Under the pieces are notes generated by a model that was given only the letters and a program-made list of their open reading frames with translations, had not been told where the DNA came from and did no database searches. 64,000 bases of DNA from Chiloscyllium plagiosum (taxonomy: Eukaryota). Positions 1 to 64,000 of this stretch are shown here, piece by piece. The DNA lies in NCBI RefSeq assembly GCF_004010195.1, contig NC_057754.1, forward strand, positions 4,713,280-4,777,279, given 5' to 3'. A program made the translations under genes and the position numbers. Positions within the stretch are counted from its first letter, which is position 1. Each line of letters opens with the position of its first letter.

Positions 1-9
1 GAACTCTTT

Positions 10-190
10 CCCCCTCTGAGTTGGAAGATTGTGTTCAAATCCCACTCCAGATCTTGTGGGCAAAAGTCAAGGCAGGCACGCCAATGCAATACAGAAAGGG
101 CACCATGTGGCTATCTTTTGGAGAAAACATTAAACCAATGCTGTAGCTGTCCCGTCAGGTGTGCATCAAAGATCTCTTGGCAGTATATAA
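10..190 (+). mobile_element. Degenerate Deu-domain SINE fragment (SacSINE1/AmnSINE1-like)
   Basis: tRNA-like head remnant GTTCAAATCCCACTCCAG followed by TAAACC...GTCAGGTG..CATCAAAGATCTCTTGGCA. Visibly homologous to the longer copy at 40540-40975. Confidence 0.55.
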
Positions 191-283
191 ATGCTGTAAT
201 TTGCTTTTCTCATCCCAGGTCAGTGGTGGGAGTGTCAGCCTGGATGTTAATGCTTTGGCACTGTCCATGCAATGTAATACTTC

Positions 284-534
284 ATAAAAACTGCAAGAGC
301 TGTGAATGCTGGAAATCAGAAACAAGAACAGAAATTGCTGAAAAAGCTCTGCAGGCCTGGCAGAATCTGTGGAGAGAACTCAATGTTTCGGTCCAGTGAC
401 CCTTCCTCAGAATCAAAAGACAGCCATGTGGTTCTGAGGAAGGGTCACTGGACTCCAAAGCGTAACTCTGGTTTCTCTTGAGGATGCTGCCAGACCGGCT
501 GAGCTTTTTCCAGCAATTTCTGTTTTTGTTTGTG
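284..534. mobile_element. Fold-back Penelope pLTR-derived short element with two opposed hammerhead-like motifs
   Basis: Inverted arms at about 320-412 and 432-531 with a short spacer. Flanking direct repeat GCAATGTAATACTTC (269-283) / GCAATAAAATACTTC (535-549). Each arm has CTGAGGA-A-GGGTC-ACTG-GAC. Confidence 0.75.
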
Positions 535-769
535 GCAATAAAATACTTCTATTTGCAGTGTGTAAATTTAAGACAGTGTGATTTGAAAGACATTTAATTG
601 CTGATGTTCTGTCTGGCCCCAGAATTGGGGACCATTTATCGCTCATGCTTGGAAGGTTCCAATGGGCTCATGCATTTAGTGGCGCCCTTGAAATCTGAGC
701 TGTAAGAATACTTTTTGCCTCCGAAGAAACCTGCAGAATATAATACAATGAATGAAATTCGTCTTTCCA

Positions 770-1180
770 CTCACCAGTGCCCGGTGCATGCTCCAAATAG
801 TGCAGTTGACGATGAACTTAGAAGCAACAGTGGCTTTATGTTCCCCATCCATTCCTCGGCGATGGTCCAGGCGACGCCTTTCCCGCCAGAGTTTCGAGCC
901 GGGTCCACGTGCGGGAAGCGGTGGCGGTTAAAATAGGAAAACGGGCGCTAGGTAAAACAACAACAACAACAAAACCTCTGAAACAGAAGGGTGGGAATGT
1001 TGTATTTGGGGAGGACCAGTAAAAATATGAGGTAAAACACTCACCCATCCGTGAAAATATCCTCGAAATAACAAAAAGGAGGGGAAACCAGTTGTCGACG
1101 ACGATCCTTTCGACAATTTTGTCGCTGAAACAAAGCCGAACCCCTTCAATTTTTTTTTAAATGTATAGTTTAGGTGAGTT
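770..1180. promoter_or_regulatory. CpG-enriched candidate (possibly bidirectional) promoter / first-exon region
   Basis: Local CpG excess over depleted flanks. E2F-type TTTCCCGCC (879-887), E-box CACGTG (906-911) overlapping GCGGGAA (911-917). Consensus donors GTGAGT on the minus strand (774-769, 1044-1039) and plus strand (1174-1179). Confidence 0.5.
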
Positions 1181-2433
1181 TGTTGATGATTGAGACGTTT
1201 GATAGGATAAATGCTAAGTTGCCAGTAGCCTGGGGTTGAAAGCTTGGTTCAATTAAATGAAAGTTACATCTTATCCCCACCTCCAAAGTAATTTGTTTTC
1301 CAAAATAAAAACCTTAATTCACTCCTGGCAGGGGACAATTGCGCCCCCCCCCCCCCCATTATCTTATTCAAACGTTTAAGTGTTATTTTAAATCTCTTGC
1401 CCTCCCCCACAGAATGCAATGAAATTATATGTTAAACCTTTTTTCCCCTCCATTCACAGTCATGATGTCCAAAAATCAAGTTATCCCTTCTCTCCAGCGT
1501 GAAAGATCTAAGTGTTGCCCTTAACTTTGGTTTGGATAAAAGCTCTGAGCGGGCAGATTTCTGTCCTGGGCAACATCTTGTGGGATTGCCTGGCTGACCT
1601 GTCTGCCAACCTGGTTTCACACCCGGGTCTTATGAAAATGCTTTGGGTGCAGAGCTTGGCAAGAGCAAATGCTGATGGGGGCTTGTTGGCATTTTCTTCA
1701 CCAGACATAGGTGGGCCGGGTTGGTCTGGCAACAGAAACAAATGATTGGTCCTACCCTCTTTTTGAACCTTTGCAGCAAACTCCTGCACAGATCCCTTTG
1801 TGGACCTGTTTGTCAAATGCTTGGTACACCTTGGGGCAGTGCACCAAATGTTCAACAACTTGATGAGGCATCAAATTATACTGAGGTTTTTACAGAATTT
1901 CATTTTCAAAGCATTGACTTCATATGTAAGTTTGCGTAATGGTTCAAATTTGAACTATCCATAAGTCACAATACAATTTATTTCCATATAAAATACAGAT
2001 TCTGTGGCCTCTCACAGCACTTAGAATTACGTTTCATATTTATAATATGCATATTTATAAATTTATTCATTTGTGGGATGTGGACATCGCTGGCTGGCCA
2101 GCATTTATTATCTGCCCCTAGTTGCCCTTAAGAAGGTGGTTCTGAGCTGCCTTCTTGAACTGCTGATAAGGTTCCCCATGGTAGGCTCATTCAGAAAGTA
2201 AGGAAGCATGGGTTACAGGGTTATTTGGCTGTCTGGATACAGAATTGGCTGGCCCATAGAAGGCAGAGAGTAGTAGTAAATGGAAAATATTCAGCCTGCA
2301 GCTCGGTGACCAGTGGTGTTCCACACGGATCTGTGCCTCAGCACCTCTGCTGTTCTTGATTTTTATAAATGACTTGGATGAAGAAATGGAAGGGTAGGTT
2401 AGTATGTTTGCTGATGACATGAAGACTGATGGA

Positions 2434-2647
2434 TAAAAGCAAATTACTGCGGATACTGGATCTGAAACCAAAAGAGAAAATGCTGGAAAATCTCAGCAGG
2501 TCTGTAGGCAGAATCTGTAAGGAGAGAAAAGAGCTGACGTTTCGAGTCTAACTGACCCTTTGTCAAAGCAGCTTTTTTGTCAGCTCTTTTCTCTCCTTAC
2601 AGATGCTGCTAGACCTGCTGAGATTTTCCAGCATTTTCTCTTTTGGT
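2434..2647. mobile_element. Fold-back Penelope pLTR-derived element inserted in CR1
   Basis: Inverted arms at about 2466-2538 and 2579-2648. 14-bp TSD TGAAGACTGATGGA (2420-2433) / TGAAGATTGATGGA (2648-2661). Confidence 0.85.
2533..2569 (-). ncRNA. Minimal type-I hammerhead ribozyme motif, U3-A8 core variant
   Basis: Minus strand reads GCU UUGACAA A GGGUC AGUUA GACUC GAAAC GUC AGC. Helix I GCU/AGC, 5-bp helix II with one G-U pair, GUC triplet. Predicted cut between 2536 and 2535. Confidence 0.7.
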
Positions 2648-4705
2648 TGAAGATTGATGGAATTGTGGATAATATGGAGGGCTGTGGTAGGTTGCAATGA
2701 GACATTGACAGTATGCAGAACTGGGCTGATAAGTGGCAGATGACGTTCAACCTGGAAAAGTATGAAATAATTCATTTTGGAAGATTGCATTTGAATGGAG
2801 AATGCAGGGTTTAAGGCAGGATTCTTGGCAGTGTGGAGGAACAGAGGGATCTTGGAATCCATGTCCATATATCCCTCAAAGTTGCCACCCAAGCAGATAG
2901 TGTTTTCAGAAGGGATATGATGTGTTGGCTTTCATTAGCAGGGGAATTGAGTTTAAGAGCCGTGAGTTTATCCTACAAGTTTATCGAGCCCTGGTTAAAT
3001 CACACTTGAAATATTGTGTTCAGTCTGGTCGCCTCATTATAGGAAGGATGTTGAAGCTTTAGAGAGGGTGCAGAGGAGATTTAGCAGGATGCTGTCTGGA
3101 CTAGAGGGCATGTCTTATGAAGAAAGGCTGAGGGAGCTGAGGCTTTTCTCATTGGAGCAAAGAACGGTGAGAGGCGACTGGAAAGAGGTGTACAAGATGA
3201 TGAGAGATATAGATGGAGTGAATAGTCAGAGACTTTTTCTCAGGGCAGTAATGGCTATCACAAGGGGGCATAATTTTAAGGTGATTGGAGGAAGGTTGAG
3301 GGGAGATATCGGAGGTCTGTTCTTTACACAGAGAGTTGTGAGTTTGTGGAATGTATTGCCAGTGATGGTGGTAGAGTCAGATACATTAGGGACATTTAAG
3401 CAACTCTTGGATAGGCAATGGATGATAGTAAAATGAAGGCTATGTAGGTTGGTTTGATCTTAGAGTAGGATAAAAGGTCGGTACAAAATGAAATGCTGAA
3501 GGGCATGTACTGTGTTGTACTGTTTTATGTTCTATAAATGGGGAAAGAATTGAGAATGTACCACATATATGCATTGTTTGGAAATACGAAGTGAGTCCAA
3601 AAAAAAAATAGTTAAAAGATATATGAGCCAGTCTCTTTGGGTGGTTTGTGTTTTGGTTTTCATGCCCAGTCCCTTTAGAATCTGTGAAGCAGCATCATAT
3701 TTATAATCCTTTCCTGTTCTGCATCTGTTTCCTTATTCATTTCAGAGCTCCCCAGTCAACCTTTTCTGATTGAATTACATCCTTGCTGTAGTGAGGGCTG
3801 TAAAACTGCACACAGAATGACCAGTACAGCCTGATCAATGCTGAAAACAGTGGCAGGTAAATGTTCAACTCATACCTTCTTATTTATAACCTGACGTACT
3901 GTATGCTTTCTTTACAGCTACCAGACAGTGAGTATCCATATACACATGCACTTTCCAGCTGGAGTCACTGCGTAATTAGCAGGTGCCCATTGATGTTTCT
4001 TTCCATCCCCAAGTAAGGAACTGGAATGACAAAAGTAGTCCCATTAAGTGCTACCCTGACTAAAATAAACTTTCGCAGAGAATCCAGTCTGGAACCTTCA
4101 GGTCTGGATGGTTTAGTGCTAAAACAGTTGGTGTCCTGATCCATTAGCCTGACCGGAAAGCTCCCTACTTTAGTAGTTCCATGCAATGTTTGTGATGTTT
4201 CAATCCAAAAAAACTGGGTTAAATAGACCCCTTCTGTACTGTAATCTTCTGTTGTTCTGTGATGTATTTGCCAGTGAGATACTCACCCTGTCCACCACTG
4301 GCGCACAGTAACATTGCATTGTTACATATGAAGCATTCTTCATGTAATTGCTAGTGTCAGTTTTTTGATTTATTGAGTAAGTGCACCCACAGTTGGATAC
4401 TGATGATCGAGATCAGAAGAACCTATGTTTGTTGAATGGCTGACTTTCATCTGTATTTTCAGACAGCAAGTTGAGTAGCTGCACAGTGAAAATGCTGATA
4501 TGCATTTACTGGTCCTTCTCGGCCACATTTTGTATTTTGCCAGTCATCTTGAAGTAGGCACACAAAATTCCTGTCAGAGCCCCATCATCTATGGAAATGC
4601 TGGTTCTCTGATGCCAATAGGACATTGCTGCAAATTTGAAGCACCAATGGACAGAGTCAACCCTTCACACACCATACACATTTAAACTTGATGCATAGCA
4701 ATCTT

Positions 4706-4826
4706 AGGAGAAAAGTGAGGACTGCAGATGCTGGAGATCAGAGTCGAGAGTGTGGTGTTGGAAAAGCACAGCAGGTCAGGCAGCATCTGAGAAGCAGGAG
4801 AATCGACTTTTCCAGCACCATACTCT
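4706..4826. mobile_element. Short Penelope pLTR-derived element with small inverted end
   Basis: AGGAGAAAAGTGAGGACTGCAGATGCTGGAGATCAGAG...GCAGGAGAATCGAC, followed by the inverted CTTTTCCAGCACCATACTC. Same family as 34298-34400. Confidence 0.75.
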
Positions 4827-5359
4827 TGGCAGAGGAGTCTAACCCAGAAGTCTTCAAATGCACAGTTGCAGACTGCTCCAAAATGCTTTACTTATTTTAA
4901 AAAAATGTTGTTTTTAAACAATGTTCTTCCTGCCCCCCTTTCAAAAATCAATTGTCCCCTCCCCCCGTCCAACTTTCCACTACCCTCTGCTGACAGCATC
5001 TCCCCTTTTCTCTTAACCTACCTGTTCTGCTTGAGTCCATGGAGAATCAGTGATATGTAGACAGTGTATGGGGAACTCACTGATGAATTGAGGTTCAACC
5101 ATGAAAATAGTTTGGGTCTTTGGTGCCTTGTGTTGGTTGAGCTTGCTTTGTGATCTGATAGAAGTGGACATTTCAAAACATCAAAATCAACTTTTGATTA
5201 TAGAGCCTTTAAAGTAATAATAACTGTGATACCTAAAGGAATTCAGGGATGTTATAGGACAAAGTTTGACATGCAGTATTATTTAGTTAGATGACTAAAC
5301 GCTTGGTCGAATACCAAATTTTAATATATGCTGGCAAAAGGAGAGAAACAGATATATGT

Positions 5360-5540
5360 TTAGGGATTTCCAGGGTTTAGGATCTAGGCTGCTGAAGGCA
5401 CAACTATGAGAAATCAGGGAAGCACAAGACCAGAAATAAAGGAACACCGAAATCCTGGAGAGTTGTAGGACTGGGAAAGGCTACAAAGATAAGATGGTGT
5501 GAAGCCATGGAGAGATTTGATTACAAGGATAAGAATCTGA
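5360..5540 (-). mobile_element. Old L2-type LINE 3' fragment
   Basis: Homologous to 11200-11490 and 54270-54630 (GAATTCCA..GCTGAAGGC..GGAGAGATTTGA..ACAAGGATAAGAAT). Resembles the reverse complement of the L2 ORF2 end. Confidence 0.5.
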
Positions 5541-5871
5541 TTTGTGTCAGCTAATCTCAGGGCCCTGGAATATAGAAAAGATAGTGATTCAAGGCTCTTA
5601 TTTCTAACTACTATGCTGTGACTGTGGAATCATATGTGTGTGGATATCTGACAAGGCATGACTGAGTTTGTAATTCTCTCCACAGTCGAATACCCTATGG
5701 TGACTTTATTAGACTGGCTCATCAATAAATAAGTAGTCATTTGGGTGGTGTACCTATGACTAAGATAATAAGAAATAGGAACAGGAGTAGGCCATTTGGC
5801 CCCTTGAGTCTGCTCTGCCATTCAAAAGCATTAAGGCTGATCCAACATTCCTCAAGGATAAATTACGTGGA

Positions 5872-6070
5872 AATAAAAGCAAAGTACTGCAGATGCTGTA
5901 AATCTGAAAAAAAAACATAGTGCTGGTGAAACACAGCAGGTTTGGAAGTATCTAGAGAGAGAGAGAAGCAGAGTTAACGTTTTGAGTCAGCTGTGACTTA
6001 ACTGAACTGGGAACTTTGTTCCTCTTCCACAGAGGTTACCAGGCCTGCTGAGGTTGTCTAGCACTTTCTG
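5872..6070. mobile_element. Degenerate fold-back Penelope pLTR-derived element
   Basis: TACTGCAGATGCTGTAAATCTGAAA...GAGTTAACGTTTTGAGTC followed by the inverted arm AACTTTG...CCTGCTGAG..TCTAGCAC. Confidence 0.6.
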
Positions 6071-6414
6071 TAAATGACTGGTTTAAAACTAATGCTTTTT
6101 TTTGGAAACTATAAGCAATGTTCGCACCAAAGGGGCTGTGTGCCACTATTGATTGATTTTGCACTATTAATTATATTAATTTCCCATACTGTTCTACTTG
6201 GGTCAACTTCGAGTCAGAAAGATCTGCAGTAAGGAAAAAGGCCCTTTGGCCCGTCCCTTTCATGCTGGCCAAAAACAATCACCTAATTATTCTAATCCCA
6301 TATACTTAGCCCATAGCCACTTCTTATGCCTTGGCGTCACAATTGCACATCTAAGTACTTAAATGTTTTGAGGGTCTCTGCTTCTGTCAGCCTTGCAGGC
6401 ATCAGACTAATATA

Positions 6415-6551
6415 TGTCAAAACCGAAAAATCTGTGGATGCTGTAAATCAGAGACAAAAATAGAAATTGCTGGAAAAGCTTGGCGAGTTTGGCAGTATAT
6501 GAGGGGAGTAATCAGAGTTAACGTTTCGTGTCGATTGACTCTTCCTCAGAC
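6415..6551 (-). mobile_element. Penelope pLTR-derived element with hammerhead motif (about 6515-6551)
   Basis: Minus strand reads CUGAGGA A GAGUC AAUC GACAC GAAAC GUU AACUC. Core intact, one mismatch in helix II, helix I 5' strand truncated. Confidence 0.7.
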
Positions 6552-6779
6552 CTAACCAGACATGACCTGCTTAAATTGCAGTCCCCTTAATAAAAACAAC
6601 TTTTAAAAATGTAAATAAAAATGGATCTTGAACAGGCATAAGCATCACCAGTCTTTCACAATAAATCACCAATGTGACCTGTTGGGGCAAAGATATGCAA
6701 TTTGAAAAAGATTAGATGTAAGGTGTATGGGTGCAGGTGTGTTTAAAGTAGTGTTTTGTTTTTGCCCTACTTTGAGTCA

Positions 6780-7700
6780 GCAAAGCACGATGCGGTGTTA
6801 GTAGAGGAACCGCTAACCAGCCATGTGCTGCTGTGCCTTGTCCCAGATTACTGCATTGTGTGTCTGTGTCTACCCCATTCTGTGTGTATTCCTCCGCCGT
6901 GAATGCAAAAGCATCCAATGCGATCAGATATCCAGCCATCTGCCGGGGAGAGAGAACCGCTTGCTTGAAACTAGTGAACCGTTAGCCAGAATTGCACAAG
7001 CCCTTATCGTTTTGACCAGAATATCTCATGCCGGATTATTTCATTGGCAGGGTTCAGGAGTCTGGATGCCGTAACTCGCAGCATCCGCTGCAACCTCTCT
7101 GATCAAGGGAGAAGAGAGAACCGAGAGAGATGTGTGGATTTAAAATCTAATCGCCTTCAGCTTTGTGTACAGGGAAGGCTGATTTCGCCAGATAAAGGTA
7201 TGTGTGCAACCCCCGAGGACGTTGAGGGGGAAGGGATGGGTGCAAAATAAAAGGGGTGTACTTAAATTATTGCTAGATGCGGTCTCCATTCATCAAAATG
7301 TTGTTGCCGACTCCCCGACCCTGTGATGGGTTGGATGCCTAATGCTACAATCGGTTGCCGGAGATTTCGAGCGTTCGGGAAAGAGATATTTCGACCATGC
7401 ACTTAAGGTTCCTTCGTGTTCGGATTACCTTGCGTCTAAAAATTAGACCAAAGATATTGTTGCATTTTTGATCAGTAAAGATCAAATCTGGACGCTCGTC
7501 GGCATCCTGTCTTTTGAATAACGAAATGCCTAAATAATGCTGGTTTGTTGTCGCGGAAACGTTGCGATTTCTAACGATTTTCTTTTGGTTTCATTGCATA
7601 ATGTTTTGGGGGGAGCAAGAGACATGTTGCAGACACGGGTTTTCCCCGTCGCTATGCGTTTGGAAAATATTGCAATAAAGAATGACTCCTCAGTCGAGTC
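6780..7700 (+). promoter_or_regulatory. CpG-enriched candidate promoter / non-coding first exon ending at a splice donor (exon end 7197)
   Basis: About 900 bp of non-repeat sequence with clear CpG excess. Strong donor AAG|GTATGT at 7197/7198. RFX X-box-like GTTGTCGCGGAAAC at 7547-7560. No convincing ORF. Confidence 0.5.
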
Positions 7701-9074
7701 ACTCACCATACAGTTGGAACTGATGTGCTTTTTTAAAAGACAGGTCAGCTCCTGAGCATGTTCAAGAGATAAGGTGCTGTGCAATTGCGTATGTGATTTA
7801 TCATTTTTTCAGTGTCAGATTAATTCCTTTAAAGTGCAATCAAATGTAGTCTCCACAAACAATAGGGGCTAGTCACGTCTCTGATCCATTTCTAGTTGAT
7901 CTCCAATAGGATCCATTCCCTGGAAAGCTGACTGGATCTTGTTTCCTCCTGTGATTTTGTTGTTGTTGGTTGCTGAATATCAAGTTCTAGCCAAGATTGA
8001 GCGAATGCTACTTCCCAATTACCATGAAATAATTTTTATTCTCTGTGGCAGAGCAGCTACAGTGAGAAGCAGAGAATTACAGTATTTTGATTCTCTGGTT
8101 ATAGTCGAAGGATTCCATCATTTTTGTATCCACCATCTTGCCATGCACAGATTCTGGTCCAGTGGGTGAAATCGTAGGTGGTGCCACTCTTCAGTGCAGC
8201 CTCTTCTTTCAGCGTACCCTTTTCCTTAGAAAAGTGCCCTTTGGCTAAAAGTGCTTAGAAAACTAACTTGGGTGATTCTTTCTACAAACATATCTAATCA
8301 TTCCATCATGAAAAGTTAACAAATCTGTGCACTTCGCTAAGCATAAGATTTTATTCAAGTTTGTCATTATATTTAATTAATTACCCAATTTAGAACATTA
8401 AATTTCTGCTCCTTCCACCGAAAATCTTATGCTTGCTATTTTTATGAGTTTTTATTAACTTTTTCTTCCTCAGTTGTCAGATGCCAGAGGTTGCAATTCC
8501 CTCAGAATAGGTGGGGAATCTACAATTCTCAGAAAAATTGAAAGAGTTCTCAAAGCACTTGCACAGTGAATGGAATATTTGCAGGTTGATTACTTTTGAC
8601 TATTGAGGGAAGCCCTCATAAGAACTATTTTGCATCATTTTTATTTACAGTAACAGGAGTTCACTGCATAACAGGTCAAATTACAACCAGTATGGAATGC
8701 TAAGGTCACAAACAAAAATGCCCAGAATGAATTCTGTGAACCCTGGCAATCTTGTCCATGAAACTCAGGGAACTTAGACCCTACTTTCTTATTTATTTCT
8801 TCTCGGATTGATCCTTGGAGATTATGAAGCACTGTTTTTGGGACTACTGCTTCATTCGGTGGGAAAATCTTAAGTCAGACCACTAGGATCTTATTATCAG
8901 CAACTTGTGATACTTGAAAATACTTGTGTCACAAACTAACTTAAATTTGGCTACTTTTAAAGAAATCTCACAGATAATCAAGTATTGGAACAATTACTTA
9001 ACTTCATTGCATGTAGCATAAGAAAATAAGACCCCTTGATTAAGTACATTAAGCCTCACAACTCACCTGAGCTA

Positions 9075-9269
9075 CTAAAAGCAAAAAAATGCTGGAGATC
9101 ACAACAGGTCAGGCAGCATGAATAGAGAGAAAGCAAGCTAACATTTTGAGTCTAGATGACTCTTCATCAGAGCAAAGTGAAGTATGGAGGGGGCAGCAAT
9201 TATGCAACTGTTGGGTGGCCTTGGATTGCTGTTTTTGATTCAGATTCAGCATCTGCAGTAATTTGCTCT
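9075..9269. mobile_element. Penelope pLTR-derived element with partial inversion
   Basis: TSD TCACCTGAGCTA (9063-9074) / TCACCTCAGCTA (9270-9281). Inverted terminal piece GATTCAGCATCTGCAGTAATTTGC. Confidence 0.75.
9137..9173 (-). ncRNA. Decayed minimal hammerhead motif (C3-G8 core)
   Basis: Minus strand reads GCU CUGAUGA A GAGUC AUCUA GACUC AAAAU GUU AGC. Perfect 5-bp helix II and helix I GCU/AGC. GAAAC has decayed to AAAAU by two CpG-type transitions. Confidence 0.6.
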
Positions 9270-10539
9270 TCACCTCAGCTATTACCTGATTCATAGTGGA
9301 ATTTAGCTACGATTCTTATCAACAGTGTGTGTCTCTCGATGTCCAGTGTTTGATCTTTGTGCAGTATAGTTCTCTTGAGTTCTGCTGATGGAGAACCCTA
9401 AAGTTGAATTACAGGATTTTCTGCCTTGTGAAGTTTATGATGTGACGTTATTAATGATCCTTTAGATCCGTTCATCCCACGATTTTGACTGATTTCCATT
9501 TAGTTTGACCTGTTTTCAAATGTTTAATATCCTTGTCCCTTTTATGTCAGGAAACAGTTTATTCCAGAAAGAATTATTGCTAATTCATTCAATCCCTGAA
9601 CAATTATTAAAGTTCTGAAGTTTACAGTATCACAGTGGGTGTGTGTGATGTCAGCATACATGTGACTCCAAGACTCAATGATACCCTCCAGTCTAAAGGC
9701 CTGGATGACTCTTGTCAATTTGTGTGCTAAGTTGTAATTTTAAATGTTTTACATGTTGTGTAGTTCTTCATCCTGCATGTCACCCTCATTTAGTTTCTTC
9801 ACATTGTGGAGGCCAGAACAATTCAGCTGATGACAGTGTCCGCTGAGATTGTGGTGTCACCTCTTGCCCTTTTGGTAATGTGTTTGAGTTTCAAAAGACA
9901 TGCCATTCCTTACATTTTTTTGTTATCTCTTAACTCAGCTGAAACTATCGACATTAGTTCTTTAGAGGGAGAAAATATGGGAGCTCTTAATCAGAACTCA
10001 CATCATGTGAGTTAATTGACGCTTTCTGGATTATATCAGTTGATTTTAATGCTCTGCACCCTGGCATTCTTATATCATTGGCAGACTGAGAAAAATCAAA
10101 TGTAGTGGTGCTGATGCCAGTGGCTATACTGTAGATTCATTGTGAAAGGTTTCCATGTAGGTGGCTCTAGAGCAATGCTGTCTTTTCCAAAATGTATCCC
10201 TAGGGCTGGAATCTGTCAGGGAAAACTCGAATACTCTTTAGGATTGGCTCATGCTAGAGATAATCGATTGACAAAGCTTCATCACAACTTTGGCTTTTGT
10301 TTGAGTTTTGCCATTCTTTAGATCAATCCTTTGTTGCAGTAGTTGGTGGAAACTCTCCCTGCCGTCCCATGGGTTTTGACTAAATTTGACAGATTTCCTT
10401 TTAGTTAGACCTGTTTTCAAATGTTTAATGCATCTTTTACAGGATTGACTTTAGTCAGGTGTCAGTGTTGTTGGTCAAGAACAGATACTGGTTGTGTAAT
10501 TATGAACCTAGTTATCAGCATTCTTTTGACAGCTATTTC

Positions 10540-10593
10540 TGTGTCTCTCTCTCTCTCTTTCTCTCACCCACACACACACAAACACACACACAC
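10540..10593 (+). repeat. Compound (CT)n(CA)n microsatellite
   Basis: Directly visible. Confidence 0.9.
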
Positions 10594-11199
10594 AGCAGTA
10601 TACTCTCAATTAGATGGTTAATGGCAACGGATTTCACTTTATTTCCATTGTGAGGTTGGTGGATTAATTTTCCCAGTACAGTGTACTGCGATATCAGAAC
10701 TCATAAGATGTGATTTAGTGTTATTAATTTTGACAAGTGTGGAAGATGGACATTTAAATGAGTAGGAGGTTACAGGATAGGCATCCCACCACTTTCCTAC
10801 TCTGTCCTGATTAAGTTTGAGGCAGGAATGCTGTTATACCTTGTGGCTGGGGTGCATCGCTGATTCTTGACCTCTAGTGGGTACATTGGCAGCAGCTATG
10901 ACAACTCTCCTTGCTTCTGTTGGCAGCTGAAAGTTACTAATTGCCATGTAATAACTGCCATGCAGGTCTTACCCAACAGAGAGAGTTTGGTCTCTCACTG
11001 AGTCTCTAGTCTGAAGCGAAGAACACCATTGCTTGGAATAAATTCTGCCTATACTCTAGGAAGGCAAAGTGACCCATGAATAGTTGACAGAACTGAGACA
11101 GTCACACGTAAACAAAAACAGCATTATGATGCAGTTTATATTTGGAATAAACCTTTGCACCTTAGTGGTTTCATAAAAATGGTTTGTATTTATATGTCA

Positions 11200-11490
11200 T
11201 ATTTAATGTAGAAATGTGCCCCACTATGCATCATAAGTAACCAGACGAGAATGAAAGTTAAGATAAAGAAAGATATTAATAAAGGGTCCAAAAGCCTTGC
11301 CGAGGTTGTGAAGAGAGAATATTGAAGTGCAGAGATTTTGGGAGAGAATTCCAGAATGAGTATTAGAAAGCCTAAAGCAAGAGCATCAGTATTGATCAAG
11401 TAAGGATTTACTAAAAGAGAGAGGAACAGACAGTTTGGAGGTTGGAGAGGGTGAAGCAATATCAGGATGGAATTGAAACACAAGAATGGG
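11200..11490 (-). mobile_element. Old L2-type LINE 3' fragment
   Basis: Homologous to 5360-5540 and 54270-54630. Confidence 0.45.
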
Positions 11491-12429
11491 AACCTGGGAA
11501 CTTGGGGGTACTATAGTCAAGGGATAAATGGATAGGATAGTGTTTGAAGAGTTGAGCCTCCAGATGAAAGTGTAAATGGGGGGCATCAACAACAGGTTAG
11601 CTGAGGCTGGTGGCAATTTTGATGAAGCGTATGTGAAGTCAGGAGCTCAAAAGCCTGCACGACTAGGCTTATTTATGGCAACTCCCTATCATTTGTGCAC
11701 CTCAACAGACTTCATGCTTGCAGTTTCTCTTGGCCTTTATTAATGCCTGTCTGTTGTTGGATATTTATAAAACTGAGATAGAGTGCTTTTCCCTCTATGT
11801 TTTACAGCACATTAGAGTCAAGAGTTCAGATGAGAGACAGTATCATCTCCATTTCTCATACAACGAATAAAAGGGCCTTATTTAAAGCGATCTAATTTTT
11901 TTTTCTTCATTTGGGAAGCTGCTTGATCTTCATTTGGGAACAGTTTAGAATGGTAAGATTGAATTTTACATGTGTATCTGTGATTCCCTGTGTCATTGCA
12001 TTGTGCAAGAAATGGGTTGATGTGATGATACAAGTTTGTACTGTTGAACTAAGTGGATGTCTGAAGCAGCAGGACTTGTAGTTGCCCCCAGTGCCTCTGA
12101 TGAAGCTTGAGTTGTGTTGACAAGTTTAGTATTATTGCAATCAAAATTGGTTAGTTTTATGGGATTTAGCAAGTGACAATTGAAGCTTCTGTTCACAGCC
12201 ACTCCTTCATTTGGTTGAATGAACTGTGATCCAAATTACTCCTTTTTCTAAACTTTGCGATTTCAAATTGGATTTGGATTAATAGGGATTTAAGAATTCA
12301 AATTTAAAAAATTGTAATTCCTGTTGATTTAATTCTGTAAAAGAATTAATCAAGAACTGTTTTGTTCTTCTCCTTGGACATACTGTGAACAGAAGTATGC
12401 CATTGAACATCTTCAGCCTATTTCATCAT

Positions 12430-12598
12430 TCAGTTTATGAACGTACAAACAAGTCCTGGGAGTCTATTCCACCATTCAATAAGATCTGGACTGATCTGAT
12501 TTAAACAATAACTCTACAATCTTGCATACGTACGGTAGTCTTTCATCCCCTTGGTAAGCAATAATCTCTACTTTCCAGTTTAAAAATATTCAAAAATT
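12430..12598 (-). mobile_element. CR1 3' end (left part of the host element split by the L1)
   Basis: CCATTCAATAAGATCTGGACTGATCTG is the CR1 tail reverse complement. The sequence continues colinearly at 18416. Confidence 0.75.
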
Positions 12599-12607
12599 GG
12601 CTCTTGG

Positions 12608-12619
12608 CAAGATGGCGGC
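12608..12619 (+). promoter_or_regulatory. YY1 consensus site in the L1 5' UTR
   Basis: CAAGATGGCGGC is a perfect YY1 consensus, starting at position +10 of the element. Confidence 0.7.
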
Positions 12620-12764
12620 GATTCTGTAGAACTGCTGTGGACAGCTCTTCCTAACAGCCAAGGCATACTGGTATTTTTTGCCATCCCTGGCTAACTTATG
12701 TGGTGGAATTATTAGTTTAAAACCTTACAGAACACATATTTGTTAATATTTGGGAGTGGGAAGG

Positions 12765-13355
12765 ATGCCAAAGGGAAAAGGAACAAGCAAACAGCAGCAG
12801 GGAGGACACTCCCCTGCAACACCTACGACACCAGAGACTGCAGCAGCAGCAGCCTCTCCTGACCCCCACCCCCCCTCCCCCGGACCTGACAGACTCACAG
12901 GAATTGGCTACGGCGCTGGAGAGACTTACCTTGAAAGTTGGGGCTGCGATTGAGGAGATCCGTGTGGAGATTCGTGCCCAGGTCCAACCTATTGCATCCA
13001 TACTGCAGAAGCATGAGCAGGAGATCCAGGGCCTCGGGGAGAGGCTAGAGGAGGTGGAGGGTCGAACTAAGGCCTCGGAAGCTGCAATGGAGTCCTCATC
13101 CAATCGAATCCAGGTGCTGGAGCAAGAGGTGCGGGCCTTGCAAGATCATTTCGACGACCTTGAAAATCGATGTTGGAGGATGTCTCCGAATTGTTGGGCT
13201 CCCTGAATGTGAGGAAAGTGAGCAGCCAGTCAGCTTCTTTGAAAACTGGCTGCCGAAGGTTTGGGGCCTTCACATTGAGTCTGGCAAGCTACAGATTGAA
13301 AGAGTTTATCAGGTTACAATGCACAGGTCAGGGCTGGTGCAGCCCCCCCCCCCAC

Positions 13356-13389
<34 letters not shown>

Positions 13390-13686
13390 CCTAGTGCACT
13401 TCCATTCATATAAGGACAAGCAAAAAGTCATAGAAGCTTCCAGATCTCTGGAAAAGATCCGCAGGCACTGCTGTGCTAGGGGTCAAAAATCATGTTTTTC
13501 CAGGATTTCTCTGCAGCTGTAATTCGAAAGAGGAAGTCCTTCGATGAAGTTAAAAAGAGGCTCAGGAACCTGGGCATCCAGTACTCCATGAGATACCCCG
13601 CAGTGCTCCATTTCAGCCACGAGGACTCAGTTTATAAATTTGACTCAGCGGATAAAGCTAAAAACTTTGTAGACACTTTAAAATAG
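12765..13686 (+). pseudogene. L1 ORF1p (coiled coil, RRM, CTD; Transposase_22-like), frameshifted
   Basis: ATG at 12765 (MPKGKGTSK). Heptad segment EQEIQGLGERLEEVEGR...DDLENR, then LRIVGLPE, IERVYQV, FFQDFSAAVIRKRKSF...YSMRYPAVL. Spread over several frames. Confidence 0.9.
13343..13386 (+). repeat. Poly-C tract inside L1 ORF1
   Basis: C11-ACT-C30 directly visible. Confidence 0.85.
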
Positions 13687-14276
13687 ACGGATTGGCCTGA
13701 AAAATATGGTTAATGTTTGTTCTGTTTTCTATCTTTCCTCATGTTTTCCCTTCCTTTCTTTTAAATTCCTTTCTTTCTCCCTAATAATTTCCTTTTTGGA
13801 AAGGGGGGAAAAGACCTTGGAATAAATTGTTCCTTTTTTTTAATAATTGGATTTTCTGATGGGAAATTTTGTGGATGTTCTTTGTTATCTCTCCTTTTTT
13901 TTGTTTCTTCTATTTCTCATTTAGTCACAAGTAGGGGTGACATGAAGCCAGGGATGGGTGGAGTGCTCATCCTGACTTGTTCTTTTTTCTGTTGATTTAA
14001 GGATCATCTTGTTTTTTTTCTGGCCTAAGGGCACAGTCTGAGTTTGAAGGAGCTGTGAAGGAGGGGATGGGTAGGGTGAGTGCCCTTTATGGGCAGGGGC
14101 AAGAGTCTTCCATTCAAGGTTTTATAGTTGTTTTTTTTTGTAGTTGTTTGGTAGTAATAGTTGTTCATAGTTATGATAGAGTAGTTTTTGTATATATAGT
14201 TCTTCGACTCTATGAGTCTTTATTTACTTATGCTCGGCGCTTTGTAAGCAGGGTTCAAGGGTGTCTGAAAGGGGAT

Positions 14277-17200
14277 GTGGCTAAGTGTCTTATTAAATGA
14301 TGCACCTGGAACATTAAGGGAAGTAATTCGCCTGTTAAAAGGAAAAAAGTGCTTTCTAGCCTTAAGAGGGAAAGGATTGATATTGCTTCGTTGCAGGAAA
14401 CCCATCTTGATGATGGGGAACACCTGAAATTACAACAGGGGGTTATGACTGGGTATTCTTTTCATCCTTTACTACTAAAAGTAGGGGAGTGGCGGTACTT
14501 ATCCAGAAACATCTTCTGTTCACATTATTAGAGCAGGTGAAAGATGAGCAGGGATGGTTTGTGATATTTAAAGCCCTGATACATGGGGAGGAATATGACA
14601 TTTTAAATGTCTACTGTCCTCCGGCGCATCCCCTCAAATTTTTGATTAGTACTTTCTCTAAGTTGAGTGCTTTTGGAACACGGCACATTATTGTAGGGGG
14701 GGATTTTGATTGTCTTTCGGATCGGACAGTGGACAGGATGCCTTGTGGGCCCCCAACTATTTCTTTGCAGGCCAAGCAGGTGGTTGACTTATGTGAGGAG
14801 TTGGGGATGGTGGATATTTGGAGATGTCTTCACCCTACTGGCAGGGACTTCACCTTTTTTTCAAACCCACATAAATGTCACATGAGGATTGACCTCTTTC
14901 TGGCTCCCTCGGCCCTTCTGGATTCGATTATGGGTTGTAAAATTGGGAATATAGCTATCTCTGATCATGCAGCAGTGTATTTGGAGGTTAAGACCAAGTG
15001 TGAGGGACTAAGTTTGCGGCACTGGCGTTTGGACTCTTTTCTCTTTAAGGATTCCAAATTTGTGGAATACTTTTTGAAGGAGTTTCAGGAATTCTTGACT
15101 ATCAACTCAGGCACGGCTAGTAGTCCATCTATGCTATGGGAGACTGCTAAGGCCTTTGCTAGGGGATTAGCTATTTCCTATTCGGCAAGCCGAAAATGAC
15201 AGAAGGAGGAACAGCAGCGTCTACTTGAGATGCGGTTGAAAGCCGCTGAGGCAGCACATATTGTGCGGCCTTCGGTGACTAAGCTACAGCGGATCACGGC
15301 CCTCTGGGCTGCCTTGAATTCAATACTGACACAAAACGCAAAGAAAGAACTTGCTTTTGCTAGACAAAGGCTGTTTGAATATGTGGATAGGCCAGGAAAG
15401 TATTTAGCATACCTGACTAGGAAAAAGCGTGCTCCCCAATCCATTACTGCAATCAGAGGCAGCGCTGGGGTCCTTACGTACGATGCTAAAAAGATTAATG
15501 AGGCTTTTCAGAGCTTTTTACTCTGAATTGTATTGGTCTGAAGGTTGCGAGGACAGGAGGGCTAAAATGGCGACCCTTTTTTAAGAATCTGGACCTCCCG
15601 GGGTAACCGTGGAACAGGCCTCTCTTCTAAATGCCCCCTTGACAGTTCAGGAAATACAGGAGGCAGCTAGGCAACTTCAGAGTGGGAAAGCGCCTGGCCC
15701 TGATGATCTTTCGGGTGAGTTTTATAAGGAGTTTATAGGGATTCTGTCCGGGCCGATGTTGGAGATGTACAATCACTCCTATATGCATGAATGCCTACCA
15801 CCATCTTTGAGACAAGCTAATATTTCCCAAATTCTTAAGAAGGGGGAGGTTCCTGAGCATTGTGCCTCATACAGGCCCATCTCTCTATTAAATTCAGATT
15901 TCAAGATTCTGTCCAAGATCCTGGCGCTGAGATTGGAAAGGGTTTTGCCCCATATTATTAAAGAGGACCAGACAGGTTTTATAAGGGGCTGTAGGTCCTC
16001 TAATAATATTAGAAGGTTGCTGAATATGGTCCAAGCTTGTCAGCAATGATCGCTTCAGAGTTTGGTGATTTCCTTAGATGCAGAGAAAGCATTTGACCGG
16101 GTGGAACGGCCATATCTTTTTTATGTCTTCGAACAGTTTGGGTTGGGTGGAGTCTTTGCAAGATGGGTAGAGGTTTTATTTCACCACCTTTTGGCCGCGG
16201 TCATCAACGGGGTGAAGTCTAGGAATTTTAGGATTGGTAGGGGTAGTCGGCAAGGCTGCCCCCTCTCACCGCTGTTGTTTACGTTGGTGATAGAGCCGCT
16301 AGCGGAAGCCATTTGTCAGAACGTCCACATAACCGCTCCGGAAGTGGGATTGAGGGCACACAAGATTGCACTGTATGTGTATGATGTCCTTCTGTTTTTA
16401 TCAAACCCGATGACCTCTGTACCCCATTTGATACAATGTATCAATTCATTTGGGGCTATTTCAGGATATAAGATTAACTTTGCAAAATCGGAGGCTGTGC
16501 CTTTGGGGAACCTTAAGGATGTATCCCAAGTTGAAGGTGGCCCTAAGTTCCCTTTTATGTGGTCATGGGCAGCATTCTGATACCTAGACATTTTTATTAC
16601 CCCCAAGTTTGATCTGTTATTTCAGATTAACTTTGCTCACTTGCTCGACAATATTAGACGAGATCTCCAGAGATGGGAGGCTCTTCCAGTTTTGTGGCTG
16701 GGCCGAATATCTCTCATTAAGATGAATGTTCTTCCTTGTTTGTTTTATTCCATGCATGTGCTCCCTATAATGTTTCCCAGGTCCACGCTGCGGAAACTTA
16801 TGGGGTGGTTTGGTTCCTTTGTCTGGCATCGTGGATGGCCCCTCATCAAACTTACTAAATTGCAGTTACCTCACGGAGGGGGAGGAGTTGATTTTCCAGA
16901 CATCAGGTGGTATCAATTGAGTTCCCCGTTGTCCTTTGTCTGTGATTGGGTAGGTAACGATCCAAATCAATATGGCTGGATATTGAGGCCTCCCAGGCAA
17001 AGTGCCCTCTTATTAACCTGTTGTTCATGGATAAGATGAGGACAGTTATGGACCATTGCCGGAACCACATTGTCATTAGTACAGTCAAGGTATGGAGGGT
17101 GATGCGTTAGAGTGAGGGTTGTTTATCTAAGACTTCGCCACTTACACCTATAGTTGGCATGCCAGGGTTCCGACCAGGGATGATGGACTCAGGGTTCAAA

Positions 17201-18064
17201 CTATGGGCAGCAAGAGGAGTTTCTAGTTTGGGAGACTTGTTTGAGGGGGAGGTTATGATGTCTTTTGAGCAACTGAGCCACAACTACGGGTTGCCCAGCA
17301 GAGATCTTTTCCGTTTTTTTCAGGTTAGGGATTTCATCCAGAAGAAGACTGTTTCTCACTAAGCCCTATAAGCCTGATACAGAGAGGATGTTGCTCCGTA
17401 CCACAAGCACCCTTTTGGTTAGTGCCCTCTATCGCCTGCTGGGTGGCAGGGCCTGGCAGGATATTAACTGGTTATGTGAGATCTAGGAGTGGAGATCTCT
17501 TCTGAAACATGGGAGAACATATGTGAGAATACTCGAAAGATCTCAATCTGTAATAGGACATGCGCTACGCAGTTAAAAGTTCTGCAGAGGGCTCATCTGG
17601 CACCAGACCGTCTGGCGAAGTTTAAAAAAGGGGCACCTTCAGTGTGCCCCAAATGTAAAATAAGTGTAGGTACTCTTACCCATTGCTTCTGGACATGCCA
17701 TAGGCTCCGTGTTTATTGGAGCCCTGTGGTGGGAGAGATAGGGAGGGTATTGAGGACTGAAGTCAAAGTAGACCCGATATCTCTCCTCCTAGGTCTACCG
17801 AATTTACCATCTTTAGATGGGCATGGGAAGAAACTGTTTAATATTCTTGCATACTGTGCACGGAAGAATATTCTGATGAGTTGGATGTCTGAGAACCCGC
17901 CGGGCTTGCTGGGATGGCAGAAATTAATTATGGAGCACATTCCCTTGGACTTTTTTACAAACATGGTGCACCACACAACAGACAATTTTTATAAGACATG
18001 GCAGCCCTACTTGAGTTATTTGGATATAGACTTGTCAGTTATCTTAACTAGGGTGTTTGTTTAA
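14277..18064 (+). pseudogene. L1 ORF2p (APE endonuclease, reverse transcriptase, CCHC knuckle), multiple stops and frameshifts
   Basis: EN motifs TWNIKG, LQETH, GGDF, RID, SDH. RT motifs KAPGPD, YRPISLLNSDFKILSKILA, LDAEKAFD, QGCPLSP and a degenerate YADD (LYVYD). C-terminal CPKC..GTLTHCFWTC. The start codon appears mutated to GTG. Confidence 0.93.
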
Positions 18065-18415
18065 CCAGGATGATTAGATTTGTCAAGCCTTGGAGGGAGT
18101 CCCCGAGTTAATATGGGTATATATACAATGCTCCCATTCCTTTGTTTGGGAGCTTTGCGCTGAGCATTGTTGGTCTGTATTTTGTGGGTTTATTTTGTTT
18201 TTTTTTGCTTTTCTTTCTTTTTTTGGTGTTGCTTTGCACAGTGTTAGGGTTTGCTTTGTATTATAAGGTAAGTTAGTAGTTAGTAGATAGTAGTTGTAAT
18301 TTGTGTTTTTTTTCTTTTTATTATACTATTTGTTATTGATTTTTTTTCAATAAGTTTATATGTAAAGTTAAAAAAATTTGCTAATAAATATATTTACAAA
18401 AAAAAATCAAAAATT

Positions 18416-19500
18416 CAGCATTCTCTGTCTTTTGAGGAAGGGAATTCTAAAGACTCTTGTCTCTGTCTTAAATGGATGATCCCTTATTTTTAAACTATGG
18501 CCCCTTTTTCTAGATTCTCCCACAAGGGGAAACATCCTTTCAGTAACCACACTGTTCAGTCCTCTCAGAATTTTATATGTTTCAATTAAGTCACCTCTGA
18601 GGTTAAACTCTCGATACAGACCTACCCTACCTAGCCTTTCCTCATAAGGCAATCTCTTATTTCAGTTATTAGTCTAGTCTGAACTATTTCCATTGTATTA
18701 ATATCCTTCTGTAAGTGTGGTGACTAGTTCTGTACTTAGTCCTCCACATGTGGTCTCACCAGTACCATGTATGACTGAAGCATAACCTCTCTATTCTTGC
18801 ATTCAATACCCCTCACAACAAAACATTACACTTTATTAGCTTTCCTGATTACTTGCTGAACCTACATAGTAACCTTCTTTGATTCATAGATTAGGACCCC
18901 AAGATCTGTCTGCATCTCAGAGCTCTTCAATGTCTTGTAATACAGATTATGTGCTTCTTTTGTATTCTTTCTTCCAAAATGTACAGTTTCACACTTTCCA
19001 ACATTATACTTCAATTGCTAGATCTTTGCCCATTCATATAACCTTACACCTTCTTCACAGCTAACTTTCCTGCAGACCTTTATGTCTTAACAAATTTAGC
19101 TAACATATCTTTGGTCCCTTCATTCCAAGAATGTATATAGATTGCACCGATCACCCAGCACAGATCCCTGTGGCACACCACTTTTGACATCCTGCCAATC
19201 TGAAAAAGACTAGTTTACTCCCACTGTTTGTTTCCTGTTAGACAACCAATCATCTATCCGTACCAATATGTTACCCCAACATAATGAGCTTTTATTTTTC
19301 ACAATAGTCTTTGATGTGACACCATATCAAATGCCTCCAAAACATCCACTTGTTCCCCTTTATCGTCTTCAAAGAACTCTAACAAATTAGTTAAAACATG
19401 ATTTTTCTTTAACTAAACCGTGTTATTTTTGCCTGAATATCTTGAACTTTTCAGGTGTCCAGTTATAACATCTTTAATAATAGCTTCTATCATCTCCTGC
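18416..19500 (-). mobile_element. CR1 LINE fragment (right part of the host element)
   Basis: ORF 18407-18652 minus reads MPYEERLGRVGLY...LRGDLIETYKILRG...RGHSLKIR. DMVTSKTI at about 19305-19330 resembles AFDKVPH. Confidence 0.85.
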
Positions 19501-19689
19501 TAACAGATGTTATCATAAGAACATAAGAAGTAGGAGCAGGAATAGGTCATCTAGCTCTTTGAGCCCACTCTGCCATTCAATAAGATCCTGGCTGATCTTT
19601 TTGTGGCCTCAGCTCCACTTATCCATCCTTATCTGTGTGTGTGGTGATGCTGCTGTCAAAATGGCCTGACTCATCATCAACAAATAATC

Positions 19690-19990
19690 CAATATTATGG
19701 TCAAGTTAAAATGGTATCTTGGAAGGGAAATGAGATGGTGTTCCTGTGATCTTATGGTCTTGTCTTCCTTGCCAGTAAAGGTTACAGACCTGAATACTGC
19801 TATTGAAGTAAGTTTGGTAAATTGAAGCCATGCTCCCTGTAGATTTATGTACACCGCTTTCAGTTTGTTGGTAGTGGAGGGTTGGATATTTAGTTCATTA
19901 GCAGTGTTGCTGATCAAGTGAACTACTTTCTGGTGCATGTTGTCAACCTTTGAGTGTTGTTGTAGCTGGATCCATTCAAAAAATACTGAA
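19690..19990 (-). mobile_element. Degenerate CR1/L2-group LINE fragment (second family)
   Basis: Homologous to 57275-58180 and the reverse complement of 33775-34245. Confidence 0.5.
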
Positions 19991-21589
19991 TATTGACAGT
20001 TGATCCGACAGTATTATGTTTCTGTTTCTGATGGCCTCTGAAATCACTTGGATTTCCAGAATGTTGTTTTCTTTTTAATAAGTAACAGGCCTGCTATCTT
20101 TTTATAATGATAATTGACCCCTTTTTGTGTTTAGCTCAAATTTTCTACATTTGCTGTTTTGCTTGTTGTTTTTGCTGTCAACAGTTTGAGTGAGATTGAT
20201 GATAAAAAGTGAAGTTATTAACTCATTAGTCAACAAGTTTGTGGTTGCATTTTTCAGTGAACCAACAAGTCAAGTATCTGCTCTTCCTGGAGAATGATGA
20301 CGTTGATAATGTAGGGAAGAAAACTGATACCTGTGTTGATGACTTTTTAATCACAATTGTGTACCATATCGCACCTATCAAGTTTTTCAGGCTTATGGGG
20401 CTGTTTCCCTGATGTCATTGATCTTTCTGTTATTCACTGTTAAATACTGGAACATAAATGTTTTTGAACAGAATCCAAGCCCACAATTTTAGTGGGATCT
20501 TTATTTTAGTTAGCTACATTCTATAAAGCCCGCACTCCATTGATCATCAGCTCCCCACTCCATTATGGACTACTTCAATGATTGCTTATGTTCTGGTCAG
20601 TCACCTCCTTTTCTGGGACTATTCTTTGCCTGGATTCTGGAAACTTCATTCCAGCATAACTCAGCTTTTCACTTACAGTTAGCTTTCACTTAGCTAGTAT
20701 TACCTCTTAATTTGTCCCTGACCTCTAAGCCCCTGCTCTGTTGCCTGAAGTGACTCCTGGAACTCCTTGAGTCCTGATGGCACAAAGATATCCACCTATT
20801 CTTAGGACCTTTTCCTGAGTTCCAAGACATAAAATCATTTACCTTCTTCGCAGTCCAGTTGAATAGCAGCACTGCATAAAGTGAGCCAGCTTCTGTCTAT
20901 CTCTTTCTGACATACAAGCTTTCCATGTTCCCCTCCTCCAGCTGCCTATTCCTTTTGAATTAATTCTTCAGTGACCCATGAAATGCTTTGAATGACCAAA
21001 CAAAACCTTGCAACAAGCCACACCCTTGATCCTAAACAGGTTTGAATATAGTTACCTACCAACCATTGGAACACTCGGTTCTCGAAATGTTACAATTCAC
21101 AGATTGCTAGCTCCTATTCAGATTGAATTGGTAGATCAATATAGAAATTAATCACATTAAAACACTGTGTGAAATCCCTCTCTCTGCTACTAAGGAAAAT
21201 ATAGCGAAGGATTTGGTGCAAGCATTTTAAACATTTCTATGAGAAAAGCACCAAACAAGTCTACTTTCAGATCCATAGAGATGCTTATTTTTCAAGAATT
21301 ATCCAATTAAAAAAGTCTGTGGTCGAATAATTTAATAAAATCAGTTTTAGTCATTTTAACATGGCATGTTTATTTCAGGGACTCAAATTCAAGAGATTGT
21401 ACTTCCAGTATTCAAGCTTTCTCAATGTGAGAATGGGTTGTAAATGGAGGTGAAAAATGAGAGCTACTGTTCTACAGCCTGGGTTATCACATATGCAAAT
21501 ATGCATACTGGGATAGAGTTGAGAGACCTGAACAATATATGCTAAAGTAGGAGGAAAGACTTTCTGTCTTGGAAGTATCTTCAGCATCT

Positions 21590-22080
21590 CTTGACAGGGC
21601 AGGGTCACCAACTGAGGTCCTGGAGCATGCCAGGTTTGTTAGTGTGGCTTATTCATCAGAAGAATGATGGTTATATTCCCAAAGACGTTTTGGAAGGAGA
21701 CCTGGACATAATGAAAGTTTGTGATCTACTGGACATCCCTATCTCTTATACTAGGACATTTGGAAGTGAGATACAAAGATGGCTGATGTAAACTCAGATG
21801 ACTGGGAGACAGTCATAGATAGCTGTGCCCTGTAGAGGCTAACTGTTTTTGGAGGGCCATTGAAAGAGATGAGGAAAAAAGGAAAGCTCAGCTAGGTGAG
21901 GAGAGGGCCCAGAGAAAATAAAGGTCAGTGAATTCTGCTCTTTCTCAGTCTGCTGTCTGTACCTGCAGTACGTGCAGCAGAGACTACATGCCTGATTGGG
22001 GCATCTGAGATACATCAGACAAAACGTAGCATAGTTTGCAATGTGGTGGTCAACTGTGTTGCCTTACAAATGGAAGGCAC
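21590..22080 (+). mobile_element. RTE-clade LINE 3' fragment
   Basis: Decayed translation WL.IHQKNDGYIPKDVLEGDL...DWET matches the RTE C-terminal pattern WLGHVxRMxDGRIPKxxLYGEL. Confidence 0.65.
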
Positions 22081-22385
22081 CCAAAACTGGAAATGCAGTA
22101 TTCTCACTTTCTCCAGTGATCTGACAGATCTTTTTAGTTGTGAGAGTCTGGAAGATACGCTAGATTAACACACTGATCTGGGTTCAGGTCCTGCTAGGGC
22201 TGCGATGCAAGTCTCCTATCTCTATACATCTTGTTCTAGGGCTATAGTTATACAGTCATGTAGAATCATACAGAACAGAGGAGGCGCAATGAGTCTCTTC
22301 TGACAAAAACAAACTACTTTAAATCTATACTAGTTCTACTTTCCAGAATTTGCTCCATAGCCTTATATGTTATGACATTTTAAGT

Positions 22386-22602
22386 AGGTAAACACAAGGA
22401 CTGCAGATGCTGGAAACCAGGGTCTAGATTAGAGTGGTGCTGGAAAAGCACAGCAGGTCAGGCAGCATCCAAGGAGCAGGAAAATTAACGTTTTGGGCAA
22501 AAGCCCTTCATCAGGAATAGAAGAGCTTTTGCCCGAAACGTCGATTTTCCTGCTCCTCGGATGCTGCCTGACCTGCTGTGCTTTTCCAGCACCACTCTAA
22601 TC
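22386..22602. mobile_element. Young fold-back Penelope pLTR-derived element
   Basis: Perfect 14-bp TSD ATGACATTTTAAGT (22372-22385 / 22603-22616). Inverted arms of about 83 bp. Minus-strand CUGAUGA A GGGC UUUU GCCC AAAAC GUU and plus-strand GCCC GAAAC GUC GAUU. Confidence 0.9.
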
Positions 22603-23394
22603 ATGACATTTTAAGTTTTCATCCAATTACTTTTTAAAGAATGTGAGTTTCCCATCTTACCTACCCTTCCAGGCATTTTCAACCAAAAAAAGCGTTTATT
22701 CCAGTAGGGTCAGTCAAGGATAACCAATAACTGTGACAGAGCCCTTCAATTCCATCCATACTAAGTATTGGAAGTAATAAAAATTAGAAATGTCAGACAC
22801 ATATACCTTTCACTCAATTGTATAAAATTATAAAAGCTTAAATAGAGTTAGCAGGAACCTATTTTTCCTCAGCAGTGGTAGTAGAGACACATTTTCTCAC
22901 TGCACATTAAACTATCTGGAATTCACAAATGCTAAAATCTATAGGTTGACAGCCTACAGCTGCAAAATGGGATTAGGCTGGATGACTTTTTTCCAGCCAG
23001 CACAGACCACACTGGGCAAAAATGGCCTCTAGTACTGTAGTTATTTTGTAGGTTGATCTACTCTCTGACTTAGGATGGATTCAGCATGTGGAAAGTCTAC
23101 AACATGGACAAAAAATATTTTCAAATAGTAAAAGTGAAAAATGTTTGTGGTTTATACTTGGCTGCTGTCTTTGATCATGGTACCACAGCAGCTGCTGTTA
23201 ATTTAATTTCAAATAAAACCCGTGTGTGTATCAGTAATATTCACGCATGGAAATTTGATGCAGAAAAGAAATGCAATGTATTTGCAAGTTGGTATCTCTG
23301 AGGATACCTTTTAGCCATCTCAGCTTATCCTTCCATATATGAATTTCATCATAACCAGAAACTGAACTTGAACTAGTACTATAAAGCCTATATC

Positions 23395-24075
23395 TACAAG
23401 GGGACTAGGGGGTCCTAGTTCAGAATTCTCTTCAGGGTAACACACAGATTCTATTGGCATTCAGGAAGGCAAATGCAATGTTAGCATTCATTGGGGGCTA
23501 GAATACAAGAGCAGAAATGTACTGCTGAGACTGTATAAGGCTGTGGTCAGATCTCATTTGAACATTGTGAGCAGTTTCAGGCCCCCTATCGAACAAAGGA
23601 TGTGTTGGCATTAGAGGGGCTACCAAGAGCTTTTTTTGGGGATGAAAGGCTTGTCATATGAGGAGTAGTTGAGGACTCTGGATCTGTACTCAGTAGAGTT
23701 TAGAAAAATGAGGAGGGAATCTGATTGAAGCTTACACTCTATCCAGGCCTGTCAGTATTCAGTATGTGGAGAAGATGTTTCCATCAATAGGACAGAATAG
23801 GACCTGAGGGTACAACTTAAGAGCGCACAGACAACCCTTTAGAACTGAGATGAGGAGGAATTTATTCAGCCACAGGGTAATTAATCTTTGAAACTCATTG
23901 CCGCCCGGACCTGTGGAGGCCGCGTCATTGAGGGTATTTAAGACATAGATCCATGAATGGTGAGGGGATCAAGGATTACATGGAGTTGAGAAACATATTA
24001 GCCATGATCGAATGACAGAACAGACTTGATGGGCCAAATGGCCTAATTCTGTTTCTCTATCTTATGGCCTTAGGT
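23395..24075 (+). mobile_element. CR1 LINE 3' fragment
   Basis: AGGAAGGCAAATGCAATGTTAGCATTCATT...CTGTATAAGGCTGTGGTCAGA. Tail GGGCCAAATGGCCTAATTCTG..CTTATGG. Confidence 0.85.
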
Positions 24076-24766
24076 CTTATGGCCTAAGATGAAGATAAGG
24101 AGGAGCAAGCAAGATGCTGGAATTACCAGCTAATCTCTTTGATTTGCATGTCAGCAATTCTTGGCATCTAATTTCTAACCTTTGGTGGGAGAATGGGAAT
24201 CTGCATATTAATGAGGTGAGATAAAGGTGTTAGTGAAATGTTGATGCATACTAATGCATGTAAATAGGCCTCTTGCCACTTACTAGTGAGAATCTCTTCC
24301 TGCCGTTCATCACTTGATCGGAAATGGAATGTCTGGTCTTGAATTTGTGAAGTTCCCCGCTGGACATCTCAGCCAAGCCAATTTTCCCAACATTTTTGCC
24401 ATGGTCCAAGTCCTTCAGGGGTTGGGAAGATTCTGCACACAGTCTTAGCATACTAAAACACGTGTACTATACAGCTAAACAGGCTGATAAATATTCAAAC
24501 AAATGCTCAGACTTGGTGCAATTATTGGCAGACTCCTTAAATACCTTTACCATAATTATCAGTCTGTGTTTTAATTTGGTATAAATAAACAGAAGTATGC
24601 CCATAAAGATATCCAAATCTACGAAAGCTTAGGCAGCCCTGGTGGAAACTTCTGATAGACTCCATAAAATCTGAGAGCTCCCCACTTGGAAAACCGGTGT
24701 TGAACAGAGTAGACAAACAACCAGGTAAATTAAGCAGAGGAAACTAGAAACTAATTCATGATTCTT

Positions 24767-24861
24767 CTGAGGAAAGGACACTTGACCTGAAATGTTAACT
24801 TGGATTTCTTTCTACAGATGCTGCCAAACTTGCTAACCTTTTCCAGCAATTTCTGATTTTG
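24767..24861 (+). mobile_element. Penelope pLTR-derived element beginning exactly at the hammerhead core
   Basis: TSD TTCATGATTCTT (24755-24766) / TTCATCATTCTT (24862-24873). Insert starts CTGAGGA AAGG ACACTTGA CCT GAAAT GTT AAC. Confidence 0.75.
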
Positions 24862-25189
24862 TTCATCATTCTTGTTTTGCCTTGATATTATAATCTTTGC
24901 AAATCCTTCCCACATTATTTTACTGCATTACCTATATCCCTTTGTTTAAAGGTCTGCTATTCTTACCTGCCTTCTTTGTTCTTGATGAGGAGCAAAGCAA
25001 AATAGTTCAGGAAAATCCTTGGATCAGTGCCAAGCCATTGCTGAGTTCAGCTGACCTTGGTCATGATTGACGAATGGTGTTACAGTTGAATCCTGATTTC
25101 TGTCCGATGTCACTGGCTCGATAATTTACGTGGGTTAATGTTGAATGTTGATAGGAAGAGGATGAACTGTGTGTTATTGTCTGCCATTC

Positions 25190-25540
25190 GGGCAGCCCGG
25201 TGATTTAGTGGTTAGCACTGCTGCCTTGCGGCAGAAGGGACCTGTGTTTGATTCCACCCTTGAGCAGCTATCTGTATGGAGTTTGCACGTTCTAAGTGTC
25301 TCCGTGGGGTTTTCTCCAGGTGCTCTGATTTCCTCCTCCAGTCCAAAGATGTGCAGATTAGGTGGATTGACTGTGCTAAAATTGCCCGTAGTGTCCAGGA
25401 ATGTGCAGGCTAGGTGGGTTAGCCATGGGAAATGCAGGGTTACAGGGATGGGGTGGGTTTTGGTGCAGTGCTCTTCAGAGGTTTGGTGCGGACTGGATGG
25501 GCTGAATGGGCTGCTTCCACACTGTAGGAGTTTTATGATT
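25190..25540 (+). mobile_element. HE1-type V-SINE
   Basis: tRNA-like head AGTGGTTAGCACTGCTGCC, V-domain TGGAGTTTGCAC..GGGTTTTCTCCAGGTGCTC..CCAAAGATGTGCAG, and a CR1-like tail. Confidence 0.85.
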
Positions 25541-26869
25541 ATATTCAATATTTTACCAACGTTAATAACTGAAAAACGATTAATCAAAAGCTTGAAGACG
25601 GGAGCTCCACACGTACCTGATCATTTGGAGAACATTGAGGGTTTCATTTCAGCTTTCTCTTCAACCTTTTAAATCTCTTTCAGACCAGATCAGAACTGCA
25701 TCATCTCACTGTCTCATCCTCCACCCAATCAAAATAAGGTGAATCCAACTGAATTGGCTTCCCAGATTGCAAAATATTAGTTGTCTTAAGATATCCATTT
25801 TAGAAAGCAAATTAATATTCTGAGACATTCAAAGTGCTGCAGAGATTCTTGTCTCAATGGCCGGAGGCTGTTTTATTATGAAATTTGCATCATTGTATAA
25901 CCATGAAATCCTAACCTTACCAAACTGTTTTACAAATATTCAATTGATGTGTTAGGTCTGAGCCACAGCAGTTACAGTTAAATGAGAAATGGTAAAGATA
26001 TAATTTTCAACATATTATTTAAGGAACAGAATTTTTTTTATAGTAGAGGTGCTTCAACAATGCCTAAACTGATTATCAAAACCCAATGCATAGTTCAGAA
26101 AGTTTTGAGCACTTGATGAAGAGGGTGGGAGGAAGAGAAGGCAAGTGTGGTGAGCCATTGAGGAACTTGCATTTCTTCCATTTTCAGCTATAAGTTGTAA
26201 AGCAACATTGGCAAGAGTCTGAAAGTAGATTACTTTGCCAAGGCTGGTATGTGAAAAAAGGAAGACTTGCACAATATTTGGTACAAATCCATAGGTGAAA
26301 ATAATTAAGACACCTGTTTTCTAAAAATGCAAAAATCATTGAGTTAATTAATTGGATAGGGTAAGAATTGGAAATTAATGAGAATGAAATAATTTGCTTT
26401 GAGAATTTAAAATCAGTGAAAGAGGTGCATTAATTTTTTTGTGTTAAGAATGACCCGAGATGCAATTCTGTATTGTTTTACAAGCATTGTGTGTGATGCG
26501 GTGGCCATTTTGATCCCTCTTCAATTCTTTGCCACTCCTCCACCAATCTGTCATGTTAGGTTGGAGTGAATCATTGGTAATCTTGGAGACATGATCGGTT
26601 GTTACACCTTGCTCAAAAATACTAATCTCATACTTCTCCTAAATTATACAATGCTATTAATGCACATTTTTGTATTCAATCCTAATATCTGACATTGCAT
26701 TTCTCAAGAATATAGCTCTTCATTATATTTGAAATAAAATATTCCATAGTACACTCAAAATAACAGTTCTGCTGTGTGTGGAATATTAGCATTGGTCCAG
26801 TATTAGGTAGAAAAATATATGTTAAAACAAGTTGGTTTATAAAACAAATTTTTTATTGTAAATAGGAAC

Positions 26870-27470
26870 ATTTGTTTAGAGCGGAGTTGCTCTACACTAT
26901 CCCTCTCAAACATGCCCTGAACAAGTATAGCACAAATTTAGATAAAGAGTAAAGATCCATTTGCACTGTCCCAATCTACTGCTAGGAGAAAGTGAGGACT
27001 GCAGATGCTGGAGATCAGAGCTTAAAAATGTGTTGCTGGAAAAGCGTAGCAGGTCAGGCAGCATCAAAGGAACAGGAGAATCGACGTTTCGAGCATAAGC
27101 CCTTCTAATGCTCCCAGGGCAGGTGCAGTTTTGATTAAGATTCTTAATAAAGCTTTTTCTACATTCTCCAACGAAATGAGCCCAAGCCAGTTTGAGTACA
27201 AATTCAATTCAGACTAGAGTGTCTCTCTCTCTCTCTCTCTCTCTTTCTACTTTCCCCATCAGATACTATAATTGAAATTAAAGCAAGGTGTTATAGAGCA
27301 AGTAAAGTTCTGTACTGTCCCCATCAATACTCTGAGAGTGAAGTTACCACTACACTCTCCCTATCAGCACTCCAAAACAGCTCCAGCATGGGGTTAAATG
27401 CAGAATAAAGCCCACTCTGCATTTACCCCACCAAACTCTCCCAGGGCAGGTACAGTATAGATTACATGCT
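26870..27470 (+). repeat. Degenerate tandem array of an approximately 66-bp satellite unit
   Basis: Recurrent AGAGTAAAG..CTCTACACTGTCCCCATCAAACACTCCCAGGGCAGGTACAGCA..GGTTAGAT-like units. Interrupted by a PLE derivative and a (CT)n run at 27223-27244. Confidence 0.7.
26984..27103 (-). mobile_element. Penelope pLTR-derived element inserted in the satellite
   Basis: TSD-like TCTACTGCT (26975-26983) / TCTAATGCT (27104-27112). Ends inside the hammerhead core (minus strand GAA GGGC UUAU GCUC GAAAC GUC). Confidence 0.8.
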
Positions 27471-27534
27471 TCTTTAATGTCACAGTATCTGTCTCAATTG
27501 CAACTTCAATAGAGCACTCCATCCTGCATCAGTA

Positions 27535-28150
27535 CACCTGGAGCATTGTTGTGCAGTTTGAGTCTCCGTATCTGAGAAAGGATGACCTATCGGTGGAGGC
27601 AATATAGCAAAGGTTTACCGAACTGATTCCTAGGGTGACAGGACTGACATATGGAGAGAGATTGGATCATTTAGGACTATATTCACTGGAGTTTAGAAGA
27701 TTGAGGTCAGGGAATCTCACAGAAACCTAAAAAATTCTAACAGGACTAGACAAGGGTAAATGCAGGAAGGATGTTCCTGATGACCAGGAGAGATCAGAAC
27801 CAGGAGGTCACAGTCTAAAGGATGCTCACGTAGGATGGAGATGAGGAGAAATGTCTTCACCCAGAGAGTGGAGAACCTGTGGAATTCTCTACCATAGAAA
27901 GCAGTTGAGGCCAAAACATTGACTTTTTTCAGGTGACCAGAAGGTGGTGCATGTGTAGAATGCCAAAGAAAGTGGTGGAACTGGTACAGTTTCAACATTT
28001 GAAAGACATCTGGATGGGTACATGAATAGGAAGGGTTTAGAGTGATATGGGCCAAATGCTGTCACATGGGACTAGATTAATTTAGGGTATCTGGTTGGCA
28101 TGGATAAGTTGGATCAAAGGGTCTGTCTCCATGCTGTACATCTCTGTGAC
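27535..28150 (+). mobile_element. CR1 LINE 3' fragment
   Basis: CACCTGGAGCATTGTTGTGCAGTTTGAGTCTCCGTATCTGAGAAAGGATG...AGGTCACAGTCTAAAG. Tail GGGTCTGTCTCCATGCTGTACATCTCTGTGAC. Confidence 0.85.
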
Positions 28151-29447
28151 TAATTTTAATATTTTTATACCTGCCTTCCTGAAGCTTCTCTGAGTGAAAT
28201 TACCACTTTATTACTGATTAGTGTCGAATGGGGAGACTATCTTGTGCTAGTAGATGGGCTGAGGCTGCTTTAGGCAGCACCAGAAATACATTTTAGTCAC
28301 TTTCAAAGCAGCAGTGTTTGATTGTATGATGTGTTAATGTTCTTTGGAGAGCGATGGGAATTGCTTATATTTCATGATGAATAAAATCTTATTATTTTTG
28401 CTAGCCTGAGGCTCACAGTCCAAGCTTGGACTCAATATTTTCACAAGGACAACCTAGAGAAGTGGAGTTCTTTGATGCTAAATTGTTCAGAATTCATTTC
28501 TGAAAAGTTCATTTACTATCTGTCAATATTGTAGTCTTCTGAAAATACTTGCTGGGACTCTAGGGAGTTGGGTCAAGAGCTTCAAACTCTTGTACATATT
28601 TGGCAAGCAGATGCTCTGACCTTATTTTGAACCAGACATTTTGATACAAGACAGCAGGTTTGGGGGTGGTCTCCTAAGTTCTCACTGACCTTAAACCTTG
28701 ACTGTTACTAAATTAAAGTCAAATGACATTGAATTCAGTTTAAATTCTATGTGCTGTTGCAAATAATCTTTATCTCACAATTGACACTGCAATTCACATA
28801 TGATGACACGATTGTTAGTACCAAGTAATCTGTTGAAGCACTGCCTTGCAAAATATATTTTTTAAAACATGGATTTTTGCTTTAATCTCCTTAGCGAGTG
28901 GTCTGCGAATTAAGTGGTACTCAATTTCTTAATAATAATAAAATTCAATACTCTGTTGTAGATCTTTGGAAACAATGCAGAGTTGAAGGGAATAGTTTGA
29001 ATCCTTGCTGTGTGCTAAATTTTCCAAACTCAGCCAGGGCAGCTATCGTGGGTGTGATAGTAATTTTACTTATTATTATCCATTTACTGGAACTATAACC
29101 CAGCATTAGTCAACATCTTCAGGAAAGAAGAACATTCTTCATAGATAAGGTAGTTGAAAATCAATTTTAGGGAAGGATCAAGAAAGGCAGTCATTTAGTT
29201 CTAGATACTTTACACTTGGAACCTGAAACTGACGAGCATTTTCCAATTTTCACAGTTCACTGATAAACCAGCTATCAAAATTGCCATGAGGTTGTGATTA
29301 CTTAATACATTTGGCGTTAAAGTGACATCATTGAAATTATATTGCATCTTACGTGGTATATCTTCCCTTTATAAAACAAAAGTAATACAATATTTGATCA
29401 ATATCATGACGAATACCGAAAGGGAAAGTAGGTGGTGAAGATGTTTA

Positions 29448-29546
29448 GTGTTGAGAGTGTGTTGCTGGAAAAGCACAGCAGGCCAGGCAGCATCCAAGGA
29501 GCAGGAAAATCGATGTTTTGGGCCAGAACCCTTCATAAGCAATGGA
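29448..29546 (-). mobile_element. Penelope pLTR-derived element
   Basis: Perfect 12-bp TSD TGAAGATGTTTA (29436-29447 / 29547-29558). Decayed hammerhead at its right end. Confidence 0.8.
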
Positions 29547-29899
29547 TGAAGATGTTTATCCAAGTAGGGGTTGTGTGAATAACTTTTATGCGTATTACTC
29601 ACTGAAGCAAACTCTTTACATCTCATGGCTTCATTTTCATGAGTGGTAATTATCTAGGCTGGTTTCTTACCAGTTCTTAGGGCCACTCTCTGCTGATTGT
29701 AGTATCCTTTGAGACGCTTCTACCTTCATAGCGAACAGTGGCATTCAAATTCCTCCTTTGTAATTCCATGGATAATCATTTGTACACTGCTGTACAGTTT
29801 TGGCTCTTGCTGTTTTTTCAGAACTCATACATCCTAATGAACAGTAATGGCTTTTTTCAGTGCACATACTTCCCAATGGAAGGAGTAACAATGCCTTGT

Positions 29900-30442
29900 G
29901 TAGTTGTAAAGAGCTTTAGTGAGGCTTCACTTGGAGTGTTGTGTGCATCCTTCAACCCCTTATTCAAAGAGGGACATACTTGCCATAGAAGGAGTGCAGC
30001 AGATCAACTTAGGATTGTGGGATTGTTTTATGAGGAGAGATTGAGAAGTCTGGATTTGTATTTTCTAGAATTTTGAAGAATGAGAAGTGACCTCATTGAA
30101 ATTTACATCCATTGATGCCCTTTGAGCATTTTCTATGTAGATAGGATGGTTCCTTGACTGGTGAGTCTAATAAGGGACAGACCATTTAGGCTGGAGATGA
30201 GGTGGAATGTTTTTACTCAAATGAAGGTATAGCTTTGGAATTCCCTGTTCACAGGGCTGAAGAAGCTCAATCATTGAGCATGTTAAAGACAAATCAATAG
30301 ATTTTTGGAGCTTAATGGCATCAAGGAATTTGGAGATGCTGTGATAAAGTAGCATTAAGATAAATGATCAGTCGTAATCTTAGTGAATGATGGTTTAGCA
30401 GGCTCGATGGGCTAAATGGTCTGCACCTGTTCTTATGTTCCC
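29900..30442 (+). mobile_element. CR1 LINE 3' fragment
   Basis: Translation ...GLFYEERLRSLDLYFLEF. Tail GGCTCGATGGGCTAAATGGTCTGCACCTGTTCTTATGTTCC. Confidence 0.8.
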
Positions 30443-30631
30443 AATGATTAGTTTCAGAAATTGTGATGAGTCAAATTTGGACGTCACGAACTGTTTGTGT
30501 TGAGGCTGTCAGCAATTCCTACTGGCAGAAAAGCAAATTCTATAGTATGCGCCCCCATAATTAGTCGAAATTCTATACGGTTAAAACGGGAATAATCAAA
30601 CTTGTGTAAGCTTGACATATTACTGTACTGA

Positions 30632-30832
30632 AAATATGTTGCTGGAAAAGCGCAGCAGGTCAGGCAGCATCCAAGGAACAGGAGAATCGACGTTTCGGGC
30701 ATAAGCCCTTCGGGCTTACCCGAAACATCGATTCTCCTGTTCCTTGGATGCTGCCTGACCTGTTGCGCTTTTCCAGCAACACATTTTCAGCTCTGATCTC
30801 CAGCATCTGCAGTCCTCACTTTCTCCTCAAAG
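30632..30832. mobile_element. Young fold-back Penelope pLTR-derived element forming a near-perfect palindrome
   Basis: 15-bp direct repeat ATATTACTGTACTGA (30617-30631 / 30833-30847). Arms 30628-30708 and 30712-30790 separated by only TTC. Confidence 0.9.
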
Positions 30833-30934
30833 ATATTACTGTACTGACCAATCAGATCAGAATTAGGACACAAAATCATGAAATGCAGGGCAAACCATCA
30901 TTTAAAATTGAATTCATCCTCTGAAAGGATATAC

Positions 30935-31300
30935 AAAAAGGACTGTGGCATTGAGAAAGTTAAAGAGAGGTTGATATACCGGTGTAAAACAACGGCATGA
31001 AGCAGAGAGCAGATATTTTGAAGGAGTGCCAGATTCCATCATGAACCTTGTCAACCATTGTGAAACACAAAGCAAATGTCTTGGAAAAATTTGACAAGCA
31101 GGCATTCTCTCTAGCAAGGAAGAGGATCAGAACAATAACCTATCCCAATGTTGAAGAAGCTGTACTAATGTGGATTAGGGCAGCCTGAGCAGTGAACTTC
31201 GCCAGCTCCATCACAATTCTGTAGAAAAGGCAAGTTGTCCTGGCAAAAGAGACTAGGTTGTAAAGATTTTATGTGCAGCAACAGATGGCTGGACCAGATT
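30935..31300 (+). pseudogene. Tigger/pogo transposase N-terminal relic (psq HTH plus CENP-B-type HTH)
   Basis: Manual translation from 30994: GMKQRADILKECQIPS*TLSTIVKHKANVLEKFDKQAFSLARKRIRTITYPNVEEAVLMWIRAA*AVN...(frameshift) LGCKDFMCSNRWLD. Matches the TIGD/CENP-B pattern RKRxRxxxYxxxEEALxxW...DFxxSNGWL. Confidence 0.8.
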
Positions 31301-31455
31301 TATTTAATTATATTTACTGAGCTGGTTGATTTCAACAAGGGATGAGAAGCTATAACCATGAGTAGAGACTTCTCATACTGTGATCATTTTTACTGATGTA
31401 GAAGGTTAAGAAGATTTTACAACTGTGTTGTATGCAGGCTAAGAAAAAAGAAGTA

Positions 31456-31684
31456 CAGTAAACTCTCCGGTGTCGGCATGTACATAGAATGGGGGATGTG
31501 TCAGTTCCATGAATGTGCCAATTTCGGCCAGGACCACTTGTAAGTATTTTCCGCAAGGTTTGCTTCAAAGGAGAAAGAGAGGTGACCAAAGGATCAGTTC
31601 TCAGGGTGAGGAGACCTAGCCCTGTTGTTTGGGGTTGCGTGAGAATTCAGGATAATAGGATACTGGGTAATGGGGACTTTACTG
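31456..31684. mobile_element. TA-flanked Tc1/mariner (Tigger-type) MITE, 229 bp
   Basis: TA|CAGTAAACTCTCC ... GGGGACTTTACTG|TA gives imperfect terminal inverted repeats (TIRs) with a TA duplication. Confidence 0.6.
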
Positions 31685-33774
31685 TAAATCACAACATGAA
31701 ACCTTTTTCCCCATATCTTACAGTGAATGACAATCTTGCTGTAATCTAGTCAAGTACCATGCCTTGATGCCTTTTCATTCTTTATTTGAGTCCACAAAGT
31801 GAATGTCATCATTTTATTTGTCGATTAATGTTTCACAGCTACGCTTAATCCTACTCGCCCACTATTCCCACTCTCCTTAAGAGACTGTTCATTAACATTT
31901 TGGACTGAGTACAATGACTTCTTTTGTTTAACCCTTTTTATTCTGGAAGCACTGAAACCAGTTCAAGGATCCGCTGGTATTATGGTTAATCCATAGAGTC
32001 ATGGAAACTTGCAGGAGAAAAGTTAGCCATTTTAGTTTTTTGGGTCTGTGTTGGCGCTTTGTAAGACCTGACCAGAACTAGTCTACCTGCTCAGTTATCT
32101 CACCTCAGATCTGTATTTTCTCTGCTTCAAATGTTTGTTAATGCTTTGATTTCCACTTCAACTATTTCCTTTGGGTAAACGTTCTACTTTCCAGCAAATC
32201 ACACCATCAAGAAATTTCTCCTAACCTCCCTCAACACCAGTTTTAAACTGATGATCCCTGGTCATTGACTACCAAGTTAAATATCCTTTCCTATTGGAAC
32301 TTTTTGTAGTTGTAAAAGCCTTTTCTCATCACCTGTGCAAATAGCCATGGGAAGTTTCTACTGATGGCTATAGCTCCTCACCTTTGTTGAAATCACCAGT
32401 TCATTAGAGATCATTGAGTGATCCTTGGACTTCTAATATCTTTTGTTTGGTAAAAGCAATGACTTTACTCAAATGAACCATTGGGAAACATGTGCCTTGA
32501 ATATCAACATACACCATTCATTGTATTGCTTGTTTATTATTAAGAATGGTATGCTCAGTGGAGATTACAATCTGTTTATTTCCAAAGTTTCAAGACCACC
32601 TTCGTGTTATGAAAGACATCACATCTGGCATACTTTGGTATTTATATGTGAGGGCTCCCTTTCTTCGCCCAGGGCAGAAGAGTCTTCTGGTTGTATTTAA
32701 TAACAGGAGTTGGATTTGAAATCATGACAGTTTTTTAAAAGCGTATATGACATCTGTTTATTTTGTTCACCATAAAATGGCAAATGTTTACACTTTGCAG
32801 GTTGGCAACTCCGCTTACCTTAAAAAACGTGCTTGAGATACTATTAATCATTAGTGCTCTGAATGCTTGTTTAACCGCTATTAAAATGCATTGGTGGTAT
32901 ATCTAGACCCTTCAGCAATTCCCTAAGTGTGCTCACCCCCTCCCCATTTTCACAGGAGGCATTGATTCCTGCTAGGTTACTGTTCCACATGCTGACAGTC
33001 CATCCCTGCAGAGCCTAAGTAGTCATTTTTCATCGACAGGACCAGGAGATACTGTTCCACTGCAAACCCTGGTCCTGCCTTAACCTGACATCTACACATG
33101 TGCACTCTCTGAAAAGATCACTGGAAAGGTCATAAGCAGGAACCTTGTCTAATATATTCCCCCCCCGTAGCCAGGCGCATTAAGGCCAATTGTAGAATCT
33201 GCTGCCTGAGCCAAAATCGAAAATCCTGTCTTTACGAGTGAGGCTTTAAAATGTTGTGTTAAAGGGATGAAGGATGTAAAATGAAATTACTTGTATTCAT
33301 CTGTTTCCAGTTAATATTTGCTTAGGCTGAGAAAAATCAGATGTTTAATAACCTATGGGTTGACTTTGAAAAAGTGCACATGCAAAACATTAGGTGTAGT
33401 CAGATTTGACACCTCAAGAATTATAGAGTTGAAAAAATTCCATGGTCCTTTCTGCATTCCTCATATGGTGGGAGGGGTCACACTTTAATTGACCGCAGGA
33501 GTTTCCCTGAAGCGCTTAGTCGCACAGTTTAAGTATGTTTGGGTTTTTCATCACTGTGAATTGTTTTCCTCCCTTTTCATAGCATTCCTTTACACAACCA
33601 TGCTGTGGGTGGGGGTGGGGTAAATTTCCTGATCATGAGACAATCAAGTGTATACATGAGGAACGGTAGTGTGGTTTAAAGAGTGTATAAAATACACCCT
33701 CATGTTATTTCATTACATGTGTTTATTGTGATACTGAGCTATATTATACCACAACAACAACTTGTTTTTTCCCT

Positions 33775-34245
33775 ATAAGGCACAGACAGGAGTGTGATGG
33801 AGTAGTTCCCATTTGCTCAGATGAACGCAGTTCCAGTAATGCTCATGAAACTGGACATAGTCTAGGGTACCTTGACAGGCACCAAATTCACAAACATTCA
33901 CCCCCTTCACCAGTGCCTCTTAGTAGTAGCAGAAATACCCCAAAACTCCTTCGACAGCATCTTCCAAACCCATGACCATTACCAGCTAGAAGGACAAGGG
34001 CATCAGATACATGGGAATACCACCGCCTACAAGTTCCCTGCCGATCCCAGGCTCTCATCATCTTGACTTTGAAATATATTGTCATTCCTTCTGTGCTGCT
34101 GTGTCAGAATCCCAGAAATAGCATTGTTTATGCATCTATACTAATATACTCAGCAGTTTAAGAAGACAGCTCAACACCAAGTTGTCAAGGGCAATTAGGA
34201 TAAGCAATAAATGCTGGCCCAGCCACATCCCATATCTTGTAATGA
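33775..34245 (+). mobile_element. CR1/L2-group LINE 3' fragment (second family)
   Basis: YKAQxRSVMExxPxAxMxAxP pattern. Tail GGGCAATTAGGATAAGCAATAAATGCTGGCCCAGCC shared with local SINEs. Confidence 0.65.
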
Positions 34246-34359
34246 AAGAAAGTACACCCATGAGGTGGGAGTGTGTTGTGATTGTCAGTTAGAAATGGAG
34301 AGCTGAAAATGTGTTGCTGGAAAAGCGCAGAAGGTCAGGCAGCATCCAAGGAGCAGGAG

Positions 34360-34395
34360 AATCAACGTTTCGGGCATGAGCCCTTCTTCAGGAAT
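34360..34395 (-). ncRNA. Minimal type-I hammerhead ribozyme motif in the PLE terminal repeat
   Basis: Minus strand reads AUUC CUGAAGA A GGGC UCAU GCCC GAAAC GUU GAUU. Intact core, perfect 4-bp helix II, weak helix I. Same strand as the PLE ORF. Predicted cut between 34364 and 34363. Confidence 0.7.
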
Positions 34396-34504
34396 GAGGA
34401 AAGTGTGCCAAGCAGGCTAAGATAAAAGGTAGGGAGGAGGGACTCTGGGCAGGGGCGTTGGAAATGCGATAGGTGGAAGGAGGTTAAGGTGAGGGTGATA
34501 GGCC

Positions 34505-34822
34505 NNNNNNNNNNNNNNNNNNNNNNNNNNNNNNNNNNNNNNNNNNNNNNNNNNNNNNNNNNNNNNNNNNNNNNNNNNNNNNNNNNNNNNNNNNNNNNNN
34601 NNNNNNNNNNNNNNNNNNNNNNNNNNNNNNNNNNNNNNNNNNNNNNNNNNNNNNNNNNNNNNNNNNNNNNNNNNNNNNNNNNNNNNNNNNNNNNNNNNNN
34701 NNNNNNNNNNNNNNNNNNNNNNNNNNNNNNNNNNNNNNNNNNNNNNNNNNNNNNNNNNNNNNNNNNNNNNNNNNNNNNNNNNNNNNNNNNNNNNNNNNNN
34801 NNNNNNNNNNNNNNNNNNNNNN
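34505..34822. other. Assembly gap (318 N)
   Basis: Run of N. Confidence 1.
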
Positions 34823-35257
34823 CGGGAGTGGAGGTTGGGTTGGTGGGGGGTGTGGACCTGACGAGGGAGTCACGGAGGGAGTGGTCTTTTTGGAATGCTG
34901 ATAGGGGAGGGGAGGGAAATATATCCCTGGTGGTGGGGTCCGTTTGGAGGTGGCGGAAATAACGACGGATGATACGATGTATATGGAGGTTGGTGGGGTG
35001 GTAGGTGAGGACCAGTGGGGTTCTGTCCTGGTGGCGATTGGAGGGGTGGGGCTCAAGGGCGAAGGAGCGGGAAGTGGAGGAGATGCAGTGGAGAGCATCG
35101 TCAACCACGTCTGAGGGGAAATTGCGGTCTTTGAAGAAGGAGGCCATCTGGGTTGTACGGTATTATGCAGGTCCATTTAAGGGTTACACAGTGAGCTTCA
35201 AAGTTGAATGACAGCAAGTGACAAACACTGGATTTTTGTTTGGGAATTTCATATAGG

Positions 35258-35372
35258 TATTTTCTAATCAACCTGTTTGGCAATGTTATTACATGCCTCT
35301 GAAGCGGGTAGGACTTGAACCTGGTCCTCCTGATTCAGAGGTAGGGACACTACCACTGCACCACAAGCACCT
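35258..35372 (-). mobile_element. Short (about 110 bp) tRNA-derived SINE
   Basis: Minus-strand A box TGGTGCAGTGG, B box GGTTCAAGTCC, end AACAGGTTGATTAGAAAATA. Confidence 0.7.
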
Positions 35373-35487
35373 CCATGTTATTGTTCTGAGCTAATTGTTT
35401 AGTTTGTCAATGTGGTGATGTGGTAGTGTAATTAAAAAAAAAATTCACTGGTGGCAGTGTAATTAAAAAAAGCTGAGTCAATGTCAG

Positions 35488-35600
35488 ACTCTTGTGGCAG
35501 AGTGGTAGAGGCCCTATCTTTTATTCAGAAGGCCTGGGTTCAAGTCCCACCTGTCTAGAAATGTGCCATTACATGCCTGAACAGGTTGATTAAAAATATC
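35488..35600 (+). mobile_element. Short tRNA-derived SINE (same family)
   Basis: TGGCAGAGTGG, GGTTCAAGTCC, end GAACAGGTTGATTAAAAATATC. Confidence 0.7.
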
Positions 35601-35679
35601 CTTGCTGGTCAATAAATGCTGACCTAGCCCAACGTGCCCCATCTCCAGTGAATCATAAAAGAGGAGCTGAGTTCATGGA

Positions 35680-35794
35680 GAGCTCTTGTGATACAGTGGC
35701 AGAGTCCCTACCTCTGAATCAGGAGGCCTAGATTCAAGTTCCCATCTGCTCTAAAGTTGTTTAATAACATCTCTGAACAGGTCAATTAAAAATA
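35680..35794 (+). mobile_element. Short tRNA-derived SINE (same family)
   Basis: TGATACAGTGG, GATTCAAGTTCC, end GAACAGGTCAATTAAAAATA. Confidence 0.7.
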
Positions 35795-35974
35795 AGGAGT
35801 GTTGAGTTCTCATGGCTACAAAACTAACAATCCACAGACCCAGGCAAATGCAATTGATTAAAATCCCGCCATGGCAGTAGGCAAAATTTAAATGCAATTA
35901 CAAAACCTGGTGTATAAAGCAAACCTCACGAAAGTCTCATTTGGTTCACTAATGTCCTTTAAGGAGAGTGCATG

Positions 35975-36340
35975 CTCAAATACAGCAAAATCTGGATAAT
36001 ATCCATGCCTGGGCAGACAAGTGGCAAGTGCATTCGTACAACACAAATGCCAGACTACAGCTCTCACCAATAAGAGACACTCTAAGCACTGCCTCTTGAC
36101 ACTCAATGATATTGCCATCACTGAACTCCCCCACTATCAACATCCTGTGGGTTATCATTGACCAGAAAGTCAACTGGACTCACCACTTAAAGACAGTGGC
36201 TACAAGAGCAGGTCAGAGGCTAGGAATGCACGGCGAGCAACTCACCTTCTGACTCCCCAAAACCTGATCATCATTTATAAGGCACAAATCAGGAGTGTGA
36301 TTGAATATTCCCCACTTGCCTCAATGAGTGCAGCTTCATG
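35975..36340 (+). mobile_element. CR1/L2-group LINE fragment (second family)
   Basis: TGGGCAGACAAGTGGCAAGT (WADKWQ), ATTGACCAGAAAGTCAACTGG (IDQKVNW), TATAAGGCACAAATCAGGAGTGTG (YKAQIRSV). Confidence 0.7.
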
Positions 36341-36349
36341 ATTTTATAA

Positions 36350-36540
36350 ACTTCTATAAGGTAGAAGCTTCCGACGCTCCATGGAAAATAGCCCTAGCCT
36401 ATTCAGGTTCTTCCTGTAGCTCAAATCCTCCCACCCTGGCAACATCCTTGTAAATCTTTTCTGAACCCTTTCAAGTTTCGCAACATCTTTCGTATATCAG
36501 GGAGACCAGAATTGAATGCAGTATTCCAAAAATGGCCTAG
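36350..36540 (-). mobile_element. CR1 internal fragment
   Basis: Reverse complement encodes RPFLEYCIQFWSP*YTKDVAKLERVQKRFTRMLPG. Confidence 0.75.
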
Positions 36541-36564
36541 GGATGGGCAATAAATGCTGGCCAG

Positions 36565-36696
36565 GTAAAAACAAGGACTGCAGATGCTGGAAACCAGAGT
36601 CTAGTTTAGAGTGGTGCTGGAAAAGCATAGCAGGTCAGGCAGCATCGGAGGACCAGGAAAATCAACGTTTCGGACAAAAGCCCTTCATCATGAATA
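36565..36696 (-). mobile_element. Penelope pLTR-derived element inserted in a SINE/LINE tail
   Basis: TSD-like GCTGGCCAG (36556-36564) / GCGGGCCAG (36697-36705). Minus strand AUGAUGA A GGGC UUUU GUCC GAAAC GUU, with C3 mutated. Confidence 0.8.
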
Positions 36697-37087
36697 GCGG
36701 GCCAGCTAGTGATGCCCACATCCTACAATTGAATATAAAAATAATCTACCATTCTTATATGGTCTGACCTACATGTAGCTTCAGACTCACGTCACTGCAA
36801 TTGAGGCTTTACTGCCTTTAGCAATGGCCTAGCAAGCCACTTAGTTCAAGCATCATTAGAGATGGACAACAATTTTTCTTGCTCGCAATGTCCACATCCA
36901 ATGAAAGAAAATAAAAGAGAATTGAGTTCTTCCCTAGTAGGGGTTGGCTTTGGACAGGAAAGACGTGGTGGAAATTGATGTTTGCACTGTGTAGTAGATT
37001 TACATTAAACCCTTGATAAAAGCCATTTGCTATCTAATTCATCAAATGGATATCAGTGTGTGAGTCAGTGATGTTCTGTATTTCTGT

Positions 37088-37435
37088 TTGGGCTCAGTGG
37101 TTAGCATGGCTGCCTCACAGCACCAGGGACCCGGGTTTGTTTCCAGCCTCGAGTCATTGTGTGAAGTTTGCACATTCTGCCTGTATCTGCGTGGGTTTCC
37201 TCTGGGTGCTCTGGTTTCCTGCCATAATCCAAAGACGTGCAGGTTAGGTAAATTGGCCATGCTGAATTGCACATAGTGTTCAGGGATGTGTAGGTTAGGT
37301 GCATTAATCAGGGATAAATATTGGATAATAGGGAAAGGAGTGGGCCTGTGTGGGTTACTCTTCGGAGCGTCAGTGTGGACTTGTTAGGTCAAAGAGCCTG
37401 TTTCCACACTGCAGGGATTCTATTCTATTCTATAC
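37088..37435 (+). mobile_element. HE1-type V-SINE
   Basis: GGCTCAGTGGTTAGCA.., V-domain, and tail GGGATTCTATTCTATTCTAT. Confidence 0.88.
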
Positions 37436-38599
37436 TAGTTGAAGCTCTCAAAGAAAGGATGACTGTTTGAGCACAGTTTTTGAGAGTTGCTACCAAAAGT
37501 GACATTAGGGAAAAAAGAGATGTAGTTAAAAGGAAAAAAAGAGATGTAGTTAAAAGGAAAAAGAAATTTTGGATTTTCCCTTCGAGGTCTGCCCAGTGCT
37601 TCCTTAACTAATTGTGTAGGGAATTGATTATTTGTTGCATTAGTTAATCAATCTGCATTGCTACTAGGCCAACTCCCCATAGTGTTTTAATGTACATACA
37701 AGTGTGACATCTACAGTTACACAACCATCTGCCTGTCTGCAAAATTTGATTTTTTTTTTCAGTTCTATTGACCTGTTCCTGGTCTGTTCATGAAATGAGC
37801 CTTTATTCCAATTCTCCAGGTGGATTTGAGTGACAGCCAGGCCTGATATTAATCTTTGGGACCATCTGGCTATGGTAGCAGTTGTTTAATTCTCCCTGCT
37901 TGCTCGTTCTGTTGGTTTTGTGCGTAGGTTTTAATATTGTTCTGATGCAGAGTGAAATTGTAGATATTGGAACACATTAAGGCTTTATTGTTGGCATGTA
38001 TTCAATATGTAATTTGAAAGACCGAGCAATAGTTAATCTGCTGCTGAGCATATAAAATATTGGAAAATTATAGTATGAAAGAGAATCTTGAATTGTTTTG
38101 GTAAATCCAACAACACTGAGGCTTACAGATATGATTAGGGAAATTCTTTATTGTGATCATCAAGAATATTGCTCTAATGAATGGCAGCTGAAGTGAGACA
38201 CCCATATGGAATTATGAATTTTTAAAAAAGGACAGTATTAACAAATTACCCAATAACAACAAATTGACACGCATTGCCCTTTGAAAAGTACAAGCATTCC
38301 AATTATCTGTGTATTCGGCTTTCTTCCTCTAATTACTTTGCAATCTTATATTTCTGATTGAAAATCAGATCTTTTAATTCAGTTTTCTGCCATAGAATGC
38401 TTACTCCAAATGCCAAAGTGGTTCAGGAGCCATGAATTTAACTGGCCACGAGAAGCTGTAGGAACCGTCTGTGTATGCTTTTCCAATGTCACTGCATTCC
38501 ATATGCAGTTACATTGGCAACAATACCTGTGTAGACAGTACCCATTGTGACTACTGCAGAAAAGAGGGTTGGTGAAGTGGCTCAGGAAGAGGGAGTTAG

Positions 38600-39480
38600 G
38601 AGTAAAGTGGACCTTCCACTCTCAGTGGAATAGCTCCCTGCTACTTTGCAACCAGGTTATCATTTGCCATAGTGCAGGACAGTGCACGACCATGTGCCCA
38701 GCATTGTTTGGAGCTTGCGCAATGCAAGTGCTGGCAATGAACAGTTGTTTCTTTGTTGGATCCACATTTCTGGCCAGGTAGAGGGAGCGGTTGGACCAGA
38801 AAAATGTGGAAGTATGGTCTGCAGGTTGCAAACCTTGGAAAATAACTTTAAACAGAAAAGACAGATAAGGTTCCTGGCAGCTGCTGCTTTGATACTTTGC
38901 AGTGATGTAGCACTGCTAATCTGTTTTGCTGTGCACGCGTGGGCACTACACCACCTACTGATGGCATTCACAATAAACTCAGTTTTTCTTCTAATAAATG
39001 GGACTTTGTGGTTCCTGAAGTTTACAACACATAGGCCACTGCTAGCCTATTCCCAACCACTAGAAATTATGTTGAGAAGCTGAGGACTGTGCAATATCTG
39101 ATATTTGGTGTATAGAAAGCAATGTTAGTTTGAATGTCTGATGCAGCAATGAACATTGGGCAACATTCACGATTCTCTACAACTGATCCTTGTAGTGTGC
39201 TTTGTTGTTTGCGTCATGCAATTTTGTATCAAGAAGCTTGTCCCATGCAAGTTATGGCCTCTGGTAGTGGGCTACTTGTTCTAAAGACGATTTGTTTAAG
39301 CTTTGTGCTTGTTGGTGTGAGGGATTTGCAACTGGCCATCACCTTTGTCCTTGCCCGCATGGTATGCTTGGCCAATTCTCCCAGTGCTAGAAGGAAGTAT
39401 GGCTATCTGAAATTTCTGGGAGCTGACAGTATAGTGCTTACTGCAGTGGTGGGCAGACACTTAATCTGTGACCCGTTTTA
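38600..39480 (-). mobile_element. Possible ancient non-LTR retrotransposon C-terminal relic (RTEX-like)
   Basis: Decayed minus-strand frames: ILSAPRNFR*PYFLLALGEL, SRWCS..KQISSATSLQSIK, LYLARNVDPTKKQLF..STC.AQAPNNAGHMVVHCPAL (knuckle-like H...CP). Order matches a post-RT region. Confidence 0.35.
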
Positions 39481-39599
39481 AAATATCATCAGCAAAGGAC
39501 TTCATAATGTTTGAAATGTTAGAGGAGGTGCCAGTGTGAGGATGAATCAACTTTACTACTTTACAATGGTGAATTGCATTATTTTCTTTGGTCAAACCT

Positions 39600-39726
39600 G
39601 TAGTGTGCAGGGTTAGGTGAGTTAACTATAGTAAATATGGGGTTACGGGGATAGGGTGGGATGCTCTTCAAGGGACGATGCAGACTGGATGGTCCGAATA
39701 GTCTCTATTTGCACTGCAGGGATTCT
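39600..39726 (+). mobile_element. HE1 SINE 3' fragment
   Basis: GTGCAGGGTTAGGTG...GGGTTACGGGGATAGGG...CACTGCAGGGATTCT. Confidence 0.65.
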
Positions 39727-39891
39727 GAGAAGCATCTTTTCTTCTTCCCATCTTTGTTATGACTTTATTCATGGCTTTCTTAGTGTGAATGTAAGGTGAA
39801 TAAGTAATCATTTACCTTGATAATGAAAGGCAACAAGTGAACATTAATATAATTTTTTCTAACCTTACCCATTTCTGATAAAAACTTTTTA

Positions 39892-39985
39892 TCAGTTCTA
39901 ATGAACGATCTTAATCTGAAATGTTAACTCTGTTTTTCTCCCCAAAGACTGATTGACTGAGTTTTTCCAGCGCTTTATTTCACTT
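39892..39985 (+). mobile_element. Old Penelope pLTR derivative with decayed hammerhead
   Basis: AGTT CTAATGA..GAAAT GTT AACT (helix I AGUU/AACU), followed by CTGAGTTTTTCCAGC. Confidence 0.55.
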
Positions 39986-40539
39986 CAGCTCAGTCACTCT
40001 TTGTACGAACTGGTTCAGTTTGCAAAGCAAGAGCCTTGCTTTTCATTTGGTTTCCTGTTTCCTCTCTTCTTTGAAATTGCTAATCTCTCCTGGGGAAATG
40101 GTTCCAAAATGCTGATCAGCCCTTCAGAATTTTAACCAAGTAACTATTCTTTATGGATGAGGTTAGTTAGCAATGTGTTGAAATTCAAGTTGGGTTTAAT
40201 GATGCTCTGTAAAGCTGAATACAGCAGAACATTGTAATTATTTACAGGCAGACTTAGAGCATCCGCATCCTATGGAAAACGGGAGTTAAGTGCTAGGGGT
40301 GATTACGAATTAGAGTACATTCCTCAAAAAGCCACTGCTAGGTGAACAATGCAGCCACAGATAATTTGCGAAGTGCTTGGAACTTTTAGTTCACTGTTAA
40401 TGGAACTTTGATTGTTCCTTAGTGGATTTCTCCCATTCAGTAGCGTAACGGTTATGGTACTGGACTTGTAATCTGGAGGCTTGGACTAATGAACCAAAGA
40501 CATCAGTTCAAGTCCCACTGCTGCAATCAAACCACAGCA

Positions 40540-40975
40540 GGTTAGCAGCATTATCTGCTTCTGAGTCAGAATGTTGCCTGTTAAGGTCCACCTCAGAGAC
40601 TTGAGTACATAATATAGGCGTACACTTCAGAGAGGTATTGAGAGAGCACTTAGAGTGGTGTCTTCTTTCAGATGAGATGTTTTAAATGAGATCCTGTCTG
40701 CCCTCTCAGGTGGATGTTAAAGAACCCATGGCACTATTTAAAGAAAATCAGGGAAATTTAGTCCCATTGCCCTGGCTGGTATCAGTGCTTCAATCAAAGT
40801 TGTTAAAATAGATTTCTGAATATATTTCATTGCAGTTTGTGGGAGCATGCTGTACGTAAATTGACAGTCACATTTCTTTTGGTACAAGTGATTAAATTCG
40901 AAAATAACATATTTAATTGGCTACAAAACATTTTGCAATGTCCTGAGGTTGTGAAAGGCTCTGTATAAATGATTT
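40540..40975 (+). mobile_element. Near full-length Deu-domain SINE (SacSINE1/AmnSINE1-like)
   Basis: GATGAGATG..CCTGTCTGCCCTCTCAGGTGGATGTTAAAGAACCCATGGCACTATT..CATTGCAGTTTGTGGGAGCATGCTGT..GTCCTGAGGTTGTGAAAGGCTCTGTATAAATG matches the recalled DeuSINE core and tail. Confidence 0.75.
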
Positions 40976-41329
40976 TATTCCACATAGCTGTGGTGACAAC
41001 AGGAGACTGTACCTGTCATTCATTCCATGCTGCCAAGAATACAAGGTGATGTGTATCAGGACTTTCAAGATCTGACAGTTGACTTCAGATTAGCCATTCT
41101 GCAGATCGTTGAAAGCATAGATCTTGGAGCAGTGGAGTGCTGCTTGCTGGAGGCAATCTCTTTTGAAGCTTCTGTCTGTCAGGAGAACTGTAGAGACCAA
41201 AAGCACCACTCTCACCACATTCATTCCCCATAGGAAACTACCTTATACAAACACCAGAGTGGTTTCCCTTTTGATTTGGGGTCCAGCTGCTATAGAAGAA
41301 GTCCTCAGTCAGTCTCCAGTAGCACAGAA

Positions 41330-41650
41330 AGCGAGGACCCAGTGGTATTATTGCTGGATTGTTATTCCAGAGATCCAGGAATGTACCGAGGAAATGGTTT
41401 GAATCCTGCTACAGCAATAAAATCCCCACAAATCTGGAATTAAGTGTCTAATGATGACTATGAGTTGATTATAAGAAAAACCCCATCATGCCCTTTAGGG
41501 AAGGAAAGTCTGATCCTTACCTGATCTGGCCAACACGGGACTCCAGAACTACAGCAATGTGGTTGATTCTTAACTGCCTCTGGTCAATTAGGGATGGGCA
41601 ATGAATGCTGGCCAAGCCAGCGATGCCCTCATCCGATGACTGAATAAGAA
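41330..41650 (+). mobile_element. tRNA-derived SINE with a LINE-shared 3' tail
   Basis: AGTGGTATTATTGCTGGA..GGTTTGAATCC head. Tail CAATTAGGGATGGGCAATGAATGCTGGCC. Homologous to 49752-50095 and 58200-58545. Confidence 0.75.
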
Positions 41651-41697
41651 AGAGGACAAGCTGGATACACTGCTTGATACTGAACTTAGAATTAAAA

Positions 41698-42030
41698 ATT
41701 AGAATCCCTACCATGTGGAAACAGGCCCTTTGGCCCAGCAAGTCCACACCGACCCTCCGAAGAGTAACCCACCCAGGCCTATTCCCTTACACTATTATTC
41801 TACATTTCCCTTGACTAATACACCTAACCTACACACCCCTGAACACTATGGACAAATCACCTAACCTACACATCTTTGGACTGTGGGAAGAAACCAGAGC
41901 ACCCAAAGGAAACCCACACAGACACAGGGAGAATGTCCAAGCTCAACGTAGACAGTTACCTGAGGCTGGAATCAAACCCAGGTTCCTAGTACTATGAGGC
42001 AGCAGTGCTAATCACTGAGCCACCATACCA
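41698..42030 (-). mobile_element. HE1-type V-SINE
   Basis: Reverse complement of the copies at 25190 and 37088. Confidence 0.88.
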
Positions 42031-43055
42031 AATTTCTAGTTGCATTGAGGAAAAGCATTAGAATAACAAAGAGAAAATGGTATATTAGGGTACAGGGGGA
42101 AAGTAGGGTTTTAGGAATGTGAATGTTGCCTTCTGTTTTCTTGAAGTTTGTTGTATTAAAGGACAGCCTCCTGTGCTGTCTCATTTTGATCTACGATGTT
42201 ATGTTTCGTTATGTCATATTGTTCTTTTCCCTACAGAGAAGTGTACATAGGAGAAGATACACTAAATTTTCTCTGACATTGATTCAGTATTATTGTTGGT
42301 TTGACTTTGTGGGGGTCAAACAGGTTGATGTAATGTTCCAGGTTGGGTTACTGATTGAAGGATTAGGTTTTATTTGAAGGAGGCTTAATTAGAGCTGGGC
42401 AATTGTTAGAAAGATAGACTCTGTTGAACATAAGAGAAATCCTCAATGATCGACTCAATTCCTGAGCAGCATTTACTGAGAGGCACTGAGATAACCTCTG
42501 TCAGTAATCTGTTTATTGCATCAGTATATTTGTGGGCTTCTCTACTAAAGACTTTGAATTGACAAATATTAAACATGGTTTTTATGTATTCAGCAAATTT
42601 TATTTACAACTCAATGATAATATGAAACATAAATCAGTAAGTACTGAAATTGTGTGTTTGATCATGCATACAAACTTGCAAAACGAGTAGGCCATTTGGC
42701 CTATCATACTTGCTCCACTATTCAGAAAGATCATTACTGATCTGATTAAAACTTCAAATCCAAATTTCCATCTACTACAAATAACAGTTCAAAATCTTTG
42801 CTTAACAATCTGCCTTTGCTTAACAATCTGCCTTAAACAATCTCCTTCCACAAATCAAGGGAATTTTTGAAAATTAAAATCCATTAACTATCTTACTAGT
42901 CATTTCTTGTTTTAGACCCTAAGATGAAGTCTAAAGGGACCTGAACACTTATCAATCTGCAGCTCTAACAATTTTCTCAGTACCATTTTCTTATGATTGT
43001 AATGATTATTACATTTGTAAGAAGAAACACAGCAGTTCTAATGGTTCATTAAATG

Positions 43056-43156
43056 TAGTTATGAAGAAGAATCACTGGACTTGAGACATTAACTCTGCTT
43101 TCTCTCCAAAGATGCTGCCAGACCTACTGAGTTTTTCCAGCAATCTTTGTTTTTGT
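43056..43156 (+). mobile_element. Penelope pLTR derivative with decayed hammerhead
   Basis: TSD TTCATTAAATG (43045-43055 / 43157-43167). AGTT ATGAAGA..GAGAC ATT AACT. Confidence 0.7.
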
Positions 43157-44849
43157 TTCATTAAATGAAGTGCTGGTTTCTGGCAACACAAATTGTGCAC
43201 ATTGTAACATGACATCTCGATTATAGAAGAAGCAACCTTTTCTGTCAAAGTTCTAGAACAATAATTTTTAATTGCTTAATTTCTTTTGAGATTTTCACAT
43301 GTTTAATAATATTGCATTCAAATTTACAACTTACAGGTCTCCACATAAATATCTGAATAAACAAGATTTGCAAATATGGAGTGAGATAGGATATCTGTGT
43401 AAAGATATCTTTTTTGCAGTGATCCAATACATCCCACCAGCACTTCACCGGAGACACTCACTGATGATATTATCTAGTATGGAGATGTCTGAAAACAAAC
43501 CTTCAAGCTCAGCGAGCTGACTTACATACTTATCATCAACCTGGGCTACAAATCTTCTCAAAAATCGCTAATCTAATATGTTCTATAATTTAAAATATGC
43601 AAGCAAAGCTACACATTTATTTTAAAAATGACTTGAGAAAAGAGTGAAGCTCTTGCTGTTGCTTAATTAGAACTAACTCACAAAGCAAGATGAATGATGG
43701 TTGGTGGCAGGATAATTTGAGCTGGATCATGGTATTAACTTCCTGATGCCTCTGAAACTGCTCACAGCTTTGGACTGTGGTGGAGCAGTGTTTCATACCT
43801 CAGTTTTTCAGTGAGTTGTGCTGATTTAATGAAAGACTCAGTTCTGTTATATCCTCATCACACAGGAGTCCCCTAAAAATGTCAAACCTCAATGCCAGTT
43901 AAAAATGAGCAAGTTAAGAGTAAAAACTGTCATCACATGTAATATGTTAAAGAGGAATGTTTAAGGAATTTTAGTGGAGTTTCCCTTCAACATTTTTACT
44001 CACACCTACCTTATTTTGAGTGACCTTTTGATACATTGCTTTTGTCTGGACTCCCTGTATTAGACCATGTGTATGTGACTGTGATAGCTACCAATACCAT
44101 TCATTAACAAATTAAAGACTTGCATGTGTGGCCTGTAGTGACTGAAATTTGGCTTTTTGCCCCTTTTTTTAACATAACCTATTTCACCAAATTATGGAAA
44201 CATTATTTGTATGAATATTAATTGTACAATTTGTACTGTAAGCAGTTGTTAACTTTTTAAAATTTTCTTGATTAATTTTCAATGATTTAGCTGTGCATTT
44301 TTTTCTTAAATATTCCAAAATATTTGTCTGTGAAATCAGTGATGTGCATCATAAAATTATAGATACAGCTACAAGATTTAGGATGTGTAGGCTTAACATT
44401 GGTAGTATTAAAATTATAGAAATCACTGACAGTAACTTGGTATTTGTTGCTGGGATTTAAAGACGTGTATCTGAACTAATGAAAGAAAATGGCAATTACT
44501 AAATGAAAATTACAAGAATATTAGATATCAGCAAAGATCTCACAATCTTGAACTACAGATTGCACTTCATTATCCTTGACTCTCATTCTCATTACCTATA
44601 TTTCCCACAGGAGCTGCTCATCACCACCCAGGCTTGTTCAGCTCAAAGCGAAAAGCAGTCTGGTATACACATGTCTGATTGAATCTTGTTATCGACCATT
44701 GCGTGGCACACTTCAGGCACCAAACCAGCTACTTTTCCATCCCTAGAGAAAAAGCTTATCTCCATAGTGAGACACTTGACACAGCTGCTCAATTGACAGC
44801 TGGGAAATTCCCTTCTTAGGACAGCCCGATCAGCCTCAAGTGAGGAGCC

Positions 44850-45100
44850 TGTTCGGTTGACTCAAGTGATAAAGTAGATTTTTAAAATTGACATTTTGAC
44901 TTTTCACCTCAAGGGTCATTGTTCAATCCAGTTGTAGAGGTTAAAGATCAAAATGTTATCAATGAATGAAAGTCTGCAGTTCTGACTATAAGAATCTGTG
45001 CTGAAGTGAGCTTGTCCTGTCTTGATTGAGTAATCATGAGCTACTAATGTAGGACTTCCCCAAATCACTACAACCTGGTATGAAGTGGGCTGTGATAGAG
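44850..45100 (+). mobile_element. Possible ancient LF-SINE-like element
   Basis: TTTCACCTCAAGGGTCATTGTTCAATCCAG and downstream blocks resemble my recollection of the LF-SINE head (CTTTCACCTCTAGGTCACTGGTTCGAATCC). Highly diverged. Confidence 0.3.
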
Positions 45101-46439
45101 TCTGCAGTGTGCCTGTGATGGAAAAGGAAGATATTGCGTTACTTCAATAATAATTTAAGAGGGAGAGTGGAGGGAGTTTGTACTGTAGTCAGCTGTGCTG
45201 TATATTTGGCTTTGAAAGGTCGGAAGTGTGCTGATTGTTTTGTACTGAGCACGGACATACAAGATAAAATGTACAATGCGCATTCAGCCCTTAAAGTAAA
45301 TTGTTTCTGACCTTTAGTTGATTTCCACTTTTCTCTGCAGAGTTGTTTTTTAGTAACGTCAGGCTGTAGATTTAAGAGAGACAAGTAGGGTCTTGTATTA
45401 TGTATTGAGATGTTTGCCTGTCAACTTCCTGCTCTGATCATTTTATGGGCAATGGTGGAGGAAATGGACAACATGGGTCGATGTGGCATTTAAGAGCCCT
45501 ACAATTAGTCACCTGTGTGCCTCATCCTGCCCCACCACTCATTACCTACATTGGGGTAACCCAAGACAAGTTGAGAGCCCAGTGGGTTTTGTCAGGAGTT
45601 GGGGGTCAGGGAATAATTTAGGGTTGCCTCCAAGGTCACCCATATCTTTGACCTCCCAATCCTAAAAGGCATCTCAAACTCTTTCAGCCAACCCCATTGA
45701 TACCCTGATTTACATGACGTCCAGCTTCTGTGGTTTCCTCTTATCCTAGAGCTGTAGTCCAACAGTGCCATTGCCCGAACCTGCTGTTACTGGAACTACA
45801 ACATTTATGACCAAATTTATTGAACAACAGCTCTAAAGTGGGATCTCCTCTCTGGATGAAGATGAAAGTTTTGCCTTGAGCCAAATAAACCCTGTCTGAG
45901 CATAAAATGACTGACGCGCAGCTTGCTATTTCATGGGCATGTGGGCAGGCTTCCAACAAGCCTTTTTTGTCAGTAGAGAGCCCAGCATCATGTAAAGTCC
46001 AACCCTTGTATTTAGACAAATTTAGATGAAGAATTCTGGGGTAGTTGTGAATGGCAGTGAGCAATGAATGATTGTTGTAGAGTAGTGGAGAGAGTGGAAA
46101 CTATCCAATATTGGAGGAACAGAATGTATAGTATATAAGTACAAGTGAAAATTAGAGCACAGTGGAAGGAAGTACCACTTAATATCTTACTGCAGAAAAG
46201 CAGCTACTTCATTAAAGTAAATGTTTTTTTCTCTAAAAGGTATTAGGTCTCTTAAGGAAGTAATGGAAAGTTGCCACTGGGTTTATTGACTTTGGATAAT
46301 AATTTTCTTTTTACAGCAGCTCTAGGGTGAGTATAAAGCCAACTAAAATGTGTGGTAGATGTAGCTTGGCTAGAAATATGCATAATGGAAGTTGGTCCTA
46401 TTCTGACAGACAATGAACTGTCAGGTAATAACTTTAGGG

Positions 46440-46700
46440 AAATAGAACATGGAATATAAAACATTACAGTGCCATACAGGCTCTTCAGCCCTCGATGTTG
46501 CGCTGACCTGTGAAGCCAATCTGAAACCCATCTAACCTACACTATTCCATTGTCATCCAAATGTTTATCCAGTGACCATTTAAATGCCCTTAAAGTTGGT
46601 GAGTCTACTACTGTTGCTACTCCCTGAGTAAAGAATCTATCTCTGACATCTGTCCTATGTCCATCACCCCTCGATTTAAAGCTATGTCCTCTCGTGCTGT
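46440..46700 (-). mobile_element. CR1 3' end
   Basis: ORF 46537-46746 minus reads TRGHSFKSRGD..DVRDRFFTQ..FKWSLDKHL. Tail at 46440-46500. Confidence 0.8.
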
Positions 46701-47359
46701 GTTTCTGTGATTCACTCATACCATGCCTCTGATTTATATTCAGCATTCAGACAGTGTTTTAAAGAAGAGAGTTTGGGATGTTCATTGCCTTTTTGTGAAA
46801 CCGTGTTTACTGGTTTTACAGTTCATGGCCGAGTGCTGATTTTAAGATTACATCCCTTTGTTCTGACCTTTTCTCCCACCAGAGAAGATGATTTCTCTGT
46901 ATTAGTCTGTTAAATCCCATTATCATATCAGAAACCTTGGTTAGATCACTGGTCAACTTATCAAACCTGAAGGACTATAAACCAAGAATTACTTTTAAAA
47001 TTTCCCTTGAAAATTACAGAAAATAAATGTTAAGATAGATAGGCAGAGGACAGCTGATGTTTATAAGTAAATGTCCTTAATACTGTAAAATCACTGTCTG
47101 AATATGTAAGTGTTGATGGACAAGAGTTCAAACCTACTAAATTATACATGCGCTACTTTGAAAACGTATTAAAATAGAAAGACATCTGTTAGATAATCAC
47201 TAGGTACAATGGAAAGCATTGTATCTCCATGTTGTGACAGGTCAAATTATTTTGTAATTTATTCCAGTTTTAGTATATATGTAAAAAATAAATGAAAATA
47301 CCATGCACACTCCAGATGATTCAATTCTGAGGGTCTCAGATGAGATTGATTTATATGCA

Positions 47360-47704
47360 TAGAATCCCTGCAGTATGGAAACAAGCCATTTGGCCCAAAA
47401 AGTCCACACAGACCCTCTAAAGAGTATCTCACCCAGACCCATTCCTCTATTATTCTACATTTCCCCTGACTAATGCACCTAACCTGTAGGTCTCTGAATA
47501 TTACAGGCAATTTAGCTTGGCCAGTTCACCTAACTTGCCCATCTTTGGATTATGGGAGGAAACCGGTGCACATGGAGGAAACGCACGCAGACACGGGGAG
47601 AATGTGCAAACTCCATGCAGACGGCCACCCGAGGCTGGAAACAAACTTGGGCCCCTGGCGCTGTGAGGCAGCAGTGCAAACTACTGAGGAACCATGCTGC
47701 CCCT
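47360..47704 (-). mobile_element. HE1-type V-SINE
   Basis: Reverse-complement V-domain GGAAACGCACGCAGACACGGGGAGAATGTGCAAACTCCA. Confidence 0.88.
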
Positions 47705-49751
47705 AATACCTTTGAATGGAATGGGTAAACGTTATGTTAAATTGTAAATGGTGTTCCCTGCATTTTCCTTCCCCTCTATCACACATGGTAGATATGCTGA
47801 CAACTGTTTTATCATCTGCATTCTTCCAGTAACAGTCTGGCCCAGGGCAGATAGTGGTATTCTGGTGCTATTCAAAGAGAGTAGGGAAATCTTTATTTGT
47901 TCTGTACACCATCTATTCTATCTACCCAAATGTCCATTATTTCCTGTGCAAAATGCTCTGCCTTATATCTATGAATATTTTCATTGCTGCCTTATTTTGT
48001 TTCAGTCTGTTCCATTGCTGTATTGCTGTGGTAACACTCTAGATTGGCACGTTACTTCATTAACGGTGTAATGGCAAGTATGTCGTCAGTCAAACTTAAC
48101 TAAAGCTATAATTGACTGTAAGGTTAGAGAATCCAGTTCAAGCTACAAAACAAAATTCTGTTGTTTTTTGAATATTACAATATGATTATACTTTGCCCTT
48201 TTCAGCCTGCCTCCCATCTCTAGGTTCCTTTTTTTACTGGTCCCTGGCTGGGAATATGAAGGTGAATGAGTTGCTTATCTTGTGAATGGTATCACTGGCT
48301 AGGGCATCATTTGTTGTCCATCCCTAATTGACCTTGATAAGGCATGTAAGTATGGCTTGGCTGATTCTTCAGCCACTATATTTTTTTTCTCAGTCTCTTT
48401 CCTTGGGATAAAGCATGGTTTCTGTACTACCATATGGCAGTATGAGTAACATAATTCATTCCTGCATGATCATTTACAATTCCTTATCTTCCTTCATCTA
48501 TATGTTAATATGGAAATAATGTGTTCAGGTTTAACTAAGCCTCATTTTTCCTAAAATGGTTACCCACATAGGGAGAGAGAGAGATAAAAATGAATACTTT
48601 CATTTTGCAGGCTCTGGATGTTTCTCGCGTTGCCCTGTTGCTTATAGATTTTAACACTCTGAAGCTTAACCGATCAGAGGGCTGTAGTCAGGCAGAATTT
48701 CCTTAACTCAAAAGATTCTGTGCCATTTAATCTTGAATTCTTCAGAAAGCAACGTCATATTGTACATCTCAAAAATATACAGCACTTTAATTGTAAAATT
48801 CTTCTAGTATTCCAGCTAAATAGCAGCCCAACATCCATTTCAATTTATAATCCCCAAAAAAAGAAATATATATGGTCACTTCCAGTTTTGTTGCTACAGT
48901 TGTTTGAAAAAGCATGCTGAAACCTGCTACCATTTTCACAAAATGCTTGTCTCTTATGTTGGATGGCTGGCACCTTTCGAACTGAATGTTGAAAGAGTCT
49001 ACAACCTTTGGGAGAAATGCAAAATGCAAGGAAAAGGCTGTTGCAGTTGGAACACTACTTATCCATAACATTTCTAATGCTGGACCTGTTTGTCTTTTAG
49101 GATTTACGAGGCTGTTAACAGAGCTAGGCATTAAACTGGTAATTGAATACTTCATTTCTTTCAGTACAAGATCCATTAGCATCAGCTGGGGTATCATCAA
49201 TATTCAGGACTGAAAATATCCACCAGAAAATACATCTGCTATGTAGTGGTAGTAGTAAATGGAGTGAGTTAGTTGTAAAACAAGGGTATTATTGTCTCAT
49301 TCAGAGAATGGAAAGTCTCCCACTGCTCTTAAATTTTGATTTTAAATCTGAAATTGAGAGATTTCTGTTAACCAAAGACATTAAGGTATGTATTGCTAAA
49401 GCAGCTATATTGATGAGATGAAATTTTATGACTGGTTGTGGTGTGTTTGGAAGTCAATTAATTATCATTTGAGGGCCTCAGCGGATTAACCCAGTTACAG
49501 ATGAACCTGTTGCTATTGCATGAACATGACAAGTAAACCTGTGTAGACTGCTGTGTTTTCTCAGGTCAACACTCAGTATCTTATGGAGGGGGTCCGGCAC
49601 CAAGAATTTGTGGGGTTGGGGCCCAGTGAGAGTCACCTCTTTATTGACACATCTACCCCTATTTTTCCATGACGCCCACCTTGTAAAACCTCTCCTGGCT
49701 AATTTACGTATGGCCAAGGTCATTTCATGATTTTCAGCTTCCTGTTCCAAC

Positions 49752-50095
49752 AGTGGGGAGGTGATAGCCTAGTGATATTATTGCTGGCCTGTTAATCCAG
49801 AGACCCTGGTAATATTCTGGGAGCCCAGGTTCAAACCCTGCCATGGTGGAATTTGAATTCAATAAAAGAATTCTGGAATAATGAGCCTAATGATGAATGT
49901 GAAACCATTGAAAAACCCATCTGGCTCACTAATGTCTATTCAAGGAAGGAAACTGCCATCCTTACCTGGTCTGATCTACAGGTGACTCCAGACCCAAAGC
50001 AATGTGGTTGACTCGTAACTGCTCTCTGGGCAAATAGGGATGGGCACTAAATGCTGGCCTAGCCAGTGATGCCCTCATCCCATGAATGAGTAATT
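49752..50095 (+). mobile_element. tRNA-derived SINE with a LINE-shared 3' tail
   Basis: A box TAGCCTAGTG, B box GGTTCAAACCC. Tail AGGGATGGGCACTAAATGCTGGCC..CATCCCATGAATGA. Confidence 0.8.
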
Positions 50096-50552
50096 TTTAT
50101 AAAACACATTTTCAGATCCTTGATCTCAGAGAATGTCTGTGGTGGTTACTTAGCACTAAACGCTGGTGAATGTTCCTGGAGGAGGCAGCAGGGGATTCTT
50201 ACTGACTCATCAGCCAGCAGGTGAGACCCCTAACTACTCCTTAACACCCACTCCTTCCTCTGCAGTTGGACCATTGTTCAGCCATGATCTTGTTGCATGG
50301 TGCAACAGACAGGATGGACTGAATGGCTTCCTTCCCCTCATATTTTATTACGCTGTGTCCGTGAAGTCAGTGTTCAGTGTAGCTTGCAGCCTGATTGTTA
50401 AATAAAGACACAAAAAAAATTCTGGAATGCATGGTTTATCCATCTAAGTTTGTTGGGATTAAATAAGTCGAACTTTTCAATCAGGACTCAGAGTTCTTAA
50501 ATTTTCTTTTGACCTGAGCAAAGGACGCAGGAGTAAAGAGAGCTTGACATAG

Positions 50553-50822
50553 TGAATTTAATTAAATTGAATTGAATTAATTGTCACGTGTACCGAGGCA
50601 TAGTGAAAAGCTTTGTCTAGCGAGCAATACAGGCAGATCACATAGTTAAGTAGCATAGATAGTAAATAATAGGTAAACAGCGGCAAAAACAAAAAAAAGG
50701 TACAGGCGAATGTTAAGAGTTTGTGAGTCCATTCAGTATTCTAACAACAGTAGGGTAGAAATTGTTGCGAAATCAGCTGGTACTTGTGTTCACCCTTCTC
50801 TACCTTCTTCCTGATAGTAGAG
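50553..50822 (-). mobile_element. Rex1/Babar LINE 3' end
   Basis: (AATTG)n tail followed by TTGTCACGTGTACCGAGG..GTGAAAAGCTTTGT. Homologous to 60380-60670. Confidence 0.7.
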
Positions 50823-52440
50823 TGCATTTTGGATCTTCCAATTTGTTTGAATGAGAATGAAAATAAATTCATTTCTTACATAGGATTCACCTTGCACTCT
50901 TCCTCGTGTAGTCACTGCAAGTTCAGGTTGAGTGCGCTTGTGTTCTTTTGCTGGAGAAGCCAAAGTTTTTTCTAACATTTTATTAGGACAAATGTTCTCA
51001 GTTCTCAAATTCTATCTTATTCATTAAGTGCATCCACCCTCAAGAGGTTAGGTACCTCGTTAACTTGTTGATGCAAATATTCTTACGGAGCTTTGGCAAG
51101 CTTTCCAGCCTACCCTGTCCCTTGAGTATTGTATGTTAGCTGCAATATGTCTAGTTGTGGGTGTTTGATGGCCAAATTCATGCAGCACCTCCCTGCTCTT
51201 CTTTCATAATACCATCTAAAATTTGCATTTGATAGAGGTAGCTCTTCAGCTTGGCATTTGAAGCTGGTATCTCTGATAGTGCAGCAGTCGTTCAACGCTG
51301 AACTTTGATTGTCTGCTCAGTTTTTGTAACAAGTTTCAAACACAGCCCAATGTAGAGACAAGAATATAAGTAGCTGAACTAAGCTAGTTGTAAACTGTGG
51401 AAATAAAACCTGACAACCTTCAGATTTAATTACTGCCATAAACTTCTTCTAAAATATATGAGTAGACATGAACAGTGTAGGTACATAGAATTGAGTCTTG
51501 GCAAGTCATTCGCATCCACCCATAATTTTCCATTGACTATTGACAGGGAACATGCATTGGTATGAGTCATCTCAGCTATAATTTACTAAAATAAAATGAA
51601 ATTAATTGCATATTCTAATTATTTCACTGGGTGGATCCAAAAATTTGTCAATTAAAGTTGTAAGTAAGTTAATGGTGATATCAGACATTGGATGAAGTAA
51701 CTGAATATTGGGAAATAAAACTGTGCACAGGTTGAATTCTCATGATACAAGGACGTTCATATTAATTGTATTTTTATGATTTGAAAATTTATTCTCCTAT
51801 TATTTCTTGTGCTCAAGTTGCAACATAACTGTTGTGATTAAATTCTCTTCTGATGTGGATTTTAATACTCTTAATTCAGCCTTTAATGATGGTGGGTGCT
51901 GTTCTCCAGTTGGTGCTAATGCGTGTTATTAAGTTATAAGAGAGAAAACTTGATTCTCAACTATATGAAACTAAATGCTGGCATACATAATGATTTTCAT
52001 ATCAGAAGTAAGGGAAATTTCAGAGGTAGTTGTGGAGTTTGGAACCGGTAGGAAAGAGGTATGACCATTATCCATTATTCATTTAACATACAGTATTTGT
52101 CAGGGTAGAGAAGAAAGAAAGCATATCCTCCTCCGCCGCTTCCCATTGATTATACCTAATAGAAATGTTTGATGTTGATGTTGGGTACACAAAATGAGAT
52201 GTATTGCATTCCCCAACTGAAACCTTAAGCAAAAGAAGCCAACCTACCATTTTATTTGATGGCGTAAATCTCATTTCACAATATCAAATTTTTGTTTTCA
52301 TGCCATAATTTCTGTTTGAGCATGGGCTTTGTATAGATCATGATGTTCTCCAGTGCCTGGTATCAGGACAACCCTGCATTGCCTGATAGAGTTAATGCTT
52401 TCAGCATGATATTTTATCTCTCTCCAATTTCTCTCTTTGT

Positions 52441-52563
52441 CAAACCTGATGAAGGAGCAGTGCTCAAAAAGCTTGTGATTTCAAATAAACCTGTTGGACA
52501 ATAGCCTGGTGTCATGTGACTTCTGACTTTGTCCACCCTAGTCCAACACTGGCACCTCCACAT
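52441..52563 (+). mobile_element. Terminal repeat of a different PLE family with decayed hammerhead
   Basis: AC CTGATGA A GGAGC AGT GCTC(A) AAAAG CTT GT, i.e. an AGCU-palindrome helix III type. Followed by AATAAA (52484-52489) and CCTGTTGGAC. Confidence 0.6.
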
Positions 52564-52955
52564 TTCAAAATTATGGACATCTCGAACCATTCAAACCACT
52601 GCATTGAGTTTAAGAAGCTTTGAGTGTCATTCAAGATTTGCACGAATGAATTAATTCCAATAAAAGGCAAGCTTAGAGATCTACTACTGAAAATCTAAGG
52701 CTGCTTATTGTTTAGGAGGTGCCTTATAATGAAATAAAAGTTGATAAATGGACAAATTAATGATTTATTCTGCTATCATTCGAGATGGATCAGAACTGCT
52801 GAAATGCAATTGCTTTTCAGATTACAAAATCCAAGAGTTGTGATTAACTTCATCAAGTTCTCCTATTAGTTTCAGAGTATTAATGGACAAGGAGACACAA
52901 AATTTTGAGGTACAACATGACCTTGCAATTACAAGCATTCAATGTTGAGACTTGT

Positions 52956-53048
52956 GTCGAGAGTGTAGTGCTGGAAAAGCACAGCAGATCAGGCAGCATC
53001 CCAGGAGCAGGAGAATCGACGTTTCGGGCATAAGCTCTTCATCAGGCA
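52956..53048 (-). mobile_element. Penelope pLTR-derived element
   Basis: Perfect 12-bp TSD GTTGAGACTTGT (52944-52955 / 53049-53060). Confidence 0.88.
53014..53046 (-). ncRNA. Minimal hammerhead motif with canonical core
   Basis: Minus strand reads C CUGAUGA A GAGC UUAU GCCC GAAAC GUC GAUU. One mismatch in helix II; helix I largely lost. Confidence 0.6.
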
Positions 53049-54269
53049 GTTGAGACTTGTACAGGTTGCGGTCGTGCAGGATAACCTTGTGGTTACAAGT
53101 GTACTAGTCTGAAGCTTGACATGAATTGCCAAAGGAAATTTGTTGTGACAAGTCCTTGATCTAACCTATGTGACATAAAGGCTGTTGGCAACTAGAGATC
53201 AGATGCTGTATTACAGCCCAGGAGGTAAAATCAGCAAGCTAGCCATGTTTCTGTGTGACTGGTTAGAGAGTGGATTTGCTATAGGGCTGAAGCAAGGCAC
53301 GAGCCAGGGTCTGGTCTTTAGCAACTGAGAAAAAAAGTACTATAATGAGATTTTTTCAGAAAAATTAATATATATTGTCTTGGTGAAGAATAAATAATGC
53401 TGCAAATAAGTATAAAGTAAAAGCTAGTGCCACCTGCTAAGCAGATCATTTTCCATTCTGCCGTACACTTTGCAGTGTGACAGCCGCTTAAGATGCACAG
53501 TGTACATTTTCTTCCTCTCATAATTCTTCCTAACCTCTGTTCAGTTTTACATTATTTCTTTGTTCTGCTTATGCAGTGCGGTTACTCAGCTTATTTAATG
53601 CATTGATGCCTATGTTCTCACAATGACAAAGAACACATTTCAGCATCTTGCTTTCTCATGCAATGAATTTGTCACCATGTAAAATGCCTTCAACAGCAGA
53701 TACAGATATGTAACGAGCAGTTGTTCACCCTAGTGTTGCACAGTTCAAAATTAGGTGTCAATATAAAACCCAGGTTTCAGACTGATGCAATCTATAATAG
53801 AAATGTGTATTTCTTCACTCTTCGCCTAAATGGAGTACAGTATGAAAGTTCCATATCCTTTCCTGAACCCAATTATTTAGTTTTTTTTTGTCACTAGATT
53901 GTGAACTTTTCTTTTTGTATAGTAATGATACTTTTTATTTGTATTTACTAATGTGTTGATTAAAGTAGAAGTGTGTGAATCTAAATAAAAGCGCCATTGT
54001 TTGTTGTTTGGAAGCAGTTAGTGAGGCTGTTAAGTTTATGACATTTGCCATTCTATTTGTGCTGTATTTTAGCTGAAATACCTGTATATTGCTTAAAGAC
54101 AAAATATATGTTAATTTAGGGATACATACTCTACTGTTTGATGTTTAAAAATTACCTAGGAAGAATCTTTATTTGAGAGAAAGAATATTTAAAATGTTGA
54201 AATCAGTTATAATGGTGTACTTCCATACTTCACTTGTGGATTTAGATTTGACTGGTGCATGAAATCAAT

Positions 54270-54630
54270 GTATTTCAACAGTACCTTGTATTTATGCAGT
54301 TTTTTATGTTGTAAAATGTTTGAAGGTACTTCACAGGAGCTTTACGGAACAAAGTTTGATATTGGCTCATACTACATGTTAGTTTGAAAGTTGGCTAAAG
54401 TGTTAAATTTAAAGGAGTGATTTGTAAAAGGAGAGAAAAGTGGAGATGTTGAGGGAGAGAATTCCACAGCTTGGACCCCAGGCCATCAAAGGCATGTGGT
54501 AGAGCGAGCAAAATCGGAGATGCTTAGGAGGCCAAGGTTGGTGAAGCTCAGGGACTTTAAGGGGATCACAAGGCTGAAGAGAGAAAAGAAAGAGAAGAGG
54601 GAGGCTTTGGAATGAATTATAAACCAAGAA
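54270..54630 (-). mobile_element. Old L2-type LINE 3' end
   Basis: CAACAG..CTTGTATTTATGCAG tail reverse complement, then GGGAGAGAATTCCACAGCTTGGACCC. Homologous to 5360-5540. Confidence 0.55.
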
Positions 54631-54889
54631 GAACTGTGGTTCTGGTCAAGATCCAGATATCTCATGAACTCTAATTCAGTGAGTAAGTAGATCATGTACA
54701 GAACCTGCTCAGAATTTGATGCAAAGCCTTGCACTTAGCCCTAGTGCACTGAATCACATCTTGTTGCAGAGTGATCACAGGTGAACTGTGACAAGCTTTC
54801 TTCTTATTTCCCTTGCTCCATTCAGGTAAGAAATTGTACCTCTGCATGAAGTTTGGTGTCAGGAAATCAAACTTGAGGGAATTGAAGCT

Positions 54890-55665
54890 GTGGTAGTAAA
54901 AAAGGCATATGGCATGCTTGCCTTCATTGGAAGGGGCATTGAGTATAAAGATAGGCAAGTTATGCTGCAGCTTTATAGAACTGTAGGTAGGCCATACTTG
55001 GAATATAGCATACAGTTTTGGTCACCACTCTACTAGAAGGATATAGATGTTTTGGAGAGGTACAGAAAAGGTTTACCAGGATGTTGCCTGGTCTGGGGAT
55101 TTTAGCAACGAAGAAAGGTTGGATAGACTGGGTTTGTTTTTGCTGGAACGCAAGATGTTGGGGGTGACTTGAATGAAGTTTATAAGATTGCGAATGGCGT
55201 GGATAGAATGGAAAGTATGAGGCTTGTGGGTGCAGGGCTTATGCTTGAAATGTCGATCCTTCTGCTCCTCGGATGCTGTCTGAACTGCTGTGCCTTTCCA
55301 GCACCACGCTCTTTGACTCTGATCTCCAGCATCTGCAGTCCTCACTTTCTCCCAGGGCGGAGGGGTCAATTATTAGGTTCAAGGTGCCAGGGGTGAGTTT
55401 AAAAAAGATGTATGAGGCACGTTTTTCACACAAAGGGTGGTGAGTGCCTGGAATGCATTGTCAGAGGAAGTAATGGAAGCAGACACAATAGCAGCATTCA
55501 AGAAGCACCTGGATGAATACATGAATAGGAAGGGAATAGAGGGATACCGATCCTGTAAGTGAAGACGGTTTTAGTATGGAAGGGCAAAATGTGTTGGCGC
55601 AGGCTTGGAGGGCAGAAGGACCTGTTATTCCTGTGCTGAATCGTTCTATGTCCTTTGTTCTGTGA
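54890..55665 (+). mobile_element. CR1 LINE 3' fragment with a nested PLE derivative (about 55232-55351)
   Basis: AAGGCATATGGCATGCTTGCCTTCATTGG..GGCCATACTTGGAATAT..AGGTTTACCAGGATGTTGCCTGG. Nested GGGCTTATGCTTGAAATGTCGAT..CAGCATCTGCAGTCCTCACTTTCTCC. Confidence 0.85.
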
Positions 55666-55944
55666 TTCTTAGTGAAATTGTCACTCACAAACTCAGTTGT
55701 AATTAAAAAGGTGTGATAAAAGTCAGACAGATTTTGTGATTCATTGCATGTGTTAAGTTTCTTTTCCTGTTGATTAACTTCACTTTCCGTGTAAGATTTG
55801 ATTCATAAATACTTGGAAATAACTGGAATAAGGGATTTTAAGAAGTTTTTGGAACAATAAAGTAGTACTGTAGAACACGATTTCTGAACCTGGTTGTCCT
55901 TAGTGTTTGTTTTGTTCTTGATAGGTTTAAGACTTTGATACTGT

Positions 55945-56300
55945 TCCCAGTTACCTTAAGAAAGTGGTAGTGGCCTTTCTGCCTGAACTGCTGCAGTCTC
56001 TGTGCTGTTGGTGTTTTCATAATTATGTTAGTTAGGAAGTACCCAGGATACTGATCAAGCAACAATGCAGGAATGCTGATAAATGTCCAAGTTGGGGTAA
56101 TGTGTGACTTGGAGGTTACGGTGTTCCCATGACATTTTTGCTGTTGTCCTTCTTAGTAGTAGAGGTCACAAGGGAGGGAGGTTCAAGTTACAGTAACTTT
56201 GGTGAGTTATTGAAGTGCATTCTGTAGATAGTACCCAAAGCAGTCATCCTGTGCTAATGTTGGAGGAGGTGGCTATTGAGTTCAGTGGAAGCAATACTGA
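55945..56300 (-). mobile_element. CR1/L2-group LINE 3' fragment (second family)
   Basis: Homologous to 57275-57620. Confidence 0.55.
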
Positions 56301-56683
56301 TCAGGAGAACATCATGTTCTTGTAGCAACCACTATAATATTTATGTCATGGCTTATTAGTGTTATCAATATTTTAACTAATTGTTCTCTCAAACATGTAT
56401 TCTTCCTCGATAACTTTTAAGTGTCAGACAGTACAGTATGTATCCCTTAAATGACCATATATTTTGCCTTCAAGCAAGGCTAGTATGCCAGCTGGTGCAT
56501 TTATATTTTGGTCCGAGATAAATAGTATTGAGAACAGCAGCTTAGCTGGATGATTTTACATGTTGTGTGGCAAGGCTAAGACTTACTTTGTGAATCTATT
56601 ATTTATGAAGCTTTTTGTGATGTATCCTAAGAGATAAAACAATGAACTCTTGAACTCAGCCATTGCTGTTCTTTTCTTCATTA

Positions 56684-56995
56684 GGGTAGCACAGTGGCTC
56701 AGTGGCTAGCACTGCTGCCCCACAGCGCCTGGGATGTGGGTTCGATTCCATCCTTGGGTTACTGTCTGTGTGGAGTTTGCACATCCTCCCCGTGTCTGCG
56801 TGGGTTTCCTCTGGGTGCTCTGGTTTCCTCCCACAGTACAGATTAGGTGGATTGGACATGCTAAAGTGTCCATAGCTGAGCAGGCTAGATAGATTACCAT
56901 GGAAAATGAAGGATTGCAGGGATGCTCTTTGGAGGGGCAGTGTGGAATCAGTGGGCCAAATGGACTGCTTCTACACTGTAGGGATTCTATGATTA
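56684..56995 (+). mobile_element. HE1-type V-SINE
   Basis: A box TGGCTCAGTGG, B box GGTTCGATTCC, V-domain, tail GTAGGGATTCTATGATT. Confidence 0.9.
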
Positions 56996-57274
56996 TAGGC
57001 ATTACTGAACCAATTGGGTTTTCACAACAACAATGATAGTTTCATCTTCACCATTACTTAGACCAACTTTATATTTCAGATGTTTTATTTGCATTTAAAT
57101 TGCACCAGCCGTTCGAGTCATACAGCACGGAAGCAGACCCATTGGTCCAACCAGGCCATGCCGAACATAATTCCAACTAACCTAGTCCCACTTGCTGGGA
57201 TTTGAATCCATATTTCCAGAGTATTACTATGGGTCTCTGGATTACTACATTACCACAATGCTATCAACTCATTT

Positions 57275-58180
57275 CTATGTGGGATGTGGGTGTTGCTGAC
57301 TATCCCTCATTGCCGTTGAAAAGGTGGGGGAGAGGTGCCCTCTAAAATCGTTGCAGTTTGTTTGTTGAAGGTACACCCACAGTATTGTTAGGAAAGAATT
57401 TTGACCCAGTAATAGTCAAGGAATAGCAATATTGTTCCAAGTCAGGATGATGTATGCCTTGGAGGGCAATGGTGGATAATAACTTGCCATGTGTTCGTTG
57501 TCCTTGTTCTTCTGGGTGATAGAGGCTGCGGGTTTGGAAGGTGTTGTTGAAGGAATCTTTGCTAGTTCCTGCAACGCATCTTGTATATGGTACACACGCT
57601 GCCACTGTATGTTGGTGGTAGACACTGAATTTTGCAGATCTTAAATGGAATGCCAGTCAAGTGAGCTGCTTGGTGTTGGAACTTTTTGTCTGTTGTTGGA
57701 GCTGCAGACCTACAGGCAACTGGAAAGTATTTCATAACTCTCCTGACTTGTGCTTTGTAAATGGTAGACAAACATTGGGGAAATCAGGAGATGAAATACT
57801 CAAAATTTAGAATTGCTAGCTTCCAACTTGCTATTGTAATGACTATATTTACATGTTTGGTCTTGTTTAATTTCTAGTCAGTGGTAACTCCAAAGACGTC
57901 GATGCTGGGGGTTTCATCTAAGATCATGCCATTGAATGTCAAGGGGAGATTATTGGTTTCTCTCTTCTTGGACATGGTCATTACCTGTGACTTGTTTGGT
58001 GTGAATGTTACTTGTCACTTGAATGTTGTTTAGGTCTTGTTGCTTGAGGAACACAGACTGTTTCAGTATCTGAGGAGTCCAGTGTGGAATAGTACACAAT
58101 AATCAGCAAATACCCCTACCTCTAACTTTATAATGTAGGGGAGGCCATTGAAGCAGCTGAATATGTTTGGCCATGGACAT
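57275..58180 (-). mobile_element. CR1/L2-group LINE 3' fragment (second family)
   Basis: ORF 57562-57771 minus reads STIYKAQVRRVMKYFPVACRSAAPTT...AAHLTG...VCTIYKMRC. Confidence 0.7.
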
Positions 58181-58199
58181 TTCCATCAGTTTTTAAAAT

Positions 58200-58545
58200 G
58201 TATTCACTCATGAGATGTGGGCATTTCTGGTCTAGGCTTGCATTTATTGTCCATCCCTAATTGCCCAGAGGGCAGCTAGGAGTCAACCACAAGATTCACA
58301 TTTAGGCCAGACCAGGTAAGGATAGCAGGTTTCCTTCCCGAAAGGGCATTAGTGAACCAGATGGGGTTTTCTAATAATTGACAGTGGTTTCATGATCATC
58401 ATTAAGCTCTTCATTCCAGATTTTTTTATTGAATTCAAATTCAACTATCTGCCATGGTGGGATTTGAACCTGAGTCCCCAGAACACTAGCTGAGTTTCTG
58501 AATTAGTAGCTGGGTGATAATACCACAAGGCCATTACCTCTCCAT
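58200..58545 (-). mobile_element. tRNA-derived SINE with a LINE-shared 3' tail
   Basis: Reverse complement of the 49752-50095 family. Confidence 0.8.
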
Positions 58546-58819
58546 TGACTGGATTTAAGCTGACATTGCAATCCGAAAACAAAATATAAATCAACCAGAA
58601 CTGGTCTGGTTTTGCATTGATGATCTGTTGAAGAGTGACAGGTGCAAAGGAACAGGCTTCCTGTCACTCGCTTTACTTGGGAATATTGCATGAAACAGGG
58701 AAATCTAAAAAGTAGGAAAAAAAGTTAAAGATGTAAGTATAACAACTGTTAATCTTATGTTCTTAAAAATGTTGCGTTTGAGTTTCCTTCTAGCATTCTG
58801 ATTGTTTCATTTTGTCTGC

Positions 58820-58935
58820 TGATATTTTCTAATTAACCTATTCAGATATTGTATTGCACATTTGTCGAGCAGGAGCAATTTGAACGTTGGCATCCTGGTC
58901 AGACGTAGGAATATTACCCACTGTGCCACGAGATC
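58820..58935 (-). mobile_element. Short tRNA-derived SINE (family of 35258-35794)
   Basis: GATATTTTCTAATTAACCTATTCAG...TTTGAAC...CACTGTGCCACGAG. Confidence 0.6.
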
Positions 58936-60379
58936 CTGTCCATTTTGTTTGTTACATTCTAGCAATCTGCTTGATCTCTGACAACCAAATGGCTTGTCAG
59001 GATCAGTACTCGGAAACATTTATTTTCTCTTAAAGAGCACCTGTTCTTGGTTCAACCTCATTGTACTGGAGTTGTAAACATCTCCCTTAGTCCCTAGAGT
59101 TGCATTTTTGGCTTCCTGCTTATCTAATAGTTCTGGTTAATTTTCAGTTTAAAATATAGAACTCAATCTTCTGATATGAACTGGCAACTTGTTAACCATT
59201 TAGAGAATTACTCAATGGAAGCCACAGTTACACTAACTCATTCTTATTTGTTTTCATTTTGCATAGCAAGTATCTTTATTGGTTTCAAAAAAAAACTTGC
59301 AGAGAGCTATTGTCTACCTGGCATTTGGAAAGTTCTGCTTCTTTCTTTTAATTCCTTTTTGTGGGTGACCTACTATCAGAGGCATTCAGAGAAACAACCT
59401 TCCATGAAGGGATTCAGTAGTTGTAATGCCAGTAGGATCAGATTGATTTTGGTAAATGCTTATTGGCACTTCTTTCATTGGAAGCCTCCCTGTAATGTTT
59501 AAATGCCATCAACAGAGTTCCAACTTTTCAGGAAATAGATCTAATCAACATGCTACTTAAATAGAGTAGAAATCATTTCTGAATATTAAAAGCCCTTGTA
59601 TATGGACATGAATTCCCATAGCCTACAAGAATATGGATCAAGAGCTGAAGAGTGAGAGTAGGCCTGATAACTCTTTTCGGGCAGCACAGAAATGATGTGT
59701 CAAAAAGTCTTGTAAATTACTATGATGCCAGAGAAACAACAAAATAAAAGAATTGCCCAACTCTTGCAGGATTCCACTTTCAAGAGCTTAAAATGTGGAT
59801 AAAAAGAGAATAGATTGAAATCTAACAGGGACAAAGAGGTGCACTGTAATCAGGTTTGGTTTGCACAATTTAGATCAGAATAATGAAAAATTCTGATAAC
59901 CCAGCACTTTATCTTTTTTATGCTGTGTGTTCAGTCCCTATGGATGATAATACAGTACAGTGGGGCTTTAGCCAATTAACCGCAGGATTATTCAGGGAAT
60001 TCAGATATGTAACCAATTAATACTAGGCTGTCAGAGGCTATTATTATCCTATTTCATTGGGCCATCCACTGATGTCCATAGCCAAGAAAGGATGAGCATC
60101 ATTTCTGTATAAATATTAAGAGGCTGCACTTTTTAATATTTGGCTACAGCTGCTTCCAGGCAGTGTTAGCAAAAGTAACCAAATGGGAGTGTTCACTGAA
60201 TCTTTATGCCTCTGTGAGTTTGGTTGCGGAAGATTGCAAAAGACTTTGTGGTTGTTTATCATGACAGGAATATCATGATGACCCTGATTCTTAATGTGCA
60301 CATGCATCACATAATGTTACACAGACCAGGAAGGTGTCAGGCTGAACCTTTTGTTTATACAAAACTGGCCAAACTCTGT

Positions 60380-61310
60380 TTGATTTGATTTGATTTACTG
60401 TAGTCATGTGTACCTAAGTACAATGAAAAGCTTTGTTTGCAAGCAGTATAGGCAGACCAAAGTAAGCAAGGACATACAGATTACAAGGTGTTTAGATAGA
60501 GCGAGGCATACAGGTTACACTGCACAGGAGGTGCACAAAGCAAGATCAACATGAACAAGATTAACATTACTTGAATTTATCCATTCATCAGTCTAATAAC
60601 AGCAGGGAAGAAGTTGTTCTTGAACCTGTTAGTGCGTGTATTCAAGCTTCTGTATCTTCTGCCTGGTGGAAGAGGTTGTAAGAGAGCATTGCGGGGGTGG
60701 GAGTGGTCTTTGATGGTGTTGGCAGCCTTTCCATGGCAACAAGAAGTGTAAATGGAGTCAATGGAGGGAAGCTTGGCTTCCGCGATGGTCTGCACTGTAC
60801 ACTCCACCTTCTGTAGTTTCTTATGGTGCTGGACAGAGCTGTTATTGTACCTGGCTGTTATACACCCTGATAGTAAGTTTTCTATGATGCATGTGTAGAA
60901 GTTGGTAAGAGTCATGGATATGCCGAATTTCCTAAGCCACCTGAGGAAGAAGAGGCATTGTTGTGCTTTCTTGACTGTTGCATCTACGTGTGAAGTCCAT
61001 GACAGATTGTCGGTTATCATCATGCCGATGAACTTGATGCTCTCAACCCTTTCAACCTCTGCTCCCTTGATGTAGATGGGAGTGTGTTCTCCTCCTTTCT
61101 TTCTGAAGTAAATGATCGGTTCTTTTGTTTAGCCAACATTGAGAGAGAAGTTGTTATGATTGTACCACTTCACCAAGCCCGCTATCTCCTTTCTGTATTC
61201 TGACTCATTGTTGTTTGATGTCCATCCTACCATAGTGGTATCGTCAGCAAACATAGATGGTGTTTGTTTGGAATTTTGCTACACAGCCATGGTATACAGG
61301 GAATGCAGTA
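60380..61310 (-). mobile_element. Rex1/Babar-clade LINE, RT 3' part to tail
   Basis: ORF 60577-61023 reads KKAQQCLFFLRWLRKF..LTNFYTCIIE..KDHSHP..LPPGRRYRSLNTRTNRFKNNFFPAVIRLMN (DUF1891-type). FADD near 61240-61251. (TCAAA)n tail at 60380-60397. Confidence 0.85.
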
Positions 61311-61409
61311 GTGGGCTTTACTGAAGTTATACCTGGATCCTTGCTGTTGATGCACATATCTATGAGAAAGTAAAGGTCAGATATGGTCCGTATTCCTAAT
61401 CCTTATCTA

Positions 61410-63195
61410 GTGGCCTGAAGGTGGATAAATCACCAGGACCAAATGGATAACACCCCAGAGTTCTAAAGGAGATAGCTGGAGAGATAGCGGAGGCGTTAGT
61501 GATGATCTCTAAGGAATTGCTGGATTCTGGGAGGGTCCCAGAGGACTAGAAAATCACTAACATGACACCCCTGTTTAAAAAGGGAGTCAGGCAAATGACA
61601 GAAAATTACAGACAATTAGCCTAACCTCGGTCAAGGATAAGATCCTGGAATCCATTGTGAAGTATTCTTTGAGGAAGTAATGAGCAGGTTAGACCAAGGA
61701 GAGCTAATGGATGTTATCTACCTGGACTTCAAGAAGGCATTTGACAAGTTGCTGCACAGGAGGCTACTGAGTAAGATAAGGGCCTATAGTCTTAGGTGCA
61801 AGGTGCTTGCATGGATAGTAGCTTGGCTATCTGGCAGAAAGTAAAGAGTGGTGATAAAAGGGTTCTTCTCAGGATGACAGCCGGTGACAAGTGGTGTTCT
61901 TCAAGGCTCAGTGTTGGGACCACAACTTTTCACGTTATACATTAATGATCTAGATGAAGGAACTGAGGGCATTCTGGCTAAGTTTGCAGATGATACAAAG
62001 ATAGGAAGAGGGACAGGTAGCATTGAGACTGGGGAGACTGCAGTAGGATTTGGTCAGGTTAGGAGAGTGGGCAAAGAAATGGTGATCGTTCAGGAATCAC
62101 TAGAATCAGGGAGAGTCCCAGAGGGCTGGATAATCGCTAACGTGACACCCCTGTTTAAAAAGACTGAAAATTACAGACCGATCAGCCTAACCTCATTTGT
62201 GAATAAGATCCTGGAATCCATTGTGAAGAATGCGATTTCTGAATACTTGGAAGCATATAGTAAAATAGGACAAGCATGGTTTGATCAAGGGAATGTCATG
62301 CCTGACAAATCTGGTAGAATTCTTTGAGGAGGCAGGGAGGATGCAGAAATATTTGGACAGGTTGGGAGAATGGGCAAAAAAGTGGCAGGTTTAGTACAAC
62401 ATGGGAAATGTGAGGTCATGCCCTTTGGTAGGAAGAATTGAGGCATGGACTGTTTTCTAAATGGGCAGAAAATTCAGAAGTCTGAAGTGCACAGAGATTT
62501 GGGAATTCTAGTCCAGGATTCTTTCAAGGTAAAGTTGCAGGTTGAGTCAGTAGTTAGGAAGGCAAATGCAATGATGGCATTTATTTTGAGAGGGCCTGAA
62601 TATAAAAGCAGGGATGTACTTCTGCGGCTCTATAAGGGTCTGGTCAGACCACATTCAGAGTATTGTACACAGTTTTGGGCCCCATATCTCAGGAAGGATG
62701 TACTGGCCATGGAGTGTGTTCAGAGGAGGTTCACGAGAATGGTCCCAGGAATGAAACGCGTAACATGTGAAGAATGTTTGAGGACTCTGGGTTTATACTT
62801 GATGGACTTTAGAAGAATGAGGGGGGAATCTAATTGAAACACACAGAATACTGAATGGACAGAGTAGATGTTGGGAAAACGTTTTCGTTGGTAGGAGAGA
62901 CTAGGACTCGAGGGCATAGCCTTAGAGTAAAGAGAAGACATTTTAGAATGGAGATAAGGAGAAACTTCTTCAGCCAGAGAGTGGTGCATCTGTGGAATTC
63001 ATTGCCACAGAAAGCTGTGGAGGCCAGGTCAATATGTATATTTAAGACTGAGATAAATGGGTTCTTGAAGATCAAGGGGAGAAAGCGGGAGAATGAGGTT
63101 GAGAAACTTATCAGCCATGATTGAATGGCGGAGCAGACTCAATAGGCTGAATGGCCTAACTTCTTGTCCTATGTCTTATTGCCTTATGATTTATG
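61410..63195 (+). mobile_element. Rearranged CR1 LINE (duplicated and deleted RT segments) with 3' tail
   Basis: [32 protein letters not shown] second [21 protein letters not shown] occurs after FADD. C-terminal RGHSLRV..FFSQRVVHLWNSLP. Tail GGCTGAATGGCCTAACTTC. Confidence 0.9.
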
Positions 63196-63569
63196 ACCCC
63201 TGCCATAGCATAATGGTGAATATTATTAAGGAGAAAATTGAGCTTTTGAATAGTCTGCTCTTTTTGCTGATAAGACTTCAAACTTTTGAGTAATAGTTGA
63301 TTGAGAAATTTCAGAGTCATTGCTCTGAGTGGATGTGACTCAACTTCAACTCGTTCCTTTAGAGGAGGAGCAGTTGGGTTGAAAATTGTTCCCAAGCCTC
63401 AACATTAGAACTGAACCTTTCATTGCTCCAGAGTGAGATGTTTCTCTTGCTGTGTTAGCCTTTTTTGTGACCTGCTTAAGTGAGGTTGTTAGACTTGGGG
63501 CTATTTGATGTTCCTTGGCTGTATAACTACAAATCTGCTTATGTTTCAAACTGCATTACTTTGCGAGAA

Positions 63570-63652
63570 TGACCTTCTTTAGATCTGGAAAACTAACTTT
63601 ATTGCCTTGAGAATCTTGCCAGGTCCTGCTGTGTTTCCCAGCACTTCTGTTC
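63570..63652. mobile_element. Highly decayed PLE pLTR derivative
   Basis: GACCTTCTTTAGA...AAC..GCCAGGTCCTGCTGTGTTTCCCAGCACTTCTGTT resembles the other copies. Confidence 0.4.
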
Positions 63653-64000
63653 AGTGCTCAAATTCCATGATCAAAAAGGATAATTACTAAGTATTAGAAT
63701 CAGGAATTGAACATTAAAGAAGAAGGTCTGTGTGCTGTGTAACTTTTCTGACTCTACTACTGCTTCAACTACCTGCTGATGAAATCTGTGTCTTTGTTAC
63801 TTCTTGACTAGTCTATTCCAACTTATTCTTGGCCAGCTATGTTTTACCCCAAAATTTGCTGCTCATATCCTAACTCGCGTTAAATTCCCAACCACAGATC
63901 ATCCTCTGTACAATCTGAGTTAAATTGGTTCCTAATCAAGCATTAGTTTTAAAATTCACTTTCTTGTTTTCTGATCCCATTATGCTTCCTCCCTAATTTT

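Follow-up and report, generated by a model that had tools for sequence, protein, structure and literature searches.

Minimal type-I hammerhead ribozymes are known from Penelope-like elements (PLEs), including Neptune and Poseidon elements of fish, and have been reported as thousands of mostly solitary motifs per genome, with some opposite-strand pairs (Cervera and De la Pena 2014, PMC4209133). In the parts of that report compared here, these pLTR hammerheads have no true helix III, a palindrome at positions 15.2-16.2, an extra nucleotide between 9 and 10.1, a G10.1-C11.1 pair and a short helix I, and they fall into several consensus families per genome. The same features recur in the window (the whole stretch of 64,000 nucleotides of Chiloscyllium plagiosum DNA analyzed here), as do the predominance of single motifs and the opposite-strand pairs. 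Sharks are unnamed in those parts of the report; in the window, helix II has 4-5 bp and strict motifs are denser (5 per 64 kb) than in coelacanth (~4,000 per genome) or Xenopus (~9,000 per genome).

Endonuclease-positive Neptune PLEs (Craig et al. 2021, PMC8557442) share with the window strong 5' truncation, an adjacent inverted 5'-truncated copy, an optional 30-40 bp tail at one end and a Cys-rich linker before GIY-YIG, whereas in the window nearly all insertions (95-250 bp long) comprise only the last 95-135 nt of the element, and the inversion point lies at the ribozyme. The same paper calls the role of the hammerhead in PLEs unclear. In the anole Poseidon element PAc (Frangieh et al. 2024, PMC11167929), two internal start sites set the tail, uncleaved RNA is the main substrate, and cleavage is dispensable for insertion in vitro. 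The window appears to match PAc in its start sites and in the copying of uncleaved RNA, and public reads are without RNA ends at the cut site. However, PAc belongs to the Poseidon rather than the Neptune clade, and its ORF starts in helix II, whereas no such long frame is evident in the window modules. Vertebrate non-LTR retrozymes (Li et al. 2026, 10.64898/2026.07.22.740005; Cervera and de la Pena 2020, PMC7229834) are likewise short, non-coding, pLTR-related, dispersed monomers with a type-I hammerhead, but they also occur as head-to-tail arrays in which every unit contains a complete ribozyme.

We favor reading the repeats of the window as dead-on-arrival, 5'-truncated PLE pLTR stubs, made by target-primed reverse transcription from uncleaved RNA and stopped at the upstream edge of the hammerhead (probability about 0.75). 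In anatomy (duplications, an optional ~35-nt tail, an inverted copy, decayed cores and a lack of tandem units), they match ordinary 5'-truncated PLE insertions (PMC8557442). In the parts of the PLE literature compared, including PMC4209133, no description was found of 5' ends clustering at the upstream edge of the ribozyme; the remaining architecture is already published.

A profile built from 18 window copies was searched against the window and the reversed window, and recovered 23 segments and none, respectively, at E ≤0.002. Adding an unrelated single copy at 52441 brings the total to 24 motif-region segments at 19 loci in five subfamilies (within-group identity: A, 84%; B, 92%; C, 71%; D, 70%). 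An earlier sequence-only reading had noted about 18 short dispersed repeats at one per 3-4 kb; a copy is present at 13/13 of the coordinates it named, and the measured density is one per 3,368 bases. A scan of the window for strict minimal hammerheads returned 5 matches, compared with a mean of 0.045 in 200 shuffles (maximum 1). Target-site duplications of 12-15 bp flank 7 of the 19 loci; their score of at least 10 was reached by 1 of 296 position pairs drawn at random. The sequence-only reading passed over what is most regular about the repeats, namely the clustering of their 5' ends and their fold-back arms.

Upstream flanks are unrelated between different loci, and none of the four tandem repeats in the window consists of the ribozyme module. 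These observations bear on whether the repeats are non-LTR retrozymes, cut from tandem units by the ribozyme, circularized and re-inserted as monomers. A type-I hammerhead is present, and retrozymes are pLTR-derived, often monomeric and found in one cartilaginous fish, according to the parts of the report compared (10.64898/2026.07.22.740005). Nonetheless, the repeats are not retrozymes to judge by the lack of tandem units in the window; copies also start ~30 nt upstream of the cut site rather than at it, and paired copies lie on opposite strands. We therefore regard this origin as very improbable. One backward joint, in one contig of run X13, hints at rare tandem units elsewhere.

Solo copies of subfamily A occur at 26984..27106 (-; tailed, starting inside the core, 9-bp candidate duplication with 1 mismatch), 29448..29546 (-; G5>U, G12>A, short 3' end, 12-bp perfect duplication), 52956..53048 (-; core intact, A-C mismatch in helix II, helix I reduced, 12-bp perfect duplication) and 55233..55352 (+; tailed, starting at the helix II bulge, with a 6-bp candidate duplication that overlaps its 5' end). 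Subfamily B contributes a tailed solo copy at 36565..36696 (-; C3>A, 9-bp candidate duplication with 1 mismatch). Subfamily C is represented by a tailed copy at 6415..6556 (-; core intact, mismatches in helices I and II), by copies with short 3' ends at 24767..24861 (+; starting at C3, 12-bp duplication with 1 mismatch) and 43060..43156 (+; C3>A, A14>G, 15-bp duplication with 1 mismatch), and by an old copy at 39893..39985 (+; G5>A, profile E 1.8e-07). A very decayed copy lies at 63575..63650 (+; profile E 0.0017). Module E is a single, different copy at 52441..52566 (+), with a hammerhead-like head, an AGCU palindrome and G12 read as A. The sequence-only reading took its GGAGC/GCUC helix II to define a family; the copy exists, but it has no relative in the window, and its motif suggests a PLE origin.

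Only one locus may link the repeats to a coding element. The window's sole Penelope-like coding fragment (34823..35165, -) corresponds to the linker between reverse transcriptase (RT) and GIY-YIG endonuclease, and a threshold of E ≤0.001 yields 30 homologues, up to 85% identical, which are proteins of the carpet sharks Chiloscyllium punctatum and Rhincodon typus. Homologues at 67-85% identity show RVT_1 and GIY-YIG matches, most with Pfam scores below curated cut-offs, and a CxxxxCxxC linker; they combine RT, Cys-rich linker and C-terminal GIY-YIG in a single ORF, of which the window holds the linker part. The linker motif points to a Neptune-type element. On the same strand and in the expected order follow an assembly gap of 318 N (34505..34822), a pyrimidine-rich 3' UTR found once in the window (34396..34504), the only fully intact minimal type-I hammerhead motif (34360..34395; C3 at 34391, G12 at 34371, predicted cut after 34364) and a downstream pLTR module of subfamily A with the short 3' end (34298..34359). 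This copy had been described as physically attached to the coding fragment. The shared strand holds and the read depth of UTR and ORF is similar (117-207 and ~60-100 per bin in raw RNA run X21), but the gap lies between them and is bridged by none of the contigs listed. Loose read ends at 34823 extend into it with sequence that reads as Cys-rich linker. Homologue P0004 encodes ~470 nt past the fragment's end point, more than the gap would span; hence, either the gap is wrongly sized or part of the copy is deleted. A search around the long insertion revealed no target-site duplication. The coding link, across the gap, covers subfamily A only, subfamilies B-E being without a coding partner in the window.

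The sequence-only reading held that the ribozyme core was retained across families, whereas all invariant core bases (CUGANGA ... GAAA ... UH, with the extra base before helix II) are complete in only 5 of 24 segments (284, 6415, 24767, 34298 and 52956; the row of 284, misplaced in the MAFFT alignment, was read by hand), the others being partial. An intact core, perfect helix II and ACGU palindrome coincide only at 34298. Two of the three constructs suggested for cleavage assays are damaged: 2533-2569 carries C3>U and G8>A, and in 53014-53046 helix II contains an A-C mismatch while helix I is down to 1 bp. The palindrome that replaces helix III (positions 15.1-16.1) is ACGU in 8 of 17 rows, most others having UG or CA variants that reflect CpG decay; G12 falls within a CpG in subfamilies A-D and is missing from 6 of 18 aligned rows. 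Most of the copies are fossils. Non-majority cells in subfamily A (2/49 non-CpG in the core versus 36/406 downstream) are too few to speak for neutral decay or selection.

The claim that helix II differs between families while pairing is retained was confirmed, with two-sided changes at 4 of 5 pairs and 87% of cells paired. Helix I shows such changes at 2 of 4 pairs (U-A/C-G, both inner pairs), with 71% of cells paired and a U-U mismatch in subfamilies A and B. Two-sided cells number 16, compared with 9.0 in shuffles (0/500 as high, which is not a probability, since the rows are related), and pairs with a two-sided change number 7, compared with 5.6 (131/500 as high, again among related sequences). 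RNAalifold recovers helix II only. Covariation of helices I and II between subfamilies makes it likely that a genuine minimal type-I hammerhead is present in the source elements. Of the picture first drawn, the Penelope-like origin, minimal type-I fold and palindromic helix III stand, but not a "system" of non-autonomous elements.

The 5' ends of all seven solo copies with a called duplication (four strong, three within chance range) fall between -8 and +7 nt relative to C3, a spread of ~15 nt; the predicted cut site lies ~30 nt further downstream. Three segments (4712, arm 2579 and piece 9226) start no further upstream than the cut site. At the other side, there are two 3' ends, tailed and untailed, ~35 nt apart. 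Read depth in X21, a poly(A) single-cell library, falls from 1,248 (34355-34395) to 207 (34396-34436), a step inflated by other subfamilies with different upstream sequence and measured in 41-nt bins. Contig runs X1 and X13, whose summed depth is not a copy number, step at the same place. Loose ends pile up in X21 at 34386 (134 reads) and 34395 (136 reads), and an agreement of 0.44 at 34395 indicates mixed flanks. No pile of RNA starts or ends was found in X21 at the predicted cut site, which this library is unsuited to show. Sharp clustering of this kind is unlike random truncation, and a short dedicated template fits it equally well.

Such a template would be expected of SINE-like elements, with short RNAs from solo pLTR copies starting at the 5' edge of helix I and mobilized in trans by an internally initiating PLE protein. 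The boundary is sharp in both locus ends and reads, there are ~17 short loci per long one (the long element's UTR is matched by only 1 of 19 loci), and the subfamilies differ in age. Moreover, an internal promoter lies inside a Drosophila pLTR (PMC2377424), and PLE reverse transcription initiates internally (PMC11167929), to the extent that these sources were compared. Yet the subfamily A module runs on without a break into the long element's UTR at 34396-34504, the 5' ends are spread over ~15 nt, and 95 of 100 RNA reads continue into unlike sequence, in both orientations and with no start pile listed (the library is poorly suited to 5' ends). In addition, the D. virilis start, as given in the parts compared, does not coincide with helix I but is 46 nt ahead of an intron, and it is the end of this intron that meets helix I (PMC2377424, PMC4209133). 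On balance, we consider SINE-like mobilization unlikely.

An inverted second arm is present at 7 of 19 loci, the other 12 being single-armed. Fold-backs lie at 284..535 (subfamily C; tailed copy 284-418, -, and inverted short arm 426-535, +; arms 79/92 identical, 8-bp candidate duplication within chance range), 2434..2647 (subfamily D; core C3>U and G8>A, 14-bp duplication with 1 mismatch, arms 68/70 identical), 5875..6076 (old, subfamily C/D), 22386..22602 (subfamily B; tailed copy, -, with G12>A, and inverted short arm; 14-bp perfect duplication, arms 81/88 identical) and 30632..30832 (subfamily A; both arms starting inside the ribozyme, 15-bp perfect duplication, arms 69/72 identical). A tailed subfamily A copy at 4712..4832 (-), starting at about G12, has a short inverted piece attached, and the subfamily D copy at 9075..9290 joins 9075-9177 (-; G12>A) through a ~50-nt spacer to an inverted tail piece at 9226-9290 (+). 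In all seven fold-backs, one arm is tailed and the other ends at the short site.

This asymmetry, together with junctions located at the ribozyme, would also suit twin priming on an RNA dimer paired through the palindromic helix III, where a dimeric protein primes both target strands, one per start site, and the stalled copies are joined head to head. The anole protein, predicted to form a dimer, cuts as well as extends both strands (PMC11167929, in the parts compared), and two copies of 34356-34398 cofold through the palindrome at -21.5 kcal/mol, compared with -7.9 per monomer. The ribozyme-like dimer, however, reaches only -9.9 kcal/mol, and a second arm is absent at 12 of 19 loci. Opposite-strand joints between 34393-34395 and 34349-34360 in run X1 (two among the 15 joints listed, with 191 further; 2 and 5 contigs) directly fit a snap-back, the 5-contig joint connecting the two strands of helix I. 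Arm-to-arm identity (81/88) equals identity to other subfamily copies (79-80/88) and so does not decide how the arms arose. Twin priming is, in our estimate, decidedly unlikely.

Under the preferred reading of truncated pLTR stubs, the element's own enzyme, probably a Neptune-clade protein, would nick the DNA and start target-primed copying from either of two positions 3' of the hammerhead, giving the two 3' ends. The template RNA was presumably uncleaved, because copies span the cut site. At the upstream edge, the enzyme may stall at a folded or protein-bound ribozyme, which we slightly prefer, or the template RNA may begin there. In some events, the new DNA would fold back via a mirror-image version of helix I or helix II and copy itself up to the inner start site, yielding palindromes. 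The copies would then decay neutrally, and the ribozyme is likely active in the source elements alone, through weak dimers or assisted by protein. A bolder version, which we hold to be doubtful, treats the shark Neptune hammerhead less as a cutter than as a fixed retrotransposition boundary (a short RNA or a hard enzyme stop at the 5' edge of helix I), responsible for on the order of a million micro-insertions headed by the ribozyme, one third of them fold-back hairpins formed via its own helices or a ribozyme-linked RNA dimer.

If the window is typical, a genome of about 4 Gb would contain about a million loci, mostly inactive; if the boundary version is true, PLE hammerheads would have a non-catalytic function, and the population would be among the largest of hammerhead motifs in any genome. 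Dense, duplication-bounded copies record the start and stop points of reverse transcription, and shark assemblies could be used to ask if the folded ribozyme determines where copying stops and where it inverts. The suggestion that such a population is largely unannotated is doubtful, as PLE expansion in the whale shark (10.1101/443036) and solitary hammerheads (PMC4209133) have been reported, in the parts of these sources compared.

An Rfam search of the window matched no hammerhead family and returned only sub-threshold miRNA and snoRNA hits. The palindromes form long, stable hairpins (-132 to -165 kcal/mol at four loci), and miRNA hits reach E 3.6e-05, as might be expected of miRNA precursors or MITE-like DNA transposons. 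Nonetheless, every hit is far below the gathering score, the arms are unequal at their outer ends, single-armed loci predominate (12/19), and the variable duplication length (12-15 bp) fits retro-insertion. This interpretation is already largely refuted by the repeat anatomy and is scarcely credible. For annotation, such palindromes yield false miRNA hits, and dead motifs inflate ribozyme counts.

The short hammerhead-bearing repeats of this region are real and mostly dead, and they exhibit one testable mechanistic regularity. A profile built from 18 copies matched 23 segments across the whole window (E ≤ 0.002) and none when the same profile was run on the reversed window. Including an unrelated copy at 52441, the repeats comprise 24 segments at 19 loci, a density of 1 per 3,368 bases (weak matches at 4592, 40529, and 55978, E 0.09–0.6, are excluded from every count). 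Sequence comparison of the copies distinguished four subfamilies (A–D; A and B approximately 81% alike, A/B and C/D 56–59%) and a single divergent module (E). A strict hammerhead scan yielded five matches in the window versus 0.045 in 200 shuffles, indicating that the motif is not due to chance. These matches are the only 5 of the 24 segments to keep all invariant core bases, the commonest core loss being that of G12, which is located in a CpG, and core, helix II, and the ACGU palindrome occur together only at 34360–34395 (minus strand). Rfam gave no hammerhead matches in the window. Module E (52441–52566, plus strand) carries the palindrome AGCU, not ACGU, and its downstream part is unrelated and folds into a long stem; it is likely from a different Penelope-like element (PLE) family.

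To judge by its sequence, the hammerhead fold was likely real and retained in the source elements, given the changes in its helices and its match to the published minimal motif. Two-sided changes affected 4/5 pairs of helix II and 2/4 pairs of helix I in an 18-row alignment. Cells with such changes numbered 16 versus 9.0 in shuffles (reached in 0/500), while the count of changed pairs was not above shuffles (131/500), both figures being drawn from related rows. RNAalifold retrieved helix II only. The likeness to the minimal motif (PMC4209133) extends to an extra base before helix II, a G-C closing pair, and the palindrome. Monomer folding of six ribozyme-sized stretches showed no significant stability (z −0.95 to +1.46), and the ribozyme-like dimer predicted for the best copy (−9.9 kcal/mol) was weak compared with its best cofold (−21.5). 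These predictions are consistent with reports that motifs of this kind are of low activity. Dimer cleavage has reportedly been described by Lunse et al. (cited in PMC6765202).

Target-site duplications of 12–15 bp scoring at least 10 were found at 7 of the 19 loci, compared with 1 of 296 random pairs, which identifies the repeats as retro-insertions; that they are miRNA or MITE hairpins is extremely improbable. Duplications called at 284, 5875, 6415, 9075, 26984, 36565, 55233, and 63583 were within the chance range, and none was detected at 4712, 34298, 39895, and 52441. The repeats have two alternative 3′ ends, approximately 35 nt apart, comparable to an anole element whose tail is defined by two internal start sites (PMC11167929). 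An inverted second piece is present at seven loci, and in all seven the tail (the extra sequence at the longer 3′ end) is carried by one arm, the other arm ending at the short site. PMC8557442 describes a tail on one side and an inverted copy next to the insertion as typical of PLEs. Twin priming on an RNA dimer is an unlikely alternative origin for such a population. No tandem units of the module were found in the window, which places the repeats outside the definition of retrozymes, a reading that we regard as highly improbable. Copy 36565 is nested in another repeat (36536–36710), also present at 34193, 41587, and 50033, and public contigs join the module to that host repeat near 34225; it is a possible preferred target.

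The 5′ ends cluster on the upstream side of the predicted cut site, approximately 30 nt from it. They fall between −8 and +7 of core position C3 in all seven solo copies with a called duplication (four strong and three weak). Three segments begin at the cut site or below it. Most copies extend across that site, and for this reason cleavage products were rejected as templates. One further locus, 9075, carries a spacer of about 50 nt that is unassigned. Only 1 of the 19 loci reaches the UTR (34396–34504) of the long element at 34298; an origin from non-autonomous master copies is possible, albeit rather unlikely. In public data, raw RNA depth falls from 1,248 to 207 across 34395/34396, loose ends pile at 34386 and 34395, and the same depth step appears in two contig runs (organisms A and B), with the provisos that other subfamilies clip there too, that bins are 41 nt, and that contig depth does not equal copy number. 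Among the joints shown, a minority of the total, opposite-strand joints connect 34393–34395 to 34349–34360. The joint 34360–34395 links both strands of helix I, the outcome that would be expected from new DNA self-priming via the mirror of helix I. Within the RNA run, 95 in 100 aligned reads continue into unlike sequence, both orientations are present, and no pile of starts or ends was listed, a pattern consistent with host transcripts reading through the copies. Among indexed runs, none of RNA was listed as containing the sequence.

A possible double hairpin lies downstream in subfamilies A–D (alignment A1 columns 63–133; outer GAUGCUG/CAGCAUC, inner UGCUG/CAGCA). It is conserved and 86% paired, but unproven, since none of its 13 pairs shows a two-sided change in these alignment rows. 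The short 3′ end falls inside its outer loop and the long 3′ end after its outer stem, and the structure may serve as the signal at which reverse transcription starts.

In the most likely mechanism, a Neptune protein of an autonomous element nicks the target and then, beginning at either of two start sites, copies uncleaved RNA. Copying would usually end at the upstream edge of the ribozyme, either through stalling of the enzyme or at the RNA's own 5′ end. The product would subsequently integrate, or snap back and copy itself.

The sequence-only reading had described the 34298 copy as physically attached to a PLE coding fragment. Both are on the same strand, the ribozyme downstream, with 318 N (34505–34822) intervening. 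The fragment itself (34823–35165, minus strand; 113 aa) gave no Pfam match, and its identity derives from proteins of Chiloscyllium punctatum and Rhincodon typus (67–85% identical in a homologue search), which match RVT_1 and GIY-YIG and contain a CxxxxCxxC linker. Such linkers mark Neptune and Nematis elements (PMC8557442), of which Neptune is the one reported for vertebrates (10.64898/2026.07.22.740005). These homologues make the host bamboo-shark-like. No contig among those listed spans the gap. Public reads at the gap edge carry linker sequence onward, and UTR and ORF are of similar depth. Ribozyme copy and coding fragment are likely attached, for subfamily A only. Scans of metagenomes returned 164 stretches as possible coding relatives, of which none was confirmed, and no match to the hammerhead motif, and hence yielded no ungapped ORF-plus-ribozyme locus.

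Minimal hammerheads in PLE repeats were described in 2014, by the thousands, mostly solitary and sometimes as opposite-strand pairs (PMC4209133), a PLE expansion in the whale shark in 2018 (10.1101/443036), and vertebrate non-autonomous elements derived from PLE terminal repeats in 2026 (10.64898/2026.07.22.740005). Within the literature covered (without Repbase, Dfam, most papers under subscription, or the supplementary files of PMC4209133 and 10.64898/2026.07.22.740005, where shark motifs may be listed), a clustering of 5′ ends at the ribozyme was not found to be described.

Other elements also occupy the window. A long broken element at 12721–18064 (plus strand) contains a coiled-coil ORF piece, an Exo_endo_phos_2 endonuclease, and RVT_1 fragments, a layout that suggests a LINE-1-like element. 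Repeated LINE fragments, which we take to be CR1/L2-type, occur at 2999–3436, 23639–23922, 27831–27913, 30011–30246, and 61500–63026 (RVT_1 match at 61878–62327). A 300-nt SINE-like repeat, presumably resembling the shark HE1 SINE, is present in both orientations (25185–25536, 37096–37423, 41700–42026, 47359–47702, and 56679–56990). Finally, a 183-aa open frame at 60577–61128 (minus strand; ALKBH8_N match, E 4e-09) is probably the terminal part of a LINE ORF.

Follow-up and report, generated by a model that had tools for sequence, protein, structure and literature searches.

Does the short hammerhead-like motif at positions 2533 to 2569 of the window (the whole 64,000-nt stretch of DNA that was analysed), which carries U3-A8 in its core where a related copy carries C3-G8, belong to a ribozyme kept by selection in a parent element, or did it arise by decay of a single copy? 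Our reading, to which we assign a probability of about 0.72, is that the motif lies in a short copy of the 5' end of a Penelope-like element, that the U3-A8 minimal hammerhead is family-wide with a 3-8 pair likely kept by selection, and that this ribozyme would work only as a dimer or together with an element protein.

The sequence quoted for this copy in an earlier note on this DNA was found as an exact match on the minus strand. Helix I (2569–2567 paired with 2535–2533) is followed by the core UUGACAA (2566–2560), an unpaired A after A9 (2559), helix II (2558–2554 paired with 2548–2544; five base pairs, one of them G-U, and a loop of 5 nt), GAAA (2543–2540) and a GUC triplet; cleavage is predicted between 2536 and 2535. 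Helix III is absent; a self-complementary ACGU (2540–2537), with C-G at 15.2–16.2, was invariant in 7/7 family representatives, and the self-complementary positions 15.1–16.1 could allow a dimer. UUGACAA, GAAA and GUC agree with the definition of the minimal type I hammerhead (N3-UGA-N-N8-A, GAAA, NUH and a Watson-Crick 3-8 pair). A scan of the window against Rfam yielded no match at the gathering score, the folding energy of the monomer was unremarkable (z = −1.52; 17 of 200 shuffles were as stable), and two-strand energy minimisation predicted that the strands swap helix II instead of forming a double hammerhead. Given the Rfam result and the unremarkable monomer energy, the case for the ribozyme rests on comparison and not on energy.

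The motif is part of an inserted sequence with the following features; numbers with a sign count from the inferred transcription start (+1).

2532 to 2569 (also given as 2533 to 2569), minus strand: minimal type I hammerhead motif (sequence, fold map, covariation)
2561 to 2566, minus strand: swapped core pair U3 (2566) and A8 (2561) (family consensus)
2434 to 2647, no single strand: whole insertion, 214 bp, two head-to-head arms of the 5' segment of a Penelope-like pseudo-LTR
2420 to 2433, plus strand: left target-site duplication, 14 nt, 93% identical to 2648–2661
2648 to 2661, plus strand: right target-site duplication, matching the left copy
2434 to 2569, minus strand: main arm, spanning +2 to roughly +136 of the inferred transcript
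2434 to 2466, minus strand: 33-nt "tail", in the main arm only, located between the family's two clusters of 3' ends
2570 to 2647, plus strand: inverted arm, from +1 (AGCT) to the first 3'-end cluster (sequence)

The main arm contains the ribozyme, a pyrimidine-rich spacer, a conserved hairpin region and the tail, and the inverted arm is without the ribozyme core (about +7 to +32 are missing). Joining the flanks of 2434–2647 restored a LINE-type reverse transcriptase (RT) reading frame; the target of the insertion was a degenerate LINE RT fragment (window 2200–2433 and 2662–2900), which we take to be CR1-like. Tails of Penelope-like elements are described in PMC8557442/bioRxiv and PMC11167929 (here and below, papers are cited for the parts of them that were available).

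In other copies, pieces of an RT gene lie directly upstream of the ribozyme segment, and one locus (L082) has the order pseudo-LTR, open reading frame (ORF), pseudo-LTR. An RVT_1 match (E = 3.5e-6; L081) and a weak GIY-YIG match (E = 0.016; L085) were both under the Pfam curated cut-off; RT and GIY-YIG occurred in separate, broken copies, which we counted as the single-ORF combination of the two domains. The start of GIY-YIG is preceded by a linker zinc finger (C-x4-C-x2-C), and a zinc finger in the RT-endonuclease linker is a feature of Neptune elements that is also found in Nematis (bioRxiv 2021.04.23.441226). The pseudo-LTRs, the inverted 5'-truncated arm, the 33-nt tail on one end and the 14-bp duplication are likewise structural features of Penelope-like elements. 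By domain content and architecture, the parent is a Penelope-like element, assigned to the Neptune type by its linker zinc finger. No tandem array of the kind expected for a non-LTR retrozyme (head-to-tail tandem hammerhead units, no ORF) was found at the locus, and the copies of the family are dispersed or inverted and linked to an RT ORF, unlike non-LTR retrozymes. In the U3-A8 family the long ORF begins about 170 nt downstream, and no frame through the ribozyme that could constrain its core by coding joins this ORF in the majority form seen.

About 20 nt past the cut site (about 2490–2515, minus strand) lies a motif starting GATGCTGCC, which is conserved in all families despite differing neighbouring sequence. 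It can pair with a downstream CAGCAT and is a candidate protein-binding or RT-start structure; in family A it also opens an upstream ORF of 22 codons.

The earlier note had asked whether TTGACAA is the consensus of its subfamily, and this proved to be the case. The 28 nt downstream of the core have 1,257 exact copies in the genome (reversed control: 0), and 872 of the 1,257 are preceded by TTGACAAA. Among the first 30 loci by position, 19 had TTGACAAA, and most of the others were 5' junctions cutting into the core; C3-A8 occurred in two of the 30, one of them at a deletion junction. G8 was found in only 17 family copies genome-wide, mostly with U3, and one was a clear C3-G8 copy with an intact helix I; none of these 17 pointed to a C3-G8 ancestor subfamily with the family's own helix II. 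The divergence from the reference copy was 2.3% at non-CpG and 12% at CpG sites, figures biased low by the choice of copies through near-exact patterns. On these data the U3-A8 family is a young burst from a U3-A8 master. That TTGACAA is private to the copy at 2533–2569, a product of drift after insertion in a motif that is not a real hammerhead, would agree with the absence of Rfam matches in the window and with the unremarkable folding energy. However, it is at odds with the 872 exact TTGACAAA copies, with the covariation across families described below and with an architecture that is the same as in published minimal hammerheads; the consensus and the scarcity of G8 copies rule it out, and we give it virtually no credence. 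Judged by comparison among copies, the minimal hammerhead motif is a real and family-wide feature of a Penelope-like element.

To relate the U3-A8 state to other families, the four 3-8 states were counted with one degenerate pattern across families in the 3.56-Gb vertebrate genome, whose repeats seem to resemble those of cartilaginous fish. Exact matches numbered 116,630 for C3-G8, 2,576 for U3-G8, 1,802 for C3-A8 and 1,759 for U3-A8, and the U3-A8 doubles exceeded the expectation from independent drift (39.8, about 40) 44-fold. As 99 of the first 100 U3-A8 matches (of 1,759) belonged to one family, this excess reflects one fixation followed by amplification, and by this count the double change is a single evolutionary event, not many. 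Single changes were scattered across C3-G8 families and formed no family of their own among the 100 matches listed, while 8 of the 100 listed C3-A8 matches belonged to the U3-A8 family. A purine-3/pyrimidine-8 pattern, limited to motifs that have an unpaired A and a helix II beginning with RRG, gave 41 scattered matches and no G3-C8 or A3-U8 family. Genome-wide, more than 120,000 exact pattern matches to minimal hammerheads of this group were counted.

Covariation was assessed in seven family representatives, hand-picked as nearest to hand-made family models and including four from close subfamilies; families E and F, which have no near-intact copy, lie outside this set. The core bases other than 3 and 8 were invariant, and 6 of 10 pairs had a compensatory change on both sides (three in helix I, two in helix II, and the 3-8 pair). 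Altogether 95.5% of the cells pair, a value reached by 0 of 500 shuffles in a test that is inflated by the relatedness of the representatives, and slid controls had at most one pair changed on both sides. Compensatory support was thus found for helices I and II, together with G10.1-C11.1 and the unpaired base after A9. The earlier note had explained the double change by selection for catalysis in the parent element, and selection for the catalytic fold is still the best reading. Its further statement that the swap is the strongest in-window evidence was too strong, because the swap is one event and the five further compensatory pairs in helices I and II, with the invariant core, are evidence at least as strong. 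It remains telling that the only core changes, two in number, fell on bases that pair with each other. From six of the seven representatives and a near-identical coral Neptune motif we infer that the change went from C3-G8 to U3-A8; its most likely route would have been a U3-G8 wobble or CpG deamination at C7-G8, and the C7 of the U3-A8 family fits the CpG route at 7-8.

The copy to which the motif had been compared is listed here in the same manner.

9136 to 9204, minus strand: comparison copy, family B, with a C3-G8 core and A at G12 (9147) (sequence, family assignment)

The core CUGAUGA, the same helix I and the 5-bp/5-nt helix II described for the copy at 9137–9173 are present, but the copy has further traits that the earlier note leaves out. 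It belongs to a different family, is decayed, and has U in place of C15.2 (9143) and A in place of G12 (9147), both at CpG sites. G12 is the general base of the hammerhead (PMC6155905), so the copy is predicted to be dead. Since it is decayed and from another family, setting the two copies side by side does not give a clean view of before and after. A TATA-like CATAAT at 9204 lies 30 nt above its helix I start.

A single event could also be luck: U3-A8 might be a double transition in one master that had no need to cut, through CpG deamination of C7-G8 to C7-A8 plus a common C-to-T change at position 3, with the motif kept for folding, protein binding or as a promoter. Both changes are transitions in one event, the U3-A8 family has the C7 that the CpG route needs, and the coral Neptune motif has C7-G8 (PMC4209133 Fig. 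S3), where a U3-G8 representative is also given for Saccoglossus; moreover, catalytic mutants had no effect on insertion in vitro (PMC11167929). We nevertheless consider such luck improbable, because the sole two core changes are the partners of one tertiary pair and are still complementary, the rest of the core does not differ between families, unlike loops and helices, the matches listed include no family whose 3-8 consensus is mismatched, and the same swap arose in Schistosoma (PMC4209133). We regard catalytic competence of the ribozyme in the parent element as likely.

Where the ribozyme sits in the transcript was approached through the ends of the copies. In a set of 105 family arms selected by ribozyme or RT queries, 67 5' ends fell at +1 to +4 and 14 at −1 to −7, 13 arms extended upstream and 11 ended inside the ribozyme. 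Among 91 unselected arms of all families, 43 reached the helix I start or beyond, 37 ended inside and 9 after the cut; the two scored at the cut were indel artefacts. The 3' ends fell into two clusters, +94 to +106 (44/127) and +130 to +141 (64/127). Only 1 of 100 tail-anchored copies left the consensus at the cut site, as judged by eye, and hence no footprint of cleavage was found in the copy ends of these 100 copies and of the 91 unselected arms. Long copies of five families have a TATA-like word 29–35 nt, about 31 nt, above +1: 17/22 in family A (TATAAA), 7/8 in B, 3/4 in C, 19/20 in D (TTTATCT/CTTATCT) and 3/3 in E, counts that amount to five observations, as the words were picked post hoc and copies within a family are non-independent. 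The sequence context of +1 is CTCATTCC or ATCAGTT, both of which we take to be initiator-like. Since helix I lies about 31 nt below a TATA-like word and copies start there and rarely at the cut, the ribozyme likely opens the transcript, and we consider it probable that transcription starts at the A of helix I with the ribozyme at the 5' end. An extra G above +1, as expected from copying of a cap, was not clearly enriched (4 of 31 arms and, by eye, 9 of about 25 tail-anchored copies). Single-cell poly(A) RNA yielded 90 reads in run X21 and none in X22; at this low depth neither the starts nor the ends of the 90 reads piled up at +1 or at the cut, and a fraction of 0.9 of them ran on into unlike sequence and look like read-through.

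Contigs assembled from two public runs contain joints that lead from several positions in the ORF exactly onto +1. At loci L038, L052, L057, L065, L070 and L080, internal ORF or pseudo-LTR pieces with varied end positions were joined directly to the +1 of a short copy, often framed by an inverted short copy, and these joints are a record of template jumps.

An active ribozyme would also be compatible with a boundary of another kind at helix I, set by splicing (as a 3' splice site), by an endonuclease or by antisense self-priming. Families A, B, C and E have a pyrimidine tract and YAG upstream of helix I, an intron ends at helix I in D. virilis (PMC4209133), antisense self-priming has been proposed for head-to-head repeats (PMC3846280), and an excess of cap-derived G is wanting. 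Yet the copies retain the AG and are without a common upstream exon, no GT..AG joint occurred in 15 of the 18 joints, those listed, and the D families are without the AG and have the initiator-like CTCATTCC instead. Together with the TATA-like spacing of about 31 nt in five families, these observations disfavour a splice site, and we regard a boundary other than a transcription start as rather unlikely.

In our working model, in which the ribozyme opens the transcript, RNA polymerase II would start at the A that opens helix I, and the ribozyme would form the first 39 nt. Reverse transcriptase would start about 100 or 135 nt downstream, run to the 5' end of the RNA and then fold back or jump, giving short and inverted copies such as that at 2434–2647. 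Two ribozymes, from two RNAs or from both pseudo-LTRs of one read-through RNA, would pair via the self-complementary ACGU to build helix III. The cut after GUC would remove the capped first 35 nt and free a unit-length RNA, which could circularise as proposed in PMC4209133; either circles or strand jumps could account for the copies that extend seamlessly upstream. Integration apparently does not use the linear RNA left by a cut, and uncut RNA would be copied. That insertions carry no footprint of linear cut RNA is in line with the uncut template and the protein-needing cleavage reported in PMC11167929.

The role of the hammerhead in Penelope-like elements is puzzling, as its cleavage is poor and insertion in vitro goes on in mutants. 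The probable start position and the absence of cut-site copies narrow the roles to cap removal, or to the release of a unit-length RNA with rapid ligation or destruction, and both can be tested. We only tentatively propose cap removal as the selected role. Equally speculative is a more specific version, in which the hammerhead, cutting solely as a dimer or with the protein of the element, is a dose-dependent self-decapping switch in a TATA/initiator-driven transcript, while uncut RNA yields strong-stop-like 100/135-nt cDNAs and through them more than 100,000 short copies. If this were true, bases of the initiator would at the same time form the 5' strand of helix I, in five families, and among vertebrates the U3-A8 family would be the first example of such a switch under selection for catalysis.

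Much of this has precedents. The 3-8 pair and U3-A8 as a natural variant, both presented as established in the earlier note, are indeed published (PMC3088659, PMC4209133). In natural hammerheads C3-G8 covaries to U3-A8, which is reportedly active in vitro (PMC3088659, citing Przybilski and Hammann 2007); those hammerheads are full ones, whereas the motif studied here is without helix III, and no report of activity of U3-A8 in a motif without helix III was found in the literature searched. U3-A8 minimal hammerheads occur in Penelope-like elements of Schistosoma mansoni (Cercyon; about 1,300 matches; PMC4209133). With the minimal hammerheads of that paper the motif shares the type I form without helix III, the self-complementary 15.2–16.2, the unpaired base between 9 and 10.1, G10.1-C11.1, a short helix I, mostly solo or inverted copies and the U3-A8 covariation. 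The Acropora Neptune row there (GCU, CUGACGA, GAAACGUC, AGC) is almost identical. In contrast, U3-A8 is absent from all 11 vertebrate rows in Fig. S3 of PMC4209133, which include no cartilaginous fish, whereas the host here is a vertebrate; and its more than 120,000 pattern matches are over ten times the 4,000–9,000 given for coelacanth and Xenopus. The available part of that paper does not place the ribozyme at the transcription start, as we infer here. By eye, several motifs of its Fig. S3 have initiator-like bases (e.g., UCAUUC) at the helix I start, and by this likeness the arrangement may be wider than the families studied here. Published minimal hammerheads cleave poorly in vitro and depend on dimers (PMC4209133).

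The element PAc (Poseidon, Anolis carolinensis; PMC11167929) has two internal RT start sites bracketing a 30–40 nt tail, like the two 3'-end clusters of the present family, and also shares the pseudo-LTR hammerhead, the uncut RNA template and, according to the accessible text, no RNA ends at the cut site. Its 3-8 pair was tested by C3G/G8C rescue, and its cleavage is protein-assisted. PAc differs in having C3-G8 and an ORF that starts inside the ribozyme, whereas the present family has U3-A8, is of Neptune type and has its ORF about 170 nt downstream. The Penelope of Adineta vaga (PMC3846280) has, much as here, a putative TATA and initiator in the pseudo-LTR, a tail (of 31 bp there) and head-to-head inverted repeats with a palindromic junction; the arms here are likewise head-to-head. 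That paper predates the discovery of the ribozyme in this element and, in the part available, does not link the initiator to a ribozyme. The Penelope of D. virilis has a TATA-less internal promoter and its ribozyme after an intron (PMC2377424, PMC4209133), and the start-site arrangement is therefore not universal. Searches of mostly open literature, without Repbase or Dfam, returned no report of a vertebrate or shark U3-A8 hammerhead and no paper placing a hammerhead ribozyme at +1. The U3-A8 variant itself is thus already known, and what is added here is the probable start-site placement of the ribozyme in five families. A vertebrate family that is young, abundant and fixed for U3-A8 adds another natural indication of a maintained catalytic fold, and it offers a ready set of wild type and single mutants.

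Further hammerheads were seen beside this family. More decayed C3-G8 copies, of families C and D, lie in the window at 382–410, 6520–6549, 24767–24796, 34364–34391, 53018–53045 and other positions, often as inverted pairs. A second hammerhead family, with CUGAGGA, an unpaired U, a longer helix II and GAAACGUC, was found at L015 (about 1360–1400) and L094 (about 3170–3250), and with its different flanks it probably represents a second Penelope-like clade. The window also contains short tandem features, namely a poly(C) run and two tandem duplications (13343–13386, 37507–37562 and 42796–42834).
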